Positions 1-64,000 of a stretch of DNA of 64,000 bases are shown piece after piece. The stretch lies in the IMG/VR virus record IMGVR_UViG_3300028591_000164, positions 17,948 to 81,947 of that record; one strand, given 5' to 3'. This DNA is from a virus (lineage: Duplodnaviria > Caudoviricetes). Within the stretch, counting starts at the first letter, position 1; the number at the start of each line of letters is the position of its first letter. The position numbers and the translations under genes were made by a program. The notes beneath the pieces were generated by a model that worked only from the letters and a program-made list of their open reading frames with translations, searched no databases and was not told the origin of the DNA.

Positions 1-1
1 T

Positions 2-3000
2 ATTGCTGATTTAAAGGCATTGGGAGTAATTCATTGGGATGATAAAACTCAAACTTATGTTGCCAATTTAAGTGAATTGTACAAGGTTCTTGGTGAAATG
101 GAAAAGAATCTTGGTGATACATAGTAGAAAAATAATATAGAAGAATTACGTAAACAAATTAAAGAAACATAGTTAGATACTTTGTCTACTGAAATTAAGT
201 CCACAACAAGTGGCATTAAAGATGGTTTTAGTACTTATGCGGATGCCGCGGCAGTATTAAAAACTATGAATCAAAATGTACAAAAGACTGCCGATGGAAA
301 ATAGGTAGATTTAGAATTTAGTGATTTATTTGAATGGAATGCATAGTTAAATAAATATGTATATAGCTTAGATGGAATTGCTACTAGATTTTCTTATTTA
401 AAGATTTAGCTTGATTAGGCAACTGCTGAACAAGATGTTAGTGAGATTGACCGCATTAATAAAGAAATAACCGCTTCATTAAAAGAAATTGGGCAATCGG
501 TTGATTTAATGAAGGCGTTTTCTATTTCTGGTACAACCTAGGAGCAAGCAAAAGCTAGATAGGATATTGCTAATGAAGTTGATAAATATAATGCCGCGGC
601 TTCTTAGATTGAAGGTGCGAAAGTTATTTCACAAGACTTATTAAATTTAGCTCTTGATGGTAGTATTTTTGCTTTAGATACTATATATACAACATTGGGT
701 CAAACATTAACGGCTGAGAACGTGAAGACAGTTCGTGCTGCTAAATCATCTAAGATAAAGACAGCTGCTGAAGCGCTTAATGCTGGCGTTGGAACTGTAA
801 TTGATTAGACAACAAGAGAATTAATTGGAAGTGCTGCTAATTTTTAGTCTATCGGTGCAGGAATGAGTGTTATTACTTATATTAAGGACCTTGAACAAGC
901 ACAATATAATTTATATAATGCTTTAAAAGAAACAAATCAAGCAACTGCACAAGAATTAAATGAAGCGGCATTAAGAGTACTACAAGCTCGTTATCAATCT
1001 GAAGATACTGGTTTAAGCTTATTATAGAATGGCGCGAGCATGAGTATTGAATAGTTTGCCGGTTTTATGGAAAAATTAGGATTACAAATTGGTGATCTTG
1101 ATAATTTTATAAGCACTGCTAATGATTATATTGAACGTATTGGTGGATCTAACATTAGAATCTATGATATGGTTGGTTTGTTAAGTAAGTATGGTTTAAG
1201 CCCAGATAGTTCTGAATTAGGTAGACAATATTATAGCGCTTGGTTAGATTCTATAATTTCCGCGGGCAATAAAGCTAAAGAGGATGCATTAAAAGTAATT
1301 ACTACTTTATAGTCTGCTTCTGGTGGCGATTAGATTAATGCTTTCGGTATTACTCGTTTAACTATTACTGACGAATTAGAAGCATAGTTAAATGAATTTG
1401 GTGCTATATTTGAAAATGGTATGATTACTCTTGCAAAAAATGCAGATATACCTAGTATCATTAGTCTATTATTACAATATGCTCAAAATAAAGATTTAAT
1501 TAGTGCCGATGACGCGGCGGAAGCGGTTGCAAAAACTATTACTAAAGATTAGGCAGCAACAACATTAGCATAGAATTATAATAAAGCTTCTATGGAAATG
1601 TTGAAAAATTTTGCGCGTGCAACTGGTATTGGATTAGAGCGTGTAGTGGCGATATTTAAGGATAATGGCAATGGCACATATAGTGGAGAAATTCCATTAG
1701 AAGATTTTGTTGAATTAATGGGATTAAAAGATACAACCGCAGGAAAGGAAATTTTACGTGCTTATGCTGAATCTTAGCGTAACGTATTAAGTAATTTTGT
1801 TTCTACCAGTATAACATCCATTACAAAAGGTACATAGAGAATTGCGATTACAGATGAAAATCGTGAACTTCTTGTTAAATTAGCTGAAAAATATGGCGGT
1901 TATATGGAAGAAGGTGTTGGTGAATACTTAATTACTGTTACAGAAGAAACTGCTGGTGGTTTTATTGAATCTATTTTAAATGATCCTGATTTAACTTCAT
2001 ATGAGAAAGGCGAAGCCGTTACTTAGGTTAGAAATGGTTTAAAATAGACCGGATTACATAATCTACTTACTACAATGGCTTCTAATTATGAAGATATTCC
2101 ATTTAATATACTAAATTCAGTTGCAGATTAGTTGGGTATAGGCGTTGAGCAATTATATGCTGAAAACGGACCTGTCAAATTTAATGGAGCAACTTAGAAA
2201 TATTCTACTTCACTTCAAGATTTATATCATTTTACTGAATAGTTATTAGATGAAGGTTCTATTAGTATTGATACCGCTAGTGCTGTATTTAAATAGATTG
2301 ACGATGCATTTGGTAATTTAACTCCAGAAAAACTATTTGGTACTTTTATATCTAGTAATGGCTCTATAACAAATGAAGTAATTACTACATTTGTTGAAGG
2401 ATGGAATAAAATTGCTGATGATTATTCTAAAATCGCTGCAGAAGATATTAGTCAGTTCGTAGTGGATGGAGAAATAGATACATCTACTATATTAGGATTA
2501 ATGGAAACATTTTAGGTTGAGATGGATGAAACCATTGCTAAATAGTTAAAGACTAAATTTGATTCTTATGTGACTGAAGTAAATGGTTTAGCATCTGAAA
2601 TAACAGGTGGTTTTACCGACGTCGCTAAAATGGGAACTATTTTAAAACAAGTCAATAGAAGATTTAGCCGTTCAGATGGTTCAGCATTAGAATTTGATGA
2701 TTTATTTGAATACAATGAAGAATTAAATAAATATGTTTATACCAGCACTGGTGTGGTAACTCGTATTCGTTCATTAAAACTTGGTTTAAGTGAAATTGCT
2801 GTTGGAACTAAAGAATATGATGAAGCATTGGTCAATTTTGATTTGGCAATGAAGCAATTCGGAATTTAGTTACATGAAATAGGCAATAATATTGATTTAA
2901 TGAGTATTGCTACAGCGGCTCCTGGATCAATTGAATTATAGAAAGCGGTTGAAAAGGCGCAAAGTGATTTATAGACATATAATACAGTCGCGGCAGAATT

Positions 3001-6000
3001 AGGTGAGACATTAATTGGGTCATTTAATTTTGATTAGCTTGCAGAGGGTGGTCTTGCCGCGGTTTAGTTAATGCAAGCTTTATATGAGAGTCTTGGTCGT
3101 GAGTTATCTACTGATGAAATTAAAAAGGTTTATCAGGGAGAAGTTAATAATTTATTTTCTGCTATGGAAAATCTTTAGAAAGTAACCAAAGGCGGATTAA
3201 TAGATAAAACTACTTATGAATTAGGTTAGACAGCTGGATTATTAACTGCTACAGAAATTGGTAATACTGGCATTTATGAAGTTACTTCTGTTGCTTATGA
3301 AAATTTAGCATAGGCTTATCAGAATTTATATTCTTCCTTAAAGGCAAGTGGAGAAGCAACCGCAGAATAGTTAAATTAGATTGCTTTAAAGATTTGGGGC
3401 AGTTATGGTTCTAAAGAATAGACAATTATTAGTTCTTTAAGTTCAGCAACAGGTATGACTTTTGAGCAATTTGGTACTATGCTTACTGAGTTAGGCATTG
3501 AGCTTACTGATAATACTATTGGAGAATATGCTGAGTATTTAACTTCCGTTGGTGGAAATAAATTAGTTATTTCTGATTTTAAGGGATTGATGGATAAACT
3601 TGGTTTTGATTCTACTTCAGAAGAATATCAAAAAGCATATAGTCAATATATTACATCATTAATTTCTTGGAATAATGAAGCAAATAGTAGAGTTGAAACC
3701 GCGATTTCAAATTTACAAAATGCTAAAGTTGGAGATTAGATTAATGTTTATGATCTAGTTGGCGATTTAGAGATAAGTAATGAAGAGTTAGGCTATAGTA
3801 TTAAAAATGGCATTTTAACAATTACTAAAGGAATGAATATTCCTGAAATAATTACTGCTGTTTTAGCTACTGCTGATACTAAAATAACTGCTGATTAGAA
3901 ATATTTAGCAGAACGTATGGCGAACGAATCTAGCATACAATAGCTTTGGTTAGATATTGGTAAAACTTATGATTCTGTATCATTTGATTTAATTAAAAAG
4001 TTAGCTTAGGCTATGGGTGCCACGATTGAAAGTGTTGAAACTACTTTCTTTACAAAAAATGCTGATGGCAGTTATGCTGGTAAATATAATATTCAAGATA
4101 TATTTACATAGTATGGTGTCGATTTAAATTCTCCGGCTGCGCAAGAAGTTTTACGTTTATAGATGCAAAATTATAGAGAGGCTGTTGATTCTGTTATTCA
4201 AAATGGATTAAATTCTATATCTAATGGAACATAGAGAATTACTAAAAATGCACAAACTGAAGCTATTTTTAATGCCGCAATTCAAGAGGGTACAACTTGG
4301 ATACAAGAGGGCATTGGAGAATATTTAATTAATATAACTAAAGATAATATAACACAATTTGAAGACTTTATTAATAGACAAACAACATTAACAATTAAGT
4401 AGAAATCTAATTATCTTGCTCAGGCTCATTAGAATATTGCTGATTAGAATATTTCTAAAGTATTAAGCAGTATTGTTGGAAATGTTAATTAGGTATCTTA
4501 CTAGACGGCGAGTGAGTTAGCATTATTATTAGGTAAAGATCTTGAAGAATTAACTACTACAATTTCTAGTGGAATTTTTAGTACATCTTCACAAGGAATT
4601 TTTAGTAAGTTTAATGAAGATACTCAAAGTTTTGAATTAGATGTAATTGCTTTTACTGAATGGATTAATACTTATCAAAAGGAATTAGGTATTAGTAGTG
4701 CTACTTTAAAGCAATTAAATAGTCAATTAAAACAATATAGTGCTAACGAAGTAATTAAGACATTTATTACTAATAGTAGTAATATTACTGATGATATGAT
4801 TACAAATCTATCTAATATTACTAATTTTAGTGAATAGTAGATTAAAGACCAAATATTGAGAAAAGAAGCGGGGCAATATAGGCTATCTTCTAAAGCTGCT
4901 TTGCAATTGGCTTAGTTATTTGGTGATGAAGAAAATGGTTTATTAGAAATTTGGAAAAATACATATTTAGACAATATTTTTAATGGTATTTCTAGTATAG
5001 GTGGTAATGTTTTTACTACTTCTTTTGATTATAATGGGTTAAAATAGTTAGTATAGGATATTTAGGATTGGACTGGACAAACATTTGATATTTCGCAATT
5101 AGCTTCTTATAATTCATAGCTATAGCAATTTGTATTATCTCAAGAAGGTGTTTTTGCTAAAATTCAATTAGCGCGCGAACAATTAAAGGCAGCGGGAATG
5201 GATAGTGATTTAATTGATGATCAAATATAGAGTATGATTGATCAATTTGGTAAATCTATAGATTTCTCTAAAGCATTTGATTTTAAAGCAATTGATGCTT
5301 CAAGCCAGAAACGTAATATGGCGCAATTGAATGCCAACGCTCAAGCTTATTATGAAATGTTATATGCCGCGGGTAATTGGTCAGAGGCTAGTTTATTTAG
5401 ATATAATTATGAAACTATGTTACAAGGTGGTTAGGCGGGATTAAATGCTGCTTATAAAGTATATGAATAGACGGGTCAAGAATTGACTGCTGATATTGCT
5501 AAAAAAATATTATAGGCCCCAGTTCAAAAATTATTAGACGGTAAATCTGCGCTTGATAGTAAAGTTGGAGATGTAATTAGTTCTGAAGCAGCGGCATTAG
5601 GTGTCGCCGCGGGTTATTTAGAAGTTAATGAAACTGTTGATGGTTTGGCTCAAGTAATTAAGATTAATAAAGATAATCTTGATAATGCGTTATGGGCCTA
5701 TCTTGATGGTATTCAATAGCAAATTGCTAATGGCGTAGAGGGATTAACAGAGGAATCTAATAATACAATAGTATCTATTTGGGAAGAACGTGCTAAAAAA
5801 GATTCTTCTGTTATTAATGCTTTTGATAAAGCTATGGGAATGACTTATAAAGAGTTTGGTGATATGGCAACAGAAGCTGGCTATACATTAACTGTTGGCT
5901 TACTAGACTAGTTTATAGGTGAAGGTATATTAGAAGATATTGGCAATGGAAAGGTTCGTATTTTAGACTTTGATAAATTTGCTGAAAAAATGGGATATAC

Positions 6001-9000
6001 CGATACTAATTCTGAAGCATATAAAGAAGCAAGAAGTAAATATCGTGATTCAATTATTTAGCTAAATAGTCAAACTCGTGATGATGTTTTAAAGAATATT
6101 AATGCTGTAAAAGATGCTAAAATTGGTGATTAGATTAATATTTCTGATATTACTGATTTATTAGGTGATGGTTTAACTAATTTCTTAACAGCAGAACTTT
6201 AGGAATATGGTGGCGTTCTAGATAATGGTATATTAACTATTTAGGAAGGAGCCAATATTTATGGTTTGGCTACTAGACTTGCACAAGTGGCATAGGCAAA
6301 AGGAGCTATTTTAGAGAATGATGTTGTTGCCCTTGGAGACGCATTATAGACTGCTGTTAGTTAGTATGTTGATGTTATTACAAAAGCATTGAGTGGCGGT
6401 TTAAAAGGTGGAGATTAGAAACAATTAATTGATTTTGCTAAAAATTTTAATATTGAATTAGGCGCTGATGACTTTGTTGAAACGGCCAATGGAATGAAAT
6501 TAACTATTGACGCTGCGATAGAATTATATAACACTTTAAAATCAATTAAAGGTATAGATACTTCTTCCTTGTTCTCTGGTCTTAAGGATGCTATAATAAA
6601 ACGAGATTAGATTACTACAATGGACGGCATTATGGCGAAAATTGCGTCTATTAATAATCAAATAGCAGCACAAAAAGCCGCGACTGGAAGCGTTAATGCG
6701 GAACTAGAACGAGAATTAGAATTGTATAAAGAAATTGCTAATGAAGCAATGATGAATGATCCTAATAAATATAAATTTATGGATCAAGCATTACCAGATA
6801 AATTTTAGGGTCCATTAAATTATTGGGATGCAACAGAAAAAATGATGTAGACCATGATTTCAAGTGCTAAGAGTGGCTACATGGGCGTACAAGATTTTTA
6901 TAATATTGCCACCGAAATGGAAAACCTTGCTAAATTGTCTGGTAAAACCATGAGTTTTATGGGCGTTGAAATTGGTGAAGGTGCAATGACCGCGGCTGAA
7001 TTAGTAGAAAAAGGTTTTTCTAATTTAAAAGAAGTCAGTGGTAAAGGTGCTTAGATCAACCTTAAAGGATTGGCCGATATTGGATTAAATCTAGCTATGA
7101 GTTCTAAACAAATGGCCGAGGGCGTAGAAGATGGCATTCATGCTATGGCCCAATCTCAAGTTGATATGCTTGACGGTTTAATTGGTTTACTTGAGGCAAT
7201 TGTTGCTATGGAAGCTATTAGTGATGTTGACACTAATGGAGATCATACCTTAGATGTCAGTGAAATTTTTGAGGTTGAGGGCGAAGATAAATTAAGCGAA
7301 AAAATGACTAGTTTTGCTAGCAAATTATTGGAAGATATTGAGAAAAGTGAAGAACTAAAAAAAGAGTTTGAAGCTTTGAAGATTGGTCAATATAGTCTTT
7401 ATGAAATTATTAAAGATGCTGCTAGTGGCACAAAAGGTATTAAAATGGCAACAGAAGAATATACTAATCTTTGGAATGCCTTATATCAAACCGCATTAGA
7501 CCAAGATTTTGATGCTTCTGATTTAATAGGAATAGTATAGCAGCTTTATAAAAATGGTTTAAAAGATATAGAATATACATTAAAAGATGGCCGTAAAATG
7601 GTTATAAAAAATGGTCATATTTTAGTATAGACCGAAGATAAAGAATGGGTTACAGATGATGGTGAAAAATTTTCTAGTGCAGATGCTGCTATTGCCCATA
7701 TGGTAAAATTAGAAAGTAAAAAAGAAATTGAAGATTTTAATAAAGGAAAAGAATCTAAAGGCGTAACTATTGATGCTAATGGTGAAACCGAAATTACCAT
7801 CAATGGGCAAATATATAAATTACATGTTAATACTAATGAAGATGGTTCGTTCTCTATGGATGGTGTTGAAGGTAGTTTCAAAACTCCTATAGAATTACTT
7901 AGAGCATGGGTGCGACAAACTTTTAAAGATACTAAATTTGCCAATGGATTAACGCCAAATGATTATACTGATGAACAATTAGATATTATAATGGGATTCA
8001 AAGTAGTACCAAAAATTACAGGGACATATCAATTAGCGGAAGATTAGCGTAAAAAACTTCGTGAATTATTAAATGAAAAAGGTATAACTACTAAAGAAGG
8101 ATTTATTTAGAATAAAGAAGCATTATCTTTAGAATTAGGAGTAGAACTTGATGATGACTTATTTAGTAGTGATGAAGCTTTATAGTTGTTTGCTGGTGTT
8201 TAGGTAACTGAAGCTGATACAAGTCAATTGGAAGATGTTCATGTTTAGGGTATTGTTGATATAATTTCTGTTGAGGGGCTGGATAAAAAAGTTAAAGAAT
8301 CCGTCGCTTTGGCATTATAGAATAATGAAACTTTCGCTTAGATGGATGAGCGAATGCGCGCAGAAGGTGCCACAGAAACATAGCGCTTATAGGCAATAGA
8401 AACACTCACAAAAGTCCCAGGACGAACTCTAACGAGAAATGATATAGAGGCTTTATAGTTAAATGGTAATAATATTCTTCCATTATTAGGAGCTTCGGGA
8501 GCGTTTAATGGTGGCTATTCAACGGAATGGTATACTAGTCGAAGTCTTGATCCAACAATTGGCATGGGATTAAAATATACTTATGATGACAGAACTAAAA
8601 CTTATGGTATTTATAGAAAAGATATAGAAGCAGAAATAAGTGCTCATCAAGGCTATTATGATTAGCTTGGCGTGACAGCTGATAATTTTGTTGACTTTGT
8701 AAATTATTTTCAAGGTACACATATAGAAGATATGTTACGAACGATTCCAGGCTTTTCTACTCGTTTTTGGGGGACTCCATTATTTGATTTTGCTAAAAAA
8801 ATGGGATAGTAGCAGAAAAAAGAAAAAGCTGAAAAAGAAGGCATAAGCATTGGTAATTTAGAGGAACAGAAATATGATTTTAATAAAAGGAGCGTAATAT
8901 TAGCACAAACAAATGCGGCTGAACTTGCGGCAAATAACTCTGCTTAGGTTGCAACAGATAAAATTATGAATGAATATGCATAGATTGTTGCTAAAGTCGA

Positions 9001-12000
9001 AAGAGAGCGTGATTTAGTACGTACAGATGCTGGCGGTAATTTTAATGGATATACTGATGAAGATTATTAGTCTTTTTTAGACAGCATTCATGAATCTAAT
9101 GCATATAAGAAGGCCCAAGAATTAGGCCATAATAGTGTAATAGAAGAGCAAGCTCGTCAAGCTGCATTAGCCTCTTAGACCAATAAATCTGATGAAGGTG
9201 AATATAGATATCTTCATGGGCAGTATTTAAAACAATTTACTGATGAATGGTTCGCTGGATTCCAAGAAGATTAGAATAAAAATAAACCATTAACTGATAC
9301 AGAAAAAAATGCTCAATCCGCGAATACGATGTCCACTGCAGCCGCTACTTTCCAATCTGCTGTTGCATCATTTGGCGCGGCTGTTTAGTCAATGATTATT
9401 GGAACTGTAGCAAATTAGCTTAATGGTAAAGATAATGTTGACGAAATAGAGCAAATTTTAACAGCTTTTGGTATGAATACAAATCAGCAAATAGAAGCAA
9501 TAAAAAATACTAATTTAATTACAAATCAAAATACTCTTGATGCTCTTAACAGATATGAAGAAGAAAAAGCAGAAGCGGCTGGCAAAGAATTCGTAAGTAC
9601 ATTTTTAAATGGAAAATCAATGAATGAAGTCGGTTTGCAAACTTTAATAAGTTTATCTGAAGCACTAACAACAAAATCAGAACAAGTAAAGGATAGTGAT
9701 CCTTTTTTATCTAAACATTTACTTGAATTACAAACATAGGCAGAGAGTGCAAAAGATTTAGCTTTGCGAGAAGCTCGAAGAGAAGCAAATGCTCAAATAA
9801 CTTCAACAACTCATGGGCCTACTACAAATACTACAAAAGAAAAAAGATTTGATCAAGTAAATTCGAGTTTAATAGATCATGGTTTAACTGAATCTATAAT
9901 AGCTTAGAGCCAAGCCAAAAATCAATTTATAATGGCAGAAACATAGTTGATAGAATAGCTTCAATAGTCTGCGGATAAAAGAACAAAATTTGCTGAATTT
10001 TCTAAAAATTGGGGCTCTTATCTTTAGGAACCAGAAAAAATGTTTAATGATAATATAGACTAGCAAAATAAATTTACTTAGGGTTATAATGAAATATTTA
10101 ATACTAATCTTTCTTTTTCTGATGCTTTAGATTAGGCTTAGGAGCAAATAAAAGCTTTAAGTGAAACTCCAATTGAATTGACACCAGAAGCAAATCTTGC
10201 CCAAGTATTAAGTTCCTTAGAATCAGTTAAGAATATTAATGGTACTATTACTTATACTAGTGTTATTAATAATTCTGCTAGAAATACTCAAAACATTACT
10301 CCCTAGGCCAAAGGTAATGTAGCCCTTGCTTCAGGTACTCGCACATTAATGGGCGAACTTGGCCCAGAACTTGTAGTTTCTAATGGTCAATATTTCCTTG
10401 CTGGACAAAATGGTGCAGAATTTGTTGATTTAGCAAAAGATGCAATTGTATTTAATCATATCCAGACTAAACGCTTATTATCTAATGGTTCAAGCGGACG
10501 TGGCACGCCATTAACTAATGAACGTAATGCTACTTCAATGGCAACTGGTAATGTACATGGTCCCGCTATGGCATCTGCTAGTTCTGTACTTTCTACATTA
10601 AAACAACTTCGTGCACAATGGCAAGCATTAGCTGATTTAAGTATTGCTGACCTCGCCGGTAAAGGCGGCGGAGGCGGCGGAGGAAATAAACAAATCCCTG
10701 GTTTTATCCGCGATGTTGAACGTTGGTACAATTGGTTGCAGAAGATTGCTGATCTTGAAAAAGAAATTACTTATCAAGAACAACTTCGTAATAAAATTCA
10801 ATCTGATATGATTTCTAATGGTAAAGCATATTATGCTAGTTAGAAGCAATCATATGAAGATATGAGACTATCTGCTATTACCAGTGAATCACTTTACTTG
10901 TCTCAAAAAGATTATTTTGAACAGCGTCGTGAATAGCTTAATAGTAAGGATTCTCCATTAAGTACTTTATATACATTTGATGAAAGCGGTCAGTTACATT
11001 TCCAAGAAGGAGCATATCAATGGTTAGCTGATTTGTTTAAGGCTGATGATTATGGTCATTAGACATTATCTCCAAAACAACAGTATGAAATGATTTTGGC
11101 TAAGAACCCACAATTTGCTTAGTTCATGAAATATGATAGTTCTGGTAAAGAGATTATCAGAAAAGACTATAAGAGCGATGATGAATACTATCTCGCTATG
11201 GTTAAAGCTTTCTCTGAGCGTATGGATTCGGAAAAAGAAGAAATGTAGGAATTATTTGATTCTCTACATGAGCAAGAACAAAAAGTACTTGAATAGATGT
11301 AGGCTATGAATGAATAGCTACAGGCTATGAAAGATAATCAAAAAGAAGTTGAAGAATCAGTCTTAAAGGCTATTGAAGAATCCCGTCAACGTTAGATTGA
11401 TGAGATGAAAGACACTAAGGAAGCTATTCAAAAGACTAATGAGGACTTTATTGACGGTTTAAATAAGTCTCTTGAAAAAGAGCGTCAAATGTATGAAGAT
11501 ACGCAGAAAGATTAGGAATTAGAGCGTAATCGTAGATAGCTTGCAATTCTAAAACGTTCTGGCGCGTCTGCTTCATAGATTGCTCAATTACAGGAGAAAG
11601 TTGATCAAGAGGCACGCGATTAGTACTTTGATAAGCAACAAGAGCAGATTGATGCGGTTAAAGAAGCATCCGATTTATAGCTTGAAAAAATGGACTTACA
11701 AATCGAACTTGCACAAGAGCAACTAGATTATGAAAAAGCGCATGGATTGCTTTGGGGTCAAGTTTATGATATAATGACAAAATCACCAGCAGAAATTGCT
11801 CAGTACATAAAAGATAATACGGCTGATTTTTGGAGCTATTCTCCGCTCAATAGTTCAGAAAAAGCAAATGAGATTCTTTTCAAAGCCGAGCAATGGGCGG
11901 AATTCCGTGATGATATTGACATGCAAAAAGCTTCATTGGGCATGATTAACTAGAATTTAGACATTTTCTTGGCTGCTATGAAAGAAATTCATGGCAAAGA

Positions 12001-12817
12001 TACTAATTGGGATAAAATTGAAGAAACTGCAAAAACAAAATATGAAGCTTTATTTGGTGGAAATTTTGATGATCCAGGAAAAACTGCTTGGGAGGCTTAT
12101 TAGAGCGCGACTGAATATGCGACTAAGCCGCCTAAAACAGAAACTACAACTACTACAACAACAACTGGTACTGGTTCTGGCAGTGGTAGGACTGGCTTGG
12201 AAAATAAATGGTACTATGATAATGAAAAGCACTGGAAGCGTAATTGGCACAATGGTAAATGGTCTAGAGCAAACGAAGGAGCACATAATTGGACAGTTTT
12301 AAATTCCAGTAGTAGACATTTAACTAGATAGTGTACAGTTTGCCATTTAAAACGCACAGATAGCGCAAGTCCTGAACCTCAATATTCTATGCCTGAAACT
12401 TCAACATAGAAACCACCAGTTTATGACCATCAAATGTCTTAGCCAAAAATAGAAGTTGGTTATTATTCTAATGGAGGAATTAATAATTAGACTGGACCTG
12501 CAATTTTACATGGTACTCCAACAGATCCAGAAGGAATTTTAAATGCCGATGATTATAGAGCTTGGAAAGAAGATATAAAAACAACTAACTTATTATATAA
12601 CGCATTAGCTGATGTCTCAGCATTATAGCATAGCGCGGCCGCGGCGGCAAGTTCTACAACAAACAATAACAGTGGTATTGTTATTGAACATGCCGAAGTG
12701 AGCATGAATGCTACAATAGCTAATGATTACGATGCACGTCGTGCCGGTGAACAAGCATTAGAGCAAATGCTTACAATCGCTCGTAAATCTGGTACTCGTA
12801 GTGCTCAAAGGAGGTAA
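2..12817 (+). CDS. Tail tape measure protein, 5'-partial, >=4271 aa with TAG read as Gln
   Basis: Twelve + strand track ORFs (starts 1067, 1592, 2570, 3455, 5234, 6620, 6854, 7070, 7700, 9473, 10349, 11690) share frame +2, and those checked end in TAG. The frame closes at TAA 12815-12817. TMP-type motifs ASGTRTLMGELGPELVV (~10330) and NGGINNQTGPAILHGTPTDPEGILNA (~12470). It lies directly upstream of the other tail genes. Spot-checked, not every codon read. Confidence 0.88.
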
Positions 12818-12822
12818 AAGGA

Positions 12823-14607
12823 ATGAGAGATTATGGATATGTAAATGGGAACGTTATAGACGTTCCCAATTATTCAGATACAAAATATACGCAAGTATAT
12901 ATGGCAACACATAAGGGGGAAGGCGCGGCATCGCGCCTTCCCTTCATGGAGCGTTCATTTATAAGCTTTACTTTTGGTGGAAAAAGTATAGAAGATTTTA
13001 ATTTAATTGCTACTATTAGCGGCGATAGGATGGAACGTTCGGGTTATTCTACTTTTGAAGATTTAACATCAGAATACGAAGTACTAGATGGCCATTTTTA
13101 TTGGGGCACACATTATACTAATCATGAACTGACATTTGATTTAGCTACTGACGCGATTACATAGAATGAGTTAGATCATTTTTTACATTGGTTTCAACCA
13201 GGTAAAATTCGTGAATTAATATTATCTGAGCATCCGAATCGCGCGATTGAAGCGCGCGTTAGCGCGGCGCCAGAATTACATTTACTTCCTTTTGAAGAAA
13301 AAGTTACTAAAAAAATTGGCGATTAGGAATATAAAACTAGCACTACATTATATAAAGGTGAAATTACTTTAACATTTGTAATGGAAGAGCCATATTGGTA
13401 TTCAAAAATTAATATTTTTGGTTATTATAATAAAGATACTGGCGTTTTTCATGATGTTTGGACAGACGCAAATGGTAAAGAAGTAAGTATTTTTAATGAC
13501 CCAGATGCTATTAAAATTGCTTTGGAAGATAATATTCCTATCGCTAGTATGATTGATGCTTCTATGTTATTGGGTGATAATACTTTTGCTGATGCAGATA
13601 CAAGTAAAGATGCGATGACGGCTGATATAGAAATTGATGAAAATATAAAATATATAGAACTTACAGACGAAAATAATGAAACATATTATGAATTAGATTA
13701 TGAAAGTATGGGTGGCACACAAGAAGCAATTGACGCATTGATTCCACCTAATTCTCGTATAGCTATTACAGAATTTGATGGCGGCGAAGAAAAATGGATT
13801 TATGGCGCGCGCCTGTCTGGTGCAGTTATGAGTGAAAGTTCCGGCATAGAAAATTTTGCTGAAAATGAAAGCCAATATTTTTATTATGCTGGTAATGCTC
13901 CATCTCATCCTACAATTGAATTTACTTTAACTCCTACATTTGATGAAAATGGTTATATAAATAGTCCAAAGAACAGTTATGCTGAAGGAACGCCGTATAA
14001 TACAATTACGTTTGAAAGTTTAACTAAGAAAGAGCTTTAGTTTACTACTCCAAGCATATATACTGGTTATAATCAAGTTATAAAAATTTTACATGATGCT
14101 CCAAGTACAACAGCGTGGGTAGATATAAGAAAACAGATTCGTAATAATGTAAATCACGCCGCTGCGCGCGCATGGGCAAATAAGGTTATTGATAGCTTTG
14201 ATACTTCAACAATAGGTGGAAATCGTTAGTATGCATTAGATCGCATGAAATACTTTTTATTAGATCAAAATGGTAATGCACTTCCTTCGCGCTTTATTAT
14301 TAATAGTAAAACTGGTCGCGCGATAGGTGAAATTAAATATCGTGTACCAGATAATCAAGAAACAATTACAAGTGAAGGATGGGCTACTTATAAAGCTGAT
14401 TCTTTAACTGTACATGAAGAAGATGTTGGAGATATGATCCGGTCCAATTACTTGATTATAGAAGATTAGAATTAGCCGCGGGATGGGAAAATTGTTGCTT
14501 GGAGCAACGTTTCGGAAAATACAAGATTGAATTCACATGTTGTGCGACACGATGTTTCTGGCGGCTTAAAAAATGTATTTATTAAATACTAGAATATGTA
14601 TCTATAA
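12823..14607 (+). CDS. Distal-tail (Dit)-like tail component, ~594 aa (TAG=Gln)
   Basis: Track ORFs at 12823, 13381 and 14245 share one frame joined across TAGs. RBS GGAGG before ATG 12823; TAA at 14605-14607. N-terminal SFTFGGKSIEDFNL motif and position right after the TMP fit a siphovirus Dit. Confidence 0.65.
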
Positions 14608-14628
14608 TGAGTAAAAAGGAGGAATACT

Positions 14629-17600
14629 ATGGTAAGCAAAAGAACGATTAAAATAGATGAAGAACAAGTTGCTATCCGTAGTTATGAAGTTTCTATTTGG
14701 TCCCTTCAAGACAGTTTTATAACTGTCTTGAAGTGGGCCGAGAGAGATAATAGAGGATAGATTCAACAACCGGAAATGGTATTGGATATAGATGGTACGG
14801 AAAATTTTAAGTTTTCTATCCCAATGTATTTACATCCTGGTGAAGAAAATCCCGCGTGGCATAATACATTAAATGGTAATTTAATGATTGGAATGCGGAA
14901 GATTAAGGTTATTTTAAATAAAACATTAACAGATGAACGTGTTTTTGAGTTTTTAATTACGAAAGTAACCGAACGGCATGAAGCTGATTAGCTATTCTGT
15001 GATGTTGAGTGTGAAGGACTTGCGTTTCATGAATTGGGAAAAATTGGCTATAAGGTAGTACTTTCATAGGATGAATATGACATAGACAATAATGAGTGGT
15101 TTGAAGGCGATTAGGTTAAGGAACAGCCATTACCTACAATAGACTATTGGAATAAAAAAACAGACTTTTTATTACCATATACCGAGAATAAAAATGATAT
15201 AAAACCAAACAAATGGTATTATAAAGTAGAAATGAACTGGGCTTCATATGAAGGCGGCCAAACTCGTGATCCAGAAAAAGTATATGAAGATGAATATGTT
15301 TCTTCTTGGGAAATAGATGATTCCTCGGGCGTGTTGGTTCCAGCCGCGGTTGAAGCACTAAAAGAAAAATTGCGCATCGTTGAAATTAAAGAAAGTAATA
15401 TATATAATATTACGCAGAAAATTGCCGAAGCATTCGGTGTTTTTTGTAAATATGAATATGGTTATGACGCTAATTATCATATTATTTCACGCACAGTTGT
15501 CTATTATAATAATTTTATAGAAGAAGATAAAGGGCATATGGATTTAACATATCCATATCATACTTCTGAAATTACGCGTGAAATGGACAGCACAGAATTG
15601 GTTACTAAATTATTCGTGCGTCCAATTGATGCTGAATATGGCGGTTCTAATGAATTAGGTATTAAGGATGTCGAAGCAAATAAAAGTCGCGAAGATTATA
15701 TTTTAAATTTTGATTATTTACATAAATTTAATATTATTACTGATGAATAGTATGCGGCAATAGCAGAATATGAATAGGCGCTACATGAGAAAAATATTGC
15801 ATATTCAAAATTATATGCAGAATATATGAATTTAGAAAGCCGTATTACTGATTGTGAAGCTAAAATCGCGGTTGAAACCGCGGGACTTGAAGCCGCGAAT
15901 GAACAGTGGAATACAGCATAGAGCCATATTAAGGCCTTGCCTGGGCAAGAAGAATTAATTACTATTCCACAGAATGCCCCTAAATCTGTATTGGTATTAG
16001 AAAGTCCAAAATATGGTAAATATATTAAAATGCCCGTTAATGGCATTGCGGCTAATACTGTAAGAATATATTTTGGTGTTCTTGATTATACTAAAAAGGG
16101 GAAAGAGTTAGAAGAATCAGAGAGTGCCGTTTTGATAACCGGTGGCGTTCCAGAGTTTGATGAATATAATGATTTAGTACGTATTATAAAATTACCAGAT
16201 AAAGTTACCGTTGGTGAAGTTACTTCTGAACTAAAGCCTTCTGTATGGCTTACATGTAAATATATGCCTGATACATATTGGACTACAGTGCGAGATGTTT
16301 GGGATAGACGTAGAATAGATATTAAAAAATAGTTAGATAAGCATTAGAGTATATTAGAGAGTTTATAGAGCGAATTAGAAAGAAAAACCGGGCAATTGGA
16401 AGTTATAACCGAAGAAATGAAAATTATACGCCAAGATTTTAATGAAATGATGGGGCCGGCACTGCGCGAAGGCTATTGGCAATCCGATGACCATTAGGAT
16501 TATGGTGATAAATATTTAGTTACATTTAGTACTTCTAATGATTATGAATAGGGAAAGTTAGCATATCATGTGCTAGACACTAACGCTTATGATAATAATG
16601 ATACAATTAATTATTATATTGGCGATATTGATAGTGATGAGCAAAAACAATATTTAATTATTAGAATTAACGCTACTAATAGTTTATTAAAAGATATTAA
16701 TACGCACTATGACGAATTATATTTTGTATATAATGATGTATAGGGAGTTAATCAATATCTTGATTTAGCGGCGACTAATAATCCACTGGCTACTGAATTA
16801 GCGAATTATAAGCGTAATGCTCGACGTTTAATAAAATTGGGTGGTAGCTGTCGCTTAACTTATACTTATGTTTCAGGAGAAAGTATCCCATTCTTAGCGC
16901 TAGTTATAGAAGCAAGCAAAACCATGTCTGATGAACAGATTCAGTTTTTTATACGTAGTGGAACTTATGCTGATTCAAAATATGCTGAATTTCAATCTAA
17001 GTTTGGTATCGTTACTTTTACACAAGAAAACGAAGTAATGACCGGAGATTTTTCAGTTGAAACATTATTTGATATTACCGCAAATTCTTATATTACTAGT
17101 GGTGCGGTAGAAGCATATAAGCGTATTATTATAGATGCTCTGACATTAAAGCCGGGTGAAAATTAGTTATAGATTAAATTAGGAAATAATTTATTGGAAG
17201 CATATAAAGACTATGATGTTTATATTGAAAAAGATAAGCGGGACAATGAAGAAGATAGGCATGATAAATATATAATTGATATTAAACCGCGCGCTTTTAT
17301 TACAACAGAAATGCTTAATCCACCTATTTCAATTAAATATGAATTGTCTAACGCAGATATACTATTATATTTGGATGCTTTACAGGTGGCAAAAGAAAAT
17401 TCTGAACCAAAAGTATCCTATTCAATACAATTAAGTTTATACGACCCATATATTATTCATAATATATATGAAAAAATGGCAAAAATTGTACATATTAATG
17501 ACATACAATTAAAGTTTGAAAACGTATAGGGTTATATTTCACATATAGAAATGAATCTCGATAAGCCTTGGGAAGACAGTATCGAGATTAAAAATTATAA

Positions 17601-20019
17601 AACTAAGTTTGAAGATTTGTTTAGTAATATTGTGGCACAAACTGACGCAATGTAGAAAAAGAGCCATGGATACGATGTCGCGGCTTTAGCTTTTGGTGAA
17701 GATGGGAATCTAACTTCTGAAGCGGTTATAAAAATGTTAGATGCGAACGCGCCATTATTTAATACATATATAGATGAACATTTAACAGATAATATCATTA
17801 TTAAAAACACTTTAACTAGTATTTTTAATGAAGCTGGTTCTATTTTAAATAGCGCGGGCAATGCATTAGCCGATATGCGCGCAATTACTGGAACAAACGC
17901 AAGCATATTGTCTGATTTTGCGAAGAGCGCCGAAGAAGGCTTTGGCCGCGGAATTGATTTAATCTCTTCTGTGGATGGATAGTATACCTCCGCAGTACAA
18001 ATTAATAATCGCGGCATTTTTATTGGCTCTGATTAGTAGATTTCTTTATACTCTGGCGTAATTGGAGACAGTAGCGGCACATCTATTGATTTAAATCCGA
18101 AGAGATTAATTTTAGGCGTTTCTTCTGATTCTAATGGCACCGCCGCGAAATTTACAGAAAAGTATTTGGTACTTGCAGCGGGAGATATTATCGCCGCGAA
18201 TGAAGCATCAACAAATAATGAAGATAAAGTGAATGTTGGTGTAACCGGCACAATTAATGGTTTAGTTGGTGCAAAGTTCACTAAAGATTCTATTGGTTTT
18301 GCTACTTATGACAATAGTACAATTAATGCTATTTTAATGAATAATAAAGGTATTACTTTAGGAAGCGGCGTCATTGACCCCGTTGATGCGGAGAATAGGA
18401 GAATAGGTATTGACCTTAATAGTAATACTTAGACTCTTCGTAATAATAATAATACTGTTACTGGTGCATCATACGTTCGCATTTCTGGTGCCGGCATTGA
18501 CATTGGTTCTGGTGGAGAGCTATATGTTAGTACAAATAATTTTGTTGTTAATTCTAATGCTGGTATAGGTGAAGATATTTTTGTATTAAAGAAAGCGGAT
18601 GGCAACGGCGGCTATGAAAAGGCGCTAACTTATAATATTTAGGACGGCTTAACTATTAACGGTCGAATTTCTGCGCAAAGTATGGTTATTGGTGATTCCA
18701 CCGCGGGAAATCAATCACTTAGTAGTTGGGTTAATGCAAAAGTAACACCAGAGGCTATTTGGCTGGGTGTAGTTAAACATACGACTGGTAATAATAATGC
18801 TACTATTGGAAGTGGGACTAGTTTATCTATTACTGATGATAGTTTTTCAATTGCTAGTACCGGAACTCTTAGTGTAGATACTTCTAATGTCATTATTAAT
18901 ACCGCGGCGACAGAAAATAATGCTATTTTTAGAATAGGCGGGACTGGTGAAAACTATAAACTTTTATATAGTGAAAATGCTGGTTTGAAAATAAAAGGCG
19001 AGATAGCGGCGACCGCTGGTAATTTAGGTGGCTGGATATTAGGTGAACATAAGTTATATAGTGGCTCAGGAACAAATTATGTTGCTTTAGATAGCGGGAC
19101 TTCCAATGAAGGTTATGCTCTATGGGCAGGAAATGGTACATCAAGCTCCGCTCCATTTGCTGTTACACGAGATGGAAAAGTATATTTAAATTCATTAATG
19201 GTTTTAGATACTTGGGATGGAAGTAAATGGGAAATTACTTAGACCAGTACCCAAAATGATGGAAAACATGATGCTAATGGATTTACCCCCATTAATTTTT
19301 CTCGTTTAAATTTTAAGACAGCCATGACTATTACCCTTGGAGTCGATGGCGAGAATATCGTAGCAAGGGGACGTTTATGGAATACTTGGGAGTCGGAATC
19401 AACTTCTAAAAGTATATCACTTAGTGCTGGTGCTCTTGGCGGAACCGTAAACGCGGGTTCTAATTGGGATGCTCAAGGGAGTGCCACTGTTTGGATAAAT
19501 GTAGCAGTAGGAGGTTCAGCTGGGCCTACCTATCAAGTAACATGCCCGGTTAATGTTTATAATGCAACATCATGGGGCTGGGAAAGAGCTTATAATATTG
19601 TATAGGGGGCCTCAGTTAACGTAAATAGTAAAAAAGTTACAGGTCTACCAGGTTAGGCTCCTGGCACCAGTTCTACGTCAATTGATGTTAGCGATATATA
19701 TGATGCTGGTTATCAAGATGGAAAGCCTAATACTATTGAATTAGTAACTACATCTGGTTCTAATGCGGTAATAAGAGCAACTTCTACAGATGGGAATAAT
19801 TCATTAAGTTCTACACTATCTATGTCTGATATTTATAATGCTGGTTGGAATGCTGCTTTAGACGCATGTACTGGTGAAGAAGTTTTGGTCAATTATAGTA
19901 ATGTCGGTAATTATACTTTATATAAAGGTAATTATCCTTCAGCTCCTTCTGCTGGTACTGGATATTGGCGTTTAGGTGGTTCCACAACAACACGATATAG
20001 TTTACCTGATAGGAAATAA
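14629..20019 (+). CDS. Large tail-tip / tail-associated (Tal-like) protein with C-terminal beta-rich fibre region, 1796 aa (TAG=Gln)
   Basis: AGGAGG RBS and ATG at 14629. Ten track ORFs (14776 to 19822) are in the same frame, ending TAA 20017-20019. The N-terminus resembles phage tail-spike/prophage-tail domains (REMDSTELVTKLFV), followed by a coiled coil and a Gly/Ser/Thr-rich C-terminus. Confidence 0.7.
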
Positions 20020-20057
20020 AAAAAGACCCCTCTCATTTCTGAGAGGGGCCATTTTTT
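20020..20057. terminator. Bidirectional intrinsic terminator at the convergence of the structural (+) and replication (-) arms
   Basis: Stem CCCCTCTCA-TTTC-TGAGAGGGG (20027-20048) with an A-run before it and a T-run after it, between two converging stop codons. Confidence 0.85.
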
Positions 20058-20059
20058 AT

Positions 20060-20443
20060 TTACTCATTAATGAATGCTTCTAGATTAATAATCTGAGCAG
20101 GAGTAATTTCAATATCGCCAATGTCTTCGGAATCAATCTTTTCAGCATTGATTTCAACGTCAGCATTTAATAGCTCATCTAGGCTCTGATAGAACTCATT
20201 TAGCCTATCCTGGTCAAGAGTGACATTGCCATTTTCATCACTCTTCATTTCGCCATTTTCATCTTTCTGCGCATATTCCTTAATTAGGTCCATACGCTTT
20301 TCATTAAACAAAGTAAATTCTTTTTCAAGTTCCCTTAGTAGCCTTGCGACACGAAAAGCTGCGCGGCCTTTTAGAGACTTATTAGATAGTTCGCGCATAA
20401 TATCAGCGCTTTCAACAATATTTCTTAGGTGTGTATTAATCAT
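20060..20443 (-). CDS. Conserved phage protein, DUF1617-like, 127 aa
   Basis: Track ORF; the pattern AFRVARLLRELEKE...RMDLIKEYAQKDENG resembles small proteins often found near tail genes. Family recalled, not searched. Confidence 0.5.
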   Translation of the reverse strand: MINTHLRNIVESADIMRELSNKSLKGRAAFRVARLLRELEKEFTLFNEKRMDLIKEYAQKDENGEMKSDENGNVTLDQDRLNEFYQSLDELLNADVEINAEKIDSEDIGDIEITPAQIINLEAFINE

Positions 20444-20444
20444 A

Positions 20445-21191
20445 TTAATCTTCTCCCCATTGTACTGTATTTATTTTAATTTTATTTGCAAAGTATTTTC
20501 CAATACATATTGCATCAGCTTCATCTTGTGTACAATTCTAATTGTACCACATTTTTACTTTATCTTGCGCTAGTTTCTTTTTATTTTCGCGGTGCTGGTC
20601 GCCTTCATTTATGCCGCAATATTTGCGCCATTCAGAGGCATATACTAAATCATGGTCTATACTTGCTTCAAATAAAGTATCAAGTAAAACGCCTTGTAGA
20701 TTAGCAAGCACCTAAAATGTTTTAACTTGCGCCTATGAAGCACTTGGACCAAACTTCTGTAATTGAATATTCTCAATCCCAACAAAATCTGGTTCCCATG
20801 CTTCGAGCGCGGCTTTAAGCCAATTTTTAACCGCATTAATTCTTTCTTCCGTTGGCAATGTACTATCGGGGCTATATGTCCCATAAGAAACTAGCTAACG
20901 ATTATCATATATTGAATATCCGGTTGTGCCTGTCGCGGCATCTAATCCCAATACTCGTTCTGTGTCAATCTTTTTGGTTGGCACCTTATTTTTTTTGATT
21001 TTATATGGGTCGCCGGCCATACACTATTCACATAGCATATGTTTGCGCCATTGCCCATATGTTTGCTTTTGTAAATGCCCTTCTGGACATTTCATTTCCA
21101 ATTCTGTATTTAAATTTTTATATTCAGTGCTAATCAATGTCCAATTGTTTTCGGCCAAATGATTAGCAACTGAATACACGTTAATTGGCAT
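20445..21191 (-). CDS. ruvC: RuvC-like Holliday junction resolvase with N-terminal CxxxH...CxxC domain, 248 aa (>=5 in-frame TAG)
   Basis: Manual translation gives RuvC motifs VLGLDAATGTTGYS, FVGIENIQ and DEADAICIG. The ATG overlaps the dUTPase stop (TAATG); TAA at 20445-20447. Missed by the ORF track. Confidence 0.8.
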
Positions 21192-21997
21192 TACTTACCA
21201 GTACTCCCAAAGCCACCTTCGTCACGCTCGGTAGCTGGAAGAATATCAACTACTTGTGGCTTAAAACGATAGGTAGGCATTACAATAAGCTGTGCGATGC
21301 GGTCGCCTGCGTTAATGGTATAATCAGAATCAGAAATGTTATCATATAGAATACCAAGCTCACCGCGATAGTCGCTATCAATTACACCAACGCTATTGCT
21401 TAAACGCAGTGGCGTCTTTGCGCCAATAGAAGAACGTGGTACAATATATGCAGTCCAATTTTCTGGTAGAGCAATTCGTACACCAGTCTTAATCTTATTA
21501 CCGACAGAATGCGCGGGAACAACTACTGTTTCGGCCGCGTATAGGTCAGCGCCGGTGTCTGTATCGTGTGCATAAGTTGGAACATGAGCTTCTTTTTCAA
21601 GCGCGATAGGAAGTTCAAAATCATATGTATGATAATGTTCAATTACTTCTCTAAATAGTTCTGTAATTGGGTCAAAAATTGCATGTAGTAGCGTGCTCTT
21701 ACTCGCGGAGGGTTGAAGAGTATCAAATATATCCTGTACATCATGCTCTAAACCAGCAAGGAACTCATGCGCACCGGCCTTATTTAAGCCGCGGGCTTCT
21801 AGACTATTAACAAGCTCTTTCTTGGACTTATCAATTAGTTCAGGGGAATACATGCTCTGAATTGTATCACGTAAATTTTCTGCAACCTGCGGAGTTAGTA
21901 GACTCTCGTCAAAATTCATAATCTGTGTAATTGCTTCCATTAGGGGGTTTAGTGTTTCGTTTTCTCCTAATACATCGGCTAGTTCATTTATATCCAT
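21191..21997 (-). CDS. dut: Trimeric dUTPase with ~125-aa N-terminal extension
   Basis: Motifs TGADL, PRSSIG, GVIDSDYRGE, GDRIAQL and ERDEGGFGSTG. Confidence 0.93.
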   Translation of the reverse strand: MDINELADVLGENETLNPLMEAITQIMNFDESLLTPQVAENLRDTIQSMYSPELIDKSKKELVNSLEARGLNKAGAHEFLAGLEHDVQDIFDTLQPSASKSTLLHAIFDPITELFREVIEHYHTYDFELPIALEKEAHVPTYAHDTDTGADLYAAETVVVPAHSVGNKIKTGVRIALPENWTAYIVPRSSIGAKTPLRLSNSVGVIDSDYRGELGILYDNISDSDYTINAGDRIAQLIVMPTYRFKPQVVDILPATERDEGGFGSTGK

Positions 21998-22008
21998 TTT
22001 ATATTACC

Positions 22009-22218
22009 TCACTCATTAAATGTTTTTTCTAGTGAAACCACTGCCCAGCTATCAATAATTTCTCCCTTAGATTTCTTGGTCTTAATAGCATAAGCGGACT
22101 TAGTTAGTGTATAATTGTATTGAAGTTGTTCATCCTTCGCGGCGGTAATCATATCAATCGCCTCTTCTTCTGTATCAACGCGGTAAACATCAGTTGTTTT
22201 CAGTAGTTGTCTCGCCAT
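22009..22218 (-). CDS. Hypothetical protein, 69 aa
   Basis: Track ORF trimmed to the ATG (MARQLL) that follows a purine-rich RBS. Confidence 0.6.
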   Translation of the reverse strand: MARQLLKTTDVYRVDTEEEAIDMITAAKDEQLQYNYTLTKSAYAIKTKKSKGEIIDSWAVVSLEKTFNE

Positions 22219-22540
22219 TTTCTTCTCTCTCCCTTTTTTCATTTAATTTTCTTAATTTTTGAATTAAATCAATATAGTTTAATTTTTCTGCGGTATCTGC
22301 GATTGTATTTATATCTTCCCTATTTTTCTTGCCAACTTTTTTAGCAAGAGCGCGGTGTTGCGCGCGATTTAATGGAGCGGTATTTGCTTTAATTTTTTTA
22401 GTTGTAAATTCTGTAATTTTATTCAGAATTTCGTCGGTAGTTTCCGCGCCGATAAGACTTGTTGCTTCTTCTTCGCTAATGTCCTAAATATCCGCGAAGC
22501 GTTTTATTAGTTCCTACGGAGTTAAATCTTTATTCGCCAT
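22190..22540 (-). CDS. Hypothetical protein, 116 aa (2 TAG)
   Basis: Manual translation MANKDLTP(Q)ELIKRFADI(Q)DISEEEA... runs open to TGA 22190-22192; contains an NRAQHRA motif. Confidence 0.65.
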
Positions 22541-22826
22541 ATATTACCTCTAAAAGTGAAAGTATTGTTTCATATTCTTCTTTGTTATGTAGGGTGATTA
22601 AAGTAAATAAGTGACGGTCATCATCTGCGACAAATGGAATTTCTACTTTTGCTATTTTCTCTTCTATAATAGGAAACCAATATGGTCTATCATTTATTAT
22701 TTCATCTGTCACCTTCATTTTCCCAATTAATCCATATACTAATATGTATTTATTGTCATTTGTTTGGGCCAGCCCCGCAAAATATTCACTATTACCATGA
22801 AATTTTATAAAATTTGCTATCGTCAT
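22530..22826 (-). CDS. Hypothetical protein, 98 aa
   Basis: Track ORF in operon orientation. Confidence 0.6.
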   Translation of the reverse strand: MTIANFIKFHGNSEYFAGLAQTNDNKYILVYGLIGKMKVTDEIINDRPYWFPIIEEKIAKVEIPFVADDDRHLFTLITLHNKEEYETILSLLEVIYGE

Positions 22827-22828
22827 AC

Positions 22829-23761
22829 TTAACCGCCATCCTTTCTATTATATCCAAATTCTTGTGTTTTAAAGAAATTAATATAATACTTTTCTAATTC
22901 TCCAAGCTAATCTTTATCACAATATATTATGTATTCTATTGACCAATTCCATAGTCCTTCTTTAAGTAAGGCATGATGCACAGCCTAATCAGCAATTGAT
23001 TGTATTCCAACAGCACTTTTGAAATGGTCTTGTAAACGCTTTTTAATATTTGTGCTTTTTCCTATATATGGTTTACCAGTATTTATATTTGTTATTTTAT
23101 AAATACCAGGTTTATCTTCGATACCAACGCGCTTGAAAGTATCATCTATATAGGGCTTTACATATTCTGCCCACACTAATTTACTAATTATATCTGGATG
23201 TTGAACTTTTTCCGCGACATCGGTTAATAAGAAATTTATATCGTTATGATACTCTTCCGGAATTTGTATTGTATAGAATAGTTTTTCTTGCTATTCTTTA
23301 TCATACTATTGTAGTGGTTCAAGTAGGGCTTTAAATTTTTCTTCTTCCTAATTATAATTATTTTGAAGAATTTCAATTTTGTTATCAATATCTTTTTGGA
23401 CCTACTGTAAATTTGCTTCTAACCATGCGGCTTCCTACTTATAATAGGTTTCTGTATTGGCAAACTATTCTGCCGCGGTTGCTTCCTTTGCAGACCACTT
23501 ATCTTCAAAATCTTTTTTCCGCTATTTTTCTTGTTCTATAAGAAGATTATCTAAATTTTTAATTTTCTTATTAACTAAATCATGATAAGAATCCTATTTT
23601 ATTTGAATTGCATGTTCTAATGAACCCAATTCTTCTTCAAGATTATTAACTTCCTATTCAAGCTGATTTTTGCGGCTTTCATTTAAAACTGTTTTCTATG
23701 TAAGTTTTACTGCCAGGACAATAATACAGATTATTAATACTACAATAATTCCGACTTCCAT
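22829..23761 (-). CDS. Membrane-anchored coiled-coil protein with C-terminal GIY-YIG nuclease domain, 310 aa (~12 TAG)
   Basis: N-terminus MEVGIIVVLIICIIVLAVKL is TM-like, followed by a long E/Q/K-rich helix and then PGIYKITNINTGKPYIGKSTNIKKRLQDH...ELEKYYI...GYN. RBS GAGGTG; TAA at 22829-22831. Confidence 0.8.
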
Positions 23762-23789
23762 ATCACACCTCTCATAATTTCTTTATTAT

Positions 23790-23818
23790 ATTATAACAGA
23801 AAATGGATAAAAAGTCAA
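23790..23818 (-). promoter_or_regulatory. Sigma70/SigA consensus promoter
   Basis: TTGACT-17 nt-TATAAT upstream of the 23761 ATG. Confidence 0.8.
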
Positions 23819-23820
23819 AT

Positions 23821-23852
23821 AAAAAGGTGGGGCGATTTTATTTTTTCGCCCC
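23821..23852 (-). terminator. Intrinsic terminator after the nrdD-nrdG-FNT operon
   Basis: GGGGCGA...TCGCCCC stem followed by ACCTTTTT, overlapping the FNT stop. Confidence 0.6.
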
Positions 23853-24395
23853 AAATGTGTGTGGAGAAATAAGTAATCCACCAATAATATTGCCAAGCAA
23901 AATAGCTATCCAATTTAAACTAAATTGACCAGCAGCTAAGAAATAGAAAGCATCCGCTATACAGTGATTAAACCCAGCCGCGATGAAAGCAAATACGCCC
24001 AGTACAGTGATATATAGTGGAGTCTCTTTATATGTTGCTAATGTCATTAAAGCACCGCAACCGATACCTTTCCATAGCGCTATGGAGAAATCTTGTTGCG
24101 CTTTATTTTGTCCTATTGCCGCAGCGGCTTGTTTTGCTTCTGGTGAAGCAATGAGAAACATCACGGCGATGCCAAATAAATTAAATATCAAAATTAATAA
24201 ATATTCATACCATTTATATTGTTTAGTAAATAAATATTGAACTTTACCAGTAAATAAATTATATTGCATTAATCTGACCGCGCATAAGCCGCAGCTGAAT
24301 AATAATGCTCCAATTAATGGGCTAGGCGCCATTACATATAACTAGCACCCAAGTCCAATACATAAACCCGCGAATATAGAATTAATTATTAGCAT
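23838..24395 (-). CDS. Formate/nitrite transporter (FNT, FocA-like) channel, compact 185 aa (1 TAG)
   Basis: Extends upstream through one TAG to ATG 24395 (MLIINSIFAGLCIGLGCQ). FNT motifs GALLFSCGL...LFTG, KGIGCG, FIAAGFNHCIAD and GNIIGG; six hydrophobic segments. Confidence 0.82.
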
Positions 24396-24876
24396 TGTTT
24401 TTCTCCATATAAATTATTCTTTGATTAGAAGAGCCACGCAATGGTAATGTAGTATCGCGCTTATCTTGTTCATAGCGCCCATCAATTAAACAATCAATTT
24501 CTGATAAAATCTTATCAATAATATCAAGTTTTCTTTCTTTTAATTCTTCAAGCGTATATCCAGTCCAAACATAAACAATTAAATCTGGATAACGGCTTTT
24601 GCACCAACTAATTAAAGCGTCTACCGCGGCGAGATTTTCATCACATAATGGTTCTCCACCTAAAATACTTAAACGGCGTTCTACGCCATTTTTATGTAGT
24701 TTATCTATAACCGTACTTATAGTGTTAAAATTAAATTCTTCACCATAATTAAAGTCCCAAGCTTCTGGATTATGACAACCGGGGCAATGGAAGTGACATC
24801 CAGAAAAATAAACTGAGAGGGAGATACCGGGTGCTGCCGCGGTATCGTCCCAATATATACCAGCAATTTTACTCAT
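24382..24876 (-). CDS. nrdG: Anaerobic ribonucleotide reductase activating enzyme (radical SAM)
   Basis: FSGCHFHCPGCHNPEAW (CxxxCxxC), SILGGEP and LRGSSNQR. Confidence 0.95.
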   Translation of the reverse strand: MSKIAGIYWDDTAAAPGISLSVYFSGCHFHCPGCHNPEAWDFNYGEEFNFNTISTVIDKLHKNGVERRLSILGGEPLCDENLAAVDALISWCKSRYPDLIVYVWTGYTLEELKERKLDIIDKILSEIDCLIDGRYEQDKRDTTLPLRGSSNQRIIYMEKNNANN

Positions 24877-25030
24877 TTTTGTTAATTTCTGATGATATGT
24901 CTCTTAATACGTCTAATAAAAGACGAAAAGTTCCATCTGCATTAATAATTGATATATTATATTTATTGCATAAGTCAAATATAATTTTTACTTCATTTTG
25001 TTCTATAATTTCTGGAACATCTATCATCAT
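24869..25030 (-). CDS. Small hypothetical protein, 53 aa, between nrdD and nrdG
   Basis: ATG after a GGAGG RBS; open to TAA 24869-24871, overlapping the nrdG start. Confidence 0.5.
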   Translation of the reverse strand: MMIDVPEIIEQNEVKIIFDLCNKYNISIINADGTFRLLLDVLRDISSEINKNE

Positions 25031-25041
25031 ATTTTCCTCCA

Positions 25042-27312
25042 TTAATGTATATGTTTAACGCGGTCTTCTGTTTCTTTTTGTTTGCCCCAATTAAAAGCAT
25101 CTTTGTAAGAGCCAGTTAAATAACCAGTAACCCTACGTAGACGAGAAATATTTTTACTGCCACATTCTGGACAAGATTCACCAATTTCATCTTGATAGCC
25201 GCAATCATTGCACATGTCTAGTGGCACGTTTATCGCGAAATATGGTATGTCCTTATCCATCGCATAATTTACTATGGTTTCAAGCGCATCAATATTATTT
25301 TTTACACCAGAAGGAACTTCTACATATGTTATACATCCCGCACTGGAATAACCAGTTAATTGCGCTTCAATATCAATCTTATCAAAGATAGAAATATCGT
25401 GCCATACAGGAACATGAATACTATTTGTAAAATATTCGCGGTCAGAAACATTAGGAATTTCACCATATTTTGCTTTGAATTTTTTCATCGCTGTGTAGCA
25501 TAAATTTTCTGCTGGCGTATAATATACACCAAAGTTAAGTTTATATTCTTGTTTAAATTCTGCGCAGCGCGTTTTAAATAATTGCTCAATACGTTTTGCT
25601 AGTTCCATGCCTTCTTCAGTTGTGTGGTCTTTACCGATTAGAATTTGAAGCGTTTCAGCCAAGCCCAGTTGCCCGATAACAATGGTGCCATGTTTCAATG
25701 CTGAACGAATTCCTTCTTCTGGATGGTAGCCAAGCATTGTATGGTTTTCATACATAAATTTTGCTGACGCGGGAGACTGTTTACAAATCCATTCAAAACG
25801 TTCAAGAAGCATGTCTTTGGCTTCATGGATTTTTTTGTCTAATAGAAGCATAAAGTTTTCTACTAAATCCGCTTCTTTCATTATATAATCGTTTTTATCT
25901 AGCTTTTCTTTTACTTCCATTGCCAATGTTGGCATAATAATAGTTACTGGGCAAATATTGCCGCGGCCATCTTTTGTTTGTGGATTAACTCCCGGTTCTG
26001 CATTGATGTCTGCGCCATTTGCGGTTCTGCAACCCATTGTAGAGAAGTAAGTTTTTGGATCATTTATATCATAGCCAGCATTGCCACTCCAATCAACATT
26101 CGCGTAGTTTGGATAAATACGCTTGGCAGTAGATTCAAGCGCGAGGCGGAACAAATCATAATTTGGATCGCCAGGAGCACGGTTTATACCTCTCATACAT
26201 TGGAAAATACCGCACGGGAAAATAGGAGTCTTATGGAACTTCCCTACACCCTTTATTGAACCTTCAAGCAACGCTTTAATTACCATGCGGCCTTCGGGTA
26301 GCGTACAGGTTCCATAATTAATAGATGTGAAAGGCAATTGATTGCCGCTACGAGATTGAAGTGTATTTAAGTTATGATACATGCCTTCAACTGCTTGTTG
26401 AAGTTCACGCATAGTCATATCCATTGCATATTTATAAGCTTTTGTTGTCTTTGCAGTTTGCACTAAAGGAAGTATTCTTTCGTCAACTGTTAAATTATGA
26501 TAAGGCTCAATGGGCATTTTAGAAATATCTACATTTAAGAAATAATGATTTTCATTATCTTCTTCAAACCATTTTAGGCCATCTTTGAAGTGCTTCCAAA
26601 AACTTTTTCTTACATAAGGAACCATAGTCCAATCTAAATGAGTTGCTGAAACTCCGCCAAACTACATTAAAGATTGAAGCTAAAATATAACTGCTACAAG
26701 TTGGAAAGCAGTATTAATTGAATTAGCTGGACGAACATCTGTTTGTCTCGTATTAAATCCTTTGGCTAGTAAGTCATCAAATGGAATACTTAAACAGTTA
26801 TGCATTCCTACTGCATAAGCGCTTAAATCATGAATATAAATTTCATTATTTAAATGATTATTTCGCGCCATATCTGACATACAGAAATCAAGTGCATATT
26901 GTTTCATCATTTCGTCGGATGCTTCACCAACGCGGCCACCAAATGAATGCTCATCAACATTTGCGTTTTGATTTTGAACATTTTTTGCTTGGAGCTTTTC
27001 ACTAATTGAGCGAATAAACTCATCAGAACAAGAGCGCATTACGCCGCGCTTATAACGATAACGAATGTAGGCTTTTGCGGTTAATTTATCATATTCAGTT
27101 AAGTAATCTTCTACTAATTCTTGAATTTCTTCAACATCTAGCGGCCTATCCATTTGTGTTGCCACTTCATATACATTATCAGCAATTTTTTTACCATAAT
27201 CTGGAGTTTTTTGTGTAAAATGAACATCTTTATATGCTTTATTTATTGCTTCAACAATTTTTTGAGCATCAAAGTCTACATAATCTCCAGAGCGTTTTCT
27301 AATTTGTATCAT
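25042..27312 (-). CDS. nrdD: Class III (anaerobic) ribonucleoside-triphosphate reductase with ATP cone, 756 aa (2 TAG)
   Basis: Two track ORFs join in frame across TAGs at 26680 and 26662, giving VIF(Q)LQSLM(Q)FGGVSATHLDWT. Also HNCL, TMGCRT, Zn site CNDC...CPEC and glycyl loop RRVTGYL. Confidence 0.95.
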
Positions 27313-27528
27313 TTATTCTGGCCTCCCAGCATGTTTTTTTCCACAATATGGGCAAGTATCATCAACCCATACAAAATTATATCTAGCATCAAAATGCGGG
27401 CATCTGCTCTAATTAATGCGCATTTTTGCCTGAATTTCTTTTACTGTGCTTTTCTTTTCCATAGTTGCAAGCGCGATTTTTAATTCTTTATCCAATCGCT
27501 CTTTTTCTGCAATAATTTCTTCTATCAT
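27313..27528 (-). CDS. Small protein with CPH...CPYC motif, 71 aa (1 TAG)
   Basis: Manual translation MIEEIIAEKERLDKEL...IN(Q)SRCPHF...TCPYCGKK. Confidence 0.55.
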
Positions 27529-28604
27529 ATTCTCCAAACCCCCTTAGCAGATAGTGTTGTAAAATTATGATTAAATAAATCTTTTGCTGCGGGGTATTTT
27601 TCTTGTAATAAATTGCGTGCTTCTCGCGCCGGTCCGATTTTGCCGCTTTGCTAAACAAGAGTTCGCTCAGCCAAAGACTTATTTTTTTTAGAAGGCCCTT
27701 TGCTCCATCCTTCTACTAATTTAGAAAGATGAAATAGCGGGTCAACGTAGCCAAGAGATGGCTATTCATATTTAATTTTCAATGGGATTTTACAAGCCCA
27801 AAAAGAAAATAATATATTCATTTTATATATAAAATCTTCTAAATAAAACTTTGAATATCTAAAATCACCGCCAAGTGTAATAGACACATTAGAAGACTCT
27901 GTAATATCAGCCAAAAATTTATTTTTATAATTTTTTAACATATAATGTACTTCATCAAGTGGAATGTCCAAGTCAAGAATTATTTCATTTGCGCGACCCA
28001 TTTTTTCAATTCCACGTAAAGTAAAATACTATGTTAAAGTCTTACATCGTGCGGGATGGATAGTTAAAATTTTCGCGGGATTGCGTTCTGCTACTTTATT
28101 AAGAACTTCTTCCCATCCAGGATGAAATATATCTTTATCAAATATAAAAATACGTTTCTTTGTTTTTACTGGTGGAATTGGCAATACCTTGTCGCCCGCG
28201 AACATTCTATAATAACTATCATCCAATATATGTGTAATTACATGTGATTTAATTCCTTCTTGATATTTCTTTTTAAGTATTTCTTTATATATTGCTGGCC
28301 GCGGAATTGTGTAATCAACAATCTATTCTTCAAACGGAATATAATTTTTAGTAAAATTTGTGCCGCCAAAGATTATATTTGTTGCTTTTTTAAATGCATC
28401 AGGAACTTGAATTGGCTGTTCGCTTTCACTAAAAAAATATATTTTATCATAATTACTTAATTCAGTTTCATCTAAATCTATAAGGCGGCAGAAAATATTT
28501 CTTTCCGCCTTATAGTATGTTGCTAATTTCATTATTTCTATGTTAGGAATTAATTTTGTTATAGCAGAAGCGGAATAGAAATCATAATCAACGAGCCCAA
28601 TCAT
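27525..28604 (-). CDS. Hypothetical protein, 359 aa (>=4 TAG)
   Basis: Track ORFs 28323-28604, 28029-28226 and 27762-28001 share a frame and join across TAGs; ends at TGA 27525-27527. Confidence 0.7.
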
Positions 28605-31600
28605 TATTCATCCACCTCCGCGCGTTCAAACTGGAATGTTAAATTTTCGCCATCTATTAATGTAATTTTCGCAATAACTGGGAATACTGAGTTCTTCCGT
28701 TTTTTAGGAATGAAGTTATTTTCTCTTCTAATTCCTTGTACCATTAACTTAGTACCGCGACTAAACCAGCTCTTCTCAATAACGTGTTTTTTGCCATCTT
28801 CACCACGTTGCGATAACTGTTTATCATATATCGCAAACTGATTCTTATATACTTTAACAGTTACAACACCAGTTGGAGTTAATAACGTTACCGTATTATG
28901 TAATTTATCTTTATCAATTACTGTACCAATAATCTTATGTAAAGTATATACTTTAACTTCTTGTCCATTTGTTCCACGAAAACTATATTCAATTTCTGGT
29001 TCTTCTGGTAAAGTAAAGAAATCATCATATTGTGGTGCCGCGGTGGCAAGTTCATGCTCATGATAATAAAAACTAATACTATCCATTTCCCACTTGCTTA
29101 TATTACCATTACTATATTTTTCCGCGGCTTCATTGTAAATTGTGTCATTTAATTTCTGTAACATCTCTTGTTTATGCGCTTTTATATATTCTCTCATTGG
29201 GTCCATTGCTTTTTTATAAATGTTATCCCAAACTTTTTGAGAAATCTGCACACCATTTTCAATTAAATCCGCATCAAAATTCTTTGTAATATAATTGATT
29301 GCTGCATCATTTAATCTATAATAAATACCATCTTTATTATCTTTTAAGAACTTATTAAACAAGAATAACTTCTTATAAAATATCATATCTTCTGGGATTA
29401 AATCTTTTGTAATCAATGCCTGCATATTTCTTAAATTCAAATCTACCTTTTTATCAATAGTTGATTCAAGAAACTTCCGCATTATTTCTTCTCGTGGCAT
29501 TTTTTCAATTTCATCAAACGCCCCAGATTTAATCAAATTTACAATCTGTATAATATTTAATTTATTCTTTCCTAAAAAGTCCTTTAAAGATAAGTATGGG
29601 CGCTGCTCCATAATTTCAGTAATTTTTTCTCCGGATATACGTGCGATGCCGCGTAGTCCGTATAGAATTGTATTTGTTTCCGCAATTGGGGTAAATGTAT
29701 AAGAAGATTTATTAATATCTGGCGGCGAAACTTGAATCCCGTATCCACCTAATTTACCGATTATAGACGCGATACGCCCATAATCTATATTCTTTTGCTT
29801 TTTCTTTTTCTTATCTTCTTCATTCGCTGTAATGTCTTTATTTGCCTCTTCCCACTCTTCTAATTCTTCATCATCATCTTCTACCGCGGTATCAATAGCG
29901 TCATCATCCGGCGCCAATTCTACTTCAATCATTGCTTCATCATTATCATCTTCAAAATCGACGGTTTGCACACCACCACTATCTACAATAAGATTGGCTG
30001 TGTTCCAATATACGATTGGATACTTATATGCTAAATTCATTTCTTGAAGTGCAATTATTGAATAGGCGAGCGTGTGACTCGCATTAAAGCCATAGCCGCG
30101 GCTTAAAGCAATCTGAACATCCCATACATAATGGCAAAAACGTTCATCGCATCCTTTTTCTTTAATACCTTTAAAAAACTTTTCAGTTAATTCTTCATAT
30201 TCTTTTGGATTCTTTTTCGCAATACTTTTCCTTAACTTATCTGCGAATTGTAAGTCCCAGCCACCACATTCTGGCAACTGAACCAGTTTCATAAATTGTT
30301 CCTGCGTGATAGAAAGACCATTTGAAATATCAAGTTCTTTATGCATTAATTTCATTCGCTCTTCTGTCAATCCATATTCGCGCATTTCTTTATCCCACAT
30401 CCAAGGATGTTCACGAAATCGCGCATACTTATCAAGTGGTGATTCTGCGCCTTTCTCCGCAGCCATTAGACGAATAACGGAGTTTAAGGTTGCGAGGTCG
30501 TCTACATTACGCGGATTTGTTAAACCAATACCGCGAATACCACTATCTTTTTCCATCTGAAACAGTGAAATAATTTTGTGGTCATGCACCATATCCCACA
30601 TTTTAGGATCTTCGCGTTCAAGCTGATATACATTTAATGCATGTTCATATGTTTCTCTTAAAGTTGGATATTCTTTAATATAACCATCTTTGACTAACAT
30701 TTCTAAGCAAACTTGAATTTTATCCGCAGCTTCAACTGAAAGCAAGTCCATTTTAATTTCTGAAACATCTTCCAAATCATGAAGCTCAAATTGAGTTACA
30801 ATTGTTCCATCAGGCGCACGCATTAAGGCAGAAGATTCTGTAAAATCTTTGTCTTTAAACACAACACCGCCTGCGTGAATCAGTTATTCCTATGTTACCA
30901 TAGGCCCAGACTATATCTTCATTTCTTTCATTTTTTCTTCTCGTAAAGATTTGGCAAGCCTAAGAGCCTCTTCTTCACCATATTTTTCAACAGAAAAAGA
31001 TTTTGAATGTCTTTTATGATTTTCATCTGTCCATTCACAAATCCAACTTGCTTTTGCTATTCCTGGCCGCGCTTCTCTCTTATAAACGCCACGAATATCA
31101 CAAGAACTTTCTTTTCTTGGCTTGGCGTTTGCTGAATTAATTGCCCTGTTAGTTATTCGCAAATTTGTTTTTCTATTGTCTAGCGGGTCTCTATTAATAT
31201 GGTCTATAACCATATTATCGTTATCATTATGTAAAATAAACTAATGTAATCCGATTTTTTGTAATGAATTTTCATTACTTACAATTCGTATATCATTTTC
31301 ATGAACTAATAATGTCCATTTATATTGGCTTACTCTTGTATAATCGTCTTTATCTATTTTTCCAAACGCTTCTATATTTCGTGTATTTATAATATGTAAG
31401 ATATAATAATCATCTTTTTCAATATATTCATTTAATACATTTTTCCTAAAAGCGTTGGCCTTCTTATTTTCATTACGAATATTAGAAGTATAATGATGTA
31501 AATTTGTATGCGCGCGACATCCATTAATTTGTTCTACTAAACTTAATGAAACATTACATATTTTAGCAATATCTACATTGCGTTGCTGATTTTCTAAACG

Positions 31601-33599
31601 ATGAATAATATCTAAAATAATTTCATCCGAATACTTTTTCATATTTTCACCCCCTTTATATTATATTTTATTAGGCTTATGAAAGAAATGCGAGGCGCTT
31701 CGAGTGGTAGCATCTCCACTCTACTTGGCTACATTCATCACCAATAGTCGTTACACCTTCTACCAATAAGTAGCTTGGCACGGGATTATCACCAGCATTT
31801 TACGCGGGAGATTTCCCCGTTAGCAGAAAAATTTTCCACACCGCTTGCAAAGCGTTCACCTCGTTTTACATGGGCTATCACTTACGTTAACCCATTCCGC
31901 AAATCAATCCTTCAATACGATTCGCAACTTCCCACAATTTCGGATATTTATTTACTTCATTAATAAACATCTGATTCGGTTGAAGACCATTTTCTTCATC
32001 ACCATAATACATTTGCTTCAATGTATATAACTGTCCACGTTCCGCGCCAATTAATGAAGAAACATACTGTGCATTATCTACATCAATACCAAGACCGCGG
32101 CACGCGGTTAATATTGCGGATTTTGATTTTTCTAGTTTAAATGTTGCTACATTTGATACTCGGTTTTCTCCATAAAAATCTCTTAAATGTTCCAATACTT
32201 GCGCACGTTTAATACCAGAAATATCAACGTCAATATCAAGGACGCTAACACGCGCGGGATTGAGGAACCTCCACGGAAATGTAGGTGTTTTTTCGCGCAG
32301 GCAATTGATTTGAATAATATCTAACGCATATAGAAGTAAAAAACCACCGCCAGAACCACGCGCTGGCATGACTAATGTTCCCGCATTCCAACATTCATCT
32401 ATAATCTTTTGAAGATTTAAGAAATACGCGGACCACTGCGCTTTATTTACTTCGCTTGAAATCCAAGTCATTTCTAGACACTCATTAAGCGCATCGTATG
32501 CCGCTTGATTTTGTAAATCTTCATGCTCGTGAATACCTTCAATAAGCGCCAATGCTAATTGATTATCGGCATAATATTGAGATTTAACAAATTTTTCTAA
32601 TGCTGGCATTAGTCTTGTAAAAGCAAAAACTTCATCTGGTTGCCGCCGCTTAAATTTTCTCCATGGAAGTTGAGGAATTTCCAATGGCTTTAAAATACTA
32701 AAATCTTCACATTTATCTTTTATTTCTCTAATAGTTTTATACGCAGCCTCAATTTGTTCTTCTGTTAAATATGGAAAAAATGAACGAATCTCTTCATCCG
32801 TCATCATATAAGTTGTTTCATAAAAACTTTTAACTTCACGCTCACCGTCTTGTGCGTTTAAAAATGTTTCATGAATAAACGCATCTTCGGGCCGCAGATA
32901 ATGACTATCAGTTGTAATGATATATGGAATATTTAATTCTTCACTAATTTTTAATAACTGCTTATTTACAAATACCTGTTCTTTTCCATTTGAAGGCTGC
33001 ATCTCCAAATAAAAATTACCCACGCCAAAAATATTCTGAATATATAAACACCAATTCTTTGCTGTTTCATAAAAATTAATATCGTTGGTATTCATATATT
33101 GAAGTAAAAATCTATCTAACTGCGAACCCAAGCAAGCACTTGAAGCAATCAAATGCCCCGGATTTTTTCCTACTATTTCTTTTAAATCTCTATAATAAGT
33201 TGGACGCCGCCGCAACCTACGACTAATATATGACCGCTTCCATGCTCTTGTAGATAATTCACAAATTTGATGATAACCTTCCAAATCCTTGCATAAAAGA
33301 ATAAAGTGAAAATATCTATCACGGGTTTTATCAAAATTCTTCACATTTAAATCATTACGTGTCAGATAAATCTCATTGCCGCGGATTAACTTAAAATCTG
33401 GATGTTGTTCTTTAATTTTCTTATAATATTTTTCTGCTTTAATATAACTTGAAATTGTTTCATGGTCTGTAATCGCAACGCATTCATGCCCTAATTGAAT
33501 TGCTGTATCAATTAGGGCATTTACTTTATTTATACAATCACGAAGTGTCTCATTGCTATAATCGGTGTGATTATGCAAAGAACCAGGGTATAAACTCAC
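28604..33599 (-). CDS. dnaE: DNA polymerase III alpha subunit (family C, DnaE-type): exon 1 33599-31890, exon 2 30880-28604, 1328 aa spliced
   Basis: PHP motifs LHNHTDYS, AITDHE and TTDSHY; ARGSGGG; catalytic DIDVD; spliced junction ICGMG|IHAGGVVF; GYGFNASH; C-terminal OB fold. Confidence 0.93.
30881..31889 (-). ncRNA. Group I self-splicing intron (IA2-like), 1009 nt, in dnaE
   Basis: P1: exon AUGGGU pairs with GCCCAU, giving the U.G pair at the 5' splice site. P3 GAGGUG/CGCCUC. P4 ACGGGGAA/AAUCCCGU. R GUAACGACUA and S AAGAUAUAGUC (P7). P7.1 and P7.2 hairpins. 12-bp P8 CAUUUCUUUCAU/AUGAAAGAAAUG. P9 CCUAUG-GUAA-CAUAGG. Terminal G at 30881. Removing it restores frame and motif. Confidence 0.92.
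30884..31642 (-). CDS. Intron-encoded HNH homing endonuclease with AP2-like C-terminal domain, 252 aa in code 15, located in loop L8
   Basis: Two track ORFs join across TAG 31241-31243: GLH(Q)FIL...VIDHINRDPLDNRKTNLR. C-terminal RGVYKR...W...KSFSVEKYGEEEALRLA. The first TAA is at 30884-30886. Confidence 0.85.
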
Positions 33600-33629
33600 A
33601 CAACCACCTCTTTCTATTATTCTGTAATT

Positions 33630-33658
33630 ATTATAGCATAATTTTTAATTTTCGTCAA
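33630..33658 (-). promoter_or_regulatory. SigA-type promoter for dnaE
   Basis: TTGACG-17-TATAAT. Confidence 0.7.
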
Positions 33659-33857
33659 GTGTTTCCATTATTGCGGTTCGTATATGCTTATATAAATTTA
33701 GTTTAGGTCTTAATTTTCTTATCATTCCAGCGTACATTTTTGGATAATGACACTTTTCATTACTATGGAATGCATACTGAAAAGAAAATGGACAATTATA
33801 AATATCTTCGTCATCATTCGGGTCAGTATAAGCAAATATACAATCGGTACAAATCAT
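33645..33857 (-). CDS. Small Cys-rich hypothetical protein, 70 aa
   Basis: Track ORF; CTDC...CPF...CHY. Confidence 0.55.
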   Translation of the reverse strand: MICTDCIFAYTDPNDDEDIYNCPFSFQYAFHSNEKCHYPKMYAGMIRKLRPKLNLYKHIRTAIMETLDEN

Positions 33858-33979
33858 TTTTCTCGCTCCTTATAATTATTACATATATATCGTGAATCTA
33901 TTTTAACATTCCATAATTTACAGTAATCATAATACCAACTGTAATAAATACAATTATCACAACATTTTTTAGAATTCAT
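33854..33979 (-). CDS. Small Cys-rich peptide, 41 aa
   Basis: MNSKKCCDNCIYYSWYYDYCKLW...; overlaps the recJ stop and has an ATGA overlap with the next gene. Confidence 0.45.
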   Translation of the reverse strand: MNSKKCCDNCIYYSWYYDYCKLWNVKIDSRYICNNYKEREK

Positions 33980-35741
33980 ATTTACTATTATCTATTTTAA
34001 ATTCATAATCATCTATAAAAACCTATATTGAGGTTTTTCCCATAAATGTATTTAAATTCGCGCGACCATATACCGTTAATGTCTTCATTCTATTATTCAT
34101 AACTTCATTAACAAAATCAGCATCTTTAAATCTTACATAATCAACACCATTGTATGAGATTTTCATACTATCTTTATTCGCGCCCATAGCCATTACATTA
34201 GCAAGAGCAATATCGGTAATAACAAATTTAATTTCATCTATGTGATTACCAAAGTATTCTGGATGTTCAGCTAGTGTATAGAGTAACTGTGCGTTTCCTT
34301 GCCTACCATCTAAAATATAATCAACTGTATAACAATTTTCAAAATCTTCTGGATTTAAATGATTATTACAATAATCAATTAATGAATCAATTTTCTGGCT
34401 TTTAATTCCCCAACCGCAAGCATTATCGTGTCCCGCGGCATACATTAATAGTCCACTGTTTTCAAGGAATGCTTTAAAACTTGGTAGCCCATTAAAATTT
34501 CCATCACTACGAATACTTCCTTGTACTTCACCGCGGCTATTGCGGCGACCAATCATAACAGGTTTATGATATTTAGAAACAATCGCCATAGCAATTAAGC
34601 CAGTAAGTTCTTGTTGGATATTATCAGAAGAATCTAGTTCTACAAGAATTACATTATTAGAAAGCAAATCATTCTTCTGAATCTTAAAATCAATTAAATC
34701 AATAGCCTTTTCTTTTAGCTTATCCTGTCGCGCCTTTGCATTTTTACCTACTCGCGCAGTTTGCTCCGCGGCTGTTTCCGTATCTCCTAACTTTGCGCCG
34801 CGTTTCGTACTTGCTACTAATCTATCTGGATCAATAAAACAATAAAACATTGTTTCTTTTTCCGCGCGCGTGCCCACGCGCGTAATGGCATTAATTAGAG
34901 GTGCAATATAAAAGGCAATATCAATTGGATTTAGACCAGGCCATGGATAAACCGCTTTTTCTTTTAAGGAAAAAGCCTGCGCTTCAAGTAAAGTTTGGAA
35001 TCCTTTATTTTGAATGTTGGCTAATCCCGCGAGCATTAAATAATTTGTTTCCGCAGTTGTTCTATCCATAACATCAGCAATTTCTCCAAGCGCCGTTAAG
35101 TCTAAATAATTATGTGAAAGTTCTACTCCAAGAGTATCATCTAGAACTTCGCAAAATTTATATACTACTCCCGCACCGCATAGAGATTTATTCTCATATT
35201 TTGGAGATAATTGATTATTAATAATAATCGTATTCTTCGCGGTTGAAATTACTGGATTGCCATTATCATCATATAGTTGTTCATGGTGGTCAAGAATTAA
35301 GCAATCAATTCCTAATTGTTCCAATCTTGAATGCTCTTTTACATCATAACTGGCACTGTCTGGACAAATAACTAAATTATAAACCGGATCATCTTCAATA
35401 CTATTAATTATATCACTTAAACCATGTTGCTTATGTTCATGGACAACAAAATTTAAATCTGCTTGCGGAAAAATGCTTTTGATATAAAGCCATAAAATCG
35501 CAGAGCTTGTAAATCCATCACAGTCCGCATCTACTACAAATAAAATACTACTATTCGCGCGAAGGTGGTGTAATAGCATTTCTACTCCCTCTTCAATATG
35601 TTCTAAATCATATGGATTTAATTCACAAGCAAAAGATGGATTTAAAAATTTATCTATATCCTTTACTCCACGGTCAATTAAAATTGCTGGTAGTGCTGCC
35701 GCGGGATTCATGGGGTAATTATTTCTTAATTTATATTTCAT
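33969..35741 (-). CDS. recJ: RecJ-like DHH/DHHA1 ssDNA exonuclease, 590 aa (1 TAG near the C-terminus)
   Basis: VDADCDG, ILDHH, CGAGV, LGEIADVM and AGHDNACG. Read-through gives TSI(Q)VFIDDY, which matches the RecJ end motif xQxxIxD. Confidence 0.88.
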
Positions 35742-35758
35742 ACCATATTCATTCTCCT

Positions 35759-36886
35759 TTACTTTACTTTAACTCTTGTTTTATATAAATGTTCAAATAT
35801 ATCTTTACCTCTATCAAACGGGGAATCTTTTTCTTTCAATACATTATCAAAATCCCACATATATGAAAAATTCGCTTGATTCTTATATTTCCTACACATA
35901 GAAACTATTTTTTCTTTATACTTTTTTGCTTTTTCGTCGCGACAGTTTTCATATTCTTTATCAAGCGCGACAATAATTTCATTAGCTCCTAATATATCAG
36001 TTAATAAACTAATGTGATATTTATTAAAAGTAGAACCGCAACAAGCAACGCAATTACTTAAATCTCCATAATAGCCATCATCTAACAAGACGGATTTTTC
36101 TCCTTCCGCGATAATTGCGCTTCTACGATATTGTATTCCAATTTGATGTTCATATATTCCATATAAATTAAATTGAAGCTGATGCGTATACATTATTGGT
36201 CCAATTTTAATTGGCATATATTTTCCATACTCTTCAATATCGCGTTCTTCAATGGAGCGCGCGCGAATACCAACTAGACGACCATTTATATCAAAATGCG
36301 GAATTACAATCTTATTTTGTCCAATACAAAAACTAATTTGAAATTTATCCATTGCTTCTTTTGTAATACCATCTTTTAGCCAAAGTGGATGATAGTATTT
36401 TGTAAAGTAAGATAATATTTCTGTTGGGTATTCATCTAATATAGGAATATTTTTTGTATATTTATACTTTTCTAAATCTAAATTATCTTTATATTTTTTT
36501 CTCTGATTAACATGCACTATTTGTTTTAAGCAATGCTTTACATACATTTCTGCTTCGTCATCAGAGATTTTTCTATCTTCATTAATGTCCATAAACTTTT
36601 TGTATAAAGTAAAAATGGACATTGCTTCATTACATTCAGTATAGCAGCGGAAAATCTTATTATTCTGATACCAATACAATTTCATAGATTCCGCCGCATG
36701 AAGTGGATTATGACAAATTGTTGGGCATACTAAATATCCTTTTTCAGGATACATTGCTATTTGATTAACGCCCAAACTTTCTAAAAAAGTCTTTACGTCA
36801 TCTAATGTAATAGATTCCATAATGTCTCTTTTAGTCATTTCTATTAAATCCAATTCTGTATCTAAATCGCCTAGCGTAGCTATCAT
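35759..36886 (-). CDS. DNA primase (Zn-binding domain + TOPRIM)
   Basis: CPTICH...C Zn region; IPHFDINGRLVGIRAR, IAEGEKSV and ALDKE; next to the helicase. Confidence 0.85.
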   Translation of the reverse strand: MIATLGDLDTELDLIEMTKRDIMESITLDDVKTFLESLGVNQIAMYPEKGYLVCPTICHNPLHAAESMKLYWYQNNKIFRCYTECNEAMSIFTLYKKFMDINEDRKISDDEAEMYVKHCLKQIVHVNQRKKYKDNLDLEKYKYTKNIPILDEYPTEILSYFTKYYHPLWLKDGITKEAMDKFQISFCIGQNKIVIPHFDINGRLVGIRARSIEERDIEEYGKYMPIKIGPIMYTHQLQFNLYGIYEHQIGIQYRRSAIIAEGEKSVLLDDGYYGDLSNCVACCGSTFNKYHISLLTDILGANEIIVALDKEYENCRDEKAKKYKEKIVSMCRKYKNQANFSYMWDFDNVLKEKDSPFDRGKDIFEHLYKTRVKVK

Positions 36887-38496
36887 TTAGATTCCCCTTC
36901 CCAATCAATTTCTAATTCTTTTGAAGGTGTAAATATCTCCATTTTAGTATCATTAGTAATTGGATTATTGTTAGAATCCGTCATAAATAAATCTCTTCTG
37001 TAACCCGTGCCTAAATGTAGATTTAACCAAATCCTTACGTTCTTAAAACGTCCGCGGCGCATTTTATAGATGTCAATAACATGAGTTGGTTTACTATCAT
37101 CTTCTAAATATTTACTACTTATAATGCCTTCGCGCACAGCCATACGAAAATTAGGAAGCAACTTTTGCCATGTTTGTTCACTGACTCGCGTCATTACATA
37201 ACCCATATCGCACTTATCAGCTACTGCCTTACTGCCGCGAATACACATCTCATTTTTAAATTCTCCATCATCACCCATTGCCATCGCATTAACCTGTGTC
37301 GCGGAAAAAATAAAAACATTGTAATCTTTGGCAACCTATTTTAACTGATTTGCCATCATCATTAGGATTGTATCTTCTCTTAAATTATTTTTAGCAAATT
37401 CATTAACCATACTCGCGGTTGTGTGAATATAGTCAAAGAAAATATATTTTACTTTATCCAGTGTGGCATATTTTCTAATTGTCGCTTCAACATTTACAAG
37501 ATTTGGCTCGCTAATTTCTTCAATTATAAAATAGCCACTATATTTTTCTATAATTTTTCCAGCATATCTAACACGCTGTTCTTCACCTAATTCATATTCG
37601 CCGCGAAGTATATGGTCCTCATTAACACCAGATAAATAAGCCAACATAATCGTTTGTAATTCTTCTTTATCCATCTCTGTTACGATAAACAATACTTTTC
37701 TTGGCTTATATACTTCTCCTGTTACATTATCTGCTTCTTGAACAAAAGTATTTTTTTCATGCGACCATTTAATTGGATATGCTAATCTACAAGCATCAAA
37801 TACCGAAGTTCTCGTCTTACCCGCGTTCGTGCTTGCTGATTTTAAGAAGAAACATCCTTCTCTCGCACCGCGGCACGCATAATTAAATAATTTTCCTTCC
37901 AAGTTCGGTCCAATATCTGGACTTTGTTTTAATCTATCTATTAAAGCAAAAATGCCCTCTGCCGGGTCTCCTTTTGCTTTTCCACCATTTAAATAATCAT
38001 TTCTAATTATATTGTATTTACTTTCTACTGTATTTAGAATTTCTTCAAGTGTCGCATTATTAAATCTTTCTAATGTTTTTACTTCTTTTAATGGGTCATC
38101 ATTTTCTTTATCATCTATATAATAATCACTAATATCATATTTATCTTCTTTTAATCTACGAAGCAATGAATACTTTTTTAATCTTTGATAATACATATCA
38201 AAGTTACTTCCTGATGAAGAAGCATATTCATATGCATTCTTTAAATACTCTAATCCGCCTTCTCTTTCATAAGCACTATATATTTTATCACGCCTGGCAA
38301 ACTCTTGGTCTACTTCCGCAGGAGTTAATGTTTTTGCTCCTTGTGTATATAAATATCTAATAACGCCCATGCACCTTCGTGCGATTTCTAAATCAAAATC
38401 AGCTGGGGTTAAATCTGGATATTCCAAAAAGAGAAGTGGATTATGGATTAATGCGCCAACAATTGCTCGTTGTGCTGCTGTATCTGATAAAACCAA
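36883..38496 (-). CDS. dnaB: DnaB-like replicative helicase, 537 aa (1 TAG)
   Basis: Walker A ASTNAGKT, FIVTEMD and FFDYI. Read-through at 37336 gives LK(Q)VAKDYNVFIFSATQVN, then RGSKAVADKCD. Confidence 0.88.
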
Positions 38497-38508
38497 TTAA
38501 ATCCCCTC

Positions 38509-38988
38509 TCATTCAAACCATTCATCAAGATTTTCTTCTTGTTCCTCATCTATATTTTCCCGTATTGATACAGGCTTTTCTACAATTTCTATCGCGGCTG
38601 CCGCGGCTAATTGTCCGGCCGCTGCGCTTTGCTGCCTTTTATACTGTTTCATTTTTTCTACATTTGTAGGTGTTACTAAACACAAAGATTTAGATAGCAC
38701 TTTTAACTTTAACACATTATATAAATAATCCAGACAATCACTAATAGTATTATCTGTATAACCATATTTTATTATTATTCGTTTTCTATCTTTCATTATT
38801 CGCGGCCATAATTTCTGGTCATTACCAAATATAGAAACGATTTTTAATTTTAACGCATCAAAATCTTGCTGTTCTTTTAAACATTTTTTGCAATAACTAT
38901 GATAGGTTTTATACCCGGGTGCGCAATAATCAATTAATTCGTCTTTACGAAAATTATCATGACATTTCCAACATCTTTTACTATCCAT
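38509..38988 (-). CDS. Hypothetical protein with N-terminal CxxC...CxxC, directly upstream of the helicase (possible loader)
   Basis: Track ORF; CWKC...CKKC; the loader role is inferred from position only. Confidence 0.5.
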   Translation of the reverse strand: MDSKRCWKCHDNFRKDELIDYCAPGYKTYHSYCKKCLKEQQDFDALKLKIVSIFGNDQKLWPRIMKDRKRIIIKYGYTDNTISDCLDYLYNVLKLKVLSKSLCLVTPTNVEKMKQYKRQQSAAAGQLAAAAAIEIVEKPVSIRENIDEEQEENLDEWFE

Positions 38989-39009
38989 TTATATTTCACC
39001 TCTATAATT

Positions 39010-39038
39010 ATTATAACATAAGTTTAAAAGAAAGTCAA
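39010..39038 (-). promoter_or_regulatory. SigA-type promoter for the helicase-primase-recJ operon
   Basis: TTGACT-17-TATAAT. Confidence 0.8.
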
Positions 39039-39040
39039 AT

Positions 39041-39073
39041 AAAACAAGGACGTTTCTAAATTTGAAACGTCCT
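39041..39073 (-). terminator. Intrinsic terminator
   Basis: AGGACGTTTC-7 nt-GAAACGTCCT followed by TGTTTTATTT on the minus strand. Confidence 0.8.
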
Positions 39074-39089
39074 CTCCGCTCTTTTGAGC

Positions 39090-40088
39090 TTACATTAAAT
39101 CTTTCATTTCATCTATAAACAATTCAACAAGGTCGGTTTGTGAAGGCACCGCCTGGCTGAGTTTAAAATCTTCTGAGCCAAATACTCGCTTAATAATATC
39201 GCGCATAATGTTAGCGTGCTGATCTTTTTCTTCTTCATTAGCGGCTATATCTAAATAATGAATCCAGATTTGCTTGGCTTCTTCCATAACTTCTTGGAAT
39301 GGACGCGCCTTAACCTGCGCGATTTCAGTATGGTCAGTTACTTCTGCTCCATCCTTTACGACTGCTTGGTCAATTGCGTCGCCAATCGCATCTACAAGCT
39401 CTTTATAACCAAACTTGATTTTAGGTGCTAGATATTGATACCTTGAACCCGCGAAAACAGTTGGAGTAGAACGTGTATATAAATAGCGCTCTGTTGTTCC
39501 ATCCGCGTTCATTTGAACTTGGAGATAACCAATAATGTCTACAATACTATTTATAATTGTATAAGCATTATTTGGTAGGTCTGGGGCGACCGCGGTAATT
39601 GGATTCCCTTCTTCATCACGCATTTCAGTTGGCTTTTCCTTACTATGTGCAATGAATAGAATACCAAATCCTAGTAGAGTAATCTCACGCCAACATTCAG
39701 AAAACTCATTCTTAACCATTCCCCATCCTTGACCCCAAGGAATGTCTCTAATAGAATCAACTGATTCACGCTGTTTAATATATTCTTCACAAAGTTGCCA
39801 AGCAATAGAAGCTGTATCAACGACAATGCTATCATACATTTCGCGTGCCTGCGGCTTACGTAGCTGGCTTAGTACCTTTTTAAAGTCCGTCCAACGAAGA
39901 ATAGGCACGCCGCGAATACCAGCAAGAGCGTTTGTACCCTATTCAAAGTTAAGGAATAATGCGCGTGGTAACTAAGAACCAAATGTAGACTTGCCGGTTT
40001 TTGGCTAGCCATATATCAGCAAGAACTTTCCTTTAAGGTCGCGAGAAATCTTACTTGGTTCGAGGTTGAAAATGTCAATATTCGCCAT
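39090..40088 (-). CDS. Sak4/AAA_24-like ATPase (phage recombination / ssDNA annealing), 332 aa (3 TAG)
   Basis: Upstream extension MANIDIF...LIYG(Q)PKTGKST gives Walker A; Walker B IVVDT; upstream SSB gene. Confidence 0.8.
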
Positions 40089-40102
40089 ATGTCATCCCTC
40101 CT

Positions 40103-40130
40103 AAAATAACCTGGGAGAATTACTCCCAGG
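40103..40130 (-). terminator. Terminator-like hairpin at the end of ssb
   Basis: CCTGGGAG-TAATT-CTCCCAGG followed by TTATTTT. Confidence 0.65.
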
Positions 40131-41010
40131 TATACTTATTAGAGGTTGCCGCAGGAGCAGGAGTGGTGCTCTTGTTCTTTGCATCAATTTGTAGCTGTTC
40201 AATTTCAGCCTTACGGGCATTAAAGCCTTTCTTAATTTCAACTGGGTCATATGCGAAATCTTCTTCCTTACCTTCATCATCACCCTTGGTAATAATAAGT
40301 TCACGCACCATACGAGTTGTAGTGTCAGGAACATCTTCGCCCCAAGAACTTGTAGAAGGTGCAGACTTCTCTTCGGTAGAAGTTACACGAATACGGCCCT
40401 TTACAGTGTTAGTATCATTTGGATTCCAATGGCTGCTGATATAATCAACCGCGTCAGGATTTTCTACAATAAACTGTAAAACATCAAGCTTGCCGCCATA
40501 CTGAACTAGCGCGCCCTTGATAATTAGACGACCAGTAGGATCGCCATCGCGGTCAAGCTCATCAGTCATATCCATGATGAAAATATCTAGAATAAAAGAT
40601 GCGACTTCGGGGGTATTACCAGCATTAACGAAAGAGGTATTAATCTGCCAACCAGTAATTAGCTGACCACTCTTAGATACAAAGTTATTTTCACGAATAT
40701 TCGCACCAGTAATACGAATCGTATCCGCGCCGTCAATGCCATGATCCTGCGCAGTCTTCATCTTACGAAGGTCCTGAATGCTCTGCCACGCGGGATTAAG
40801 AGTACCCTTCTGCGTGAACTGAGAAGCAAACATGCTTACAGGGATTTCACTTACTTCGTCATGGTCGCCATAATGCTGCGCTACACGAACGGTGATGTTC
40901 GCGCGCTCATATGGAACGCCCGCCTTGGTCTTACCACTATTAAAAGTTGCGTCTAGAAGCTTACCTACAATTGTTACCTTATTTGTTGATTGATCCATTA
41001 ATGTTTTCAT
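40120..41010 (-). CDS. Probable single-stranded DNA-binding protein (two OB-like halves), 296 aa
   Basis: NKVTIVGKL start, GE...V..GRI pattern and a Pro/Ala linker with an aromatic-acidic tail; next to Sak4. Confidence 0.6.
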   Translation of the reverse strand: MKTLMDQSTNKVTIVGKLLDATFNSGKTKAGVPYERANITVRVAQHYGDHDEVSEIPVSMFASQFTQKGTLNPAWQSIQDLRKMKTAQDHGIDGADTIRITGANIRENNFVSKSGQLITGWQINTSFVNAGNTPEVASFILDIFIMDMTDELDRDGDPTGRLIIKGALVQYGGKLDVLQFIVENPDAVDYISSHWNPNDTNTVKGRIRVTSTEEKSAPSTSSWGEDVPDTTTRMVRELIITKGDDEGKEEDFAYDPVEIKKGFNARKAEIEQLQIDAKNKSTTPAPAATSNKYTWE

Positions 41011-41036
41011 ATTATTTTTTCTCCATTTTTTTCTTT

Positions 41037-41065
41037 ATTATATTATAATTTTTATTTTCTGTCAA
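41037..41065 (-). promoter_or_regulatory. SigA-type promoter for ssb
   Basis: TTGACA-17-TATAAT. Confidence 0.8.
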
Positions 41066-41070
41066 TTTTT

Positions 41071-41100
41071 AAAATGGACGGTTCCTTTTTGGAACCGTCC
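41071..41100 (-). terminator. Intrinsic terminator
   Basis: GGACGGTTCC-5 nt-GGAACCGTCC followed by ATTTT on the minus strand. Confidence 0.8.
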
Positions 41101-41155
41101 ACAGTAAATGTTTTTACATTTACAGAAACTGTTCCCACGCTGGTGGGTCAGATAA

Positions 41156-41515
41156 TTAGGCGTTTTCCTTCGCAGCCTTAGCAGCAGCGCGTTCAGCAGC
41201 ACGAGCAGCCTTCGCGGCTTCCTTAGCAGCTAGCTTCTCAGCTTCCTCGGCAACAGGATCGTAGGATAGACCTGCTTCGGTTAGAGTGTGATATAGAACA
41301 TTCTTAACCTGAGCCTTACGGGTCTCAGTAGCTTCGGTCACAACGACTTCCTCACTACGGGTATTCTTGGCATAGCCCTTCTTAATTAGACCATTTAGGC
41401 TGCCAGTGACGGCGGGAACGGAAATACCTAGAGCCTCTGCAATCTAGGCCTTAGAAAATTCGCTACCATAGTTCTTCTTTAGATAATTTAGCACAAGTTC
41501 TGAGTTCTGAGTCAT
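41156..41515 (-). CDS. Winged-helix DNA-binding protein with Ala/Lys-rich tail, 119 aa (1 TAG)
   Basis: MTQNSELVLNYLKKNYGSEFSKA(Q)IAEALGISVPAVTGSLNGLIKKGY is a MarR-like HTH; the track caught only the C-terminal half. Confidence 0.75.
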
Positions 41516-41601
41516 AATAATCAATCTCCTTTTGTTTTAAAAAATTTATTTATTTTATTTATATTAAAGCGGTAGGTTTTCCCTTCCCTCTTTATATACA
41601 T

Positions 41602-41630
41602 ATTATATCATACTTTTAAAGAATAGTCAA
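41602..41630 (-). promoter_or_regulatory. SigA-type promoter; a second copy lies at 41686-41714
   Basis: Two tandem TTGACT-17-TATAAT elements upstream of the wHTH gene. Confidence 0.75.
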
Positions 41631-41706
41631 ATATTTAATTCTGTTTTATATTTAAGAATTTTCATTTGCTCTTCTTTACATTTATATTATATCATGAATT
41701 TTTATT

Positions 41707-42078
41707 TTAGTCAAATAATTGATGGACTAATTTTTCAAATTCTTCGGGCTTATCTTTTGTTTCATCTATAATTCTAGAAAGCTTAGGAATGGTGTCTGTT
41801 TTGTACCCATTAATTGCTTTCTGATACATAGTCACTTGGTCTTGTAGGTTATTAGTAATCATATATGACGCGGCAAGTAGCTTTGTATAATCATTATAAG
41901 TAGGTGTACCGCCATCTTTTAGTCTATCATGAAGTTCCATATAGTCATCACGCATAGACTCCGCAACTTTATAACCCTTATCGTCATTCTTCTTCTTATC
42001 ATAATCCATAACTCTTTCAGCCAATGTCGCGGCGGATAGAGCCATCTCTATAAATAAATTTTGATATTCTTTCTTCAT
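41707..42078 (-). CDS. Hypothetical helical protein, 123 aa
   Basis: Track ORF with a GAGG RBS. Confidence 0.65.
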   Translation of the reverse strand: MKKEYQNLFIEMALSAATLAERVMDYDKKKNDDKGYKVAESMRDDYMELHDRLKDGGTPTYNDYTKLLAASYMITNNLQDQVTMYQKAINGYKTDTIPKLSRIIDETKDKPEEFEKLVHQLFD

Positions 42079-42088
42079 TTTATTAACC

Positions 42089-44476
42089 TCACATAATTTT
42101 AATTACAGCATTAGAATTACGTGCATCTATAATTTGCACGCCCGCAGTATTGCGACTCTGTACAGGAATACTATTGATTTCAAGTAGAACTGCCTTGTTA
42201 TTGGCGGTTACAAAAATCTTATCCATTTCATCTGTAATTGCGCACATTGCGGCAAGCTGCTCATCTTTTAAATTCATTACTATCGCGCCTTTTGCTCCGC
42301 GCGCGGTTTCTGAAAATTCTTCTAATCCAGTAATTTTTCCACGTCCAGAACTAGAAATTGTTAGTAAGCCACGATATGTAATATTTTCTCTAATAAGTGC
42401 AGCGCATGATACATATTCATCTTTATTTAATTTAATTGCTTTAACGCCCTTTGTTGCGCGCCCAGTAGAACTTACTTCTGATAGATTGTAATAGTTATAA
42501 GAACCATTTACATTGCCAATAAATACTTTATCATTATCAGAATGAGATAGATATACGCCTATTAGTGTATCATTCTCTTCAATTTTTACCGCGACTAAGC
42601 CTTTCTTATTTCTACTATTATACTCCTTAACCAACGTCTTTTTAATAAATCCATTTTTACTTATCGTAATAAGATATTTGTATGCATTTAAGGAAGTTGT
42701 ATCAATTAATAGAATAGGTTTTTCGTCATCTTGAAGCGCGATTAATTCATAAACAGAATAATCTTTATCAGTATCTAACTCTCCAAGTGAGAAGCTATAC
42801 ATTCTACCGCGATCAGTAAATGCCGCGATCGTACCAAGATTTGTAGAATACAAAGTGTTAATTAAATTTGCGTTCTTTGGCGGCTTAATATTAACACCCT
42901 TTCTGCCGCGTTTTGCGCCTTGAAGATTATCTTTTTCAATTAAACGAATCATGTTATTATCAAATAACATAATACCCAATTCTTTTTCTTCAATTGGTTC
43001 AGTCGATTCATCATCTTGTTCTACTATATTTAGTATCTTTGTTCTACGTTCATCACCAAATTTAGTAGCAACATCACGTAAAATTTTAATTAGTTCATTA
43101 TCCAAAGCCGTAGAATCATTTAATAAGTAGTGGCACCACTCAATTTTTTCAGTAAGTTCTTCAGCTTCGTTATTCAATTTTACTATGTCTAATTTTGTTA
43201 ATGAAGAAAGCTTCATAGCGAGAATTGCTTTGGCTTGTTCTTCATTAAAATCGTATTTTAAAATTAGTTTTTCCGCAGCTTCGGTTGGATTTGAAGACGC
43301 GCGAATAAGTGCTACAACTTCATCAATAATTGAATACGCCTTAATTAGACCATCTACAATGTTTTTTCGCGCGAGAGCCTTATCTAAATCAAATTGAACG
43401 ATATTGCGCTCACACTCGCGGATGTGTTTAATATACGCATCACATGCTGCACGCCAACCAAACAATTTAGGAAATCTACCTTGGTCTAGTAAAATCATAT
43501 TTACAGAATACCAATTTTCTAGTGAGGTATCCTTATATAATTTTGCTATCATTTTATTTGGATTTGTGCCCTTCGTTAAATAAATACGAATGTCTGCGGT
43601 TTTCTTTGTGTGGTCTACAACACGCTCAATTCCATAACTTTCATTTTCACTGGTTATTGCCGCGAGTTGGTCAATTACTGTATTTGTAAATACACCATAC
43701 GGTAATTCTGTTGCTTGAATCATATTCTGGTCAGGGAAATATTCAAGTTTCGCACGTAAGCGAATTGACTCACCCTTACCAACACGTAGACTTTCTTTTA
43801 CTTGCGCAGCATTTGTAATTGTGCCACCAGTCGCAAAATCTGGTTTACAATAAATTTCATTAAAATCTATATCTGGATTTTGAATAATTTTAATAAGTGC
43901 TTCATTTACTTCGCGTAAATTAAACTGCGGAACAGAGGTTGCCATAGCAACAGCGATACCAGAACATCCATTTACAATATTCCAAAATCCAATTGAAGGA
44001 AATACGGATGGAATTTCTTCTGTATCATCATAATTCCAATATTTCTGATTTCCAATCGCATTCTTTTTTAATCCATCAAAGAGAATATTCGCGGTTTCTG
44101 CCGCTTTCATTTCTACATAACGCGCGGCCGCGTGACTATCTGGTGAAGATGGATTACCATAGTTACCTTGAACCGCTTCAAGGGGATAACGATATGACCA
44201 AGGACGGGCTGCGCGGATAAATGTATCATACATCGCAGCGTCACCGTGAACATATGATTGCGTCATTGCCGCGGCGACGCTTTTCTGTGCTTTCTGATAC
44301 TTATCTTTATATGTAAGTTTATTTGTAAATTGTGCATACAAGCCTTGCCGCAGACCAATTTTCAGCATATCTCTTACATCTGGAATTGCTCGTTCCTGCG
44401 CGACCGATGCAGCATAGGCTAAGAATGCACTTTCAGTAGTTTTTTGGAAGTCTACTTCTTTAATCAATGGGTTCAC
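42089..44476 (-). CDS. gyrA: Type IIA topoisomerase subunit A (GyrA/ParC family)
   Basis: RAIPDVRDMLK, VHGDAAMY, catalytic AAARYVE, GIAVAMAT and C-terminal beta-pinwheel repeats. Confidence 0.92.
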   Translation of the reverse strand: MNPLIKEVDFQKTTESAFLAYAASVAQERAIPDVRDMLKIGLRQGLYAQFTNKLTYKDKYQKAQKSVAAAMTQSYVHGDAAMYDTFIRAARPWSYRYPLEAVQGNYGNPSSPDSHAAARYVEMKAAETANILFDGLKKNAIGNQKYWNYDDTEEIPSVFPSIGFWNIVNGCSGIAVAMATSVPQFNLREVNEALIKIIQNPDIDFNEIYCKPDFATGGTITNAAQVKESLRVGKGESIRLRAKLEYFPDQNMIQATELPYGVFTNTVIDQLAAITSENESYGIERVVDHTKKTADIRIYLTKGTNPNKMIAKLYKDTSLENWYSVNMILLDQGRFPKLFGWRAACDAYIKHIRECERNIVQFDLDKALARKNIVDGLIKAYSIIDEVVALIRASSNPTEAAEKLILKYDFNEEQAKAILAMKLSSLTKLDIVKLNNEAEELTEKIEWCHYLLNDSTALDNELIKILRDVATKFGDERRTKILNIVEQDDESTEPIEEKELGIMLFDNNMIRLIEKDNLQGAKRGRKGVNIKPPKNANLINTLYSTNLGTIAAFTDRGRMYSFSLGELDTDKDYSVYELIALQDDEKPILLIDTTSLNAYKYLITISKNGFIKKTLVKEYNSRNKKGLVAVKIEENDTLIGVYLSHSDNDKVFIGNVNGSYNYYNLSEVSSTGRATKGVKAIKLNKDEYVSCAALIRENITYRGLLTISSSGRGKITGLEEFSETARGAKGAIVMNLKDEQLAAMCAITDEMDKIFVTANNKAVLLEINSIPVQSRNTAGVQIIDARNSNAVIKIM

Positions 44477-44497
44477 TTCCTTTTCTTTATTTATTAT

Positions 44498-44526
44498 ATT
44501 ATACTATAAAATTTAATTATTGTCAA
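44498..44526 (-). promoter_or_regulatory. SigA-type promoter for the topoisomerase A subunit
   Basis: TTGACA-17-TATAAT; the -35 box overlaps the endonuclease stop. Confidence 0.75.
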
Positions 44527-45464
44527 TTATTAATTAACCATTTATCTGACATAATATTTTCTAATGTAATTTTATCATAATCCCAGTATGGAATGCGTTT
44601 TAAGGGAATATTATGGGATTTTGCATATTCATCTTTTATCTTATCATATATTTGTCGTTCTTCAAGTGTTGTATTACCACGATCAGTTTCTTCAAAATGT
44701 TGTGTCCCATCAAATTCAAGTAAAAATTGATTATTTATAAGAAAATCATATTTGAGTTTATAATGTTTTGGTGAAATTAAATCATCATATACCTTTTGAG
44801 TTTTGAATGGTATGTTATTTTTTAATAATAATTGAATTATTTTTTCTTCGCCTTTTGAACGTATACAACCGCAACTCATTGTATGGCCACTAATTAATTT
44901 ACTAGTAACCACTTCACATGTATTGCCACAATCGCATTTACACAAATGGACCCTTTCTCCACGATTATTAGAGTAAAGATATGATAATACAGTTAATTTC
45001 CCAAATTTTTTCCCAATTATATCTTTTCTAGAACTTAAAGAAGCCTGTAATTTTTGCTCACAACCACAACTTTTTGTATGTCCTGTAGTTAAACAAGAAG
45101 TAATTACATAGGTTATATTACCGCAATCACATTGACATTTCCAAAGTCTTTGTCTATAATTATTACTTCCAACTGGTTCTAAAACTAATAATTTATTAAA
45201 TTTTTTTCCAACTAAATTATACCCTTTAGTAAGAGCATTTGTTTCTTTTCTAAAACATCCGCAAGATATAGTATGACCATTGCGAATATTTCCGCCAGAA
45301 GCAGTAAAAATATTTCCACAATTACATTTACATTTCCAATATATTTGTTTTGATTGAATATGCATTTTTGTATATTCTAAATCTTCTTCTATAACTATAA
45401 TACGACTATTGGGTACGCCATGCTCTTTCATAACCCAACCAGTCATATCAATTTTTTTCGCCAT
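44523..45464 (-). CDS. Free-standing homing-endonuclease-like protein (three CxCxCG repeats + Vsr/DUF559-like nuclease domain)
   Basis: Repeats WKCKCNCGN, WKCQCDCGN and HLCKCDCGN with SCGC; C-terminal LKYDF...EFDGTQH...RIPY. Confidence 0.7.
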   Translation of the reverse strand: MAKKIDMTGWVMKEHGVPNSRIIVIEEDLEYTKMHIQSKQIYWKCKCNCGNIFTASGGNIRNGHTISCGCFRKETNALTKGYNLVGKKFNKLLVLEPVGSNNYRQRLWKCQCDCGNITYVITSCLTTGHTKSCGCEQKLQASLSSRKDIIGKKFGKLTVLSYLYSNNRGERVHLCKCDCGNTCEVVTSKLISGHTMSCGCIRSKGEEKIIQLLLKNNIPFKTQKVYDDLISPKHYKLKYDFLINNQFLLEFDGTQHFEETDRGNTTLEERQIYDKIKDEYAKSHNIPLKRIPYWDYDKITLENIMSDKWLINN

Positions 45465-45468
45465 TATA

Positions 45469-47340
45469 TCACCTATTCAAAATATTAAAATCAACATTCT
45501 CAAATAAGAATTCTCTTCTACCTTCAACTTCCGGTCCCATTAGTATCATTAAACTTTCCGCTGCGGCTTCAACATCATGAATAGTAAGAACTTCAAGGCG
45601 TCTTTCAGTTGGATGAAGCATAGATTTTTCCATATCATCTGCACTTAATTCGCCCAACCCTTTTGCCCTTGTGATATCCCAATTTTCACGACCTTTTCTA
45701 ATAGAAGCAAGTTCATTATCATCATAAGCGAATAATTTTTGATTACCTTTTTCAATTTTATAAAGTGGAGCGCGAAGCCAACACAGACGGCCTTCCATTA
45801 CAAAAGAGGGCATTAGTGTATGGAATAAAGTTGCAATTAGACACATAATAGAATATCCATCAACATCAGCATCTGTTGCAATTGCGACTTTACCATAATT
45901 TAATTTTCTACTATTATATTTTTCTTGAATGCCACATCCAAGCGCCATAATAATATCAGATACTTCCTGATTTTCAAGACATTCATCAAGCGGATGCTTC
46001 AATAAATTTTTAACCTTTCCGCGCACAGCGTATAACGCTTCTTTATTAACATCACGTGCGGGCATCAGGCCGCCAAGAGCAGAATTACCTTCACAGATAA
46101 TAAGCATAGAATCTTGGCCATGCTTTTCGCAATCTTTAAATTTATCTGATGAAGTAATTTTTTGTTTCTTATGTTCTATCTCTTTTTTCTCAAAATTAAG
46201 AACGCCCTGACGTGCTTTTTCAGCCGCGGCCTCAGCCTTCTTATCGCGCGCAAGTAAAGCAATAATTTTATCAAAATCTTCTCTATTTTTTACAATCCAG
46301 TCTTTAATTGCTTCGGTGAAAACAGTCTGGGTATAGCCACGAAGCTCTTGATTCTGAATCTTATCTTTAACCTGATTCTGATATATTGGATGCGGATGCT
46401 TGATATTAATAATTGTTACTAAACCTTTACGAATCATATCACTATCAAATGATTCTTTGGACTGGTCATTAATAGTGCGCGTAAAAGCAGTTTTCATACC
46501 TGTGATTGGAGTGCCGCCACCACTATTTAACGCGCCATTGGAAAATACATAACTTTTTTCTTTCCCCGCTGTCCATTGTGCAAAAACTTCAATATCAACA
46601 TTATCTTCAAAATGCTTATTAGCATAAATATAATTTTTATGTAATGGATTTGAAATTTTTGCCGCGGCGAAATCTTTTAAACCATTCTTTGATAAATAAG
46701 TAAAACGCTTGTCATTAGTGCCATCAATTAATATAAAACTAACATTAGGAATAAAATAACTAGTTAGTTCTAATTCATCTTTTATTCTATTTATATCAAA
46801 AGCAGGTGTAGCATCATCAATATGAAAAATACTTTTATCGGGCTTAAAATATATTGTAGTCCCTGTTTCTTTTGTCTTTCTTATTTGCTTAGCTACTGGA
46901 TTTTGTGGAATACCATCTATAAATGTAAGTTCCCATTCTGCGCCATCACGTCGCGTCCATACTGTAAATTGCTTTGAACAAACGCATACAGTAGAAGCAC
47001 CGACACCGTGCATACCGCGAACGCGCGAATAATTTTTAGTATCAAATTTTCCAGAGCTATGAGCAGAGGTATATAACTCAATTAGAACTTCTTCACAATC
47101 TTTATTGGGACCGCGAGGAACACCAGCACCCGCATCAGAAATTGTAATTTCATTGGGCATTACAAGTACTTCGATTTTATCGCCGCGGCCCATAATAGCC
47201 TCATCACAAGAGTTATTTAAAATTTCAAGAAAACAATTAAAAACTGCGTCTTGCCCATCAGCGCCAATATACATGCCAGGAGTTGTCCTCGCCGCGGTGC
47301 GAAAGTCTCTTACTTGAATTGAATTTGCATCATAAGCCAC
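45469..47340 (-). CDS. gyrB: Type IIA topoisomerase subunit B (GyrB/ParE family)
   Basis: PGMYIG, EILNNSCDE, GMHGVGAS, CEGNSA, RGKVKN, DADVDG and KGLGE. Confidence 0.93.
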   Translation of the reverse strand: MAYDANSIQVRDFRTAARTTPGMYIGADGQDAVFNCFLEILNNSCDEAIMGRGDKIEVLVMPNEITISDAGAGVPRGPNKDCEEVLIELYTSAHSSGKFDTKNYSRVRGMHGVGASTVCVCSKQFTVWTRRDGAEWELTFIDGIPQNPVAKQIRKTKETGTTIYFKPDKSIFHIDDATPAFDINRIKDELELTSYFIPNVSFILIDGTNDKRFTYLSKNGLKDFAAAKISNPLHKNYIYANKHFEDNVDIEVFAQWTAGKEKSYVFSNGALNSGGGTPITGMKTAFTRTINDQSKESFDSDMIRKGLVTIINIKHPHPIYQNQVKDKIQNQELRGYTQTVFTEAIKDWIVKNREDFDKIIALLARDKKAEAAAEKARQGVLNFEKKEIEHKKQKITSSDKFKDCEKHGQDSMLIICEGNSALGGLMPARDVNKEALYAVRGKVKNLLKHPLDECLENQEVSDIIMALGCGIQEKYNSRKLNYGKVAIATDADVDGYSIMCLIATLFHTLMPSFVMEGRLCWLRAPLYKIEKGNQKLFAYDDNELASIRKGRENWDITRAKGLGELSADDMEKSMLHPTERRLEVLTIHDVEAAAESLMILMGPEVEGRREFLFENVDFNILNR

Positions 47341-47368
47341 TATATCAATCCTCCTTTTCTTTCATTTA

Positions 47369-47414
47369 ATTATATCATAAATTAAAGAAAAAGTCAAGTT
47401 ATTTAACTTGACTT
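47369..47414 (-). repeat. Composite terminator/promoter repeat, copy 1 of 3 (others at 48258-48300 and 50089-50135)
   Basis: Inverted repeat AAGTCAAGTT-4-AACTTGACTT whose 3' arm is the -35 of TTGACTTTTTCTTTAATTTATGATATAAT. Confidence 0.75.
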
Positions 47415-47820
47415 AATTAATACGAGATTCATATTCTTTGATTTCTTGTTCAAGACAAAATTCTCCTTTGCTATTAATTATTTGATTTTTAAAATGTTCA
47501 CCAAAATAATATTCATTGTCTTTTAAATAAATATCTATCCATAATAATGAATAAGCAATAATTATTGTATTATTTTCTTTAATAGTTAAACTCATCCAGG
47601 GTAAATCATAACAATTATTTTTGTTTGGACAAGAAATTTTATTAATTTTTTTATCTATTATATCACACCAATAATTAATAATCCAATTTTTATCATATTC
47701 TTGCATAGTCTTCTTTTCTCTTGAAGTTGCTTCTTCATAACGAGTTGTAAAACATATTTCATATTTATTTTTATAAATAAATTTTTGAGTATTCATATCA
47801 AACTGTTTAAACCAAGACAA
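47413..47820 (-). CDS. Hypothetical protein, 135 aa
   Basis: Track ORF (TTG start). Confidence 0.5.
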   Translation of the reverse strand: MSWFKQFDMNTQKFIYKNKYEICFTTRYEEATSREKKTMQEYDKNWIINYWCDIIDKKINKISCPNKNNCYDLPWMSLTIKENNTIIIAYSLLWIDIYLKDNEYYFGEHFKNQIINSKGEFCLEQEIKEYESRIN

Positions 47821-48228
47821 CTAAATATTGTTTGGAATATTAATACCACTTATTGTAGATTTTATAATTGACTGTTTTGCTTCTTTTTCTTTTTCTTTTT
47901 TAATGTTGTTTTTAGGAGTTATAAGATTATTAAATTCTTCTCTAGTATAAATATTCCATTCCGGTTCAGGTAAGGTGAAAGTAGGAGAAGCAAATTGCAT
48001 GTCTACTTTATTTAAGGGCGGATGAAATTTTGTAATATAATATTTTTCATATAACATCATATCTCCACTTGAAAGAAAAGTGGCGATGGCGATTTTAGTC
48101 ACATTATTATATTGGATGTTTTCACTTAAATGTTGTTTAAAACGTTTAATAAAATCATTTGTTCGCCCAACATATAATAATTCATCATTAATATAATATT
48201 TATATATATAATATTTTTCTTCTTCCAC
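47821..48228 (-). CDS. Small GIY-YIG-domain protein
   Basis: YYIYKYY...LLYVGRTNDFIKRFKQH...EKYYI. Confidence 0.65.
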   Translation of the reverse strand: MEEEKYYIYKYYINDELLYVGRTNDFIKRFKQHLSENIQYNNVTKIAIATFLSSGDMMLYEKYYITKFHPPLNKVDMQFASPTFTLPEPEWNIYTREEFNNLITPKNNIKKEKEKEAKQSIIKSTISGINIPNNI

Positions 48229-48257
48229 TTATTTTTCCCTTTTCCTTTTTATAATTA

Positions 48258-48300
48258 ATTATAATATAAATTAAAGAAAAAGTCAACTATTGAGTTGACT
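48258..48300 (-). repeat. Composite terminator/promoter repeat, copy 2
   Basis: AGTCAACT-4-AGTTGACT followed by TTTTCTTTAATTTATAT-TATAAT. Confidence 0.75.
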
Positions 48301-49277
48301 TATATTTTTAAAATATTTTTAATATGATTTGCAATTGCTTGTGCCAATTGAACCGGTACTGCATTTCCTACCATTTTATATCCATCATCAACTTTATCAT
48401 AAATAAAAATAAAATCATCAGGAAATCCTTGTAACCGTGCACATTCTCTAACAGTTAGTCGTCGATAAAGATTTTCATATCCAGGCGCAAAAATAAATTT
48501 ATCAGTCTCAATTTTTACCATTTTTGGTGCCTGAGGATGTAATTGGCATTGTCTACCAGATGCTTGAACTGTAAATCCACATTCTTCCCATCCTCTAACT
48601 CGATTACGTGACATATACATGGAAGAAAAATCTCCAATAAAATATTCATGATTTGGAATTTTTAATTCGTTGTTTGCTTTATTTGATTTTTTTGCTGGAA
48701 CAGCTGAATCCTATAAATCTTGTATTGCTTCTCGTAAATTTGTTTTTTTACAAGAAGGGAGGTCTAAATTTGGAATAATATTTAAGTCTTTTCTAATCCC
48801 AAAAAAAATAACTCTTTCTCTATCTTGTGGTACCCCAACAGAAGAAGCATTAATTTTTTTTATAATTACATTATAATTTGCTTCATCAAAACTTTTAATA
48901 AAGCTATTTAAAGCATCTTTATTTTTTTCAAATAAAATTCCTGGAACATTTTCACAAATAAAGAATTTAGGCTTTTTTATTTTTAATACTTCAATATAAT
49001 TAATAAAAAGTTGCCCTCTTGAATCTTTAATTCCTTTTTGAGCGCCAGCTGCTGACCAAGATTGGCAAGGTGGTCCACCAATTAACCCATCTGCATCAGG
49101 AATAGTATTAATATCTATTTTTCTTAAATCTTGATGGTTAAGGGCACAAGTATGATTTTTTTCATATGTAGCCCAGATATGGGAATCAAATTCATTAGCA
49201 AAAACAATTTCAAAACCTGCGTTTTCAAAACCTAAATCTAACCCACCCGCGCCAGAAAATAAACTAATAATTTTCAT
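48300..49277 (-). CDS. C5-cytosine DNA methyltransferase, M.HaeIII-like (GGCC predicted), 325 aa (1 TAG)
   Basis: FSGAGG, GGPPCQ, ENV and QDRERV; TAG at 48711-48713; then PNHEYFIG...MSRNRVR...[17 protein letters not shown] (HaeIII-type TRD), [15 protein letters not shown] and GNAVP. Confidence 0.9.
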
Positions 49278-50056
49278 AAATTATTCACTTCCTTAAAATG
49301 TGCTAAAATATCCTTTTCTGCTCCATATTTTAATGGGGCATCAAATATCATTTCATAATCTGTTAAATTATGCCACTTAATATAAACAGCCAATGCTCTA
49401 TTACCATCAATTTTATCTTCATCCATTCGGTAATTTACTGCTCTAAAAGTAGCATACATTTCTTCTTTATAGTCTGCTGCAAAGGATAAATTATCAATAA
49501 CTTCTTGTGCAGTCATTTTATTTTCACTATTTAATAGTAAGCAATTAGCAACTCCACAATCTTTTATTAATTTATCTTTAACCTTAACAGTTCTTTTTTC
49601 TTGCGGTAAATTTGTACCATATAATATTTCTTCTTTTTGCGCTTCGGTTAATTTTAATTTAGCGCAAAGTTCTCCACAAGCTTTGTTAATAATATCAAAT
49701 CGGAAACCCATAGTATAAGAATTTTTTTTAATATTTCTTACTTGTTCGGGATAAAATACTTGTCTTTTGAGAAAATAAGGTTTCAATTCATTTATAGCAT
49801 TTTGTAAAATTGAATAATCTCTAATATATGTATCATACCATTTTTTAGTTATTTTATTTTGAAGAAAATCCGCATTTGACTGTTTTACACTTATTTTTAT
49901 TTCAGTATTATCATCTAGAAGAATATAAATATCTGTTTTCCCTTCACCACCGTGGTAGAGCGGTTTATCACAAAAAATTACAGTTCTTGTTTCGCCATGA
50001 TATAAAATTTTTGTACCGCTCTTAAAAAGTTCAATAATGCGTTTTTCTTCTTGCAT
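49274..50056 (-). CDS. Putative type II restriction endonuclease (PD-(D/E)XK-like), 260 aa, no TAG
   Basis: GEGKTDIYI...EIKISVKQ motif; ATGA overlap with the methyltransferase start; shared promoter. Confidence 0.55.
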   Translation of the reverse strand: MQEEKRIIELFKSGTKILYHGETRTVIFCDKPLYHGGEGKTDIYILLDDNTEIKISVKQSNADFLQNKITKKWYDTYIRDYSILQNAINELKPYFLKRQVFYPEQVRNIKKNSYTMGFRFDIINKACGELCAKLKLTEAQKEEILYGTNLPQEKRTVKVKDKLIKDCGVANCLLLNSENKMTAQEVIDNLSFAADYKEEMYATFRAVNYRMDEDKIDGNRALAVYIKWHNLTDYEMIFDAPLKYGAEKDILAHFKEVNNL

Positions 50057-50088
50057 AATTTCCTTTTCCTTTCTTCTTTTATACAATT

Positions 50089-50135
50089 ATAATATCATAA
50101 ATTAAAGAAAAAGTCAACTATTTAATCAGTTGACT
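50089..50135 (-). repeat. Composite terminator/promoter repeat, copy 3
   Basis: AGTCAACT-8-AGTTGACT followed by TTTTCTTTAATTTATGA-TATTAT. Confidence 0.7.
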
Positions 50136-50986
50136 AGAATTTGATTTAGATATTCATCAAGAGTATTGTAATTGTATGGAATTTCAATTAATTTAATATT
50201 ATGTGTACTACAATATTCTCGTTTTAAATTATCGTGAATTTGCTGTTTTTTAAATTGTTCTTCTCCGCCAAAAAAGTCTATTGGCTCATAATGCTGTTTT
50301 CCTTGATTTTCTATTGCGTATATTATTTGTTTTTCTTTATTTCTTATAATAAAATCATAAGATAATTGTCCACCACCAGTTCCATATAATTTATCAAATT
50401 TTACATGTGTTTCATATTTAATATTATGTAATTCAAGCCAATCAGCAGTAGCACGTTCATCCATTGACATACTACCCAAGCATCTTTCACATGCAAAATT
50501 TTTATTTTTATGTAATGTATTTCCTCGTTTGAATCCATATCTACCACAAGAACATTTATATGGCCACCATGCTAATCCAAATTTATCTGTATATCCATCT
50601 TTTGCCGGACCAATTACTAATTCTCCAAAAATCTGTCCTTCTAAGTTTTCTGTACGACTAATATTAATACCATTTTTAGCAGCGTGATTGCCTTCACTAC
50701 TACGCCATGGGTCTTCAAACGGACGCTTATGAGTCAATGAGCATTTTTTACAACAAAGTGTTCGCGGACCTTGCTGTTTGTCTGGATTAAATTCAAGCCT
50801 ATCTACTCGTCCTTCAAATTCGATTCCACAAAATGGGCACTCTACCATAACATAGTGCCGTAGTATACCATTTGGTTTACTGGCAGTAGGTTCGTCTCTA
50901 CGTTCATATTCTTCACCAACACATTTGATATTACTGACTGGAAAAATATATCCAGGTTTAATATAGCTATAATTCTTTTTTACCAT
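50126..50986 (-). CDS. Second Zn-finger + Vsr/DUF559-like endonuclease
   Basis: CPFC, CCKKC, CSCG and CERC; LSYDFII...IENQGKQHY...IEIPY, a C-terminus similar to 44523-45464. Confidence 0.68.
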   Translation of the reverse strand: MVKKNYSYIKPGYIFPVSNIKCVGEEYERRDEPTASKPNGILRHYVMVECPFCGIEFEGRVDRLEFNPDKQQGPRTLCCKKCSLTHKRPFEDPWRSSEGNHAAKNGINISRTENLEGQIFGELVIGPAKDGYTDKFGLAWWPYKCSCGRYGFKRGNTLHKNKNFACERCLGSMSMDERATADWLELHNIKYETHVKFDKLYGTGGGQLSYDFIIRNKEKQIIYAIENQGKQHYEPIDFFGGEEQFKKQQIHDNLKREYCSTHNIKLIEIPYNYNTLDEYLNQILVN

Positions 50987-50987
50987 T

Positions 50988-51317
50988 TTATTCTTCTTCC
51001 TTACTTTCTACAAATTTTATATTAATTCCACCAATTTTTTCTTTTAATTCATTAATAGTATATTGTGGATACATTTTATGAGCGGCTTCAAGTGCTTCAT
51101 TGACTTGATTTTCAAATTCTAATCGTTTAGTTAATAGTCGTCCAGCTATTATTTTTCGTATAGTTTTTATTACTGTCATAGTATAAATATCAGTTGGTTG
51201 AAGAGGCGGATATTTTTCACTATCAAAAGCAGAATTTAATTCATATAATATAAGCGCGTGAAGATTTGAATCTTCTTCTGTTACTGTTGGAAGTTTATAT
51301 TTAATTTCTATTTCCAT
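50988..51317 (-). CDS. Hypothetical protein, 109 aa
   Basis: Track ORF trimmed to the ATG after a GAAGGAAA RBS. Confidence 0.55.
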   Translation of the reverse strand: MEIEIKYKLPTVTEEDSNLHALILYELNSAFDSEKYPPLQPTDIYTMTVIKTIRKIIAGRLLTKRLEFENQVNEALEAAHKMYPQYTINELKEKIGGINIKFVESKEEE

Positions 51318-51328
51318 ATTATTTTCCT

Positions 51329-51778
51329 TCATGTTAAAATAGTAGAACAACTTTTAATATAGTTGTCATAATCATTATCTTCAATAATTTTAATTACTAG
51401 TGGTAGTTCATTAATATCATCAATATTAAAGAATAAATCACAGCCGCAGAAGGTCATAAGTGATGTAGGTGCGTCTTCAATTTGAAGCACTACGATACGC
51501 TTTTTTAGTGCGTATGCGTATCCTTGTTCCCAATTACTTCCCGCAGAAGACATGCGGCCGCGGCTAATATATAACATACAATCACATTCATTAATTGCTT
51601 TTACATCAGCTTCAAATACTTTCTGTGCCCATTCTTCTTGCGGATAATCCCAAGCATTTTCAATTTTAAGCTCAAATGGGCAATATACTTCTAATTTATA
51701 TTTACGAAGTAACTTCGCGGCAGCGACCATTAGACTACGATTCTCGCTATCACATGGACCAGCCAGATAAATTTTCAT
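51329..51778 (-). CDS. Nucleoside 2'-deoxyribosyltransferase / N-glycosidase family protein #1
   Basis: IYLAGP, YCP, DVKAINECD and GSNWEQGYAYAL. Confidence 0.85.
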   Translation of the reverse strand: MKIYLAGPCDSENRSLMVAAAKLLRKYKLEVYCPFELKIENAWDYPQEEWAQKVFEADVKAINECDCMLYISRGRMSSAGSNWEQGYAYALKKRIVVLQIEDAPTSLMTFCGCDLFFNIDDINELPLVIKIIEDNDYDNYIKSCSTILT

Positions 51779-51793
51779 TTTTCTTTCCTTTCT

Positions 51794-52198
51794 TTATCTA
51801 TAATAAACAATTAAGCGCCATCCCCAACTAAGTGATTCCTTAGTCGCTGGGAAACTATATGTACTAGATATAGCACCTGGCATATCCTCAAAGCCATTGC
51901 CGCGATCTCGTTGCCATTGATAACGAATTTCTTCACAGTCTTCAAATCCTTCTAATGTACTAGTTAGTGTAACCATCGCGCCCTCTTTCATTACTGGTTT
52001 ACGGTTTGTAGCAATTGTTACTCTTTTTGGTATTGGCGTGGGTGTTGGTTCTGGAGTTGGGACGGGAGTCGGTGTGATTAATTCAATAGATGAATCTGGT
52101 TTGATAATATTAGAAATTTCTTGTTCTTCTCCAATAGAAAGAGATGTAAAGAATAGTAAAAATACTATGATTATAATAGGAATTATTTTATTTTTCAT
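51794..52198 (-). CDS. Exported or membrane-anchored protein: signal/TM, PTP linker, Ig-like domain
   Basis: MKNKIIPIIIIVFLLFF; TPTPVPTPEPTPTP; GAMVTL...YQWQR...PGAISSTY. Confidence 0.7.
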   Translation of the reverse strand: MKNKIIPIIIIVFLLFFTSLSIGEEQEISNIIKPDSSIELITPTPVPTPEPTPTPIPKRVTIATNRKPVMKEGAMVTLTSTLEGFEDCEEIRYQWQRDRGNGFEDMPGAISSTYSFPATKESLSWGWRLIVYYR

Positions 52199-52677
52199 AA
52201 AGTATTTTCCCCCTGTAATTCCCAGATTAAAATTTGTAATAAATAACAGCGAATGGTAGCATCTATATAAATTGCTGGATTGTCTTCTGGAATATCTTTT
52301 AAAGTGGTGCCAAATGCATCAAATGCTTCTTTGGCCAGGTCTAAATTTTGTCCAACATAAATTTGACAATTTTCTTCTGTGTCATATCCGGTTTGATTGC
52401 CTGTGATGTAATCAACATCCCATAATCTGTCTACTAAGTCTTCATCGGTTAATGAAAGACCATTTTCGCGGCAATAATCATAAATTCGTCCTTTTTCATC
52501 TTCATAATAATTATAATTATCAACCATATATTTATCAACTATCGCGATACATTCATCTAGCATTTCATTGGCTTTTTCATATCGCGCGCGAAGTTCACCA
52601 GTCGGGTCACAATACTGAGTTTCTGTATCCACGTCAATACGCAATGATTCTAATTGCTCTAATAATTCTTTCTTCAT
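52195..52677 (-). CDS. Hypothetical acidic protein, 160 aa
   Basis: Track ORF; WDVDYITGNQTG motif. Confidence 0.6.
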   Translation of the reverse strand: MKKELLEQLESLRIDVDTETQYCDPTGELRARYEKANEMLDECIAIVDKYMVDNYNYYEDEKGRIYDYCRENGLSLTDEDLVDRLWDVDYITGNQTGYDTEENCQIYVGQNLDLAKEAFDAFGTTLKDIPEDNPAIYIDATIRCYLLQILIWELQGENTL

Positions 52678-52680
52678 AAA

Positions 52681-53103
52681 TTACCACCAACTTATATCAC
52701 TTATATCTTCTTCTACTCCGCAATGCGGACAAACTGCGACATAACCAGTACTAAATCCAGTATTATATGGTTTAATATAAAATGCGCGACCAGAGTTAAT
52801 TTTGCTGCCATCCCAGCAATCTTGATGGCGTTCACAAAAATCTTTCCATTTATTTAATTCTTTTTCAGTATGAAAACTACCATAGGAAAAATGTAATCGT
52901 GCCCGCAAGGATTTATTTTCTTCTTCAAACTCATTATGAATTTCAGCCGCGACTTCTTCTCTTGTTTTTGCGGCTGCGGTCATTGCGCGTTCCGCTACAT
53001 CTTGATAATATGTTAAAGTGTCAGTAATAATTTTATTTAATTCCACTGCACTATCACATATTTCAACGGTTTCACGTGTTTTTGAATCTATTATTGTTCT
53101 CAT
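52681..53103 (-). CDS. Hypothetical protein with C-terminal CPHC, 140 aa
   Basis: Track ORF trimmed to the ATG after a GAGG RBS. Confidence 0.6.
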   Translation of the reverse strand: MRTIIDSKTRETVEICDSAVELNKIITDTLTYYQDVAERAMTAAAKTREEVAAEIHNEFEEENKSLRARLHFSYGSFHTEKELNKWKDFCERHQDCWDGSKINSGRAFYIKPYNTGFSTGYVAVCPHCGVEEDISDISWW

Positions 53104-53104
53104 A

Positions 53105-53395
53105 TTATTCCTCTGTCGCGCTAAAACCAATTACTTTAAGAGCAAAACTATTAGCAAAAACTTCTTCAAGCCACTTGTCAACATTATGAATTATAATAGA
53201 AGAGAACTCATTACTAAAATCTATATTAGATAAATCTTCATAATCAACAATTGTTATATCTCCATATCCAAGAGAATTGGCTTTTACTTGAAAGGCTCGT
53301 TTATTTTCTGTTACTACTAGTGCTTTATTTTCACGGGCATATTGTAAGAGTTCTTTTGCTTTGCCGCTATCGCGACCGCGAATAATTGTTTTCAT
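53105..53395 (-). CDS. Small protein with a degenerate P-loop (GRDSGKA)
   Basis: Track ORF; N-terminal beta strand followed by a GxxxGK-like motif. Confidence 0.5.
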   Translation of the reverse strand: MKTIIRGRDSGKAKELLQYARENKALVVTENKRAFQVKANSLGYGDITIVDYEDLSNIDFSNEFSSIIIHNVDKWLEEVFANSFALKVIGFSATEE

Positions 53396-53913
53396 ATTTT
53401 TTTCTCCATATTACTACAAAAATTTTTAACCGCGTCATAAGTAGTCATAATCTTTCCATTCATATAGGCTTCTGGGTCCCATCTATAAGCCGCAAGTTCC
53501 AGTTGCTGGCGATATTCATCGTCTGCGTATAATTGAAGAATTTTCTCTTCATAATCATCCTCAGCATAGGGTTTAAAAACAATATGATATTCATCATGGT
53601 CAAATGGATCAACAATTTCTACACCAAAATCTGGCTCATTAGTAATTAGCTGATAATCTTCGCCATAGACATCGTTAGTATAATATCCCTGTACTGGCCA
53701 CGCGGCGAACATCCAGCATTCAAATTTATCCCATTCTTCATTATAATAAACAAAAGGATAATATCCTGTTCCCCAATCTAGCGGCGGAAATTCCCACCTA
53801 TCAATATCTTTTACATCTTCAAGGCAATGCGCCTGAAAACTTTGGTCAGTAGAATAAAAACCAATTAAAGTTTTTTCCATAGGAAAATATTCTTGTATTG
53901 TCTTAAAATCCAT
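53392..53913 (-). CDS. Hypothetical acidic/aromatic protein
   Basis: Track ORF trimmed to MDFKT. Confidence 0.55.
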   Translation of the reverse strand: MDFKTIQEYFPMEKTLIGFYSTDQSFQAHCLEDVKDIDRWEFPPLDWGTGYYPFVYYNEEWDKFECWMFAAWPVQGYYTNDVYGEDYQLITNEPDFGVEIVDPFDHDEYHIVFKPYAEDDYEEKILQLYADDEYRQQLELAAYRWDPEAYMNGKIMTTYDAVKNFCSNMEKKI

Positions 53914-53918
53914 ATTAA

Positions 53919-54254
53919 TCACCAATCATATTCAAGGTAATAATGGTAGCCGTTTTCTGTAATTTCTTGAAAAGAATCACGCATACGGCAAAGAATAGGA
54001 ACATTAGTATAGTCATCCCAATAATCTGGATATTCACAGGCAACTTTAATCATTTCTTCAATATTATCATAAGTGAGTTCAATGTAGTCGCCGCTTTCGT
54101 AATCTTCTGGAATAAACGAGCAATGCTCTACAAGGCTCCACCACTTACGCGCGTAAAGTATTTCTGTTACAGCATCAGAATTATACCAATTATCTGTTTC
54201 AAAAACCTTACGAGTTCGTGCTTTAAAGATATACAAATCCATTCCCATAATCAT
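53919..54254 (-). CDS. Hypothetical phage protein (MGMDLY...YARKWW type)
   Basis: Track ORF; promoter TTGACA-17-TATAAT at 54277-54305. Confidence 0.6.
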   Translation of the reverse strand: MIMGMDLYIFKARTRKVFETDNWYNSDAVTEILYARKWWSLVEHCSFIPEDYESGDYIELTYDNIEEMIKVACEYPDYWDDYTNVPILCRMRDSFQEITENGYHYYLEYDW

Positions 54255-54291
54255 ACTTCCTTTCTTCTTTTTCTTTATTATACACTAAATT

Positions 54292-54519
54292 TTATTTTTT
54301 GTCAAGTTTAAATTTTTCACATTTTTCAAAAAGTTTTTTATTATCATAAAAACATTCTATACAATTACCGTTCATACTATCCATAGCACCAAATTCACGG
54401 CAGCCAGTTAATTTTTCCATACGTTTACGTAAACTTTCTAATTCATATTCAGTATTGTGAAGAAAGATAATAATTTGTTCTTTTGTCTGTTCTTCTAAAA
54501 ATTCATCATCTGTATTCAT
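54292..54519 (-). CDS. Small Cys-containing hypothetical protein, 75 aa
   Basis: Track ORF trimmed to the ATG after AAGGAG. Confidence 0.5.
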   Translation of the reverse strand: MNTDDEFLEEQTKEQIIIFLHNTEYELESLRKRMEKLTGCREFGAMDSMNGNCIECFYDNKKLFEKCEKFKLDKK

Positions 54520-54551
54520 AAAATTTCTCCTTTTAAGTCGCGCGGCGACCA

Positions 54552-54738
54552 TATTTTTATTTATTGTTTTTATTTAATATTTTTATTTATATTTATATTA
54601 TATTTATATTACTCATACGATTTTCGTGGACATATCCACGATTTTCGTGGCAATGCCACGATTTTCGTGTATACCTTCCACGATTTTCGTGGATGGATGC
54701 CACGATTTTCGATGCAATGAATGCCACGATTTTCGTGG
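54552..54738. repeat. Iteron-like array: six copies of the 15-bp quasi-palindrome CCACGA-TTT-TCGTGG next to a ~60-bp almost pure A/T tract (probable replication origin)
   Basis: Copies start at 54615, 54636, 54656, 54678, 54700 and 54724. The AT tract is 54552-54611. The array is immediately downstream of an initiator-like wHTH gene. Confidence 0.8.
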
Positions 54739-55116
54739 TTATCCATCAGTTAAATCTTTTTTATTTTTTAAATTTTCATAATCCACTGGCAGCACAGGAG
54801 TAAAAGTATATACATTTTCTTTTCCCTCTACTGGTGTAATATATCCTTTGGCTTCAAGTTCTTTTCGCGCGGATGTGGCACCATTCTCTCCAAGTCCTAA
54901 TTCTTTTCTTATTGCCGCGGGAGAAAAGTAAAAATAATCTTTGCCATACCAGCGTAAAAGATAACGCCAGATTTTATAAGCATTTCCGTTTAAGTTGCGC
55001 ATCGCCGCGGCTTCCCATTTAAAATCAATAGGTTGAATAAAACGGTTTCCTTCTTTATGTGTTATTTTATCTAATTCTGTAAGATTTAGACGTAATTGGT
55101 TCATATAATTTGGCAT
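54739..55116 (-). CDS. Winged-helix replication-initiator-like protein, 125 aa
   Basis: LNGNAYKIWRYL...FSPAAIRKELGLGENGATSARKELEAKGYI resembles phage/plasmid Rep N-terminal wHTH domains; its stop abuts the iterons. Confidence 0.6.
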   Translation of the reverse strand: MPNYMNQLRLNLTELDKITHKEGNRFIQPIDFKWEAAAMRNLNGNAYKIWRYLLRWYGKDYFYFSPAAIRKELGLGENGATSARKELEAKGYITPVEGKENVYTFTPVLPVDYENLKNKKDLTDG

Positions 55117-55130
55117 ACTTTGGTTCCTCC

Positions 55131-55322
55131 TCAGCCGCTTTGCTTATGATTCTTACTGAGCTTAGATATTGCGGCCTGCAATTCTGGGCTATCTTCAAAT
55201 AGCCAGACATCAAATTGTGGATGATATTCATTTATATCCGTGCTAATAATTTTAAAGCCTTGCTTGCGTAATGCAAATGCTAGCCAACGGGTATAAATTT
55301 TATAGGTTTTAATCTCTGTCAT
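55131..55322 (-). CDS. Small phage protein (DUF5659-like), 63 aa
   Basis: YKIYTRWLAFALRKQGF...VWLFEDSPELQAAI. Confidence 0.5.
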   Translation of the reverse strand: MTEIKTYKIYTRWLAFALRKQGFKIISTDINEYHPQFDVWLFEDSPELQAAISKLSKNHKQSG

Positions 55323-55494
55323 TTTTCATAACCTCTTCCATTCTCATTAGTAAGCTCATAGATGGTACTCGTAATCCATTAAAAATGCGGCCTAAATGTG
55401 TACGACTACATTCTATTTTTTCTGCCGCGAGTTGATAAGTCCATCCTTTTTGTTTAATAAAATCATAGTATTTGTTAATAATTTCTTGTATCAT
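55309..55494 (-). CDS. XRE/Cro-type HTH regulator, 61 aa
   Basis: WTYQLAAEKIECSRTHLGRIFNGLRVPS. Confidence 0.75.
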   Translation of the reverse strand: MIQEIINKYYDFIKQKGWTYQLAAEKIECSRTHLGRIFNGLRVPSMSLLMRMEEVMKNDRD

Positions 55495-55605
55495 TTGACG
55501 TTTTTGGCACCTCCCTAATAAAAAGAAATATTCCTATCATAAGATAGGTAATATTTCTACATTTCATTTCTATTAAATTATAACATAAATTTTATTTTTA
55601 ATCAA

Positions 55606-56913
55606 TTATAGAATAAACATTAATACGAATAATGCTGCAAGAACATACATAAGCGGATGGATTTCTTTAAACTTTCCACGTACCATTTTAATTAGTACAT
55701 AAGAAATAAACCCAAATCCAAGTCCATTAGAAATTGAATATGTAAAAGGCATTGCTACAATTGTTAGGAATGCTGGAATTGCAATTTCTAAATCTGTCCA
55801 ATCAATGTATTTTACATTCTTAAACATTAGAACGCCAACAATAATTAATGCTGCGGCGGTTGCTGCTGATGGAACGACACCCGCGAATGGAGCAAGCACG
55901 CAAGAAAGTAGGAATAAAACACCAGTTACGATTGATGCCAATCCTGTGCGCGCTCCCGCTGCTATACCGGCGCTAGATTCTACGAAACTTGTGATAGTAC
56001 TAACACCTGTAAGTGCGCCAGTACAGGTTGCCGCCGCGTCAGCAATTAAAGCTTTTGTCATTGTTTTGTCTTTGACATTACCGTTCTCATCAATCATATC
56101 ACATTCAGCAAGTGTCGCGGTAAGTGTACCAACAGAATCGAAAGTATCAATAATTGCGAGTGTAAAAATAGAAGTAAGTAGCGGTACAACACCAGCAGAT
56201 AGTAAGCCAGTAAAAGATAATTTAAAGAAGACTGGCGCTACACTTACGCTGGCAAGAGAAGTAATATTAACATTTGTTACTCCCATTGGAATACCAATTA
56301 GTGTCGCAGCGATAATGCCAATAAGAATTGCGCCTTTTACTTTGAAAATCATTAATAGTGCTGTAATTGCTAGACCGATAATAGCTAGCAGACCAGGACC
56401 AGAAGTAATTAGACCAAGGTCTAGGATGCCATTAGCAGTCTGAATGATGCCAGCGTTAAAGAAAGCAATTAAAGTAACAAATAAGCCGATACCAACACTA
56501 ATTGCGCGTTTTAGTGCGGCTGGAATAACATCAATGATTTTGTTACGAAGCGGCGAGAGCATAATGCCAAGGAATACAAGACCGCTAATAAATGTAATAC
56601 CTAGGCATTGCTGCCAAGTATAGCCCATTTTTAAGCATAATGTATAAGCGAAAAATGCATTAACACCCAGTCCGGTGCTTTGTCCAATTGGCGCGTTGGC
56701 AATAAAGCCGGTTAATAGCGTGCCAATTGCAGAAGCTAGTGCTGTCGCGACTACTAGTGCGGTATAATCCATACCAGTTGCTCCAAGAATAGATGGATTA
56801 ACAACTAGAATGTATGCCATTGCAAGGAAGGTAACGAGTCCACCAATTACCTCGCGGCTAATAGTTGAACCGCGTTCAGTAATGTGAAAATGTGAATCAA
56901 GAAAGTTTCTCAT
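55606..56913 (-). CDS. NCS2 AzgA/PbuG-like purine (adenine/guanine/hypoxanthine) permease
   Basis: EVIGGLVTFLAMAYILVVNP, GLGVNAFFAY, DTFDSVGT, FVESSAGIAAGARTGL and MPFTYSI. Confidence 0.92.
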   Translation of the reverse strand: MRNFLDSHFHITERGSTISREVIGGLVTFLAMAYILVVNPSILGATGMDYTALVVATALASAIGTLLTGFIANAPIGQSTGLGVNAFFAYTLCLKMGYTWQQCLGITFISGLVFLGIMLSPLRNKIIDVIPAALKRAISVGIGLFVTLIAFFNAGIIQTANGILDLGLITSGPGLLAIIGLAITALLMIFKVKGAILIGIIAATLIGIPMGVTNVNITSLASVSVAPVFFKLSFTGLLSAGVVPLLTSIFTLAIIDTFDSVGTLTATLAECDMIDENGNVKDKTMTKALIADAAATCTGALTGVSTITSFVESSAGIAAGARTGLASIVTGVLFLLSCVLAPFAGVVPSAATAAALIIVGVLMFKNVKYIDWTDLEIAIPAFLTIVAMPFTYSISNGLGFGFISYVLIKMVRGKFKEIHPLMYVLAALFVLMFIL

Positions 56914-58187
56914 CTTTTTTTCTCCTTTAAAATAAGATTTAAAATAATACCAACAATCATTGCAAGTGCAGTGGTCCCAATGCTTACAATACCAAAATTA
57001 CAAACTGCCCCGGAAACACCAAGGGTTAAAACAGAAGCAATGATTGTGACATTTTTATTATTATTATTTAAATCAATATTATTATCTTTAATAGTGCGGA
57101 TACCACTTAATGTAATGTATCCATAAAGTACTGCGGCGCAGCCGCCGAAAATTGAGCTTGGAATACTTACTAAGAAGGCTTGAAGTGGTCCAAAGAATGT
57201 AGCAACGCCCATAATAACGGCGGCGAGACTAATTACATAGCGAGAACAGATTTTACTAAAACCCGTGGTTCCAACACTTTCGCCATAGCTTGTATTTGGT
57301 AATCCGCCAATAACACATCCGGCCGCAGTAGCAATACCATCACCAATTAGTGTCTTACCAAGTCCAGGATTCTGTGTTAGATCTGTGCCAATAACGGCGC
57401 TTAAAGCCTTATGGTCACTAGTATGTTCCGCGATTGTAACTAGTGATAGCGGTAGGAATAACATTAGAATCTGTGGTAGTAATGCCCAATCAAATGCGGC
57501 AAAGTGTATAAAAGCAAAATCAGGAATCTGAATCAACTTTACATTATTAAATACAGAGAAATCAATAATTGGTACACCACAAACTGTTAATATCGCGGCG
57601 AAAGCATATACAATTAAAATAGAAAATAGGAATGGTAGATTTTTAATAAATCCCTTACCATAGTGCGAAATTAACGCGGTAATTGCTAATGTTAGCATAC
57701 CAAGTCCAACGCCAAGCAAACTATATTCACCATTAATTTGGAAATAGGTTGGAATAAATGTAGCAAGATTTAAACCAATAACCGCGACGATTGGCCCGAT
57801 AACAACGGGCGGTAAAACTTTATTCATCCAATTGGTGCCGCATTTATTAATAATTGCTCCAATCACACAGTAGACAATACATACAATGGCACCGCCAATT
57901 GCTACTGCGGTATAATTTGGGGCTGCGCCTAACGCAAGTCCACCGATTACCGCGGCAACAAATGCGCCAGAAGAACTGATAAACATGGGGCTTTGACCAC
58001 GTGTACATAGCTGATAGATAAGAGTGCCGATACATGCGCCAAGCATCGCTGGTGCGATAGGTAGGCCGCAAATTTGTGGAATAAGAATAGTAGCGACGAA
58101 GCAAGCAACAACTTGCTGTAAAGCCGCTACAATTAAGCGTTTTACTGGTAGTTTGTCATTAATATTATATAACATATTACTTTCCAT
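56910..58187 (-). CDS. NCS2 UraA/PyrP-like uracil-xanthine permease
   Basis: PPVVIGPIVAVIGL, LVTIAEH, PGLGKTLIGDG, PNTSYGES and LYGYI..SGIR; ATGA overlap with the purine permease. Confidence 0.92.
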   Translation of the reverse strand: MESNMLYNINDKLPVKRLIVAALQQVVACFVATILIPQICGLPIAPAMLGACIGTLIYQLCTRGQSPMFISSSGAFVAAVIGGLALGAAPNYTAVAIGGAIVCIVYCVIGAIINKCGTNWMNKVLPPVVIGPIVAVIGLNLATFIPTYFQINGEYSLLGVGLGMLTLAITALISHYGKGFIKNLPFLFSILIVYAFAAILTVCGVPIIDFSVFNNVKLIQIPDFAFIHFAAFDWALLPQILMLFLPLSLVTIAEHTSDHKALSAVIGTDLTQNPGLGKTLIGDGIATAAGCVIGGLPNTSYGESVGTTGFSKICSRYVISLAAVIMGVATFFGPLQAFLVSIPSSIFGGCAAVLYGYITLSGIRTIKDNNIDLNNNNKNVTIIASVLTLGVSGAVCNFGIVSIGTTALAMIVGIILNLILKEKKR

Positions 58188-58365
58188 TTTTTACCTCACT
58201 AATATATTTTTCAATATATTCAATAAATTCTTTATCTTCCATATAGAAGCAATCTTTTGTTGAGAGAATATTAGACATAAGTTGAGCCAGCCGCCAATCT
58301 GGGACATTGCTCCAAGCCGCGGCTAGCATATCACAAATTTTGTTAATGCGATGAGTGTCTCTCAT
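58177..58365 (-). CDS. Hypothetical phage protein, 62 aa (MRD..RI...W...PDWRL type)
   Basis: Track ORF overlapping the permease start. Confidence 0.6.
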   Translation of the reverse strand: MRDTHRINKICDMLAAAWSNVPDWRLAQLMSNILSTKDCFYMEDKEFIEYIEKYISEVKNGK

Positions 58366-58366
58366 A

Positions 58367-59080
58367 TTATCTCCATTCTGAATTTAATTCTTCATCATTT
58401 TCATTTTCTTCTGCTGGTTCAACTTCAGTGTAAAAATAAAAATTATCATCTTTTTTAAATTGATTTTGTAAAATAGGAATAATTTCATCAAATGAATTAT
58501 GTAATGTATGGTCTGCTGTTGCGTATAAAATCATACCATATAGCATCTAATTGATAGAAAAACTGCGGCGCCAATCTTTTTCATTTAGATGGTTTGTGCG
58601 AATATCAAAATAATGAGCATAATTTTTCTTGGTAAGAATACGATAAATTTCTTCCCATACTTTATTGTGCATTTCATTAACTAATTCTAGACAATGCTCT
58701 TTATTTCCTTCATCAAATTCTTGGCGATGTTCTTCTATAAAAGCTTCTTCTAAATCGAGCAATTTATCTGCCATATATTTCCATCCATACAATACGCCCA
58801 TCTCACACATAGTACCAATGGCGCTCTGCTCTGGGCATAAAACAGTATAATCACTATTCCAAAGGCGTTCAATATCGGCTTCACAGATTTTTTCTGCTAA
58901 GTGATTATTTTCTTCTTCGGTCATACTAGACTTATCATTGATGGATTTATTCTAAACCGGGCTATATACCTCACCAGGTATTCCCGCAGCTTTGAATTTA
59001 TCATATTCTTCTTGGCGTGCGAGATTAGAACCATGTGTCATAATATCGCCGCCTAAATATCCGAGTGGTTCTTTATTCAT
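58367..59080 (-). CDS. Nucleoside 2'-deoxyribosyltransferase family protein #2, 237 aa (2 TAG)
   Basis: Manual extension: GYLGGD...VYSPV(Q)NKSIND...ADIERLWNSD...GTMCEMG...SIN(Q)MLYG; TAA at 58367-58369. Confidence 0.72.
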
Positions 59081-59243
59081 TCGAGTCCTCCTTATGGGTT
59101 AAATCCCAAAGAATATCATACATTTCTTGTTTAAATCCTTCTGGTTGCTGTTCTAGTGGTAGCATCCACCAAGCCAATCCAGCATCGGGATGACGATTAA
59201 AATATTCGTCTATCATTTCATCATAAATTGTATGTTCAGACAT
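59073..59243 (-). CDS. Hypothetical protein, 56 aa
   Basis: ATG after AGGAG; promoter TTGACT-17-TATAAT at 59269-59297. Confidence 0.55.
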   Translation of the reverse strand: MSEHTIYDEMIDEYFNRHPDAGLAWWMLPLEQQPEGFKQEMYDILWDLTHKEDSNE

Positions 59244-59300
59244 ATTTTTTCCTCCTAACTTTTTCTTTATTATAACATAGATTTTGGAAAAAGTCAAATA

Positions 59301-59333
59301 AAAAAAGTGGAGATAATATTTCTATTATCTCCA
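59301..59333 (-). terminator. Intrinsic terminator
   Basis: TGGAGATAAT-6-ATTATCTCCA followed by CTTTTTT on the minus strand. Confidence 0.8.
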
Positions 59334-59334
59334 T

Positions 59335-61674
59335 TTATAGATTATCTACATTACTTAATTGTTGCTATAATCCTTGAATAATATCTAACATTCCTGCCAT
59401 AAAAACTAAATTTATTGTTACTTTAGATTCTGCTTCAGATTTTACATAGTTCCAACGTTCTTCGGGAGAACTATATTGTTGAGCCGCTCTTAAAGTATTA
59501 TAACTAATTGGATTATGTAACTCTATTTTTGTAGAAGCGTTATTATAAATTATGCTTCTTTGTTTTTCTGTAATATCTTTTGCAACAAGTTCTAAATTAT
59601 TACATATCTCTGTTAATATATAAGATTGAGGAAAATATAAATCATTAACAAATATTAAATGTAATGCTCCAGGTGCGGCGGCGCGTACATTTTCAGAAAG
59701 ACTTTCTAAAAAATTTTTTGCATTAGCAAATCCATCATCAAATAATACCATAGCTGCGCCAGCGAGCAGATAATCTTTTAATGCTTGTTCATATCCACGT
59801 CCAATAACAGATCCATCAAAAGAATTTAATAATGCTGTAATAATTGTTTCAGCATCTAGTATGCTGATTCCACCAGCGTCTAACATGCTAACAATATTAG
59901 GAATAGCATCAACAACTTTTCCGCCGCCTCCTAATGATCCTTCATGGAATCCTTCATTTATATAAGCAGTGTCTTCATATTTTTTTACACTAATGCTAGT
60001 TGATAAAAATTTATATAATTGGTCTATTTTATCTTTTTCTTGCTGTGTTTTTGCTTTTTTAAGAGCTTTTTCTTTCTATCGAGCTAATTTTTTTAATTCA
60101 TCTACATATGCTTTTTTAGCTTCATCAATATTAGTATGGCCGCTACTTCTTTTATTATAATTAGTTAAAAAGTTTTTACCAAAATTATTAATTTTATTTG
60201 TAATTGCATCATATTGTTTTTTTGTCAATGTTTGTTGTAGTTCTTCAAATGGAACCGGATTTAAAAAATAAGAGATTAATAAATCAGATTTAAGTTTAAT
60301 TAATTTTCCTGGAATATAAGCCGGTCCGTAAGAATACATTGCTGCCTATACTGCTGCGATAATTTCTGCATAATCTGGGCCAGTAATATTAAAATTATTA
60401 ATACTAGAAGCTAATATGTCACGTATATCAATTGAATTGTTATTGACTAATGTTTGCTATAAAATCTAAATAAGCTAATTACGCTTTTCTTTTGCCGCAC
60501 CTTTTAAATTATTGAGTCTTTTTTTAATTTCCGCATGTAATGCTTTAGATAAAACACCCTTAAGTCCCGCGATTTGCTTGGGTGCTAATTCATTTTTTTT
60601 TCCGGTTTGGAGAGCATCATATGCATCTTTTATAGGGGTTATTAATTTATTATTTTTATAAGAAGTAGAAGAAAATAAATCTTGTCGTATATCATTATCT
60701 AATAATTCAAATAAATCTGCTAAATTTTCACCGTCTTTTTCTGCTTTCTAAATAAATTGCTCAAGTCGGTCAGATCCAGTTTTTTCTATCCATGTAACTG
60801 CATTTGTGTAAGACTCTTCTATATCTTGAGTGGCAATTGTTTTAATAGATTCGGCAATGGCTTGTGATAGTTTATTAATATTTAATTGTTCGTCGGATGC
60901 TAAAGCTGCCAAGGCCATATTAAAAACTTTATTTTTGATAGAAGAAACAGACGCGCCATGTGATATTGCTGATTGAGCTGCTGTGATAACATCATCGCTA
61001 AGTAAAATTTGCGATAACTAATTTTTAATATTTTTAATATTAAAATTATTTCCCTATACATGGCCATGATTTTGTTTTAATGCGGCCTATACGCCCTCTC
61101 TTACTCGTGGAAATTTTCCAAGACGGTGCATATGTTTAATAGATTTTTCACTGATAAAGGGAATATTATCTTCATTCTCTATTATATTTCCATCTTTATC
61201 TTTTTTTGGGCTGAATTTTATATCACTTGTATAATTGGTTAATGCTTTAGTAATTTCAGATAAATTAGATTCATGGATATGCAATGTTTCTTTATATTTT
61301 TCATAACTTGTATAGGCCACATTTATATCTTGAATAAATGTTAAATAATTAAAACTTCCATCTTTATTATAATCTTTTATTTCGACTCCTTGTTTACTGA
61401 CAAGTTCTATGAATTTTTTTTCTTGTGCTAATTCAGCTGAGGCCCAGTTTCTTAATTTATTTATATAATCTGCAATGTATGAAGTAACTCCTTCTTCATT
61501 TTGTTTTTCAATAGTAATTTTTGATAAATTAGATAAATTTGCAACCGCTGTATTTGCAACACTTATTCCAGCCGCTCCTTCTTCATACAAACTAGAAAAA
61601 TAGATGTAGCGCCCCCATGATGGTGGCTAAAAATTAAATTGCTATCGTCTTGGTATTGATTTTTTTTTAGCCAT
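59335..61674 (-). CDS. Large hypothetical protein, 779 aa (>=10 TAG)
   Basis: Track ORFs 61087-61590, 60076-60339 and 59365-59886 are in one frame. The gaps were read manually and contain only TAG. ATG at 61674; TAA at 59335-59337. Confidence 0.78.
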
Positions 61675-61686
61675 ATAATCACCAAC

Positions 61687-62913
61687 TTAATCTAACAAAT
61701 CCGCCATAGCCGCGACCTTACTTCTTTCAGTCTTTAATAGCTTCACCATTCCAAATAATGACTTTCCATATAATCTTTCAATCATCTTTGGGATACCGCT
61801 CATTTTTTCATCATAATAATCACATTGTTTAACATCGGCGCAGAAAATAATTTCACTACCTTCTGCAACACGTCCAAGTAATAATTGAATATTAGATGTT
61901 AATAAGTTTTCCGCTTCATCAACCACGATACAGCAATTCTTTAAGTCGCGGCCGCGAAGAGAAGATAAGTGCGCTGGCTCAATTTGTCCATTATCTAAAT
62001 ATTCTTCAAATTTTTCAATACCAATCATATCCTCAATCTGCATCAGCCAAGGATATAATTTGGAAACCGTATCTCCAGGTAATGTTCCTAATTTTCCCGC
62101 GCCTTTTACTTCTAGATTATTTTTAACAAAGACAATCTTATCAAAACGTCCAGTTTGCATTTCATGTAGCGCATAATTTAATGCAAGGAAACTTTTGCCT
62201 GTACCAAATTTAGCAAGACATAATTTAATAGGAACATCTTTATTTTGTAATAAATCCATATACATTTTCTGTTCAATATTGCGCGGCTTGATGCGTTCAC
62301 CAAGTACTGATGTAAATTCTTTGTAGGCGAGCGGCCTATATTTTGTACCATTCCAGAACATAACATCCTTTAATTCATCATTATCATTATATATCATAAT
62401 GAATTCATTATTTTGGCAATTAAATACATTTGCTGTGGGATTTGTGTATATTTCACTCAATGTATCCATATCTGGATAGCAACGACGCCAACCGCAATAA
62501 CGTTCAGTTAATTCTTTATCTTTAGGCACATAATATGTGCTCGTTATTTCTTTAATTTGTTTTGCGAATAAATATAAAGTACCATCAGAAGTAACAAAAT
62601 GGATGGGCTGTCGCATTTTCTTACTTAACAAAATTGCTTCACTTAAAATACGATGGTCATTTATATCAGTTAAGAAAGGATGCTTATGGATTTCTTTTAA
62701 AATATCCTTCTGTGCAAAACAAGTAAATGAGTATTCATTACTTTGAATAATTTCACGTACAACTTGCCGCGCGAAAAATTTCGTGTTATCATCTTTATTT
62801 CTGTCTGTCTTAATATTTTCTAATTCACTAATTACAATTGGGCTTATATAAATATTGAAAAAGCTATCCAAACCGCCGGCGAGGATAGCTGATGTATCTA
62901 AAAAGTTAATCAT
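61687..62913 (-). CDS. phoH: PIN-domain + PhoH-family ATPase
   Basis: FLDTS...E...ND..IL...FVTSD (PIN); AKFGTGKS, LRGRDL, VDEAEN and FCADVKQCD. Confidence 0.9.
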   Translation of the reverse strand: MINFLDTSAILAGGLDSFFNIYISPIVISELENIKTDRNKDDNTKFFARQVVREIIQSNEYSFTCFAQKDILKEIHKHPFLTDINDHRILSEAILLSKKMRQPIHFVTSDGTLYLFAKQIKEITSTYYVPKDKELTERYCGWRRCYPDMDTLSEIYTNPTANVFNCQNNEFIMIYNDNDELKDVMFWNGTKYRPLAYKEFTSVLGERIKPRNIEQKMYMDLLQNKDVPIKLCLAKFGTGKSFLALNYALHEMQTGRFDKIVFVKNNLEVKGAGKLGTLPGDTVSKLYPWLMQIEDMIGIEKFEEYLDNGQIEPAHLSSLRGRDLKNCCIVVDEAENLLTSNIQLLLGRVAEGSEIIFCADVKQCDYYDEKMSGIPKMIERLYGKSLFGMVKLLKTERSKVAAMADLLD

Positions 62914-63518
62914 TATTCTTCACTTCCAATAATTTCATCAATTAAATTTAATTCTTTCATTTCTTTCGCAGAAATAAACCATTGATGTCGAGTTTTTGAC
63001 TCATATAATTCTGCGGTTATATTTGTATTTTTAATAATAAAGTCTTTAATATCATTATCAACTTTATCATTAAACGCCATGAAGTCTTGTGCGGTCTTTG
63101 ATTCGCTAGATTCCATAGTAATATAACCATCATGTACCAAAGCATAGGTACTTGGATAGCACATACGATGCACATTATCGTTTTTCCCGCCCGCGGCTAA
63201 AATTACTGCGGACATAGAAGCGGCGTATCCGAGAACAATTATATTTAATTGTTTCTTATATTGCGCAATGTAATGTGCTAGAAAGAAACCATCTGCAACA
63301 GAGCCACCAGGAGAGTTAAGAATAAGTGTCACTGGCTCAACAGATGAATCGTTTTCAAACTCTTTTAGAGGCAGATAGATTTTTTCTACTATATCTTCAT
63401 CAATATAAGTATTAAAAAGAACTGTACGATTATCTAATAGTTGATGAAAATATTGATAATCTTTTGCGTTAAAACCTACTTGCTCTAAAAGAGTGGAAAT
63501 ATCAAAATCTAAAGCCAT
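62913..63518 (-). CDS. clpP: ClpP-like protease proteolytic subunit
   Basis: LILNSPGGSV, GYAASMSAVILAAG, LVH and WFISAKEMKELNLIDEI. Confidence 0.88.
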   Translation of the reverse strand: MALDFDISTLLEQVGFNAKDYQYFHQLLDNRTVLFNTYIDEDIVEKIYLPLKEFENDSSVEPVTLILNSPGGSVADGFFLAHYIAQYKKQLNIIVLGYAASMSAVILAAGGKNDNVHRMCYPSTYALVHDGYITMESSESKTAQDFMAFNDKVDNDIKDFIIKNTNITAELYESKTRHQWFISAKEMKELNLIDEIIGSEE

Positions 63519-63549
63519 AAAAACCTCCTCGTTGTTCGAGGAACAACAT

Positions 63550-63999
63550 TTAATTTAAAATTTTTTCAAGTGTGCAATCTTCCGGAGAAATGTCTCCCAT
63601 TCTAATTGATTTTAGAACCGGATGACGAATTGAAATATTTTCGCGCGCGGTAGAAACCATCATTCCATTAATACTTACGGGACACATATAGTAATCATCA
63701 AAATGGTCTCGCAGTTCATTTTTGAACTCTTCGGTTAATCCTGCGACTTTACATAATTCAATTTTATTTCCTTCTCCATCAAAAACACCTACGGTAATAC
63801 TAGCTGGCCAATTATAATAATAATTTTTTGAGATTGGAATATAAGGACCACCAAGATGATAATCTCCGTAATATTCACCGCAAAGCTTTTCGCCCGTGCG
63901 CGTGTTCTCCCAAAATTGCCAATGACCAATATCGCCGCCATTATAATTTTTTTCGCATGGCACGGTATTTAAAATAAAACAGTCAATATCAGATGAAAT
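63550..63999 (-). CDS. ATP-dependent DNA ligase, C-terminal OB domain (5'-partial)
   Basis: The frame is open to the window edge (SDIDCFIL...); CKVAGLT and motif VI-like SIRHPVLKSIR. Confidence 0.68.
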   Translation of the reverse strand: MSSDIDCFILNTVPCEKNYNGGDIGHWQFWENTRTGEKLCGEYYGDYHLGGPYIPISKNYYYNWPASITVGVFDGEGNKIELCKVAGLTEEFKNELRDHFDDYYMCPVSINGMMVSTARENISIRHPVLKSIRMGDISPEDCTLEKILN

Positions 64000-64000
64000 T

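Follow-up and report, generated by a model that had tools for sequence, protein, structure and literature searches.

Phages normally purge short palindromes from their genomes, and CGCG and CCGCGG are targets of common enzymes (BstUI/FnuDII-type and SacII-type). In E. coli, very-short-patch repair by the Dcm/Vsr system reportedly leaves CCWGG enriched and CTAG-type words depleted. The iterated palindromes of cyanobacteria, HIP1 (GCGATCGC) and the alternate HIPs, are short, G/C-rich and over-represented many-fold (PMC4390886, PMC5861425). Sites of HIP1 are conserved above control palindromes (PMC5861425) and periodically spaced (PMC4390886, PMC5861425), and these palindromes co-occur with cognate orphan methyltransferases (PMC4390886).

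The phage DNA analysed here (the window, 64,000 nt of an 81,947-bp contig) is likewise many-fold enriched for a short G/C-rich palindrome. As with HIPs, the word occurs in every reading frame of genes and also in spacers, and it is a trait of particular lineages, with preferred words that differ between relatives. Unlike HIPs, the sites belong to a phage, are conserved no better than control words and are randomly spaced; the searches recovered no cognate methyltransferase, and the word is one of 4-6 bp whose hexamer form is explained by its sub-words. Similarity to Dcm/Vsr repair lies in the kind of process, a non-adaptive, context-specific T:G to C:G correction that raises a short palindromic word genome-wide; such a process should raise gains without conserving sites, which is the pattern found in this phage. 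The differences are that the phage was found to carry neither a Vsr nor a Dcm-type gene, that T-containing precursors are not depleted and that the recognition context would here need to be CGCG-like. The restriction-site avoidance typical of phages is also evident: on the contig GATC (68 observed, 209 expected), TCGA, TGCA, ATCGAT, TTCGAA and GCATGC (the last three with 0 copies) are depleted, and so too are TCGCGA and ACGCGT, whereas CGCG, CCGCGG and CGCGCG are over-represented.

Number and placement of CCGCGG sites

An exact search identified 45 copies of CCGCGG in the window and 57 on the whole contig. About 44 had been estimated for the window in the preliminary description of this DNA, in which the coordinates listed were correct apart from one site placed at 54905 that is located at 54915. 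The sites span 246..63196 and begin at positions 246, 594, 1260, 3057, 5367, 5607, 6990, 12639, 14476, 15344, 15878, 17946, 18701, 18902, 21789, 23473, 24624, 24837, 25961, 28299, 29038, 29122, 29884, 30096, 32095, 33379, 34433, 34531, 34766, 35699, 37052, 37868, 38601, 39590, 44269, 46224, 46662, 47183, 47292, 51558, 54915, 55005, 57950, 58317 and 63191. They occur in both arms, as previously noted (14 in the + arm and 31 in the - arm), and all 45 are within coding sequence. The impression that other all-G/C hexamers are rare and that CGCG runs are conspicuous was borne out by the window counts of CCCGGG (1), GCCGGC (4), CGCGCG (34), GCGCGCG (12) and CGCG (289, with 370 on the contig, or 4.5 per kb); GGCC and CCGG were counted 71 and 51 times.

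No two CCGCGG sites were found to share the same flanks, indicating that the sites are independent of each other, and repeat copies were thus ruled out as their source. A weak preference for R-CCGCGG-Y was seen, with none past ±1, and a longer motif surrounding the hexamer was rejected on these grounds. Nearest-neighbour intervals fitted an exponential distribution (CV 0.97, KS p=0.98), with no quasi-periodic spacing, and 18% of the synonymous opportunities for CCGCGG were used. Neither arm showed strand polarity of CGCGG and CCGCG (56 and 51 copies in the + arm, 78 and 85 in the - arm). The known Firmicute Chi words GCGCGTG and GAAGCGG were not enriched (6 and 10 copies, respectively). A Chi-like recombination or protection sequence was rejected due to this lack of both polarity and Chi word enrichment.

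The unit of the excess

The number of CCGCGG copies expected on the contig rose with the order of the Markov model, from 2.1 at order 0 through 3.9, 10.6 and 36 at orders 1 to 3 to 49 at order 4, with the last giving z=1.7 for the 57 observed. It had been proposed that an artefactual excess would vanish under shuffles preserving amino acids and codon usage. The excess was found to persist, with 9.7±2.9 copies expected when amino acids and per-gene codon usage were kept (z=16), 19.5 when 2-3 and 3-1 dinucleotides were also kept (z=9.7), and z=7-14 when codon shuffles were confined to windows of 20-100 codons. Regional GC3 heterogeneity was rejected as a cause based on the latter result (z>7) together with the flat behaviour of GGCC. 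A constrained MCMC shuffle, in which 22 avoided words were also held at their observed counts, gave expectations of 12.4±3.1 for CCGCGG and 151 for CGCG, and the excess was consequently rejected as a by-product of the avoidance of restriction sites or SD-like words.

The top-ranking words under codon shuffles were CGCG, CCGCG/CGCGG and CGCGGC/GCCGCG. CGCG was observed 366 times with 158 expected (z=20.5), accompanied by CCGC (243/108 observed/expected), GCGG (349/235), GCGC (271/162), CCGCG (124/29) and CGCGG (142/41), with CGCG favouring the flanks B-CGCG-V. GGCC was neither enriched nor depleted (94/91) and CCGG stood at 62/74. As GGCC, CCGG, CCCC and GGGG were at or below expectation, G/C clustering for duplex stability was rejected, and an alternating purine-pyrimidine (Z-DNA-type) preference was rejected because CACG, CGTG, TGCG and GCGT were not enriched. 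Since its 4- and 5-mers predict it almost fully (49 of 57), CCGCGG is not a discrete unit but results from overlap among the favoured CGCG-centred words (CGCG, CCGC/GCGG and GCGC). The earlier proposal of CCGCGG as a discrete recognition site is therefore not upheld, the random placement of the sites and their conservation at the level of controls being further points against it. The extended form of the hexamer, GCCGCGGC (the R-CCGCGG-Y extension), was observed 16 times with 8.6 expected from its sub-words.

The excess of CGCG words acts at the DNA level, independent of reading frame and gene class. All three frames were enriched relative to the codon shuffle (117/82, 55/20 and 194/57 observed/expected), which excludes the Ala/Thr-Ala codon-pair effect that had been flagged as a possible artefact, and intergenic DNA, a small sample of about 5 kb, contained 16 CGCG with 3.1 expected. 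The 57 CCGCGG of the contig were distributed as 41 NCC-GCG-GNN, 13 NNC-CGC-GGN and three CCG-CGG. Every gene class had CGCG at 2-3x its shuffled number, with ratios of 2.2-3.1x among the giant ORF, accessory and mobile genes, core genes and both arms. The 3' part of the giant ORF, a TAG-recoded reading frame on the + strand (2..12817; 6,220 aa as a whole with 188 in-frame TAG codons, listed under TAG=Q), had few CGCG per kb with the same relative excess as elsewhere (35 observed, 11.4 under shuffle, ratio 3.07).

Gain and loss among related phages

Retention of sites was measured in three relatives whose nucleotide identity is about 94%, 89% and 76%. CGCG was retained at 0.75, 0.66 and 0.16 and other all-G/C 4-mers at 0.69, 0.61 and 0.25, with values for CCGCGG of 0.73, 0.51 and 0.16 compared to 0.61, 0.55 and 0.16 for control words. 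Conservation of CGCG or CCGCGG above control words was thus not seen in these three relatives.

Third-position substitutions were polarised with one outgroup over about 31 kb of three-way alignment. W>S changes creating CGCG were fixed at 0.135 compared to 0.037 for other W>S changes (3.6x, third codon positions, p=2e-11), with corresponding gain ratios of 3.4x for GCGC, 1.9x for CCGC/GCGG and 1.0x for GGCC/CCGG. S>W loss was 0.085 inside CGCG and 0.084 elsewhere, and was equal at the inner and outer positions of the word; the suggestion that modified CGCG is protected from AT-biased mutation is contradicted by these values. In all, 38 gains and 42 losses of CGCG were polarised, whereas a selection-only model fitted to the gains predicted 4.4 losses (p=2e-27). 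CGCG copies therefore show random placement and fast turnover, with raised gain and normal loss.

Cytosines of CGCG were lost less often than those of CpGs in other contexts (0.085 vs about 0.136), as weak selection would also give, an observation that weighs against a pure substitution bias. The T-containing deamination products of CGCG were not depleted, TGCG and CGCA together numbering 459 with 419 expected (TGCG 216/252, CGCA 243/166, CACG 72/74 and CGTG 133/140 observed/expected); the absence of this signature of very-short-patch repair is another point against such a bias.

Methyltransferase and Vsr genes

A C5 cytosine methyltransferase with one in-frame TAG is encoded on the - strand (48300..49277) and is a full-length homologue of M.HaeIII, matching PDB 1DCT over residues 1-322, target-recognition domain included (E=3e-121). 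Its target of GGCC differs from CCGCGG, as first described. PF00145 was matched on this contig only and not in the complete 179-kb relative G002, which has the same CGCG bias. The methylase is therefore an accessory gene with no link to the bias, and was rejected as its cause for being GGCC-type and missing from the complete relative. The start of the methylase gene is overlapped by an ORF on the same strand (49274..50086) that matched no Pfam family, contains 0 CGCG in 813 bp and keeps its synteny with the methylase in L042, a diverged contig of phage origin.

The idea of a CGCG-specific methyltransferase elsewhere in the genome found no backing: a search of three families (PF00145, PF01555 and PF02086) gave no match in the complete relative, and the only methylase of the contig is the M.HaeIII-like enzyme, so that the phage genome yielded no cognate methyltransferase. 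Vsr (PF03852) was not found in G000-G003. The failure of the Vsr, PF00145, PF01555 and PF02086 searches to recover a candidate enzyme also tells against a substitution bias.

Range among phages and bacterial baselines

The CGCG-word bias is restricted to one clade. The excess of CCGCGG was 6x in this phage, 4x in close relatives and about 1x in distant relatives, with bacterial loci, an Enterococcus phage and phage Phass-1 used as baselines for this gradient, and the favoured word shifts between sub-clades from GCGC to CGCG/CCGCGG. Among 16 bacterial loci CCGCGG did not exceed 2.4x, and relative to codon shuffles CGCG was 2.3x in the phage and 1.07-1.42x in bacterial loci. Over 70 gut and rumen bacterial loci, observed/expected CGCG ranged from 0 to 3.75, with several Clostridia loci near 3. 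The value of the phage was reached by no bacterial locus, either relative to composition (5.3) or to codon shuffles. CGCG was strongly avoided in many of the bacterial loci sampled.

Origin of the bias

The reading that we favour, to which we give about an even chance, is that a lineage-specific, context-biased process of substitution or repair replenishes CGCG-type words, and that these do not form a set of functional sites. Its driver is most likely mutational or repair-based, as opposed to selective. Substitution biased by sequence context would act on the phage DNA and convert TGCG- and CACG-type words to CGCG, with gains offset by ordinary decay, so that the bias would be held at steady state by continual new copies and not by the preservation of old ones. 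T:G/A:C mismatches or heteroduplexes might be corrected with a bias; alternatively, the family-C replicase that the phage itself encodes, at 28604-33599 of the window, might make errors with a bias that depends on context.

Weak selection on the density of CGCG-type words, which would serve as interchangeable low-specificity sites whose total is kept while no single copy matters, is possible but unlikely. The sites might be read by a protein for DNA compaction or packaging, mark the phage DNA as self, or act as decoys for a restriction enzyme or defence of the host, and it is in this form that the earlier ideas of a binding mark or decoy persist, CCGCGG as a discrete site having been discounted. 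An excess that is well above bacterial baselines and specific to one clade is consistent with such selection, as are the reduced loss of CGCG CpGs, the counts slightly above sub-word expectation (57 vs 49 for CCGCGG and 16 vs 8.6 for its extended form) and the sparing of CCGCGG in a phage that purges other palindromes. However, selection alone cannot yield a 3.6x gain with normal loss, neither positional conservation nor periodicity is seen, the enriched words form a diffuse family and not one motif, less than a fifth (18%) of synonymous CCGCGG opportunities are used, and no candidate reader came to light. Small DNA-binding proteins of the phage are encoded at 41156-41524 and 54739-55116 of the window. 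Selection acting on hypermutable (methylated) CGCG would mimic high gain with normal loss. A deliberately maintained high-density mark of this type, upheld by weak copy-number selection on hypermutable and possibly modified CGCG with a putative phage or host reader, appears slightly more doubtful still; it might serve in telling self from non-self, in compacting the genome of an unusually large virion, or in saturating a CGCG-directed host defence as a decoy. Improbable to a greater degree is a host-driven signature, in which the phage would mirror an oligonucleotide bias of its host, such as that from a host CGCG methyltransferase with T:G-mismatch repair. The wide variation of CGCG use in gut and rumen bacteria agrees with this, the shift of favoured word between sub-clades is as expected after a host switch, and alternate iterated palindromes of cyanobacteria track methyltransferase specificity (PMC4390886). 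Against it, no bacterial locus matches the CGCG value of the phage, and the one AT-rich rumen Clostridia MAG whose bin holds related phage contigs is CGCG-poor (observed/expected 0.08-0.41 in five 20-kb samples of large standard-code contigs), although the binning is weak evidence of a host and the binned contigs are of a distant sub-clade.

Two further explanations fare considerably worse. Shielding of cytosines from AT-biased decay by a methylated or modified CGCG/CCGCGG mark would account for the survival of G/C clusters in an AT-rich genome and for the purging of palindromes containing A/T but not of all-G/C ones, yet it is very improbable given that CGCG loss equals the genome average at inner and outer positions alike, that the three methyltransferase families have no match in the complete relative and that GGCC and CCGG are not enriched. 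Least probable is a translational effect of codon usage or codon pairs, with NCC-GCG-GNN (Ala/Thr-Ala pairs) and the codons GCG and CGC being preferred. This explanation draws on the frame of 41 of the 57 CCGCGG sites, on GCG comprising 23% of Ala codons when ACG and TCG make up 6% and 3% of their families, and on the presence of tRNA-Ala(UGC) and tRNA-Arg(ACG) in a close relative. It is already largely refuted, as the excess outlasts shuffles that preserve amino acids and codons and extends to all three frames and intergenic DNA, and the enriched junction nnC|GCn (1.96x; C|GCG 3.4x) is opposite to the pattern commonly avoided, nnCGCn being among the most commonly avoided codon-pair patterns in 138 organisms (PMC2585594).

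Should a context-specific repair or replication bias be the cause, as we favour, this phage would be a clean natural case in which a 'motif' is written into a genome by a neutral process, and would call for caution in motif-based inference and in host prediction from k-mers. Density selection would point to a DNA-reading system in a very abundant TAG-recoded rumen phage family, and a maintained CGCG mark, if true, would parallel in a phage the HIPs of cyanobacteria or DNA uptake sequences.

Relatives of the methylase and permease

The best 'bacterial' match of the methylase, L042, was identified as a syntenic phage fragment binned into the rumen Clostridia MAG mentioned above. This MAG cannot count as the host of the phage. 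A permease query found no relative among the genome contigs, and its best 120 protein matches were metagenome proteins 83-98% identical to it, evidently copies from related phages.

Over-representation of CCGCGG

On the viral contig (81,947 bp, G+C 34%), of which the window spans bases 17,948-81,947, CCGCGG was found 57 times, with 45 copies in the window. Base composition gives an expectation of 2.1 for the contig, and Markov models of order 1, 2, 3 and 4 give 3.9, 10.6, 36 and 49, so that the word is approximately 27-fold over composition yet just 1.16-fold (z=1.7) over the expectation from its own 4- and 5-mers. All 57 copies lie in coding sequence, 41 in frame NCC-GCG-GNN, 13 in NNC-CGC-GGN and three in CCG-CGG.

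The excess, which the preliminary description had reported from a manual scan, outlived a shuffle in which synonymous codons were permuted within each gene, retaining amino acids and codon usage (9.7±2.9 expected, z=16; referred to below as the codon shuffle). When 2-3 and 3-1 dinucleotides were also preserved, the expectation rose to 19.5 (z=9.7). With permutation confined to windows of 100, 40 and 20 codons, z was 14, 9 and 7 while GGCC stayed flat, and local GC3 patches were therefore rejected as the cause. An MCMC shuffle that also fixed 22 depleted words at their observed counts (including GATC, TCGA, TGCA, AGG-words and several hexamers) gave 12.4±3.1. As it survives all of these shuffles, the CCGCGG excess is real, and is neither a codon artefact nor a by-product of the avoidance of other words. 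Of the positions at which the protein sequences permit it synonymously, CCGCGG takes up 18%; the figures are 23% for CGCGCG, 14% for GCGCGC and 0-4% for those all-G/C palindromic hexamers that have no CGCG core.

The enriched unit and its context

The bias is strong and specific to the clade, and its centre is CGCG rather than the hexamer put forward in the preliminary description, which occurs close to its sub-word expectation (57 vs 49). Under the codon shuffle, CGCG was observed 366 times vs 158 expected (z=20.5), CCGC 243 vs 108, GCGG 349 vs 235, GCGC 271 vs 162, CCGCG 124 vs 29 and CGCGG 142 vs 41, with CGCGGC/GCCGCG, CCGCGG and CGCGCG also among the most deviant words. No enrichment was found for GGCC (94 vs 91), CCGG (62 vs 74), CCCC or GGGG. 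The favoured flanks were B-CGCG-V (CCGCGG 6.0x, CCGCGA 4.3x, TCGCGC 4.2x, TCGCGG 3.5x, GCGCGC 2.7x); TCGCGA (0.65x) and ACGCGT (0.27x) were depleted like ordinary restriction sites. Around CCGCGG itself, a weak R/Y preference at ±1 was identified and nothing more.

An origin in codon-pair preference is largely excluded. The excess of G|C at codon junctions (1.62x) fits a widespread preference for nnGCnn, while that of C|GC (1.96x; C|GCG 3.4x) is opposite to the common avoidance of nnCGCn (PMC2585594). CGCG, CCGC, GCGG, GCGC, CCGCGG and CGCGCG were each enriched in all three frames. In approximately 5 kb of intergenic DNA from the phage and its close relatives, a small sample that leaves out one unusual promoter-bearing region, CGCG occurred 16 times vs 3.1 expected, CCGC plus GCGG 30 vs 6.7, GGCC 7 vs 3.1 and CCGG 1 vs 3.1.

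Intergenic DNA upstream of terminase-side genes in two loci of relatives (L009, about 650-1250; L005, about 5350-5950) was unusually rich in CCGG/GCCGGC. In L009 a promoter-like element (TTGACA..ACCGGCC..TATACT) occurs twice, preceded by A/T tracts.

Distribution along the genome and among relatives

The observed/shuffled ratio of CGCG was near constant across the genome (giant ORF 3.07; low-GC mobile and accessory genes 2.47; remainder 2.26; plus arm 2.33, minus arm 2.23). CCGCGG spacing was exponential (CV 0.97, KS p=0.98), the asymmetric sub-words had no strand polarity in the plus or the minus arm, and no enrichment was seen for known Firmicute Chi words. Palindromes containing A/T were strongly avoided on the contig (GATC 68 vs 202, TCGA 37 vs 123, TGCA 200 vs 316; ATCGAT, TTCGAA and GCATGC no copies, CTTAAG two, GATATC and CTGCAG three each), and the Shine-Dalgarno-like words AGGA, GAGG, AGGT and CAGG were depleted within genes.

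The same codon shuffle was applied throughout the genome comparison. Ratios for CGCG and CCGCGG were 2.35x and 6x on the contig, about 1.85x and 4-4.5x in relatives G001 and G002, 1.8x and 4x in relative G003, and 1.3-1.8x and about 1x in relatives approximately 70% identical in DNA. Phass-1 gave 1.2x and 2.6x (9 vs 3.5), and Enterococcus phage EF1 had no copies of either word (15 and 0.2 expected). In distant relatives the GCGC ratio equals or exceeds that of CGCG. Parts of G002 outside the contig were equally rich (19 and 17 CCGCGG per 20 kb). Among 16 bacterial loci the ratios were 0.02-1.42x for CGCG and at most 2.4x for CCGCGG; against plain composition, CGCG ranged from 0 to 3.75 over 70 bacterial loci, many near zero, compared with 5.3 in the phage (370 vs ~70 expected). 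On these ratios, the wider family has a modest CGCG/GCGC excess only, to which the sub-clade of the contig adds a strong push to CGCG and CCGCGG.

Turnover of CGCG and origin of the bias

Selection or REPLENISHMENT was judged by the logic used for HIP1, the cyanobacterial highly iterated palindrome, whereby a selected motif is kept above controls and a motif refilled by a neutral process is not (PMC5861425). Pairwise alignments with G001, G002 and G003 covered 36, 50 and 27 kb, at identities of approximately 94, 89 and 76%. Retention of CGCG was 0.75, 0.66 and 0.16, and that of other all-G/C 4-mers 0.69, 0.61 and 0.25; for CCGCGG it was 0.73, 0.51 and 0.16, with controls at 0.61, 0.55 and 0.16. 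Conservation of third-position G/C was about equal inside and outside CGCG (0.80 vs 0.76, 0.72 vs 0.67 and 0.26 vs 0.40).

Changes on the G000 (contig) and G001 branches were polarised with G002 as outgroup over 31 kb, at third codon positions only. A/T to G/C (W>S) transitions creating CGCG were fixed at 0.135 and other W>S at 0.037 (3.6x, p=2e-11), with 3.4x for the creation of GCGC, 1.9x for CCGC/GCGG and 1.0x for GGCC/CCGG. The reverse (S>W) transitions destroying CGCG stood at 0.085 vs 0.084 elsewhere, which largely excludes the earlier suggestion of a mark protected from mutation. Loss is higher in other CpG contexts (0.10-0.23), in part through counter-selection of TCGA-type words, and CGCG is somewhat protected relative to those contexts. 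Gains (38, a count that parallel losses may raise by a few events) approximately equal losses (42), placing CGCG near steady state. The bias acts on whole-genome DNA, turns over fast and is held at steady state through preferential creation of new copies. A single hypermutable methylated cytosine in CGCG is argued against by the same loss at inner and outer positions (0.083 vs 0.081).

The best-supported source of the CGCG-type words, at about an even chance, is a process of substitution, repair or conversion with a sequence-context bias. Weak selection on word density, for some reader, is an unlikely though not negligible source: under uniform mutation, selection strong enough to account for the gains (S about 3.5) would give 4.4 losses, against the 42 counted (p=2e-27). 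Selection acting on a hypermutable CGCG would produce the same pattern of high gain and normal loss. The bias resembles cyanobacterial HIPs, and also the way very-short-patch repair shapes word counts in E. coli, yet departs from both in defining tests.

A genome signature imposed by the host is more doubtful still. Any CGCG methylation would probably have to be host-derived; five 20-kb samples of large standard-code contigs from the MAG 'Clostridia bacterium RGIG6952' were CGCG-poor, and the link of this MAG to the sub-clade is weak.

In the three-way alignment of G000, G001 and G002, third-position CpG sites were both lost and gained at higher rates than other G/C sites (loss 0.118 vs 0.070, gain 0.051 vs 0.035), with loss peaking in TCGA, CCGG and ACGG/CCGT contexts.

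DNA methylase and a possible host link

The contig has a single DNA methyltransferase (window 48300-49277, minus strand), which matches M.HaeIII over its full length (E=3e-121), target-recognition region included. GGCC shows neither enrichment nor depletion in the phage; in most bacterial loci with methylase homologues it is strongly depleted. No match to PF00145 was found in G001-G003, nor to PF01555, PF02086 or Vsr in the complete relative G002. The methylase is an accessory gene, forming with an adjoining ORF an accessory cassette (window 48300-50086, minus strand). A diverged phage fragment (L042) carries both in synteny, with a methylase free of in-frame TAG; the nearest 'bacterial' methylase homologue sits on this syntenic fragment, binned into the rumen Clostridia MAG.

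This 1.7-Mb MAG (G004) holds TAG-recoded phage-like contigs (C10, C37 and C41; ORF coverage of C37 and C41 is higher under code 15) alongside standard-code contigs of 29-33% G+C. Either the phage-like contigs were binned there as contaminants, or they hint at which host that phage sub-clade has.

Genome features and recoding

Coverage of the contig by long ORFs rose from 67% to 98% when TAG was read as a sense codon, revealing a 6,220-aa ORF (window 2-12817, plus strand) with 188 in-frame TAG. Overall, 28% of Gln codons are TAG, which is scarce in many minus-arm genes. No amber-suppressor tRNA was found in the stretches scanned for tRNAs; a region of G002 missing from the contig (L041, 11625-18121) carries 12 tRNA genes in an array, with Ala(UGC), Arg(ACG) and Gln(UUG) among them. 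The portal protein is nearest to those of Firmicutes siphophages and the code-15 gut phage Phass-1.

Many relatives are present in IMG/VR, among them G002 (179 kb, completeness rating 100%; contig 47%), which is circularly permuted relative to the contig. The contig seems to be cut at a gene start, as its position 1 is exactly an ATG and all relatives align from positions 1-25.

The minus arm is a module for replication and nucleotide metabolism, encoding RecJ, DnaB, GyrA/B, NrdDG, dUTPase, two deoxyribosyltransferase-like proteins, two nucleobase permeases, PhoH, ClpP and a family-C DNA polymerase (window 28604-33599, minus strand). GIY-YIG endonuclease ORFs lie at window 22829-23761 and 47413-48228, and the polymerase is in two ORFs split by an HNH-AP2 endonuclease ORF (30884-31642).

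Follow-up and report, generated by a model that had tools for sequence, protein, structure and literature searches.

Why does a sheep-gut phage carry a channel gene of the FNT family together with the genes of its anaerobic ribonucleotide reductase? In the 64,000-nucleotide stretch of phage DNA analyzed here (the window), nrdD, a small ORF, nrdG, and the FNT gene form one overlapping string on the minus strand. Considering the gene string, the predicted channel structure, and the distribution of the pairing among phages and bacteria, we regard it as probable that the phage FNT imports formate, which is consumed by a formate-type NrdD during dNTP synthesis.

The string begins with nrdD, encoding the class III ribonucleotide reductase (25042..27312, minus strand; 756 aa, two in-frame TAGs), and proceeds through the small ORF (24869..25042, minus strand; no family match) and nrdG, encoding the radical-SAM activase of NrdD (24382..24876, minus strand; 164 aa), to the mini-FNT channel gene (23838..24395, minus strand; 185 aa, one TAG, six TM helices). 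Consecutive genes overlap by 1, 8, and 14 nt. These coordinates and the minus-strand orientation confirm the string of nrdD, a 53-aa ORF, nrdG, and FNT described in the first-pass annotation, provided that TAG is a sense codon. The length of 53 aa holds for the small ORF if counted from the ATG preceded by GGAGG, while translation from the first ATG, whose A is also the last base of the nrdD stop codon (TAATG; the 1-nt overlap), yields 57 aa. This ORF, which overlaps the nrdG start by 8 nt, is retained in only a few relatives. The nrdG product scores 152 bits against TIGR02491 (cut-off 126) and contains the radical-SAM cluster motif CxxxCxxC as CHFHCPGC. As previously noted, the FNT start lies within the nrdG end: Its ATG at 24395 is located 14 nt inside nrdG, with GGAG 7 nt upstream. 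Judging from this overlap, FNT and nrdG may be translationally coupled, as had been proposed.

Downstream of FNT, folding reveals the anticipated intrinsic terminator (23817..23853, minus strand), composed of an 8-bp G+C-rich hairpin (UGGGGCGA/UCGCCCCA) and a subsequent T run (CCUUUUUAUUU). The hairpin (23828-23853; -14.2 kcal/mol, z = -3.6) was overlooked by a consensus terminator scan because of its 10-nt loop, which contains the FNT stop codon. The end of the nrd-FNT unit is marked by the near-consensus promoter of the next gene (23790..23818, minus strand; TTGACT-17-TATAAT with TG, 11/12). On the other side, the stop codon of a 74-aa ORF (27313..27537, minus strand; coiled coil, C-terminal CxxC zinc-ribbon-like end, one TAG) abuts the nrdD ATG, and the operon therefore has no upstream boundary at 27312. 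The gene string continues upstream, with the 74-aa ORF as a candidate rather than a demonstrated member of the module.

The phage reads TAG as sense throughout, with 132 TAGs within its 4,271-aa ORF. In nrdD, the two in-frame TAGs at 26680-26682 (codon 211) and 26662-26664 (codon 217) on the minus strand are read as Gln, and NrdD relatives carry Gln (CAA/CAG) at these columns in 84/98 and 91/98 cases, respectively. Based on these alignment columns, TAG is assigned to Gln in this phage. The FNT TAG (24342..24344, minus strand; codon 18) is located in TM1 at a variable alignment column. Without read-through, the start would fall at Met22 and TM1 would be lost. A table-11 reading, which splits NrdD into 210 + 527 aa and shortens FNT to 164 aa, was rejected in favor of TAG read-through. 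No tRNA genes were found within the 64-kb window.

NrdD is recognized by Pfam NRDD (496 bits) and TIGR02487 (491 bits, cut-off 326) and contains an ATP-cone, a C-terminal Zn ribbon (CNDC...CPEC), and the glycyl-radical motif RRVTGY. Both diagnostic elements reported before are present, namely the TMGCRT finger loop (M426-G-C428-R) and the second Cys in HNCL, which corresponds to the bottom Cys173. The third Cys of thioredoxin types, on the sixth strand, is replaced in the phage enzyme by Asn452, which aligns with the Asn of T4 NrdD and with N435 of Prevotella copri NrdD (PMC11226230); a lineage-specific Cys454 follows two residues later. Among solved structures, the nearest (385 bits) is that of P. 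copri NrdD, an enzyme that requires formate in vitro (PMC11226230), while T. maritima NrdD reaches only 53 bits. Applying the class III subtype definitions of PMC4493059 and PMC11226230, we assign the phage NrdD by its sequence to the formate type (NrdD1 of Wei et al.; NrdDc-like).

The partner of this enzyme matches PF01226 with 88.6 bits (cut-off 34.6) over profile positions 21-233 of 240. Its AlphaFold model (pLDDT 94.1, pTM 0.89) is matched by Foldseek to HSC, FocA, and PfFNT at a probability of 1.00 and TM scores of 0.79-0.85, with the hydrosulfide channel HSC as best fold match. In the model, TM2 (26-42/48-55) is broken at T49 and TM5 (127-140/145-155) at H144. These are the conserved Thr (LFTG) and His (FNHCIAD) recognized in the initial annotation. 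The pore residues F33, L37, L47, T49, K98, F137, H144, A147, and N169 correspond to F75, L79, L89, T91, K156, F202, H209, A212, and N262 of E. coli FocA. All these positions are kept across 154 family members, with T49, H144, K98, F33, L37, L47, and F137 being invariant or nearly so. At the FocA E208 position, the clade of the window's FNT has Asn, while FocA and the purine-operon clade have Glu. As judged from sequence and model, the phage FNT is a reduced yet complete channel, which presumably assembles as a pentamer by analogy to other FNTs. Members of the FNT family also conduct nitrite, hydrosulfide, lactate, and acetate, and the substrate cannot be read off the pore residues. In FocA, H209 and T91 are needed for formate uptake, and efflux-only variants lack the protonatable His (PMC11841067).

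The pairing of the channel with nrd genes recurs among phages. The neighborhood comparison suggested at the outset separates phages from cells: nrdD and/or nrdG are adjacent in 33/80 IMG/VR mini-FNT loci, while FNT adjoins neither nrdD nor nrdG in any of the 80 top-ranking bacterial or archaeal loci, out of at least 353 matches. Three gene orders occur among the linked loci (nrdD-nrdG-FNT, nrdD-FNT-nrdG, and FNT...nrdD-nrdG), and the linked NrdDs share between 27% and 87% identity with that of the window. Wherever this region is aligned, the linked NrdDs all show the Cys-Arg finger loop (MGCR, in one case MRCR) together with the Asn at the third-Cys position, a count that may carry little weight, depending on how common formate types are among all phage NrdDs. 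The link is accessory and not universal, and FNT is dispensable. Roughly half of the mini-FNTs in phages have no nrd gene next to them; among 30 close NrdD relatives with room downstream, ~19 carry FNT and ~11 do not, and at 50-70% identity, FNT is missing from most relatives.

The linked FNTs do not descend from one inherited cassette. Mapping nrd linkage onto the FNT tree requires eight changes, at least four of which are forced by well-supported branches, and the AU test rejects a single nrd-linked FNT clade (delta lnL 165, p = 0.0009). Moreover, one FNT clade pairs with both 27% and 68% NrdD types (loci L059 and L066 versus L067; L060 versus L034 and L047). FNT-nrd pairing has arisen more than once in phages. 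The clade of the window's FNT is free of cellular sequences and contains 16 from nrd-linked phage loci. Its members diverge down to ~50% identity and yet keep all pore residues, which argues for long purifying selection inside phages. A tblastn search of the FNT against 50,697 GenBank phage records yields a single match, MT839063, an unannotated 4.6-kb human-faecal scaffold with no nrd gene; the FNT-nrd module is thus essentially absent from deposited phage genomes. Our literature search found no description of a phage FNT-nrdDG module, with a cyanophage focA-nirA pair as nearest precedent.

Bacterial mini-FNTs are embedded in a different pathway of nucleotide synthesis. Among the 80 top-ranking bacterial loci (out of at least 353 matches), 17 show the order purM-FNT-purN inside purine operons, formate-THF ligase (fhs) lies downstream in 10, and guaB adjoins the mini-FNT in four. 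A ZMP/ZTP riboswitch heads 7/9 tested mini-FNT purine operons, and no PF01226 gene other than the mini-FNT occurs in 5/5 examined gut bacterial genomes. This purine-operon and fhs context, which was not part of the first-pass annotation, is an independent pointer to formate import. A literature search returned no publication on the purine-operon mini-FNT of gut Clostridia.

For the phage channel, we infer formate as substrate, inward direction, the oligomeric state, co-translation, and a benefit to the phage. We propose the following mechanism. nrdD, the small ORF, nrdG, and the mini-FNT would be transcribed as the tail of one overlapping gene string. NrdG would install the glycyl radical on NrdD, which in turn would reduce ribonucleoside triphosphates, with each turnover oxidizing one formate to CO2. 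The FNT (185 aa) would insert into the host cytoplasmic membrane, where external or previously excreted formate could enter by a FocA-type His/Thr proton relay. In an infected strict anaerobe, the synthesis of dNTPs would consequently be freed from the limit set by the host formate supply.

Formate import could also serve a different consumer. The channel might mainly feed the one-carbon folate pool, in which host Fhs would generate 10-formyl-THF and methylene-THF for purines and dTMP; NrdD would then not be the main user, and its adjacency would reflect a block of nucleotide-metabolism genes. The bacterial homologs do serve that pathway, as seen in their purine operons, ZTP riboswitch, and fhs, and genes for dUTPase, thymidylate synthase, and DNA polymerase neighbor the cassette in phages. 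However, the phage FNT overlaps or abuts nrdG or nrdD, or lies between both, and it keeps this position while NrdD type and flanking genes vary. Further, no fhs or pur gene is seen in the phage loci, and use by NrdD and use by folate are mutually compatible. We consider a predominantly folate-directed import unlikely. A role apart from formate uptake, with the channel conducting some other small anion or acid (nitrite, hydrosulfide, lactate, or acetate) or operating outward and thereby adjusting host pH, proton-motive force, or fermentation balance rather than feeding NrdD, appears quite unlikely to us. It would agree with the chemical promiscuity of the family, the best fold match to HSC, the roughly half of phage mini-FNTs that lack nrd linkage, the Asn at the E208-equivalent position in the window's clade, and the fact that the only published phage FNT we found, beside nirA, is read as a nitrite transporter (PMC8115048). 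Yet no nitrite or sulfide genes are located nearby, and the protonatable His, which FocA needs for uptake and which efflux-only FocA variants lack (PMC11841067), is invariant. Moreover, such a role would not explain why the channel gene became linked, repeatedly and independently, to formate-type NrdD and to fhs/pur.

That the FNT is passenger cargo acquired from hosts without a selected function, or has a non-transport role in the membrane, for example in the timing of lysis or in excluding other phages, is highly improbable. Its presence in some close relatives and absence from others, as well as the TAG within TM1 at a variable column, would fit such an origin, but TAG is an ordinary sense codon in this phage, and the purifying selection evident in the phage-only clade speaks against it. 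Formate import for NrdD remains our preferred reading.

Phage auxiliary genes boost dNTP supply via ribonucleotide reductases, thymidylate synthase, and dUTPase. Supplying the reductant through a channel would, if true, represent a new type of phage auxiliary function. The mini-FNT constitutes an uncharacterized minimal FNT subfamily tied twice over to nucleotide synthesis, and with 185 aa and no gating helix it would offer a convenient minimal system for FNT transport studies. If mini-FNTs import formate, phage infection would affect formate flow in rumen and gut. As a more speculative and rather doubtful extension, the mini-FNT might be a dedicated importer that marks dependence of nucleotide synthesis on external formate in many gut and rumen anaerobes and has been captured repeatedly by large phages, turning infected cells into formate sinks. 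Phage infection would then compete with methanogens and acetogens for interspecies formate in the gut or rumen.

We know of no channel gene described in the nrd operons of T4 and P. copri. Their formate-dependent NrdD/NrdG systems (PDB 1H78, 8P23) share with the phage NrdD the MGCR finger loop, the bottom Cys, the Asn at the third-Cys position, the Zn ribbon, and the glycyl-radical motif, and the ATP-cone is common to the P. copri and phage enzymes. In contrast, the two TAG codons and the lineage-specific Cys454 after the Asn distinguish the phage NrdD from both. The cyanophage focA-nirA pair from oxygen-minimum-zone viromes likewise combines a phage FNT with a co-transcribed anion-using enzyme, but this marine FocA is full-length, 86% identical to the host protein, known from a single scaffold, and read as a nitrite importer for NirA (PMC8115048). 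The mini-FNTs of gut Clostridia (loci L081-L160) belong to the same short subfamily as the phage FNT (~185-230 aa, 31-38% identity, same pore residues) and also reside within an operon that serves nucleotide synthesis at a step consuming formate. They differ in being cellular and riboswitch-controlled, in their folate/purine partner pathway, and in the Glu at the E208 position.

A further relative is FocA of E. coli, Salmonella, and Vibrio (PF01226, TCDB 1.A.16; PDB 3KCU, 3KLY, 3Q7K, 9G49), encoded in the focA-pflB operon. Both channels share the six-helix aquaporin-like fold with broken TM2 and TM5, the central Thr/His, the vestibule Lys, and the Phe/Leu constriction rings, and both genes lie beside those of a glycyl-radical enzyme and a radical-SAM activase. 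The phage FNT is, however, 100 residues shorter, lacks the long TM5-TM6 loop, and starts at TM1, so that the ~37 N-terminal FocA residues (PflB-binding, gating helix) have no counterpart. It also scores far below the FocA equivalog cut-offs (TIGR04060, 35.8 versus 290 bits; PRK10805, 16 versus 440), is phage-encoded, and needs TAG read-through. While the FocA gene is linked to pflB, the phage operon contains no pfl gene. Since PflB, the partner of FocA, produces formate whereas NrdD, the partner of the phage FNT, consumes it, the net flow through the phage channel is expected to be directed inward.

An FNT channel and a class III (anaerobic) ribonucleotide reductase (RNR) together form a real and recurrent auxiliary module of phages. 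In the window, it comprises four overlapping minus-strand genes: nrdD (25042-27312; 756 aa), a small ORF (24869-25042; 57 aa, or 53 aa counted from the ATG behind GGAGG), nrdG (24382-24876), and the FNT-family gene (23838-24395; 185 aa, with GGAG 7 nt upstream of its start). Consecutive genes overlap by 1, 8, and 14 nt, and the unit ends at a hairpin with a T run, after which lies a near-consensus promoter of the next gene; the operon described in the first-pass annotation thus holds. Upstream, a 74-aa ORF (27313-27537) with a coiled-coil-like start, a zinc-ribbon-like C-terminal end (CPxF...CPYC), and one TAG abuts the nrdD start with its stop, so that transcription probably begins further up. 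The 53/57-aa ORF matches no family and is present in only three relatives (phage loci L008, L009, and L017; 65-68% identity), nrdD being joined directly to nrdG in other relatives. Several relatives carry a GIY-YIG/NUMOD homing-endonuclease gene inside nrdD or between nrdD and nrdG (L001, 132-3198; L078; L023; the latter position in L003 and L005), which suggests mobile introns or free-standing endonucleases aimed at the nrd operon.

The virus record spans 81.9 kb, with a G+C content of ~33% in the window. That it belongs to a large phage is confirmed by its PHROG hits, which include DNA polymerase, RecJ, DnaB, topoisomerase II, a tail protein, and PhoH. Read with table 11, the nrd-FNT region yields broken genes (NrdD of 210 aa plus 527 aa, FNT of 164 aa), and this reading was rejected; TAG as sense closes them, as it closes ORFs genome-wide, e.g. 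one of 4,271 aa with 132 TAGs. Because the two TAG columns of nrdD hold CAA or CAG in 84/98 and 91/98 relatives, TAG is assigned to Gln.

NrdD scores 496 bits against Pfam NRDD, contains an ATP-cone, and exceeds the TIGR02487 cut-off; NrdG exceeds that of TIGR02491. The closest solved relative of NrdD is the Prevotella copri enzyme (385 bits), followed by T4 NrdD, while the thioredoxin-type T. maritima enzyme reaches 53 bits. P. copri NrdD requires formate in vitro and carries Asn435 at the third-Cys position of other types (PMC11226230). N452 of the window NrdD aligns with this Asn, and, judged by its residues, the protein (C173, M426-G-C428-R, N452) fits the NrdD1 definition as summarized in PMC4493059; N452 thereby adds to the formate-type marks, MGCR and the second Cys, noted at first pass. 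Two residues past this Asn, which replaces the third Cys, lies Cys454 (25951-25953; motif GRGN-I-C-P), kept in ~90 relatives of the lineage and absent in P. copri, T4, and divergent NrdDs.

A database search with the FNT returned 121 relatives, all of 107-248 aa, and the top 80 loci per scan, ranked by likeness to the window, were examined. In the comparison of phages with bacteria proposed by the first-pass annotation, nrdD and/or nrdG is adjacent to FNT in 33 of the 80 best IMG/VR loci. By contrast, the 80 top-ranked bacterial and archaeal loci, whose sources include gut and rumen Clostridia, Bacteroidales, and Methanomassiliicoccales, all lack nrdD and nrdG within 8 kb. The linked phage NrdDs share 27% to 87% identity with that of the window, and in all those whose alignment covers the region, the finger loop is of the Cys-Arg form (MGCR, once MRCR) and the third-Cys position holds Asn. 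Gene order in phage loci is nrdD-nrdG-FNT, with nrdD-FNT-nrdG in L029, L049, L058, L061, and also L199, and FNT...nrdD-nrdG in L069. The divergent nrd-FNT contigs hold phage-type topoisomerase, thymidylate synthase, and ligase genes. The linkage recurs without being constant: in loci centred on NrdD, of the 30 close relatives that share 76% identity or more and have room downstream, ~19 carry FNT behind nrdG, and FNT is mostly missing at 50-70% identity, marking it as an accessory rather than a fixed gene.

The FNT tree, with E. coli FocA and NirC as outgroup, places the window FNT in a clade of 16 nrd-linked sequences, all of them from phages; other nrd-linked FNTs are interspersed with bacterial ones. 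It takes 8 changes to explain the nrd label, and well-supported branches force at least 4 of these; uniting all nrd-linked FNTs in a single clade lowers the log-likelihood by 165 units (AU p = 0.0009), and one FNT clade is paired with both 27% and 68% NrdD types. Thus, the pairing was made, or kept via partner replacement, several times.

The 185-aa FNT scores 88.6 bits against the Pfam FNT model (cut-off 34.6) and far below the cut-offs of the FocA equivalog models. Its structure model, built on 34 relatives (pLDDT 94.1), has six helices, TM2 broken at T49 and TM5 at H144, the pore Thr and His already recognized at first pass; Foldseek matches it to the hydrosulfide channel HSC, FocA, and PfFNT (TM 0.79-0.85). 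By alignment with E. coli FocA, counterparts of its F75, L79, L89, T91, K156, F202, H209, A212, and N262 are all conserved family-wide. In contrast to FocA, the mini-FNT lacks the N-terminal helix, which binds PflB in FocA, the long TM5-TM6 loop, and several shorter loop stretches. FocA uptake needs H209 and T91, and His-less variants export only (PMC11841067). Next to the pore His, the window's phage clade carries Asn143 (23967-23969) at the position of FocA E208, which is Glu in FocA, NirC, the pur-operon clade, and most other nrd-linked FNTs; this Asn could alter proton handling or selectivity.

Bacterial mini-FNTs occur in other settings. In 17 loci, the gene lies between purM and purN in the operon purC-purF-purM-FNT-purN-purO-purH-purD (including, in gut/rumen Clostridia, L081, L084, L101, L107-L111, L117, L122, L128, L134, L151, L152, L155, L160; FNT at ~8001-8580 in most), an arrangement for which our literature search found no paper. 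A ZMP/ZTP riboswitch, a sensor of 10-formyl-THF shortage, heads 7 of 9 pur-operon loci tested (above the Rfam cut-off), and in 10 loci the gene for formate-THF ligase follows further down the same strand. These contexts provide independent evidence that the mini-FNT subfamily handles formate, inward. In five of five bacterial genomes checked, the mini-FNT is the sole FNT gene. It is adjacent to guaB (IMP dehydrogenase) in 4 loci, directly upstream in L086, L130, L133 (Alistipes/Rikenellaceae), and L083; the Alistipes guaB-linked FNTs are nested inside a clade of nrd-linked phage FNTs.

Further phage mini-FNTs have unrelated neighbors or two recurring ones. On 'viral' IMG/VR contigs of ~80-435 kb, the gene lies next to dnaK-dnaJ and ADP-ribosylglycohydrolase (L025, L026, L028, L041, L043, L050, L051, L063, L064); a Prevotellaceae genome (L108) carries a near-identical FNT, and these contigs could stem from megaphages or be bacterial DNA wrongly classed as viral. 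On viral contigs of 130-200 kb, it is preceded at ~1.7 kb by the gene of a second transporter, a sodium:dicarboxylate symporter (L030, L031, L040, L045, L048, L077), and an in-frame stop inside the FNT frame indicates that these phages, too, are probably recoded.

As the best reading of sequence and gene context, the phage mini-FNT probably imports formate for NrdD. The main rival, import into the folate pool, is considerably less likely and could hold alongside NrdD supply. That the channel carries a different anion, or acts in efflux or on pH, appears slightly less likely still, since the invariant His and the gene contexts weigh against it, and passenger cargo is improbable given the conservation within the phage-only clade.

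A literature search found no paper joining FNT, phage, and RNR, in agreement with the first-pass annotation, which knew of no described phage FNT-nrdDG module, and GenBank phage records hold a single unannotated scaffold with an FNT relative; the module is apparently unpublished. It is open to direct testing and of moderate to good interest. Its closest precedent is the cyanophage focA-nirA pair, interpreted as serving nitrite uptake (PMC8115048).

Follow-up and report, generated by a model that had tools for sequence, protein, structure and literature searches.

The locus examined here poses the question of whether a single in-frame stop codon can regulate a phage restriction–modification system or is simply one sense codon among many. 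In the window, the 64,000-nt stretch of phage DNA that was analysed (bases 17948-81947 of an 81,947-bp contig, 34 % G+C), a gene for a putative restriction endonuclease (R) lies directly upstream of a gene for a DNA methyltransferase (M), and it is M that contains a TAG. The first-pass annotation proposed that the nuclease could be made and act early in infection, with methylation starting only once amber codons are read through. The layout on which that proposal was built is confirmed in all its coordinates: a TAG-free R ORF overlaps, by the tetranucleotide ATGA, an M frame whose one TAG lies between motif VIII and the TRD (Table 1). What this layout means depends on the genome in which it occurs, on what the two proteins are, and on how their TAG content compares with that of their relatives.

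Table 1. Features of the restriction–modification locus and the gene arms of the phage (positions are those of the window)
Feature	Coordinates	Strand	Remarks
Promoter unit upstream of R	50089..50135	-	Hairpin (50135-50112) plus sigma-70-type promoter
Putative restriction endonuclease R	49274..50056	-	260 aa; ATG at 50056, TGA at 49274; zero TAG
ATGA overlap of R stop and M start	49274..49277	-	Translational coupling
Methyltransferase M, predicted M.HaeIII-like	48300..49277	-	325 aa with TAG as Gln
Single in-frame TAG of M	48711..48713	-	Codon 189; variable linker between motif VIII (QDRER, 151-155) and TRD
Hairpin terminator fused to second copy of promoter unit	48258..48301	-	Terminator hairpin 48301-48280; promoter copy drives GIY-YIG gene
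GIY-YIG homing-endonuclease-like gene	47413..48228	-	One TAG, codon 136 of 271
HNH/homing-endonuclease-like gene	50126..50986	-	286 aa
Structural arm		+	TerL, portal, giant protein
Replication and nucleotide metabolism arm, part 1		-	PhoH, Clp, two permeases, deoxyribosyltransferases, topoisomerase II
Replication and nucleotide metabolism arm, part 2		-	Sak4, DnaB, primase, RecJ, split DNA polymerase, NrdD, dUTPase, RuvC

The genome is that of an approximately 82-kb phage of ruminant-gut Firmicutes in which TAG encodes glutamine. The sequencing runs that hold this stretch come from the guts of sheep, cattle and goats, and TerL is about 31-36 % identical to the TerLs of Firmicute phages. When TAG is opened, the ORFs of at least 100 aa in the six frames grow from 50.7 to 77.9 kb and a frame of 6,220 aa appears that contains 188 TAGs; the in-frame TAG count is 310. 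As is typical of recoded phages, the TAGs stand at glutamine positions in conserved genes and the genes end in TAA or TGA; TerL and the portal protein contain TAGs as well. TAG accounts for 40 % of the Gln-type codons in the structural arm and about 8-12 % in the replication arm, a dense and a sparse arm such as are seen in the TAG-to-Gln gut phages that use code 15 (PMC9523058, PMC10607447, PMC11210395), although in contrast to these the 82-kb contig is without a suppressor tRNA. Neither ARAGORN nor Rfam at gathering score found any tRNA, tRNA(CUA) included, in the window or anywhere else on the 81,947-bp contig. Several replication genes require amber decoding for a complete product: the TAG of DnaB is codon 387, inside the DnaB_C domain (256-489), that of Sak4 is codon 28, within the Walker A motif, and NrdD, RecJ and RuvC need TAG decoding too.

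By homology, M is an M.HaeIII-like C5-cytosine DNA methyltransferase. It matches PF00145 (9.1e-98, residues 1-320) and TIGR00675 (2.4e-82), and it contains motifs I (FSGAGG), IV (PPCQ), VI (ENV), VIII (QDRER), IX and X (GNAVP). The resemblance of its TRD to that of M.HaeIII, noted in the first-pass annotation, proves to be real: phmmer aligns M with M.HaeIII (PDB 1DCT/3UBT) over residues 1-322 with an E-value of 3e-121, the alignment is unbroken through the TRD (residues 190-270), and the identity, read off the printed alignment, is about 60 %. Because this match is full length and includes the TRD, the specificity of M is very likely to be GGCC. Translation in the standard code would stop after 188 aa, keeping motifs I-VIII and losing the TRD and motifs IX and X, exactly as had been noted; the 136 codons that follow the TAG have lost none of the invariant residues of the TRD or of motifs IX and X.

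The partner of M lies outside the HaeIII and NgoPII endonuclease families (PF09556 and PF09521), in contrast to M itself, which is like its HaeIII counterpart over its full length. R gave no match in Pfam (E ≤1), NCBIfam or PHROGs and none among PDB sequences at E ≤10, and a Foldseek search with its structural model gave none at E ≤0.001, the best being HinP1I with an E-value of 0.02. It is, however, one of a family of proteins 260-307 aa long; across 34 sequences of this family D42, K54, S56 and K58 do not vary, and E52 is present in at least 90 %. In the AlphaFold model (pLDDT 94.8) the catalytic residues sit on strands 43-47 and 52-58, and of the 48,161 chains compared with it MspI (Z 6.6), HinP1I (5.9) and R.HhaI (4.8) rank highest, all below the decisive Z of 8. 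These three are restriction enzymes with 4-bp sites, and generic PD-(D/E)XK nucleases rank next.

At the sequence level, BLASTP matches R to a Gardnerella vaginalis ORF (locus L084, E-value 9e-44) and to a Lysinibacillus ORF (locus L091, 5e-43), both at 33-34 % identity. L084 encodes D47, S65 and K67 and has a convergent methyltransferase gene 51 nt away, and the same residues and the same convergent methyltransferase gene 51 nt off characterize R.Gva14018I, for which the cutting of GGCC is experimental (PMC7559349). The Lysinibacillus ORF starts with TTG upstream of a 425-aa methyltransferase, which is a BspRI-like layout (PMC2978348). The link to BspRI and R.Gva14018I is therefore made via the orthologous loci L091 and L084, not via the published sequences themselves. 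The strongest evidence that R is a restriction enzyme is its gene neighbourhood, since, of 96 loci drawn from viral and genome collections, 90 have a C5-methyltransferase gene near the R homologue, mostly directly adjacent and in varying orientations, as do 70 of 80 further metagenome loci. The neighbouring methyltransferases are about 35-77 % identical to M, and they are M.HaeIII-like (at least 50 %) in about 69 loci. There is strong evidence, then, for R as a short-form PD-(D/E)XK endonuclease of the BspRI/R.Gva14018I family (D42, E52-x-K54, S56-x-K58). A nuclease assignment that was first made with moderate confidence has thus become a strong one, through the BspRI-family homology, the catalytic residues and the methyltransferase neighbours. 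We infer that R cleaves GGCC, and the earlier identification of a phage restriction–modification pair stands, with its GGCC specificity taken from homology.

The window shares with the BspRI (PMC2978348) and Gva14018I (PMC7559349) systems the same PD-(D/E)XK residues and an adjoining GGCC-type C5-methyltransferase, and with BspRI also the order of R then M. BspRI is reported to be monomeric with an MspI/HinP1I-like fold, and MspI and HinP1I are the best matches of our model, at Z <8. There are also clear departures from both systems: R is short (260 aa, with no C-terminal tail, compared with 298-304 aa), it overlaps M by 4 nt where the others have a gap of 77 nt or convergent genes, and the cassette resides in a lytic-type TAG-recoded phage genome. 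R moreover starts with ATG, rather than the TTG of the known BspRI-type system, and its partner is of the compact M.HaeIII type (325 aa) rather than the 424-aa M.BspRI type. The cassette defines a clade of short-form R in which an operon of overlapping genes, R before M, is conserved; the 4-nt overlap is found in loci L017, L098 and L099 as well. An IMG/VR scan returned only long-form relatives of R, with at most 38 % identity, and a metagenome scan returned at least two short-form loci.

Read in the standard code, the locus has three minus-strand ORFs, of 270 aa (49274-50086), 188 aa (48711-49277) and 106 aa (48300-48620), and the last two fuse into the 325-aa frame when TAG is read as a residue. 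The TTG at 50086 that opens the longest of the three is an unlikely start for R, lying within the promoter, immediately 3′ of the -10 box; the ATG at 50056 is a plausible one, preceded by a purine-rich ribosome-binding stretch, and the 260-aa form is also present in the protein database. The promoter itself consists of TTGACT, a 17-nt spacer and TATTAT, the -10 box being preceded by TG, and its -35 box is contained in the 3′ arm of the adjoining hairpin. This hairpin–promoter unit occurs in the window in three near-identical copies (0 expected by chance) and at these positions only: one copy precedes R, one separates M from the GIY-YIG gene and one precedes topoisomerase II. One host-type promoter drives R and then M through the ATGA overlap, and the hairpin terminator closes the unit. 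Since R and M have a common promoter, a common terminator and a 4-nt overlap, a difference in their timing could arise only in translation. The cassette as a whole is probably a complete Type IIP GGCC restriction–modification operon, situated in the TAG-poor replication arm and likely to be active. It would cut unmethylated GGCC DNA of the host chromosome or of competing phages, and it would shield the 97 GGCC sites of the phage from its own and host GGCC enzymes. That number of sites, with an observed/expected ratio of 0.8, indicates that the phage relies on methylation and not on site avoidance.

The genes on either side of the operon vary between strains. The GIY-YIG gene is missing in a strain variant in which the joint 47359>48248 keeps the cassette, and the HNH-like gene is missing both in L017 and in a strain variant in which the joint 50135>51012 likewise keeps it, each joint being from a contig of an independent run; a further contig joint, 47397>50077, may be without the whole cassette. 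When the cassette DNA was compared with 50,697 phage records, the sole match was one of 55 nt, at chance level. We note also that GGCC is absent from the segment 47188-50561, for which about four sites are expected (P ~0.02); the corresponding value for the operon alone is P ~0.1, and the deficit is too weak for use.

The first-pass annotation tied its timing proposal to the conservation of the TAG in related cassettes, and on this point it fails. In the 69 loci that adjoin R-family genes the column of codon 189 contains Q 38 times, K 16 times, A seven times and V six times, with no stop; M.HaeIII has lysine here, and the consensus of the 20 closest database proteins is DLQD. The codons used by relatives are CAA, CAG, AAA or GTT (CAA in L099, AAA in L098 and GTT in L017). 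Among the closest pairs, whose methyltransferases are full length, P0004/P0068 is 79 % (R) and 88 % (M) identical to the window, with P0068 carrying a sense-codon Gln at 189, and P0005/P0069, on a 182,860-bp contig, is 65 % (R) and 79 % (M) identical, with lysine in P0069. Three short methyltransferases, P0142, P0149 and P0182, lie outside the phage clade and are thus uninformative about the TAG. Because the homologues mostly have Gln in this column, with the consensus DLQD, the natural reading of codon 189 is TAG=Gln. Within this phage the TAG is fixed, given that the 188-aa product is recorded from five contigs and that an RNA-library contig of the independent run X8 spans 48460-48761 with codon 189 unchanged; among the differences listed for runs X2, X5 and X7 there is no change at 48711-48713, and of the four runs it is X8, with its identical contig, that counts as evidence.

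Three of the related loci deserve closer description. L017 is a fragment of a sheep-rumen phage found in the bin of a Clostridia genome, and its gene order (a deoxyribosyltransferase, R, M, another gene and the topoisomerase II large subunit) is syntenic with that of the window, from which we conclude that the cassette is old in this phage group. Its M is 77 % and its R 52 % identical to those of the window, and its ten genes neither contain a TAG in frame nor end in one. The metagenome loci L098 and L099 encode a TAG-free R of 265 aa and an M of 326 aa that is 68-70 % identical to the window M, with TAGs at codons 19 and 151 in L098, the latter being the invariant Gln of motif VIII, and at codons 19 and 324 in L099. 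The neighbouring ORFs contain TAGs too, and L098 carries a tRNA(CUA) 0.7 kb upstream of R. These two loci are 83 % identical in DNA and so are not independent of each other. The combination of a TAG-free R and a TAG-bearing M holds in every cassette known in a recoded context, namely the window, L098 and L099, which represent two lineages.

This asymmetry does not exceed what is expected by chance. The window R contains 9 Gln-type codons, compared with 14 in M, and the probability of no TAG in R together with at least one in M is about 0.3 at the TAG rate of the replication arm (8-12 %) and about 0.24 at that of the local TAG-poor block. The block in question spans 16 kb and is nearly TAG-free, with 4 TAGs among 161 Gln-type codons, M being one of about two genes in it with a real internal TAG. 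When the window, L098 and L099 are pooled, TAG is used at none of 31 Gln-type codons in R and at 5 of 57 in M (hypergeometric p ~0.11, or 0.17 when the shared TAG at codon 19 is counted once).

We consider an ordinary phage-borne restriction–modification operon, in which the TAG is a plain Gln codon, to be the likely explanation. The TAG would most probably have arisen when a CAG codon of an unconstrained linker mutated to TAG, and later have become fixed in the phage species. The full-length M requires amber decoding, as do the replicative helicase, Sak4 ATPase, NrdD and RecJ, and because these proteins depend on TAG in the same way M is not specially gated. Methylation and DNA replication would therefore become possible under the same translational condition, and the TAG would be no separate timer. 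The alternative favoured at first pass was that the TAG is a selected translational gate, in which transcription of the operon is enough for the TAG-free R to be made at once, whereas full-length M has to await amber suppression; R would then attack host or competitor DNA that lacks methylation, the infecting genome being protected by the methylation it arrives with, and M would appear in step with the TAG-dependent replication genes. What speaks for such a gate, and counts against a plain Gln codon, is that L098 and L099 repeat the pattern at other codons (no TAG in R and one or two in M, at positions 19, 151 and 324 as against 189), that the TAG of M stands in an otherwise nearly TAG-free block, and that no TAG-split R homologue was found among 5.8 billion proteins. 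The short-form R clusters are all full length in the standard code, with no R fragments on long contigs, and the host-type promoter, the position of the operon in a TAG-poor block and the tRNA(CUA) close to R in L098 also agree with a gate. The dependence of DnaB and Sak4 on TAG can likewise be counted in its favour, since unmethylated progeny could not build up before M was made. Against it stand the lack of conservation of the TAG at codon 189, TAG-free methyltransferases in L017, P0068 and P0069, the smaller number of Gln codons in R (5-11, compared with 13-16 in M) together with the pooled p-values, the kinship of L098 and L099, and the lack of a suppressor tRNA on the window contig. We therefore regard a selected gate as unlikely. 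We take an equally doubtful view of the corresponding regulatory statement, that the code switch sets the R:M ratio by keeping M amber-dependent and R TAG-free, with nuclease first and self-protection once decoding is on. Of the first-pass proposal, the pattern itself has stood, repeated in L098 and L099 and with no TAG-split R, but a codon that is not conserved and a chance probability of about 0.2-0.3 leave the timing gate weakly supported, and gating specific to the methylase is not supported, given that DnaB, Sak4, NrdD and RecJ depend on TAG too and that R and M share a transcript. That the contig carries no tRNA(CUA) also counts against the plain-codon reading.

Two further readings would dispense with amber decoding of M altogether, and we reject both. 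The TAG of M falls at the natural split site of M.AquI, so that a 188-aa N-terminal part and a separately initiated C-terminal part, beginning at the ATG of codon 220, might together be active, much as in M.AquI itself or in GGCC methyltransferases whose fragments complement each other. The 106-aa ORF that starts at 48620 would supply the second part, and complementation between fragments of a C5-methyltransferase is documented for M.SssI (PMC3404938). Such a piece would however be without residues 189-219, among them the invariant N199, N202, N209, E211, Y212, G215 and S218; the frame is continuous across the TAG in a genome that reads TAG as sense throughout, and no split could account for TAGs at codons 19 and 151 of L098. 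This is the least probable of the explanations considered, and only slightly more credible is the supposition that the TAG is a true stop, with M a pseudogene and the cassette eroding or R inactive. The contig has no suppressor tRNA, the flanking homing-endonuclease genes vary between strains and one joint may omit the cassette, all of which would fit with decay, but the invariant residues of the TRD and motifs IX and X have all been kept downstream of the TAG, the 188-aa product recurs on five contigs with the X8 codon unchanged, and about 310 other in-frame TAGs, including those of TerL, portal, DnaB and NrdD, make TAG a sense codon genome-wide. The catalytic residues of R are also intact, and the phage DNA, with its 97 GGCC sites, would not survive an active R unaccompanied by M.

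The identification of the restriction–modification pair is therefore well founded, and its regulatory reading is not established. Complete Type II restriction–modification systems are uncommon on phages. Methyltransferases of Firmicute phages classically target GGCC, and the Bacillus phages SPbeta, phi3T and rho11 have orphan multispecific methyltransferases with no R. Chloroviruses, which are viruses of eukaryotes that use the standard code, have restriction–modification systems (CviAII, for example) in which the methyltransferase protects the viral DNA and the endonuclease degrades unmethylated host DNA early. To our knowledge, none of the chlorovirus or Bacillus-phage systems links R and M by stop-codon recoding, and we found no published report of a restriction–modification pair with differential TAG content. 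The window extends the BspRI family into recoded phages of the ruminant gut, and the case bears on whether recoding can serve gene-specific dosage or timing, beyond the broad early/late split that has already been proposed. If the gate is real, the cassette would be lethal or useless in a standard-code cell that captured it; if it fails, the lone in-frame TAGs of recoded phages are not to be over-read.

The R-M operon and the adjoining GIY-YIG gene lie directly upstream of topoisomerase II and are flanked by three near-identical copies of a unit that comprises a hairpin and a sigma70 promoter, and no further copies are present in the rest of the window. From the position of the three copies around these genes, it looks as if the cassette was inserted through duplication of a control unit. 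A similar unit follows the methyltransferase gene in L017, a syntenic sheep-rumen fragment that carries a related cassette. The GIY-YIG gene, an HNH-like gene and a 134-aa ORF are present in some strains and absent from others, since contigs of an independent gut sequencing run (X2) join across them, at 47359>48248, 50135>51012 and 51778>52212 respectively; a further X2 joint, 47397>50077, may leave out the R-M operon along with the GIY-YIG gene.

Features of the minus arm and of the R-M region (window positions)
Feature	Position	Strand	Details
GIY-YIG-type gene	22829-23761		12 TAGs
Split DNA polymerase	28604-33599	-	pieces of 570 and 752 aa; HNH gene with 3 TAGs in between
Topoisomerase II, two subunits	42089-47340	-	another HNH gene in between
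Hairpin and sigma70 promoter, copy 1	47369-47414	-	near-identical to other two
GIY-YIG gene	47413-48228	-	271 codons
Hairpin and sigma70 promoter, copy 2	48258-48301	-	near-identical to other two
Hairpin and sigma70 promoter, copy 3	50089-50135	-	near-identical to other two
779-aa ORF	59335-61674	-	12 TAGs

When observed/expected ratios of 4 bp palindromes were calculated for the whole contig, GATC (0.33) and TCGA (0.41) proved to be strongly avoided and CGCG enriched (1.46); GGCC (0.80) is not avoided. The 3.4 kb that include the R-M operon (47188-50561) contain no GGCC site where about four are expected, a statistically weak deficit that resembles the BspRI locus, likewise reported to be GGCC-free (PMC2978348).

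TAG use is heavy, with 310 in-frame TAGs in the whole contig (G000:C1, 1-81947), which as assembled contains no tRNA genes. Its first base is exactly that of the TerL ATG, and 37 nt separate its other end from the start of the last minus-strand gene. The 779-aa ORF, which has no match in Pfam or PHROG, lies amid otherwise TAG-free genes toward the outer end of the minus arm. At L098, a metagenome locus with a related R-M cassette, a 90 nt suppressor tRNA(CUA) gene (1647-1736) adjoins the cassette. Its long variable arm makes it a class II tRNA, as are Ser, Leu or Tyr tRNAs, whereas the adjacent methyltransferase has its TAGs at Gln positions, one of which is motif VIII's invariant Gln151.

The minus arm is rich in homing-endonuclease-like genes, as seen from the HNH genes within the polymerase and topoisomerase II loci and the TAG-laden GIY-YIG-type gene. 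The GIY-YIG gene beside the R-M operon has a single TAG, at codon 136, exactly at the boundary between its catalytic domain and C-terminal half, and under the standard code it would yield the nuclease domain without the C-terminal half.

Follow-up and report, generated by a model that had tools for sequence, protein, structure and literature searches.

A conserved operon pairing two predicted nucleobase permeases with an NDT-family enzyme in TAG-recoded gut phages

An operon encoding two nucleobase permeases and an enzyme of the nucleoside 2-deoxyribosyltransferase (NDT) superfamily is a conserved, self-contained unit of a clade of roughly 165-190-kb animal-gut phages that read TAG as Gln and whose hosts are probably Clostridia. 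Judged from sequence, one permease is a predicted AzgA-type importer of purine bases, captured once from gut Clostridia, while the other probably imports uracil or a related pyrimidine. We consider it reasonably probable that the module combines base import with rebalancing at the level of the deoxynucleoside monophosphates (dNMPs), most likely feeding the synthesis of AT-rich phage DNA.

The window—the whole stretch of 64,000 nucleotides that was analyzed, from a large, stop-codon-recoded phage of the sheep gut—carries the operon on its minus strand in the order orf56, NDT-like #2 (NDT2), orf62, UraA/PyrP-type permease, and AzgA-type permease, behind a single strong sigma-70-like promoter. 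A second NDT-family gene, NDT-like #1 (NDT1), lies 3.8 kb downstream of the operon. Positions are those of the window:

59308..59333, minus strand: terminator-like hairpin, an 11-bp stem then a T-run, closing the upstream 779-aa gene
59269..59297, minus strand: sigma-70-like promoter, TTGACT-17-TATAAT with extended -10 TG, 11/12 matches
59073..59243, minus strand: orf56, a small acidic protein of 56 aa with an AGGAGG ribosome-binding site; its stop overlaps the NDT2 start (ATGA)
58367..59080, minus strand: NDT-like #2, 237 aa, with two in-frame TAG at codons 43 and 178
58177..58365, minus strand: orf62, a 62-aa ORF overlapping the UraA start by 11 nt
56910..58187, minus strand: UraA/PyrP-type NCS2 permease, 425 aa, no TAG; PF00860 211 bits
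55606..56913, minus strand: AzgA/AdeP/PbuG-type NCS2 permease, 435 aa, no TAG; PF00860 134 bits
55533..55548, no strand: weak palindromic hairpin after AzgA, overlapped by the next promoter-like site (55605-55577)
51329..51778, minus strand: NDT-like #1, 149 aa, no TAG; PF05014 65 bits

The unit reads from terminator to promoter, through five coupled genes, to hairpin; besides the overlaps listed above, NDT2 and orf62 are separated by a gap of 1 nt, and the two permease genes overlap as ATGA. An earlier note on this DNA had listed two NDT-like genes, orf62, and two permeases, and all five are present where it placed them, on the minus strand; its claim of phage genes on both sides likewise stood, with PhoH/PIN and ClpP genes upstream and an HTH gene and small ORFs downstream. 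Absent from that note's gene list, orf56 is conserved in the complete relative G001, in which the operon promoter is identical and orf62 is 92% identical. In other lineages the orf62 slot is occupied by different small ORFs, and in L138 a comparable TTGACA/TGTTATAAT site lies upstream of NDT2.

Two complete relatives—G001 (179 kb, CheckV 100%) and G002 (167 kb, with terminal repeats)—share the gene order, and the order NDT, pyrimidine permease, purine permease recurs in at least 12 further IMG/VR contigs, which come from no fewer than 10 metagenomes. Gene order has stayed the same through exchanges of permease alleles: compared with the window's versions, UraA alleles are 78-97% or about 42% identical and AzgA alleles 65-99% or 35-38%. 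Both permeases are under strong purifying selection, with dN/dS of 0.04-0.07 for UraA and 0.03-0.12 for AzgA; across all four genes compared, dN/dS is 0.03-0.14. At the permeases GC is slightly raised (0.397 for 56-58 kb vs about 0.33 around it), which might point to an assembly chimera or a host-DNA insertion limited to this contig, but the junctions are identical in independent assemblies, including the genome with terminal repeats, the region is covered by contigs from another study's DNA run, and the GC3 of AzgA (27%) is phage-like. Given the complete relatives and the many independent contigs, we reject this explanation and give it next to no credence; together with permease dN/dS of 0.03-0.12, the same evidence bears out the earlier view that these are genuine phage genes and no host insert.

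That tandem permeases are uncommon in phages, as had also been proposed, stood for isolated phages, among which we found no verified example, but not for this phage group, within which they are the usual state. A DNA-level search of the phage collection gave no match, and when the two permeases were searched by tblastn in 50,697 phage records there were 33 and 38 matches; those inspected were prophage flanks or records that were multi-contig or marked ‘UNVERIFIED’, and they were set aside as precedents—the match labeled ‘Campylobacter phage A11a’, for example, is the E. coli yieL-adeP-tnaB locus, and MT835725 is an unverified virome scaffold. A full-text literature search found no paper on phage NCS2 permeases or such phage cargo.

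Both window permeases are free of in-frame TAG, as had been observed before, and across relatives their glutamines are almost never encoded by it (0/67 Gln codons in AzgA and 2/147 in UraA), compared with 45% in structural genes. The accompanying suggestion that the permeases can act early is only partly sustained: their lack of TAG would allow it, but the argument is weakened by the TAG-poor state of most of the arm and by NDT2, the operon's first large gene, which needs two TAG read-throughs, so that the operon is not cleanly “early.” The NDT2 frame is open only if both TAG codons are read as Gln, and both fall at Gln columns among its 27 homologues (Gln178 is invariant; codon 43 is Gln in most and Met in a few). 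A scan of the 64-kb window for tRNAs found none, and hence no suppressor tRNA. Contigs from a sheep-gut RNA library (X2), with DNA carry-over possible, are identical to the operon and to all flanks, and in X23, 5 of 8 listed contigs on an 18-kb stretch fall in the operon; because such libraries may hold DNA and both runs were chosen for containing this stretch, we do not count these contigs as proof of transcription.

The assignment of one permease to a pyrimidine type and the other to a purine type, made in the earlier note, agrees with family models, structure matches, trees, and residues. In the UraA-like protein, the PF00860 match (cut-off 27) spans residues 18-395 of 425, and E. coli UraA structures are matched at 1.7e-53. 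Phylogenetically, the phage permease falls on the UraA/RutG side, away from xanthine/urate transporters (SH-aLRT 100 for the split), and in this tree, which was built quickly and has long branches, a Clostridia clade (98) is the sister group of the phage clade (97) and carries the same AEHxxDHK and YGESVG motifs. Members of this sister clade adjoin upp or another phosphoribosyltransferase (PRTase) gene, and it is this proximity to upp that makes uracil the likeliest substrate. The protein is like E. coli UraA and Bacillus PyrP (NCS2/NAT, COG2233) in its 14-TM fold family, Glu241 and Glu290, and tree placement; unlike them, it does not reach the NCBIfam equivalog cut-off for uracil permeases (NF007995, 255 bits against 477) or that of the superfamily model TIGR00801 (229 against 291.8), and it is only 35% identical to E. 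coli UraA. Among the substrate-binding residues of E. coli UraA, E241, G289, and E290 are conserved, while Asp replaces H245 and Gly replaces F73; N291, the Asn of the NAT signature motif, is replaced by Ser. The H245 and N291 changes are also found in the upp-linked Clostridia clade, whereas F73G is phage-only, occurring in 12/12 phage UraA-like sequences and 0/32 bacterial sister sequences. Together, the below-cut-off score and the three pocket changes mean that the substrate may be something other than uracil.

The AzgA-like permease shows an ordinary pocket. It matches phrog_27398 over its full length, and its best solved relatives are the plant AZG1 and AZG2 structures. Residues T38, D267, T271, D298, E318, and S319 of E. 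coli AdeP, which we take to be functionally essential (numbering verified on the K-12 protein), occur unchanged in the window protein and the phage clade, while I317 is Val. In the AzgA tree, the phage sequences group together as a single clade within gut Clostridia, with the E. coli paralogues as outgroup; neither tree nor residues separate a preference for adenine from one for guanine/hypoxanthine. In full length, in all tested AdeP functional residues, and in nesting among bacterial members, the protein is thus like the AzgA family (E. coli AdeP/AdeQ/GhxP/GhxQ, plant AZG1/2; COG2252); unlike its bacterial members, it is phage-encoded, has phage codon composition, and shares no more than 62% identity with the bacterial proteins found. 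Its GC3 of 27% shows that the gene adopted phage composition long ago.

In overall sequence and in fold, NDT1 resembles true transferases more closely than it does DNPH1: a profile of its family finds 6evs at 3.6e-27 and DNPH1 only at 1e-3, and for its AlphaFold model (pLDDT 95.8) the best Foldseek matches are true NDTs (TM 0.7-0.8; E 1e-8, vs 1e-4 for DNPH1). The catalytic triad Tyr4, Asp58, and Glu84 is invariant. The Asp/Asn ligands that hold the 5'-OH in true NDT/PDT are missing, with Ser/Ser instead—Ser78, six residues ahead of the nucleophile Glu, takes the place of Asp, and Ser106, in an SLM motif present in 47/50 homologues, that of the Asn in the NLM motif of 6evs and 1s2d, which in true transferases is contributed by the neighboring subunit. 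Small uncharged residues in place of this pair leave room for a 5'-phosphate in DNPH1/Rcl and in phage DmtZ, an NDT-family enzyme without the Asp/Asn pair that hydrolyzes dAMP and transfers deoxyribose-5-phosphate to a base (PMC12884076). Since NDT1 has this arrangement, we think it more likely that the enzyme acts on dNMPs than on deoxynucleosides, as DmtZ of PurZ0 phages does, a likeness that here concerns active-site residues alone. DmtZ differs in occurring in Z-genome phages with a Ser-type PurZ0, usually fused to DutZ (PMC12884076), whereas here we find an Asp-type PurA-like protein, no such fusion, and linkage to permeases.

NDT2 shows the small-residue pattern only in part. It is an NDT-superfamily enzyme with a variable helical insert; it matches the whole phrog_1817 profile at E 4e-36 and PF05014 at 24.5 bits, below cut-off, and against the PDB its sequence alone gave no match and a profile search only E 1. 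Tyr8, Asp69, and Glu93 are invariant among 27 homologues, and the Asp position is occupied by Ala87/Ser86. Invariant Asn163 may fill the role of Asn123, in a region where the model is poor; overall model quality is mediocre (pLDDT 66), and the best fold matches are 7m5h, CtNDT, and DNPH1. Homologues at about 33% identity occur in 478 phage records under the phrog_1817 label ‘nucleoside 2-deoxyribosyltransferase’ (Staphylococcus Kayvirus, Vibrio, and Clostridium sporogenes phages), but unlike the window's NDT2 they were not seen beside permeases. We found no report in the literature of a functional test of these phage homologues.

Further genes of dNTP supply, all named in the earlier note, are present in the window:

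21191-21997, minus strand: dUTPase
23838-24395, minus strand: FNT channel
24382-24876, minus strand: NrdG
25042-27312, minus strand: NrdD

The complete relatives G001 and G002 carry in addition a PurA-like gene—its position is beyond the end of this contig—and a dNMP-kinase-like gene; in them we found no TK, dNK, ThyA, or ThyX, and only one weak PRTase match, in G002. The earlier note's proposal that imported bases feed deoxynucleoside pools is made doubtful by the Ser/Ser pair of NDT1 and by the lack of TK or dNK in these relatives. The PurA-like proteins of both relatives read YGDEGKG, and the isolated phages with the closest homologues are not known to be Z phages. Because Asp13 is kept, where Ser replaces it in all 147 phage PurZ/PurZ0 sequences (PMC12884076), the enzyme is not a PurZ, and we rejected a Z-genome (2-aminoadenine) reading. 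Routes to 7-deazaguanine or hydroxymethyl-pyrimidine were likewise rejected, the genome search having found no TGT/DpdA, ThyA-family hydroxymethylase, or ThyX.

We infer a scheme of base import with dNMP-level rebalancing, in which host RNA polymerase would transcribe the operon from its consensus-like promoter after infection, and the two TAG-free permeases would enter the host membrane and increase the proton-driven import of purine bases and of a pyrimidine, most likely uracil. Host PRTases would turn the imported bases into NMPs, after which phage NrdDG with the formate channel and dUTPase (in the complete relatives, also the PurA-like enzyme and dNMP kinase) would take over, together pushing pools toward an A/T-rich dNTP mix for a 34% GC genome. 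The co-transcribed NDT2 and the downstream NDT1 would not be classical nucleoside transferases; they would cleave or re-base 2'-deoxynucleoside 5'-monophosphates, releasing the unwanted base and possibly passing the deoxyribose-5-phosphate to an imported one.

A rival reading, which follows the earlier note's idea of feeding deoxynucleoside pools, is classical salvage of the Lactobacillus/Borrelia type, with true NDTs putting imported bases on deoxyribose and host deoxynucleoside kinases yielding dNMPs. The profile and fold matches of NDT1 and the intact triads of both enzymes suit this version, as do one phage NDT with purine transferase activity (bioRxiv 10.1101/2025.10.22.683976) and the case of Borrelia burgdorferi, a parasite with limited nucleotide synthesis in which free-purine uptake and the NDT-family enzyme BB0426 lead to DNA precursors (PMC2764106). 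Borrelia, however, is cellular, lacks ribonucleotide reductase, and has in BB0426 a true purine nucleoside transferase, whereas here a phage with NrdDG adds a pyrimidine permease and encodes NDT-type enzymes without the 5'-OH ligands (both in NDT1, the Asp in NDT2). Given that neither TK nor dNK was found in G001 and G002, and that two phage NDTs encoded by unmodified genomes showed no transglycosylation (bioRxiv 10.1101/2025.10.22.683976), we regard classical salvage as unlikely.

Two further readings seem to us less probable again. An altered-pocket permease could import an unusual base that an NDT-type enzyme installs on deoxyribose (phosphate) for DNA modification, as DmtZ does with the Z base (PMC12884076); the phage-only F73G, the NDT-permease linkage kept across lineages, and the PurA-family gene in relatives would fit, but the Asp13 of its product, the lack of TGT/DpdA and thymidylate-synthase-family hydroxymethylase genes, and the ordinary AzgA pocket make this very unlikely. 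Slighter still is the chance that the genes are host-benefit cargo (morons) helping an infected or carrier-state cell scavenge bases, with no direct role in phage DNA replication: the permease genes are of bacterial origin and, with their own promoter and no TAG, expressible by host machinery alone, yet they lie within the replication/nucleotide-metabolism arm and are coupled to an NDT gene of phage type, which depends on the phage's code.

Many phages are known to carry auxiliary genes of nucleotide metabolism, whose products, to our knowledge, nearly always have an intracellular role. In the present case, strong selection maintains a pair of multi-pass nutrient importers across a clade of abundant, uncultured phages of gut and rumen, and their alleles have been exchanged for others more than once. 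This pattern suggests that phage DNA synthesis in such hosts is limited by the uptake of free bases from the gut lumen. If base import with dNMP-level rebalancing is correct, phage infection would alter what the infected cell draws from its environment. The operon is also a compact source of candidates: its F73G pocket for new NCS2 specificities, and its NDT-type enzymes for natural base exchange at the dNMP level, an activity of interest to biotechnology.

A tentative extension of the preferred reading, which we hold to be rather doubtful, is that NDT1, and perhaps NDT2, are natural deoxyribose-5-phosphate transferases that, with the importers, re-base dNMPs from host DNA, converting G/C to A/T(U) by means of imported adenine/hypoxanthine and uracil/thymine. 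For the part of the 34% GC genome supplied in this way, the phage would need no reductase, nucleoside kinases, or thymidylate synthase. The permease donor lineages have about 57-65% GC around these genes, and the DNA of a donor-like host would therefore yield G/C-rich dNMPs.

Every gene named in the earlier note was found where that note had placed it, and the operon is better delimited here than in its description:

20-64 kb, minus strand: arm of replication and nucleotide-metabolism genes, among them dUTPase, FNT channel, NrdG, NrdD, DNA polymerase, PhoH/PIN and ClpP
59335-61674, minus strand: 779-aa ORF with its own terminator, between PhoH and the permease operon
59333-59308, minus strand: terminator hairpin that ends this upstream 779-aa gene
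59297-59269, minus strand: near-consensus promoter (TTGACT, 17 nt with TG, TATAAT), following the terminator hairpin
Downstream of the promoter, minus strand: five translationally coupled genes in the order orf56, NDT-like #2 (NDT2), orf62, UraA-like permease, AzgA-like permease
3' of the five coupled genes: weak hairpin and the next promoter-like site
3.8 kb beyond the operon: NDT-like #1 (NDT1), separated from it by ~12 small ORFs, none of which had a family match

The operon is real phage DNA. It had been proposed that the module belongs to a phage and not to a host contig, and this is borne out by its recurrence in IMG/VR relatives—first, in a 179,225-bp contig (G001; CheckV 100%) that carries the same module at 97-99% protein identity, and second, in the G002 genome (166,678 bp, direct terminal repeats), where the order is small ORF, NDT, UraA-like and AzgA-like permease, then NDT1 2 kb further on. 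A profile scan recovered PhoH, NDT2, UraA and AzgA in unchanged order on at least 12 more contigs from at least 10 metagenomes, and protein searches with the UraA-like sequence matched over 120 clusters at ≥83% identity, many of them on contigs of 140-190 kb. The module recurs in this phage group rather than being a single occurrence. AzgA is absent from some members of the group (contigs L007 and L008). Other members carry an alternative allele of UraA (~42% instead of 78-97% identity) or of AzgA (35-38% instead of 65-99%) with gene order kept; the exchange of permease alleles within an unchanged layout speaks for selection acting on their function. dN/dS was 0.03-0.07 for both permeases in unsaturated comparisons and 0.04-0.14 for the NDT genes.

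The window forms the final 64 kb of an unclosed viral contig of 81,947 bp and 34% GC (G000), on which CCGCGG occurs 57 times, consistent with over-representation of this site, and no tRNA was found within these 64 kb. Reading TAG as glutamine keeps long genes open, including the tape-measure gene, which encodes more than 4,200 residues and has 132 TAG codons; TAG makes up ~45% of glutamine codons in the other structural genes, and the minus-strand arm is TAG-poor. Across relatives, TAG accounts for 0 of 67 glutamine codons in AzgA; the counts are 2 of 147 for UraA, where both probably lie in start regions extended too far, and 6 of 79 for NDT2. The permeases, being nearly TAG-free, are therefore producible under the standard code, and the suggestion that they act early is reasonable for them; it does not hold cleanly for the operon, as NDT2, the first large gene on the permease transcript, carries TAG and is not producible under that code. 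In the window, these codons are 43, which is Gln in most homologues and Met in a few, and 178, where Gln is invariant.

In phylogenies, both phage permeases group with Clostridia sequences. When the AzgA-like proteins were placed in a tree alongside 48 bacterial sequences, those from phages formed a single clade (SH-aLRT 100) nested in a gut Clostridia group (support 99), beside uncultured Clostridia MAGs, Oscillospiraceae and Lachnospiraceae. The top bacterial identity is 62%, and the bacterial loci of the best matches had no phage neighbours; a GC3 of 27% in AzgA against ~60% GC in donor-like loci indicates that the capture is old. The protein is full length, with plant AZG1 and AZG2 as its best solved relatives, and an alignment of the window protein with the four E. 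coli paralogues from the K-12 record shows that T38, D267, T271, D298, E318 and S319 of AdeP are all kept.

The UraA-like permease matches E. coli UraA structures (1.7e-53, 35% identity), does not reach the NCBIfam uracil-permease cut-off, and has a top match of 44% among 400 Clostridia genomes. The phage clade (support 97, divergent G002 allele included) is sister to a Clostridia-only clade, and within the family both fall with UraA/RutG and apart from XanP, XanQ and UacT. Common to the two clades are AEHxxDHK in TM8 (AEHVGH in UraA) and YGESVG in TM10 (YGENIG in UraA), such that E241 and E290 of UraA are kept, with Asp in place of H245 and Ser in place of N291. At sister-clade loci, the permease adjoins a uracil phosphoribosyltransferase in 4 of 10 tested and another phosphoribosyltransferase (PRTase) in 4 more, which makes uracil the best guess for the substrate of the subfamily. 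The position of F73 in the UraA substrate site is Gly in all 12 phage sequences and Phe in all 32 sister bacterial sequences, a substitution that, judged from sequence, could widen or shift specificity.

Of the two NDT-like enzymes, NDT1 belongs to a small family (334 representatives), whose profile, built from 50 members, had true NDTs as its top match (6evs, 3.6e-27) and only a weak match to DNPH1 (1e-3). Its AlphaFold model (pLDDT 95.8) superposes on true NDTs with TM 0.7-0.8, and the catalytic Tyr4, Asp58 and Glu84 are invariant. True NDTs bind the nucleoside 5'-OH with two residues—an Asp six positions N-terminal to the Glu and, in the NLM motif, an Asn—both of which are Ser here (Ser78 and Ser106, the latter in 47 of 50 members). 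Use of an Asp/Asn pair for the 5'-OH by NDTs, and of small uncharged residues in its place by dNMP-acting members, is described in PMC12884076. NDT2 falls in phrog_1817, a family often carried by isolated phages of Staphylococcus, Vibrio and Clostridium. Its triad is intact, the Asp is missing and a variable helical insert is present; modelling gave only fair quality. For the phage enzyme DmtZ, both hydrolysis of dAMP and transfer of deoxyribose-5-phosphate to a base were demonstrated (PMC12884076), and among other phage NDTs transferase activity was reported for one and none for two from unmodified genomes (bioRxiv 10.1101/2025.10.22.683976).

Searches of the two complete relatives found no thymidine kinase, deoxynucleoside kinase, ThyA, ThyX or TGT, and a single weak PRTase match, in G002. 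Both encode a PurA-like adenylosuccinate-synthetase homologue near a dNMP-kinase-like gene, RNA ligase, RNase H and DNA ligase; in G001 it lies ~7 kb past the point where the window contig ends (L150:9620-10699, 359 aa; phrog_1211, E 2e-36). It retains GDEGKG with the catalytic Asp13, a position occupied by Ser in each of the 147 PurZ/PurZ0 sequences from phages (PMC12884076); retention of Asp13 rules out PurZ identity and gives no indication of a 2-aminoadenine genome. The closest isolated-phage homologues are from Vibrio Va1-like phages, Rhizobium T4-like phages and cluster C mycobacteriophages. The best match in the phage collection (37%) is in a 'Bacteriophage sp.' record of 176 kb from human faeces (MT835469.1), which may represent a human-gut relative of this group.

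The simplest model using all observations combines base uptake with enzyme action on dNMPs. The phage would raise uptake of uracil-like and purine bases, from which host PRTases would make NMPs; its PurA-like enzyme, NrdDG with the formate channel, dUTPase and dNMP kinase would drive flux to A/T-rich dNTPs, and the NDT-type enzymes would remove or swap bases at the dNMP level. Among cellular organisms, Borrelia comes nearest to this arrangement, with an NDT alongside uptake of bases (PMC2764106). We found no published description of phage NCS2 permeases in the literature, and all candidate precedents examined in the phage collection were contamination, prophage flank or unverified scaffold. 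One, MG065691.1 ('UNVERIFIED: Campylobacter phage A11a, complete genome'), is not clean phage sequence and contains an enterobacterial chromosome segment with genes for a LamB-type porin, adeP, a LysR regulator, an MFS pump and a tnaB-like permease.

The upstream 779-aa ORF had no Pfam or PHROG match. Its 12 in-frame TAG codons (29% of Gln codons) lie inside the otherwise TAG-poor arm, and in a relative with flanking genes at 96-99% identity it reaches only 39%, across 335 aa; this is a hypervariable, late-type gene. Immediately downstream of an HTH_36 gene, at 54553-54745, a 15-bp palindrome, CCACGAAAATCGTGG, is present in 6-7 copies spaced 6-14 bp apart, three of which also scored as hairpins in the terminator scan. 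The array is followed by a ~70-bp AT-only stretch with ATATAAATATAA repeats, and together the two resemble either a candidate replication origin, made up of iterons and an unwinding element, or an array of operators.
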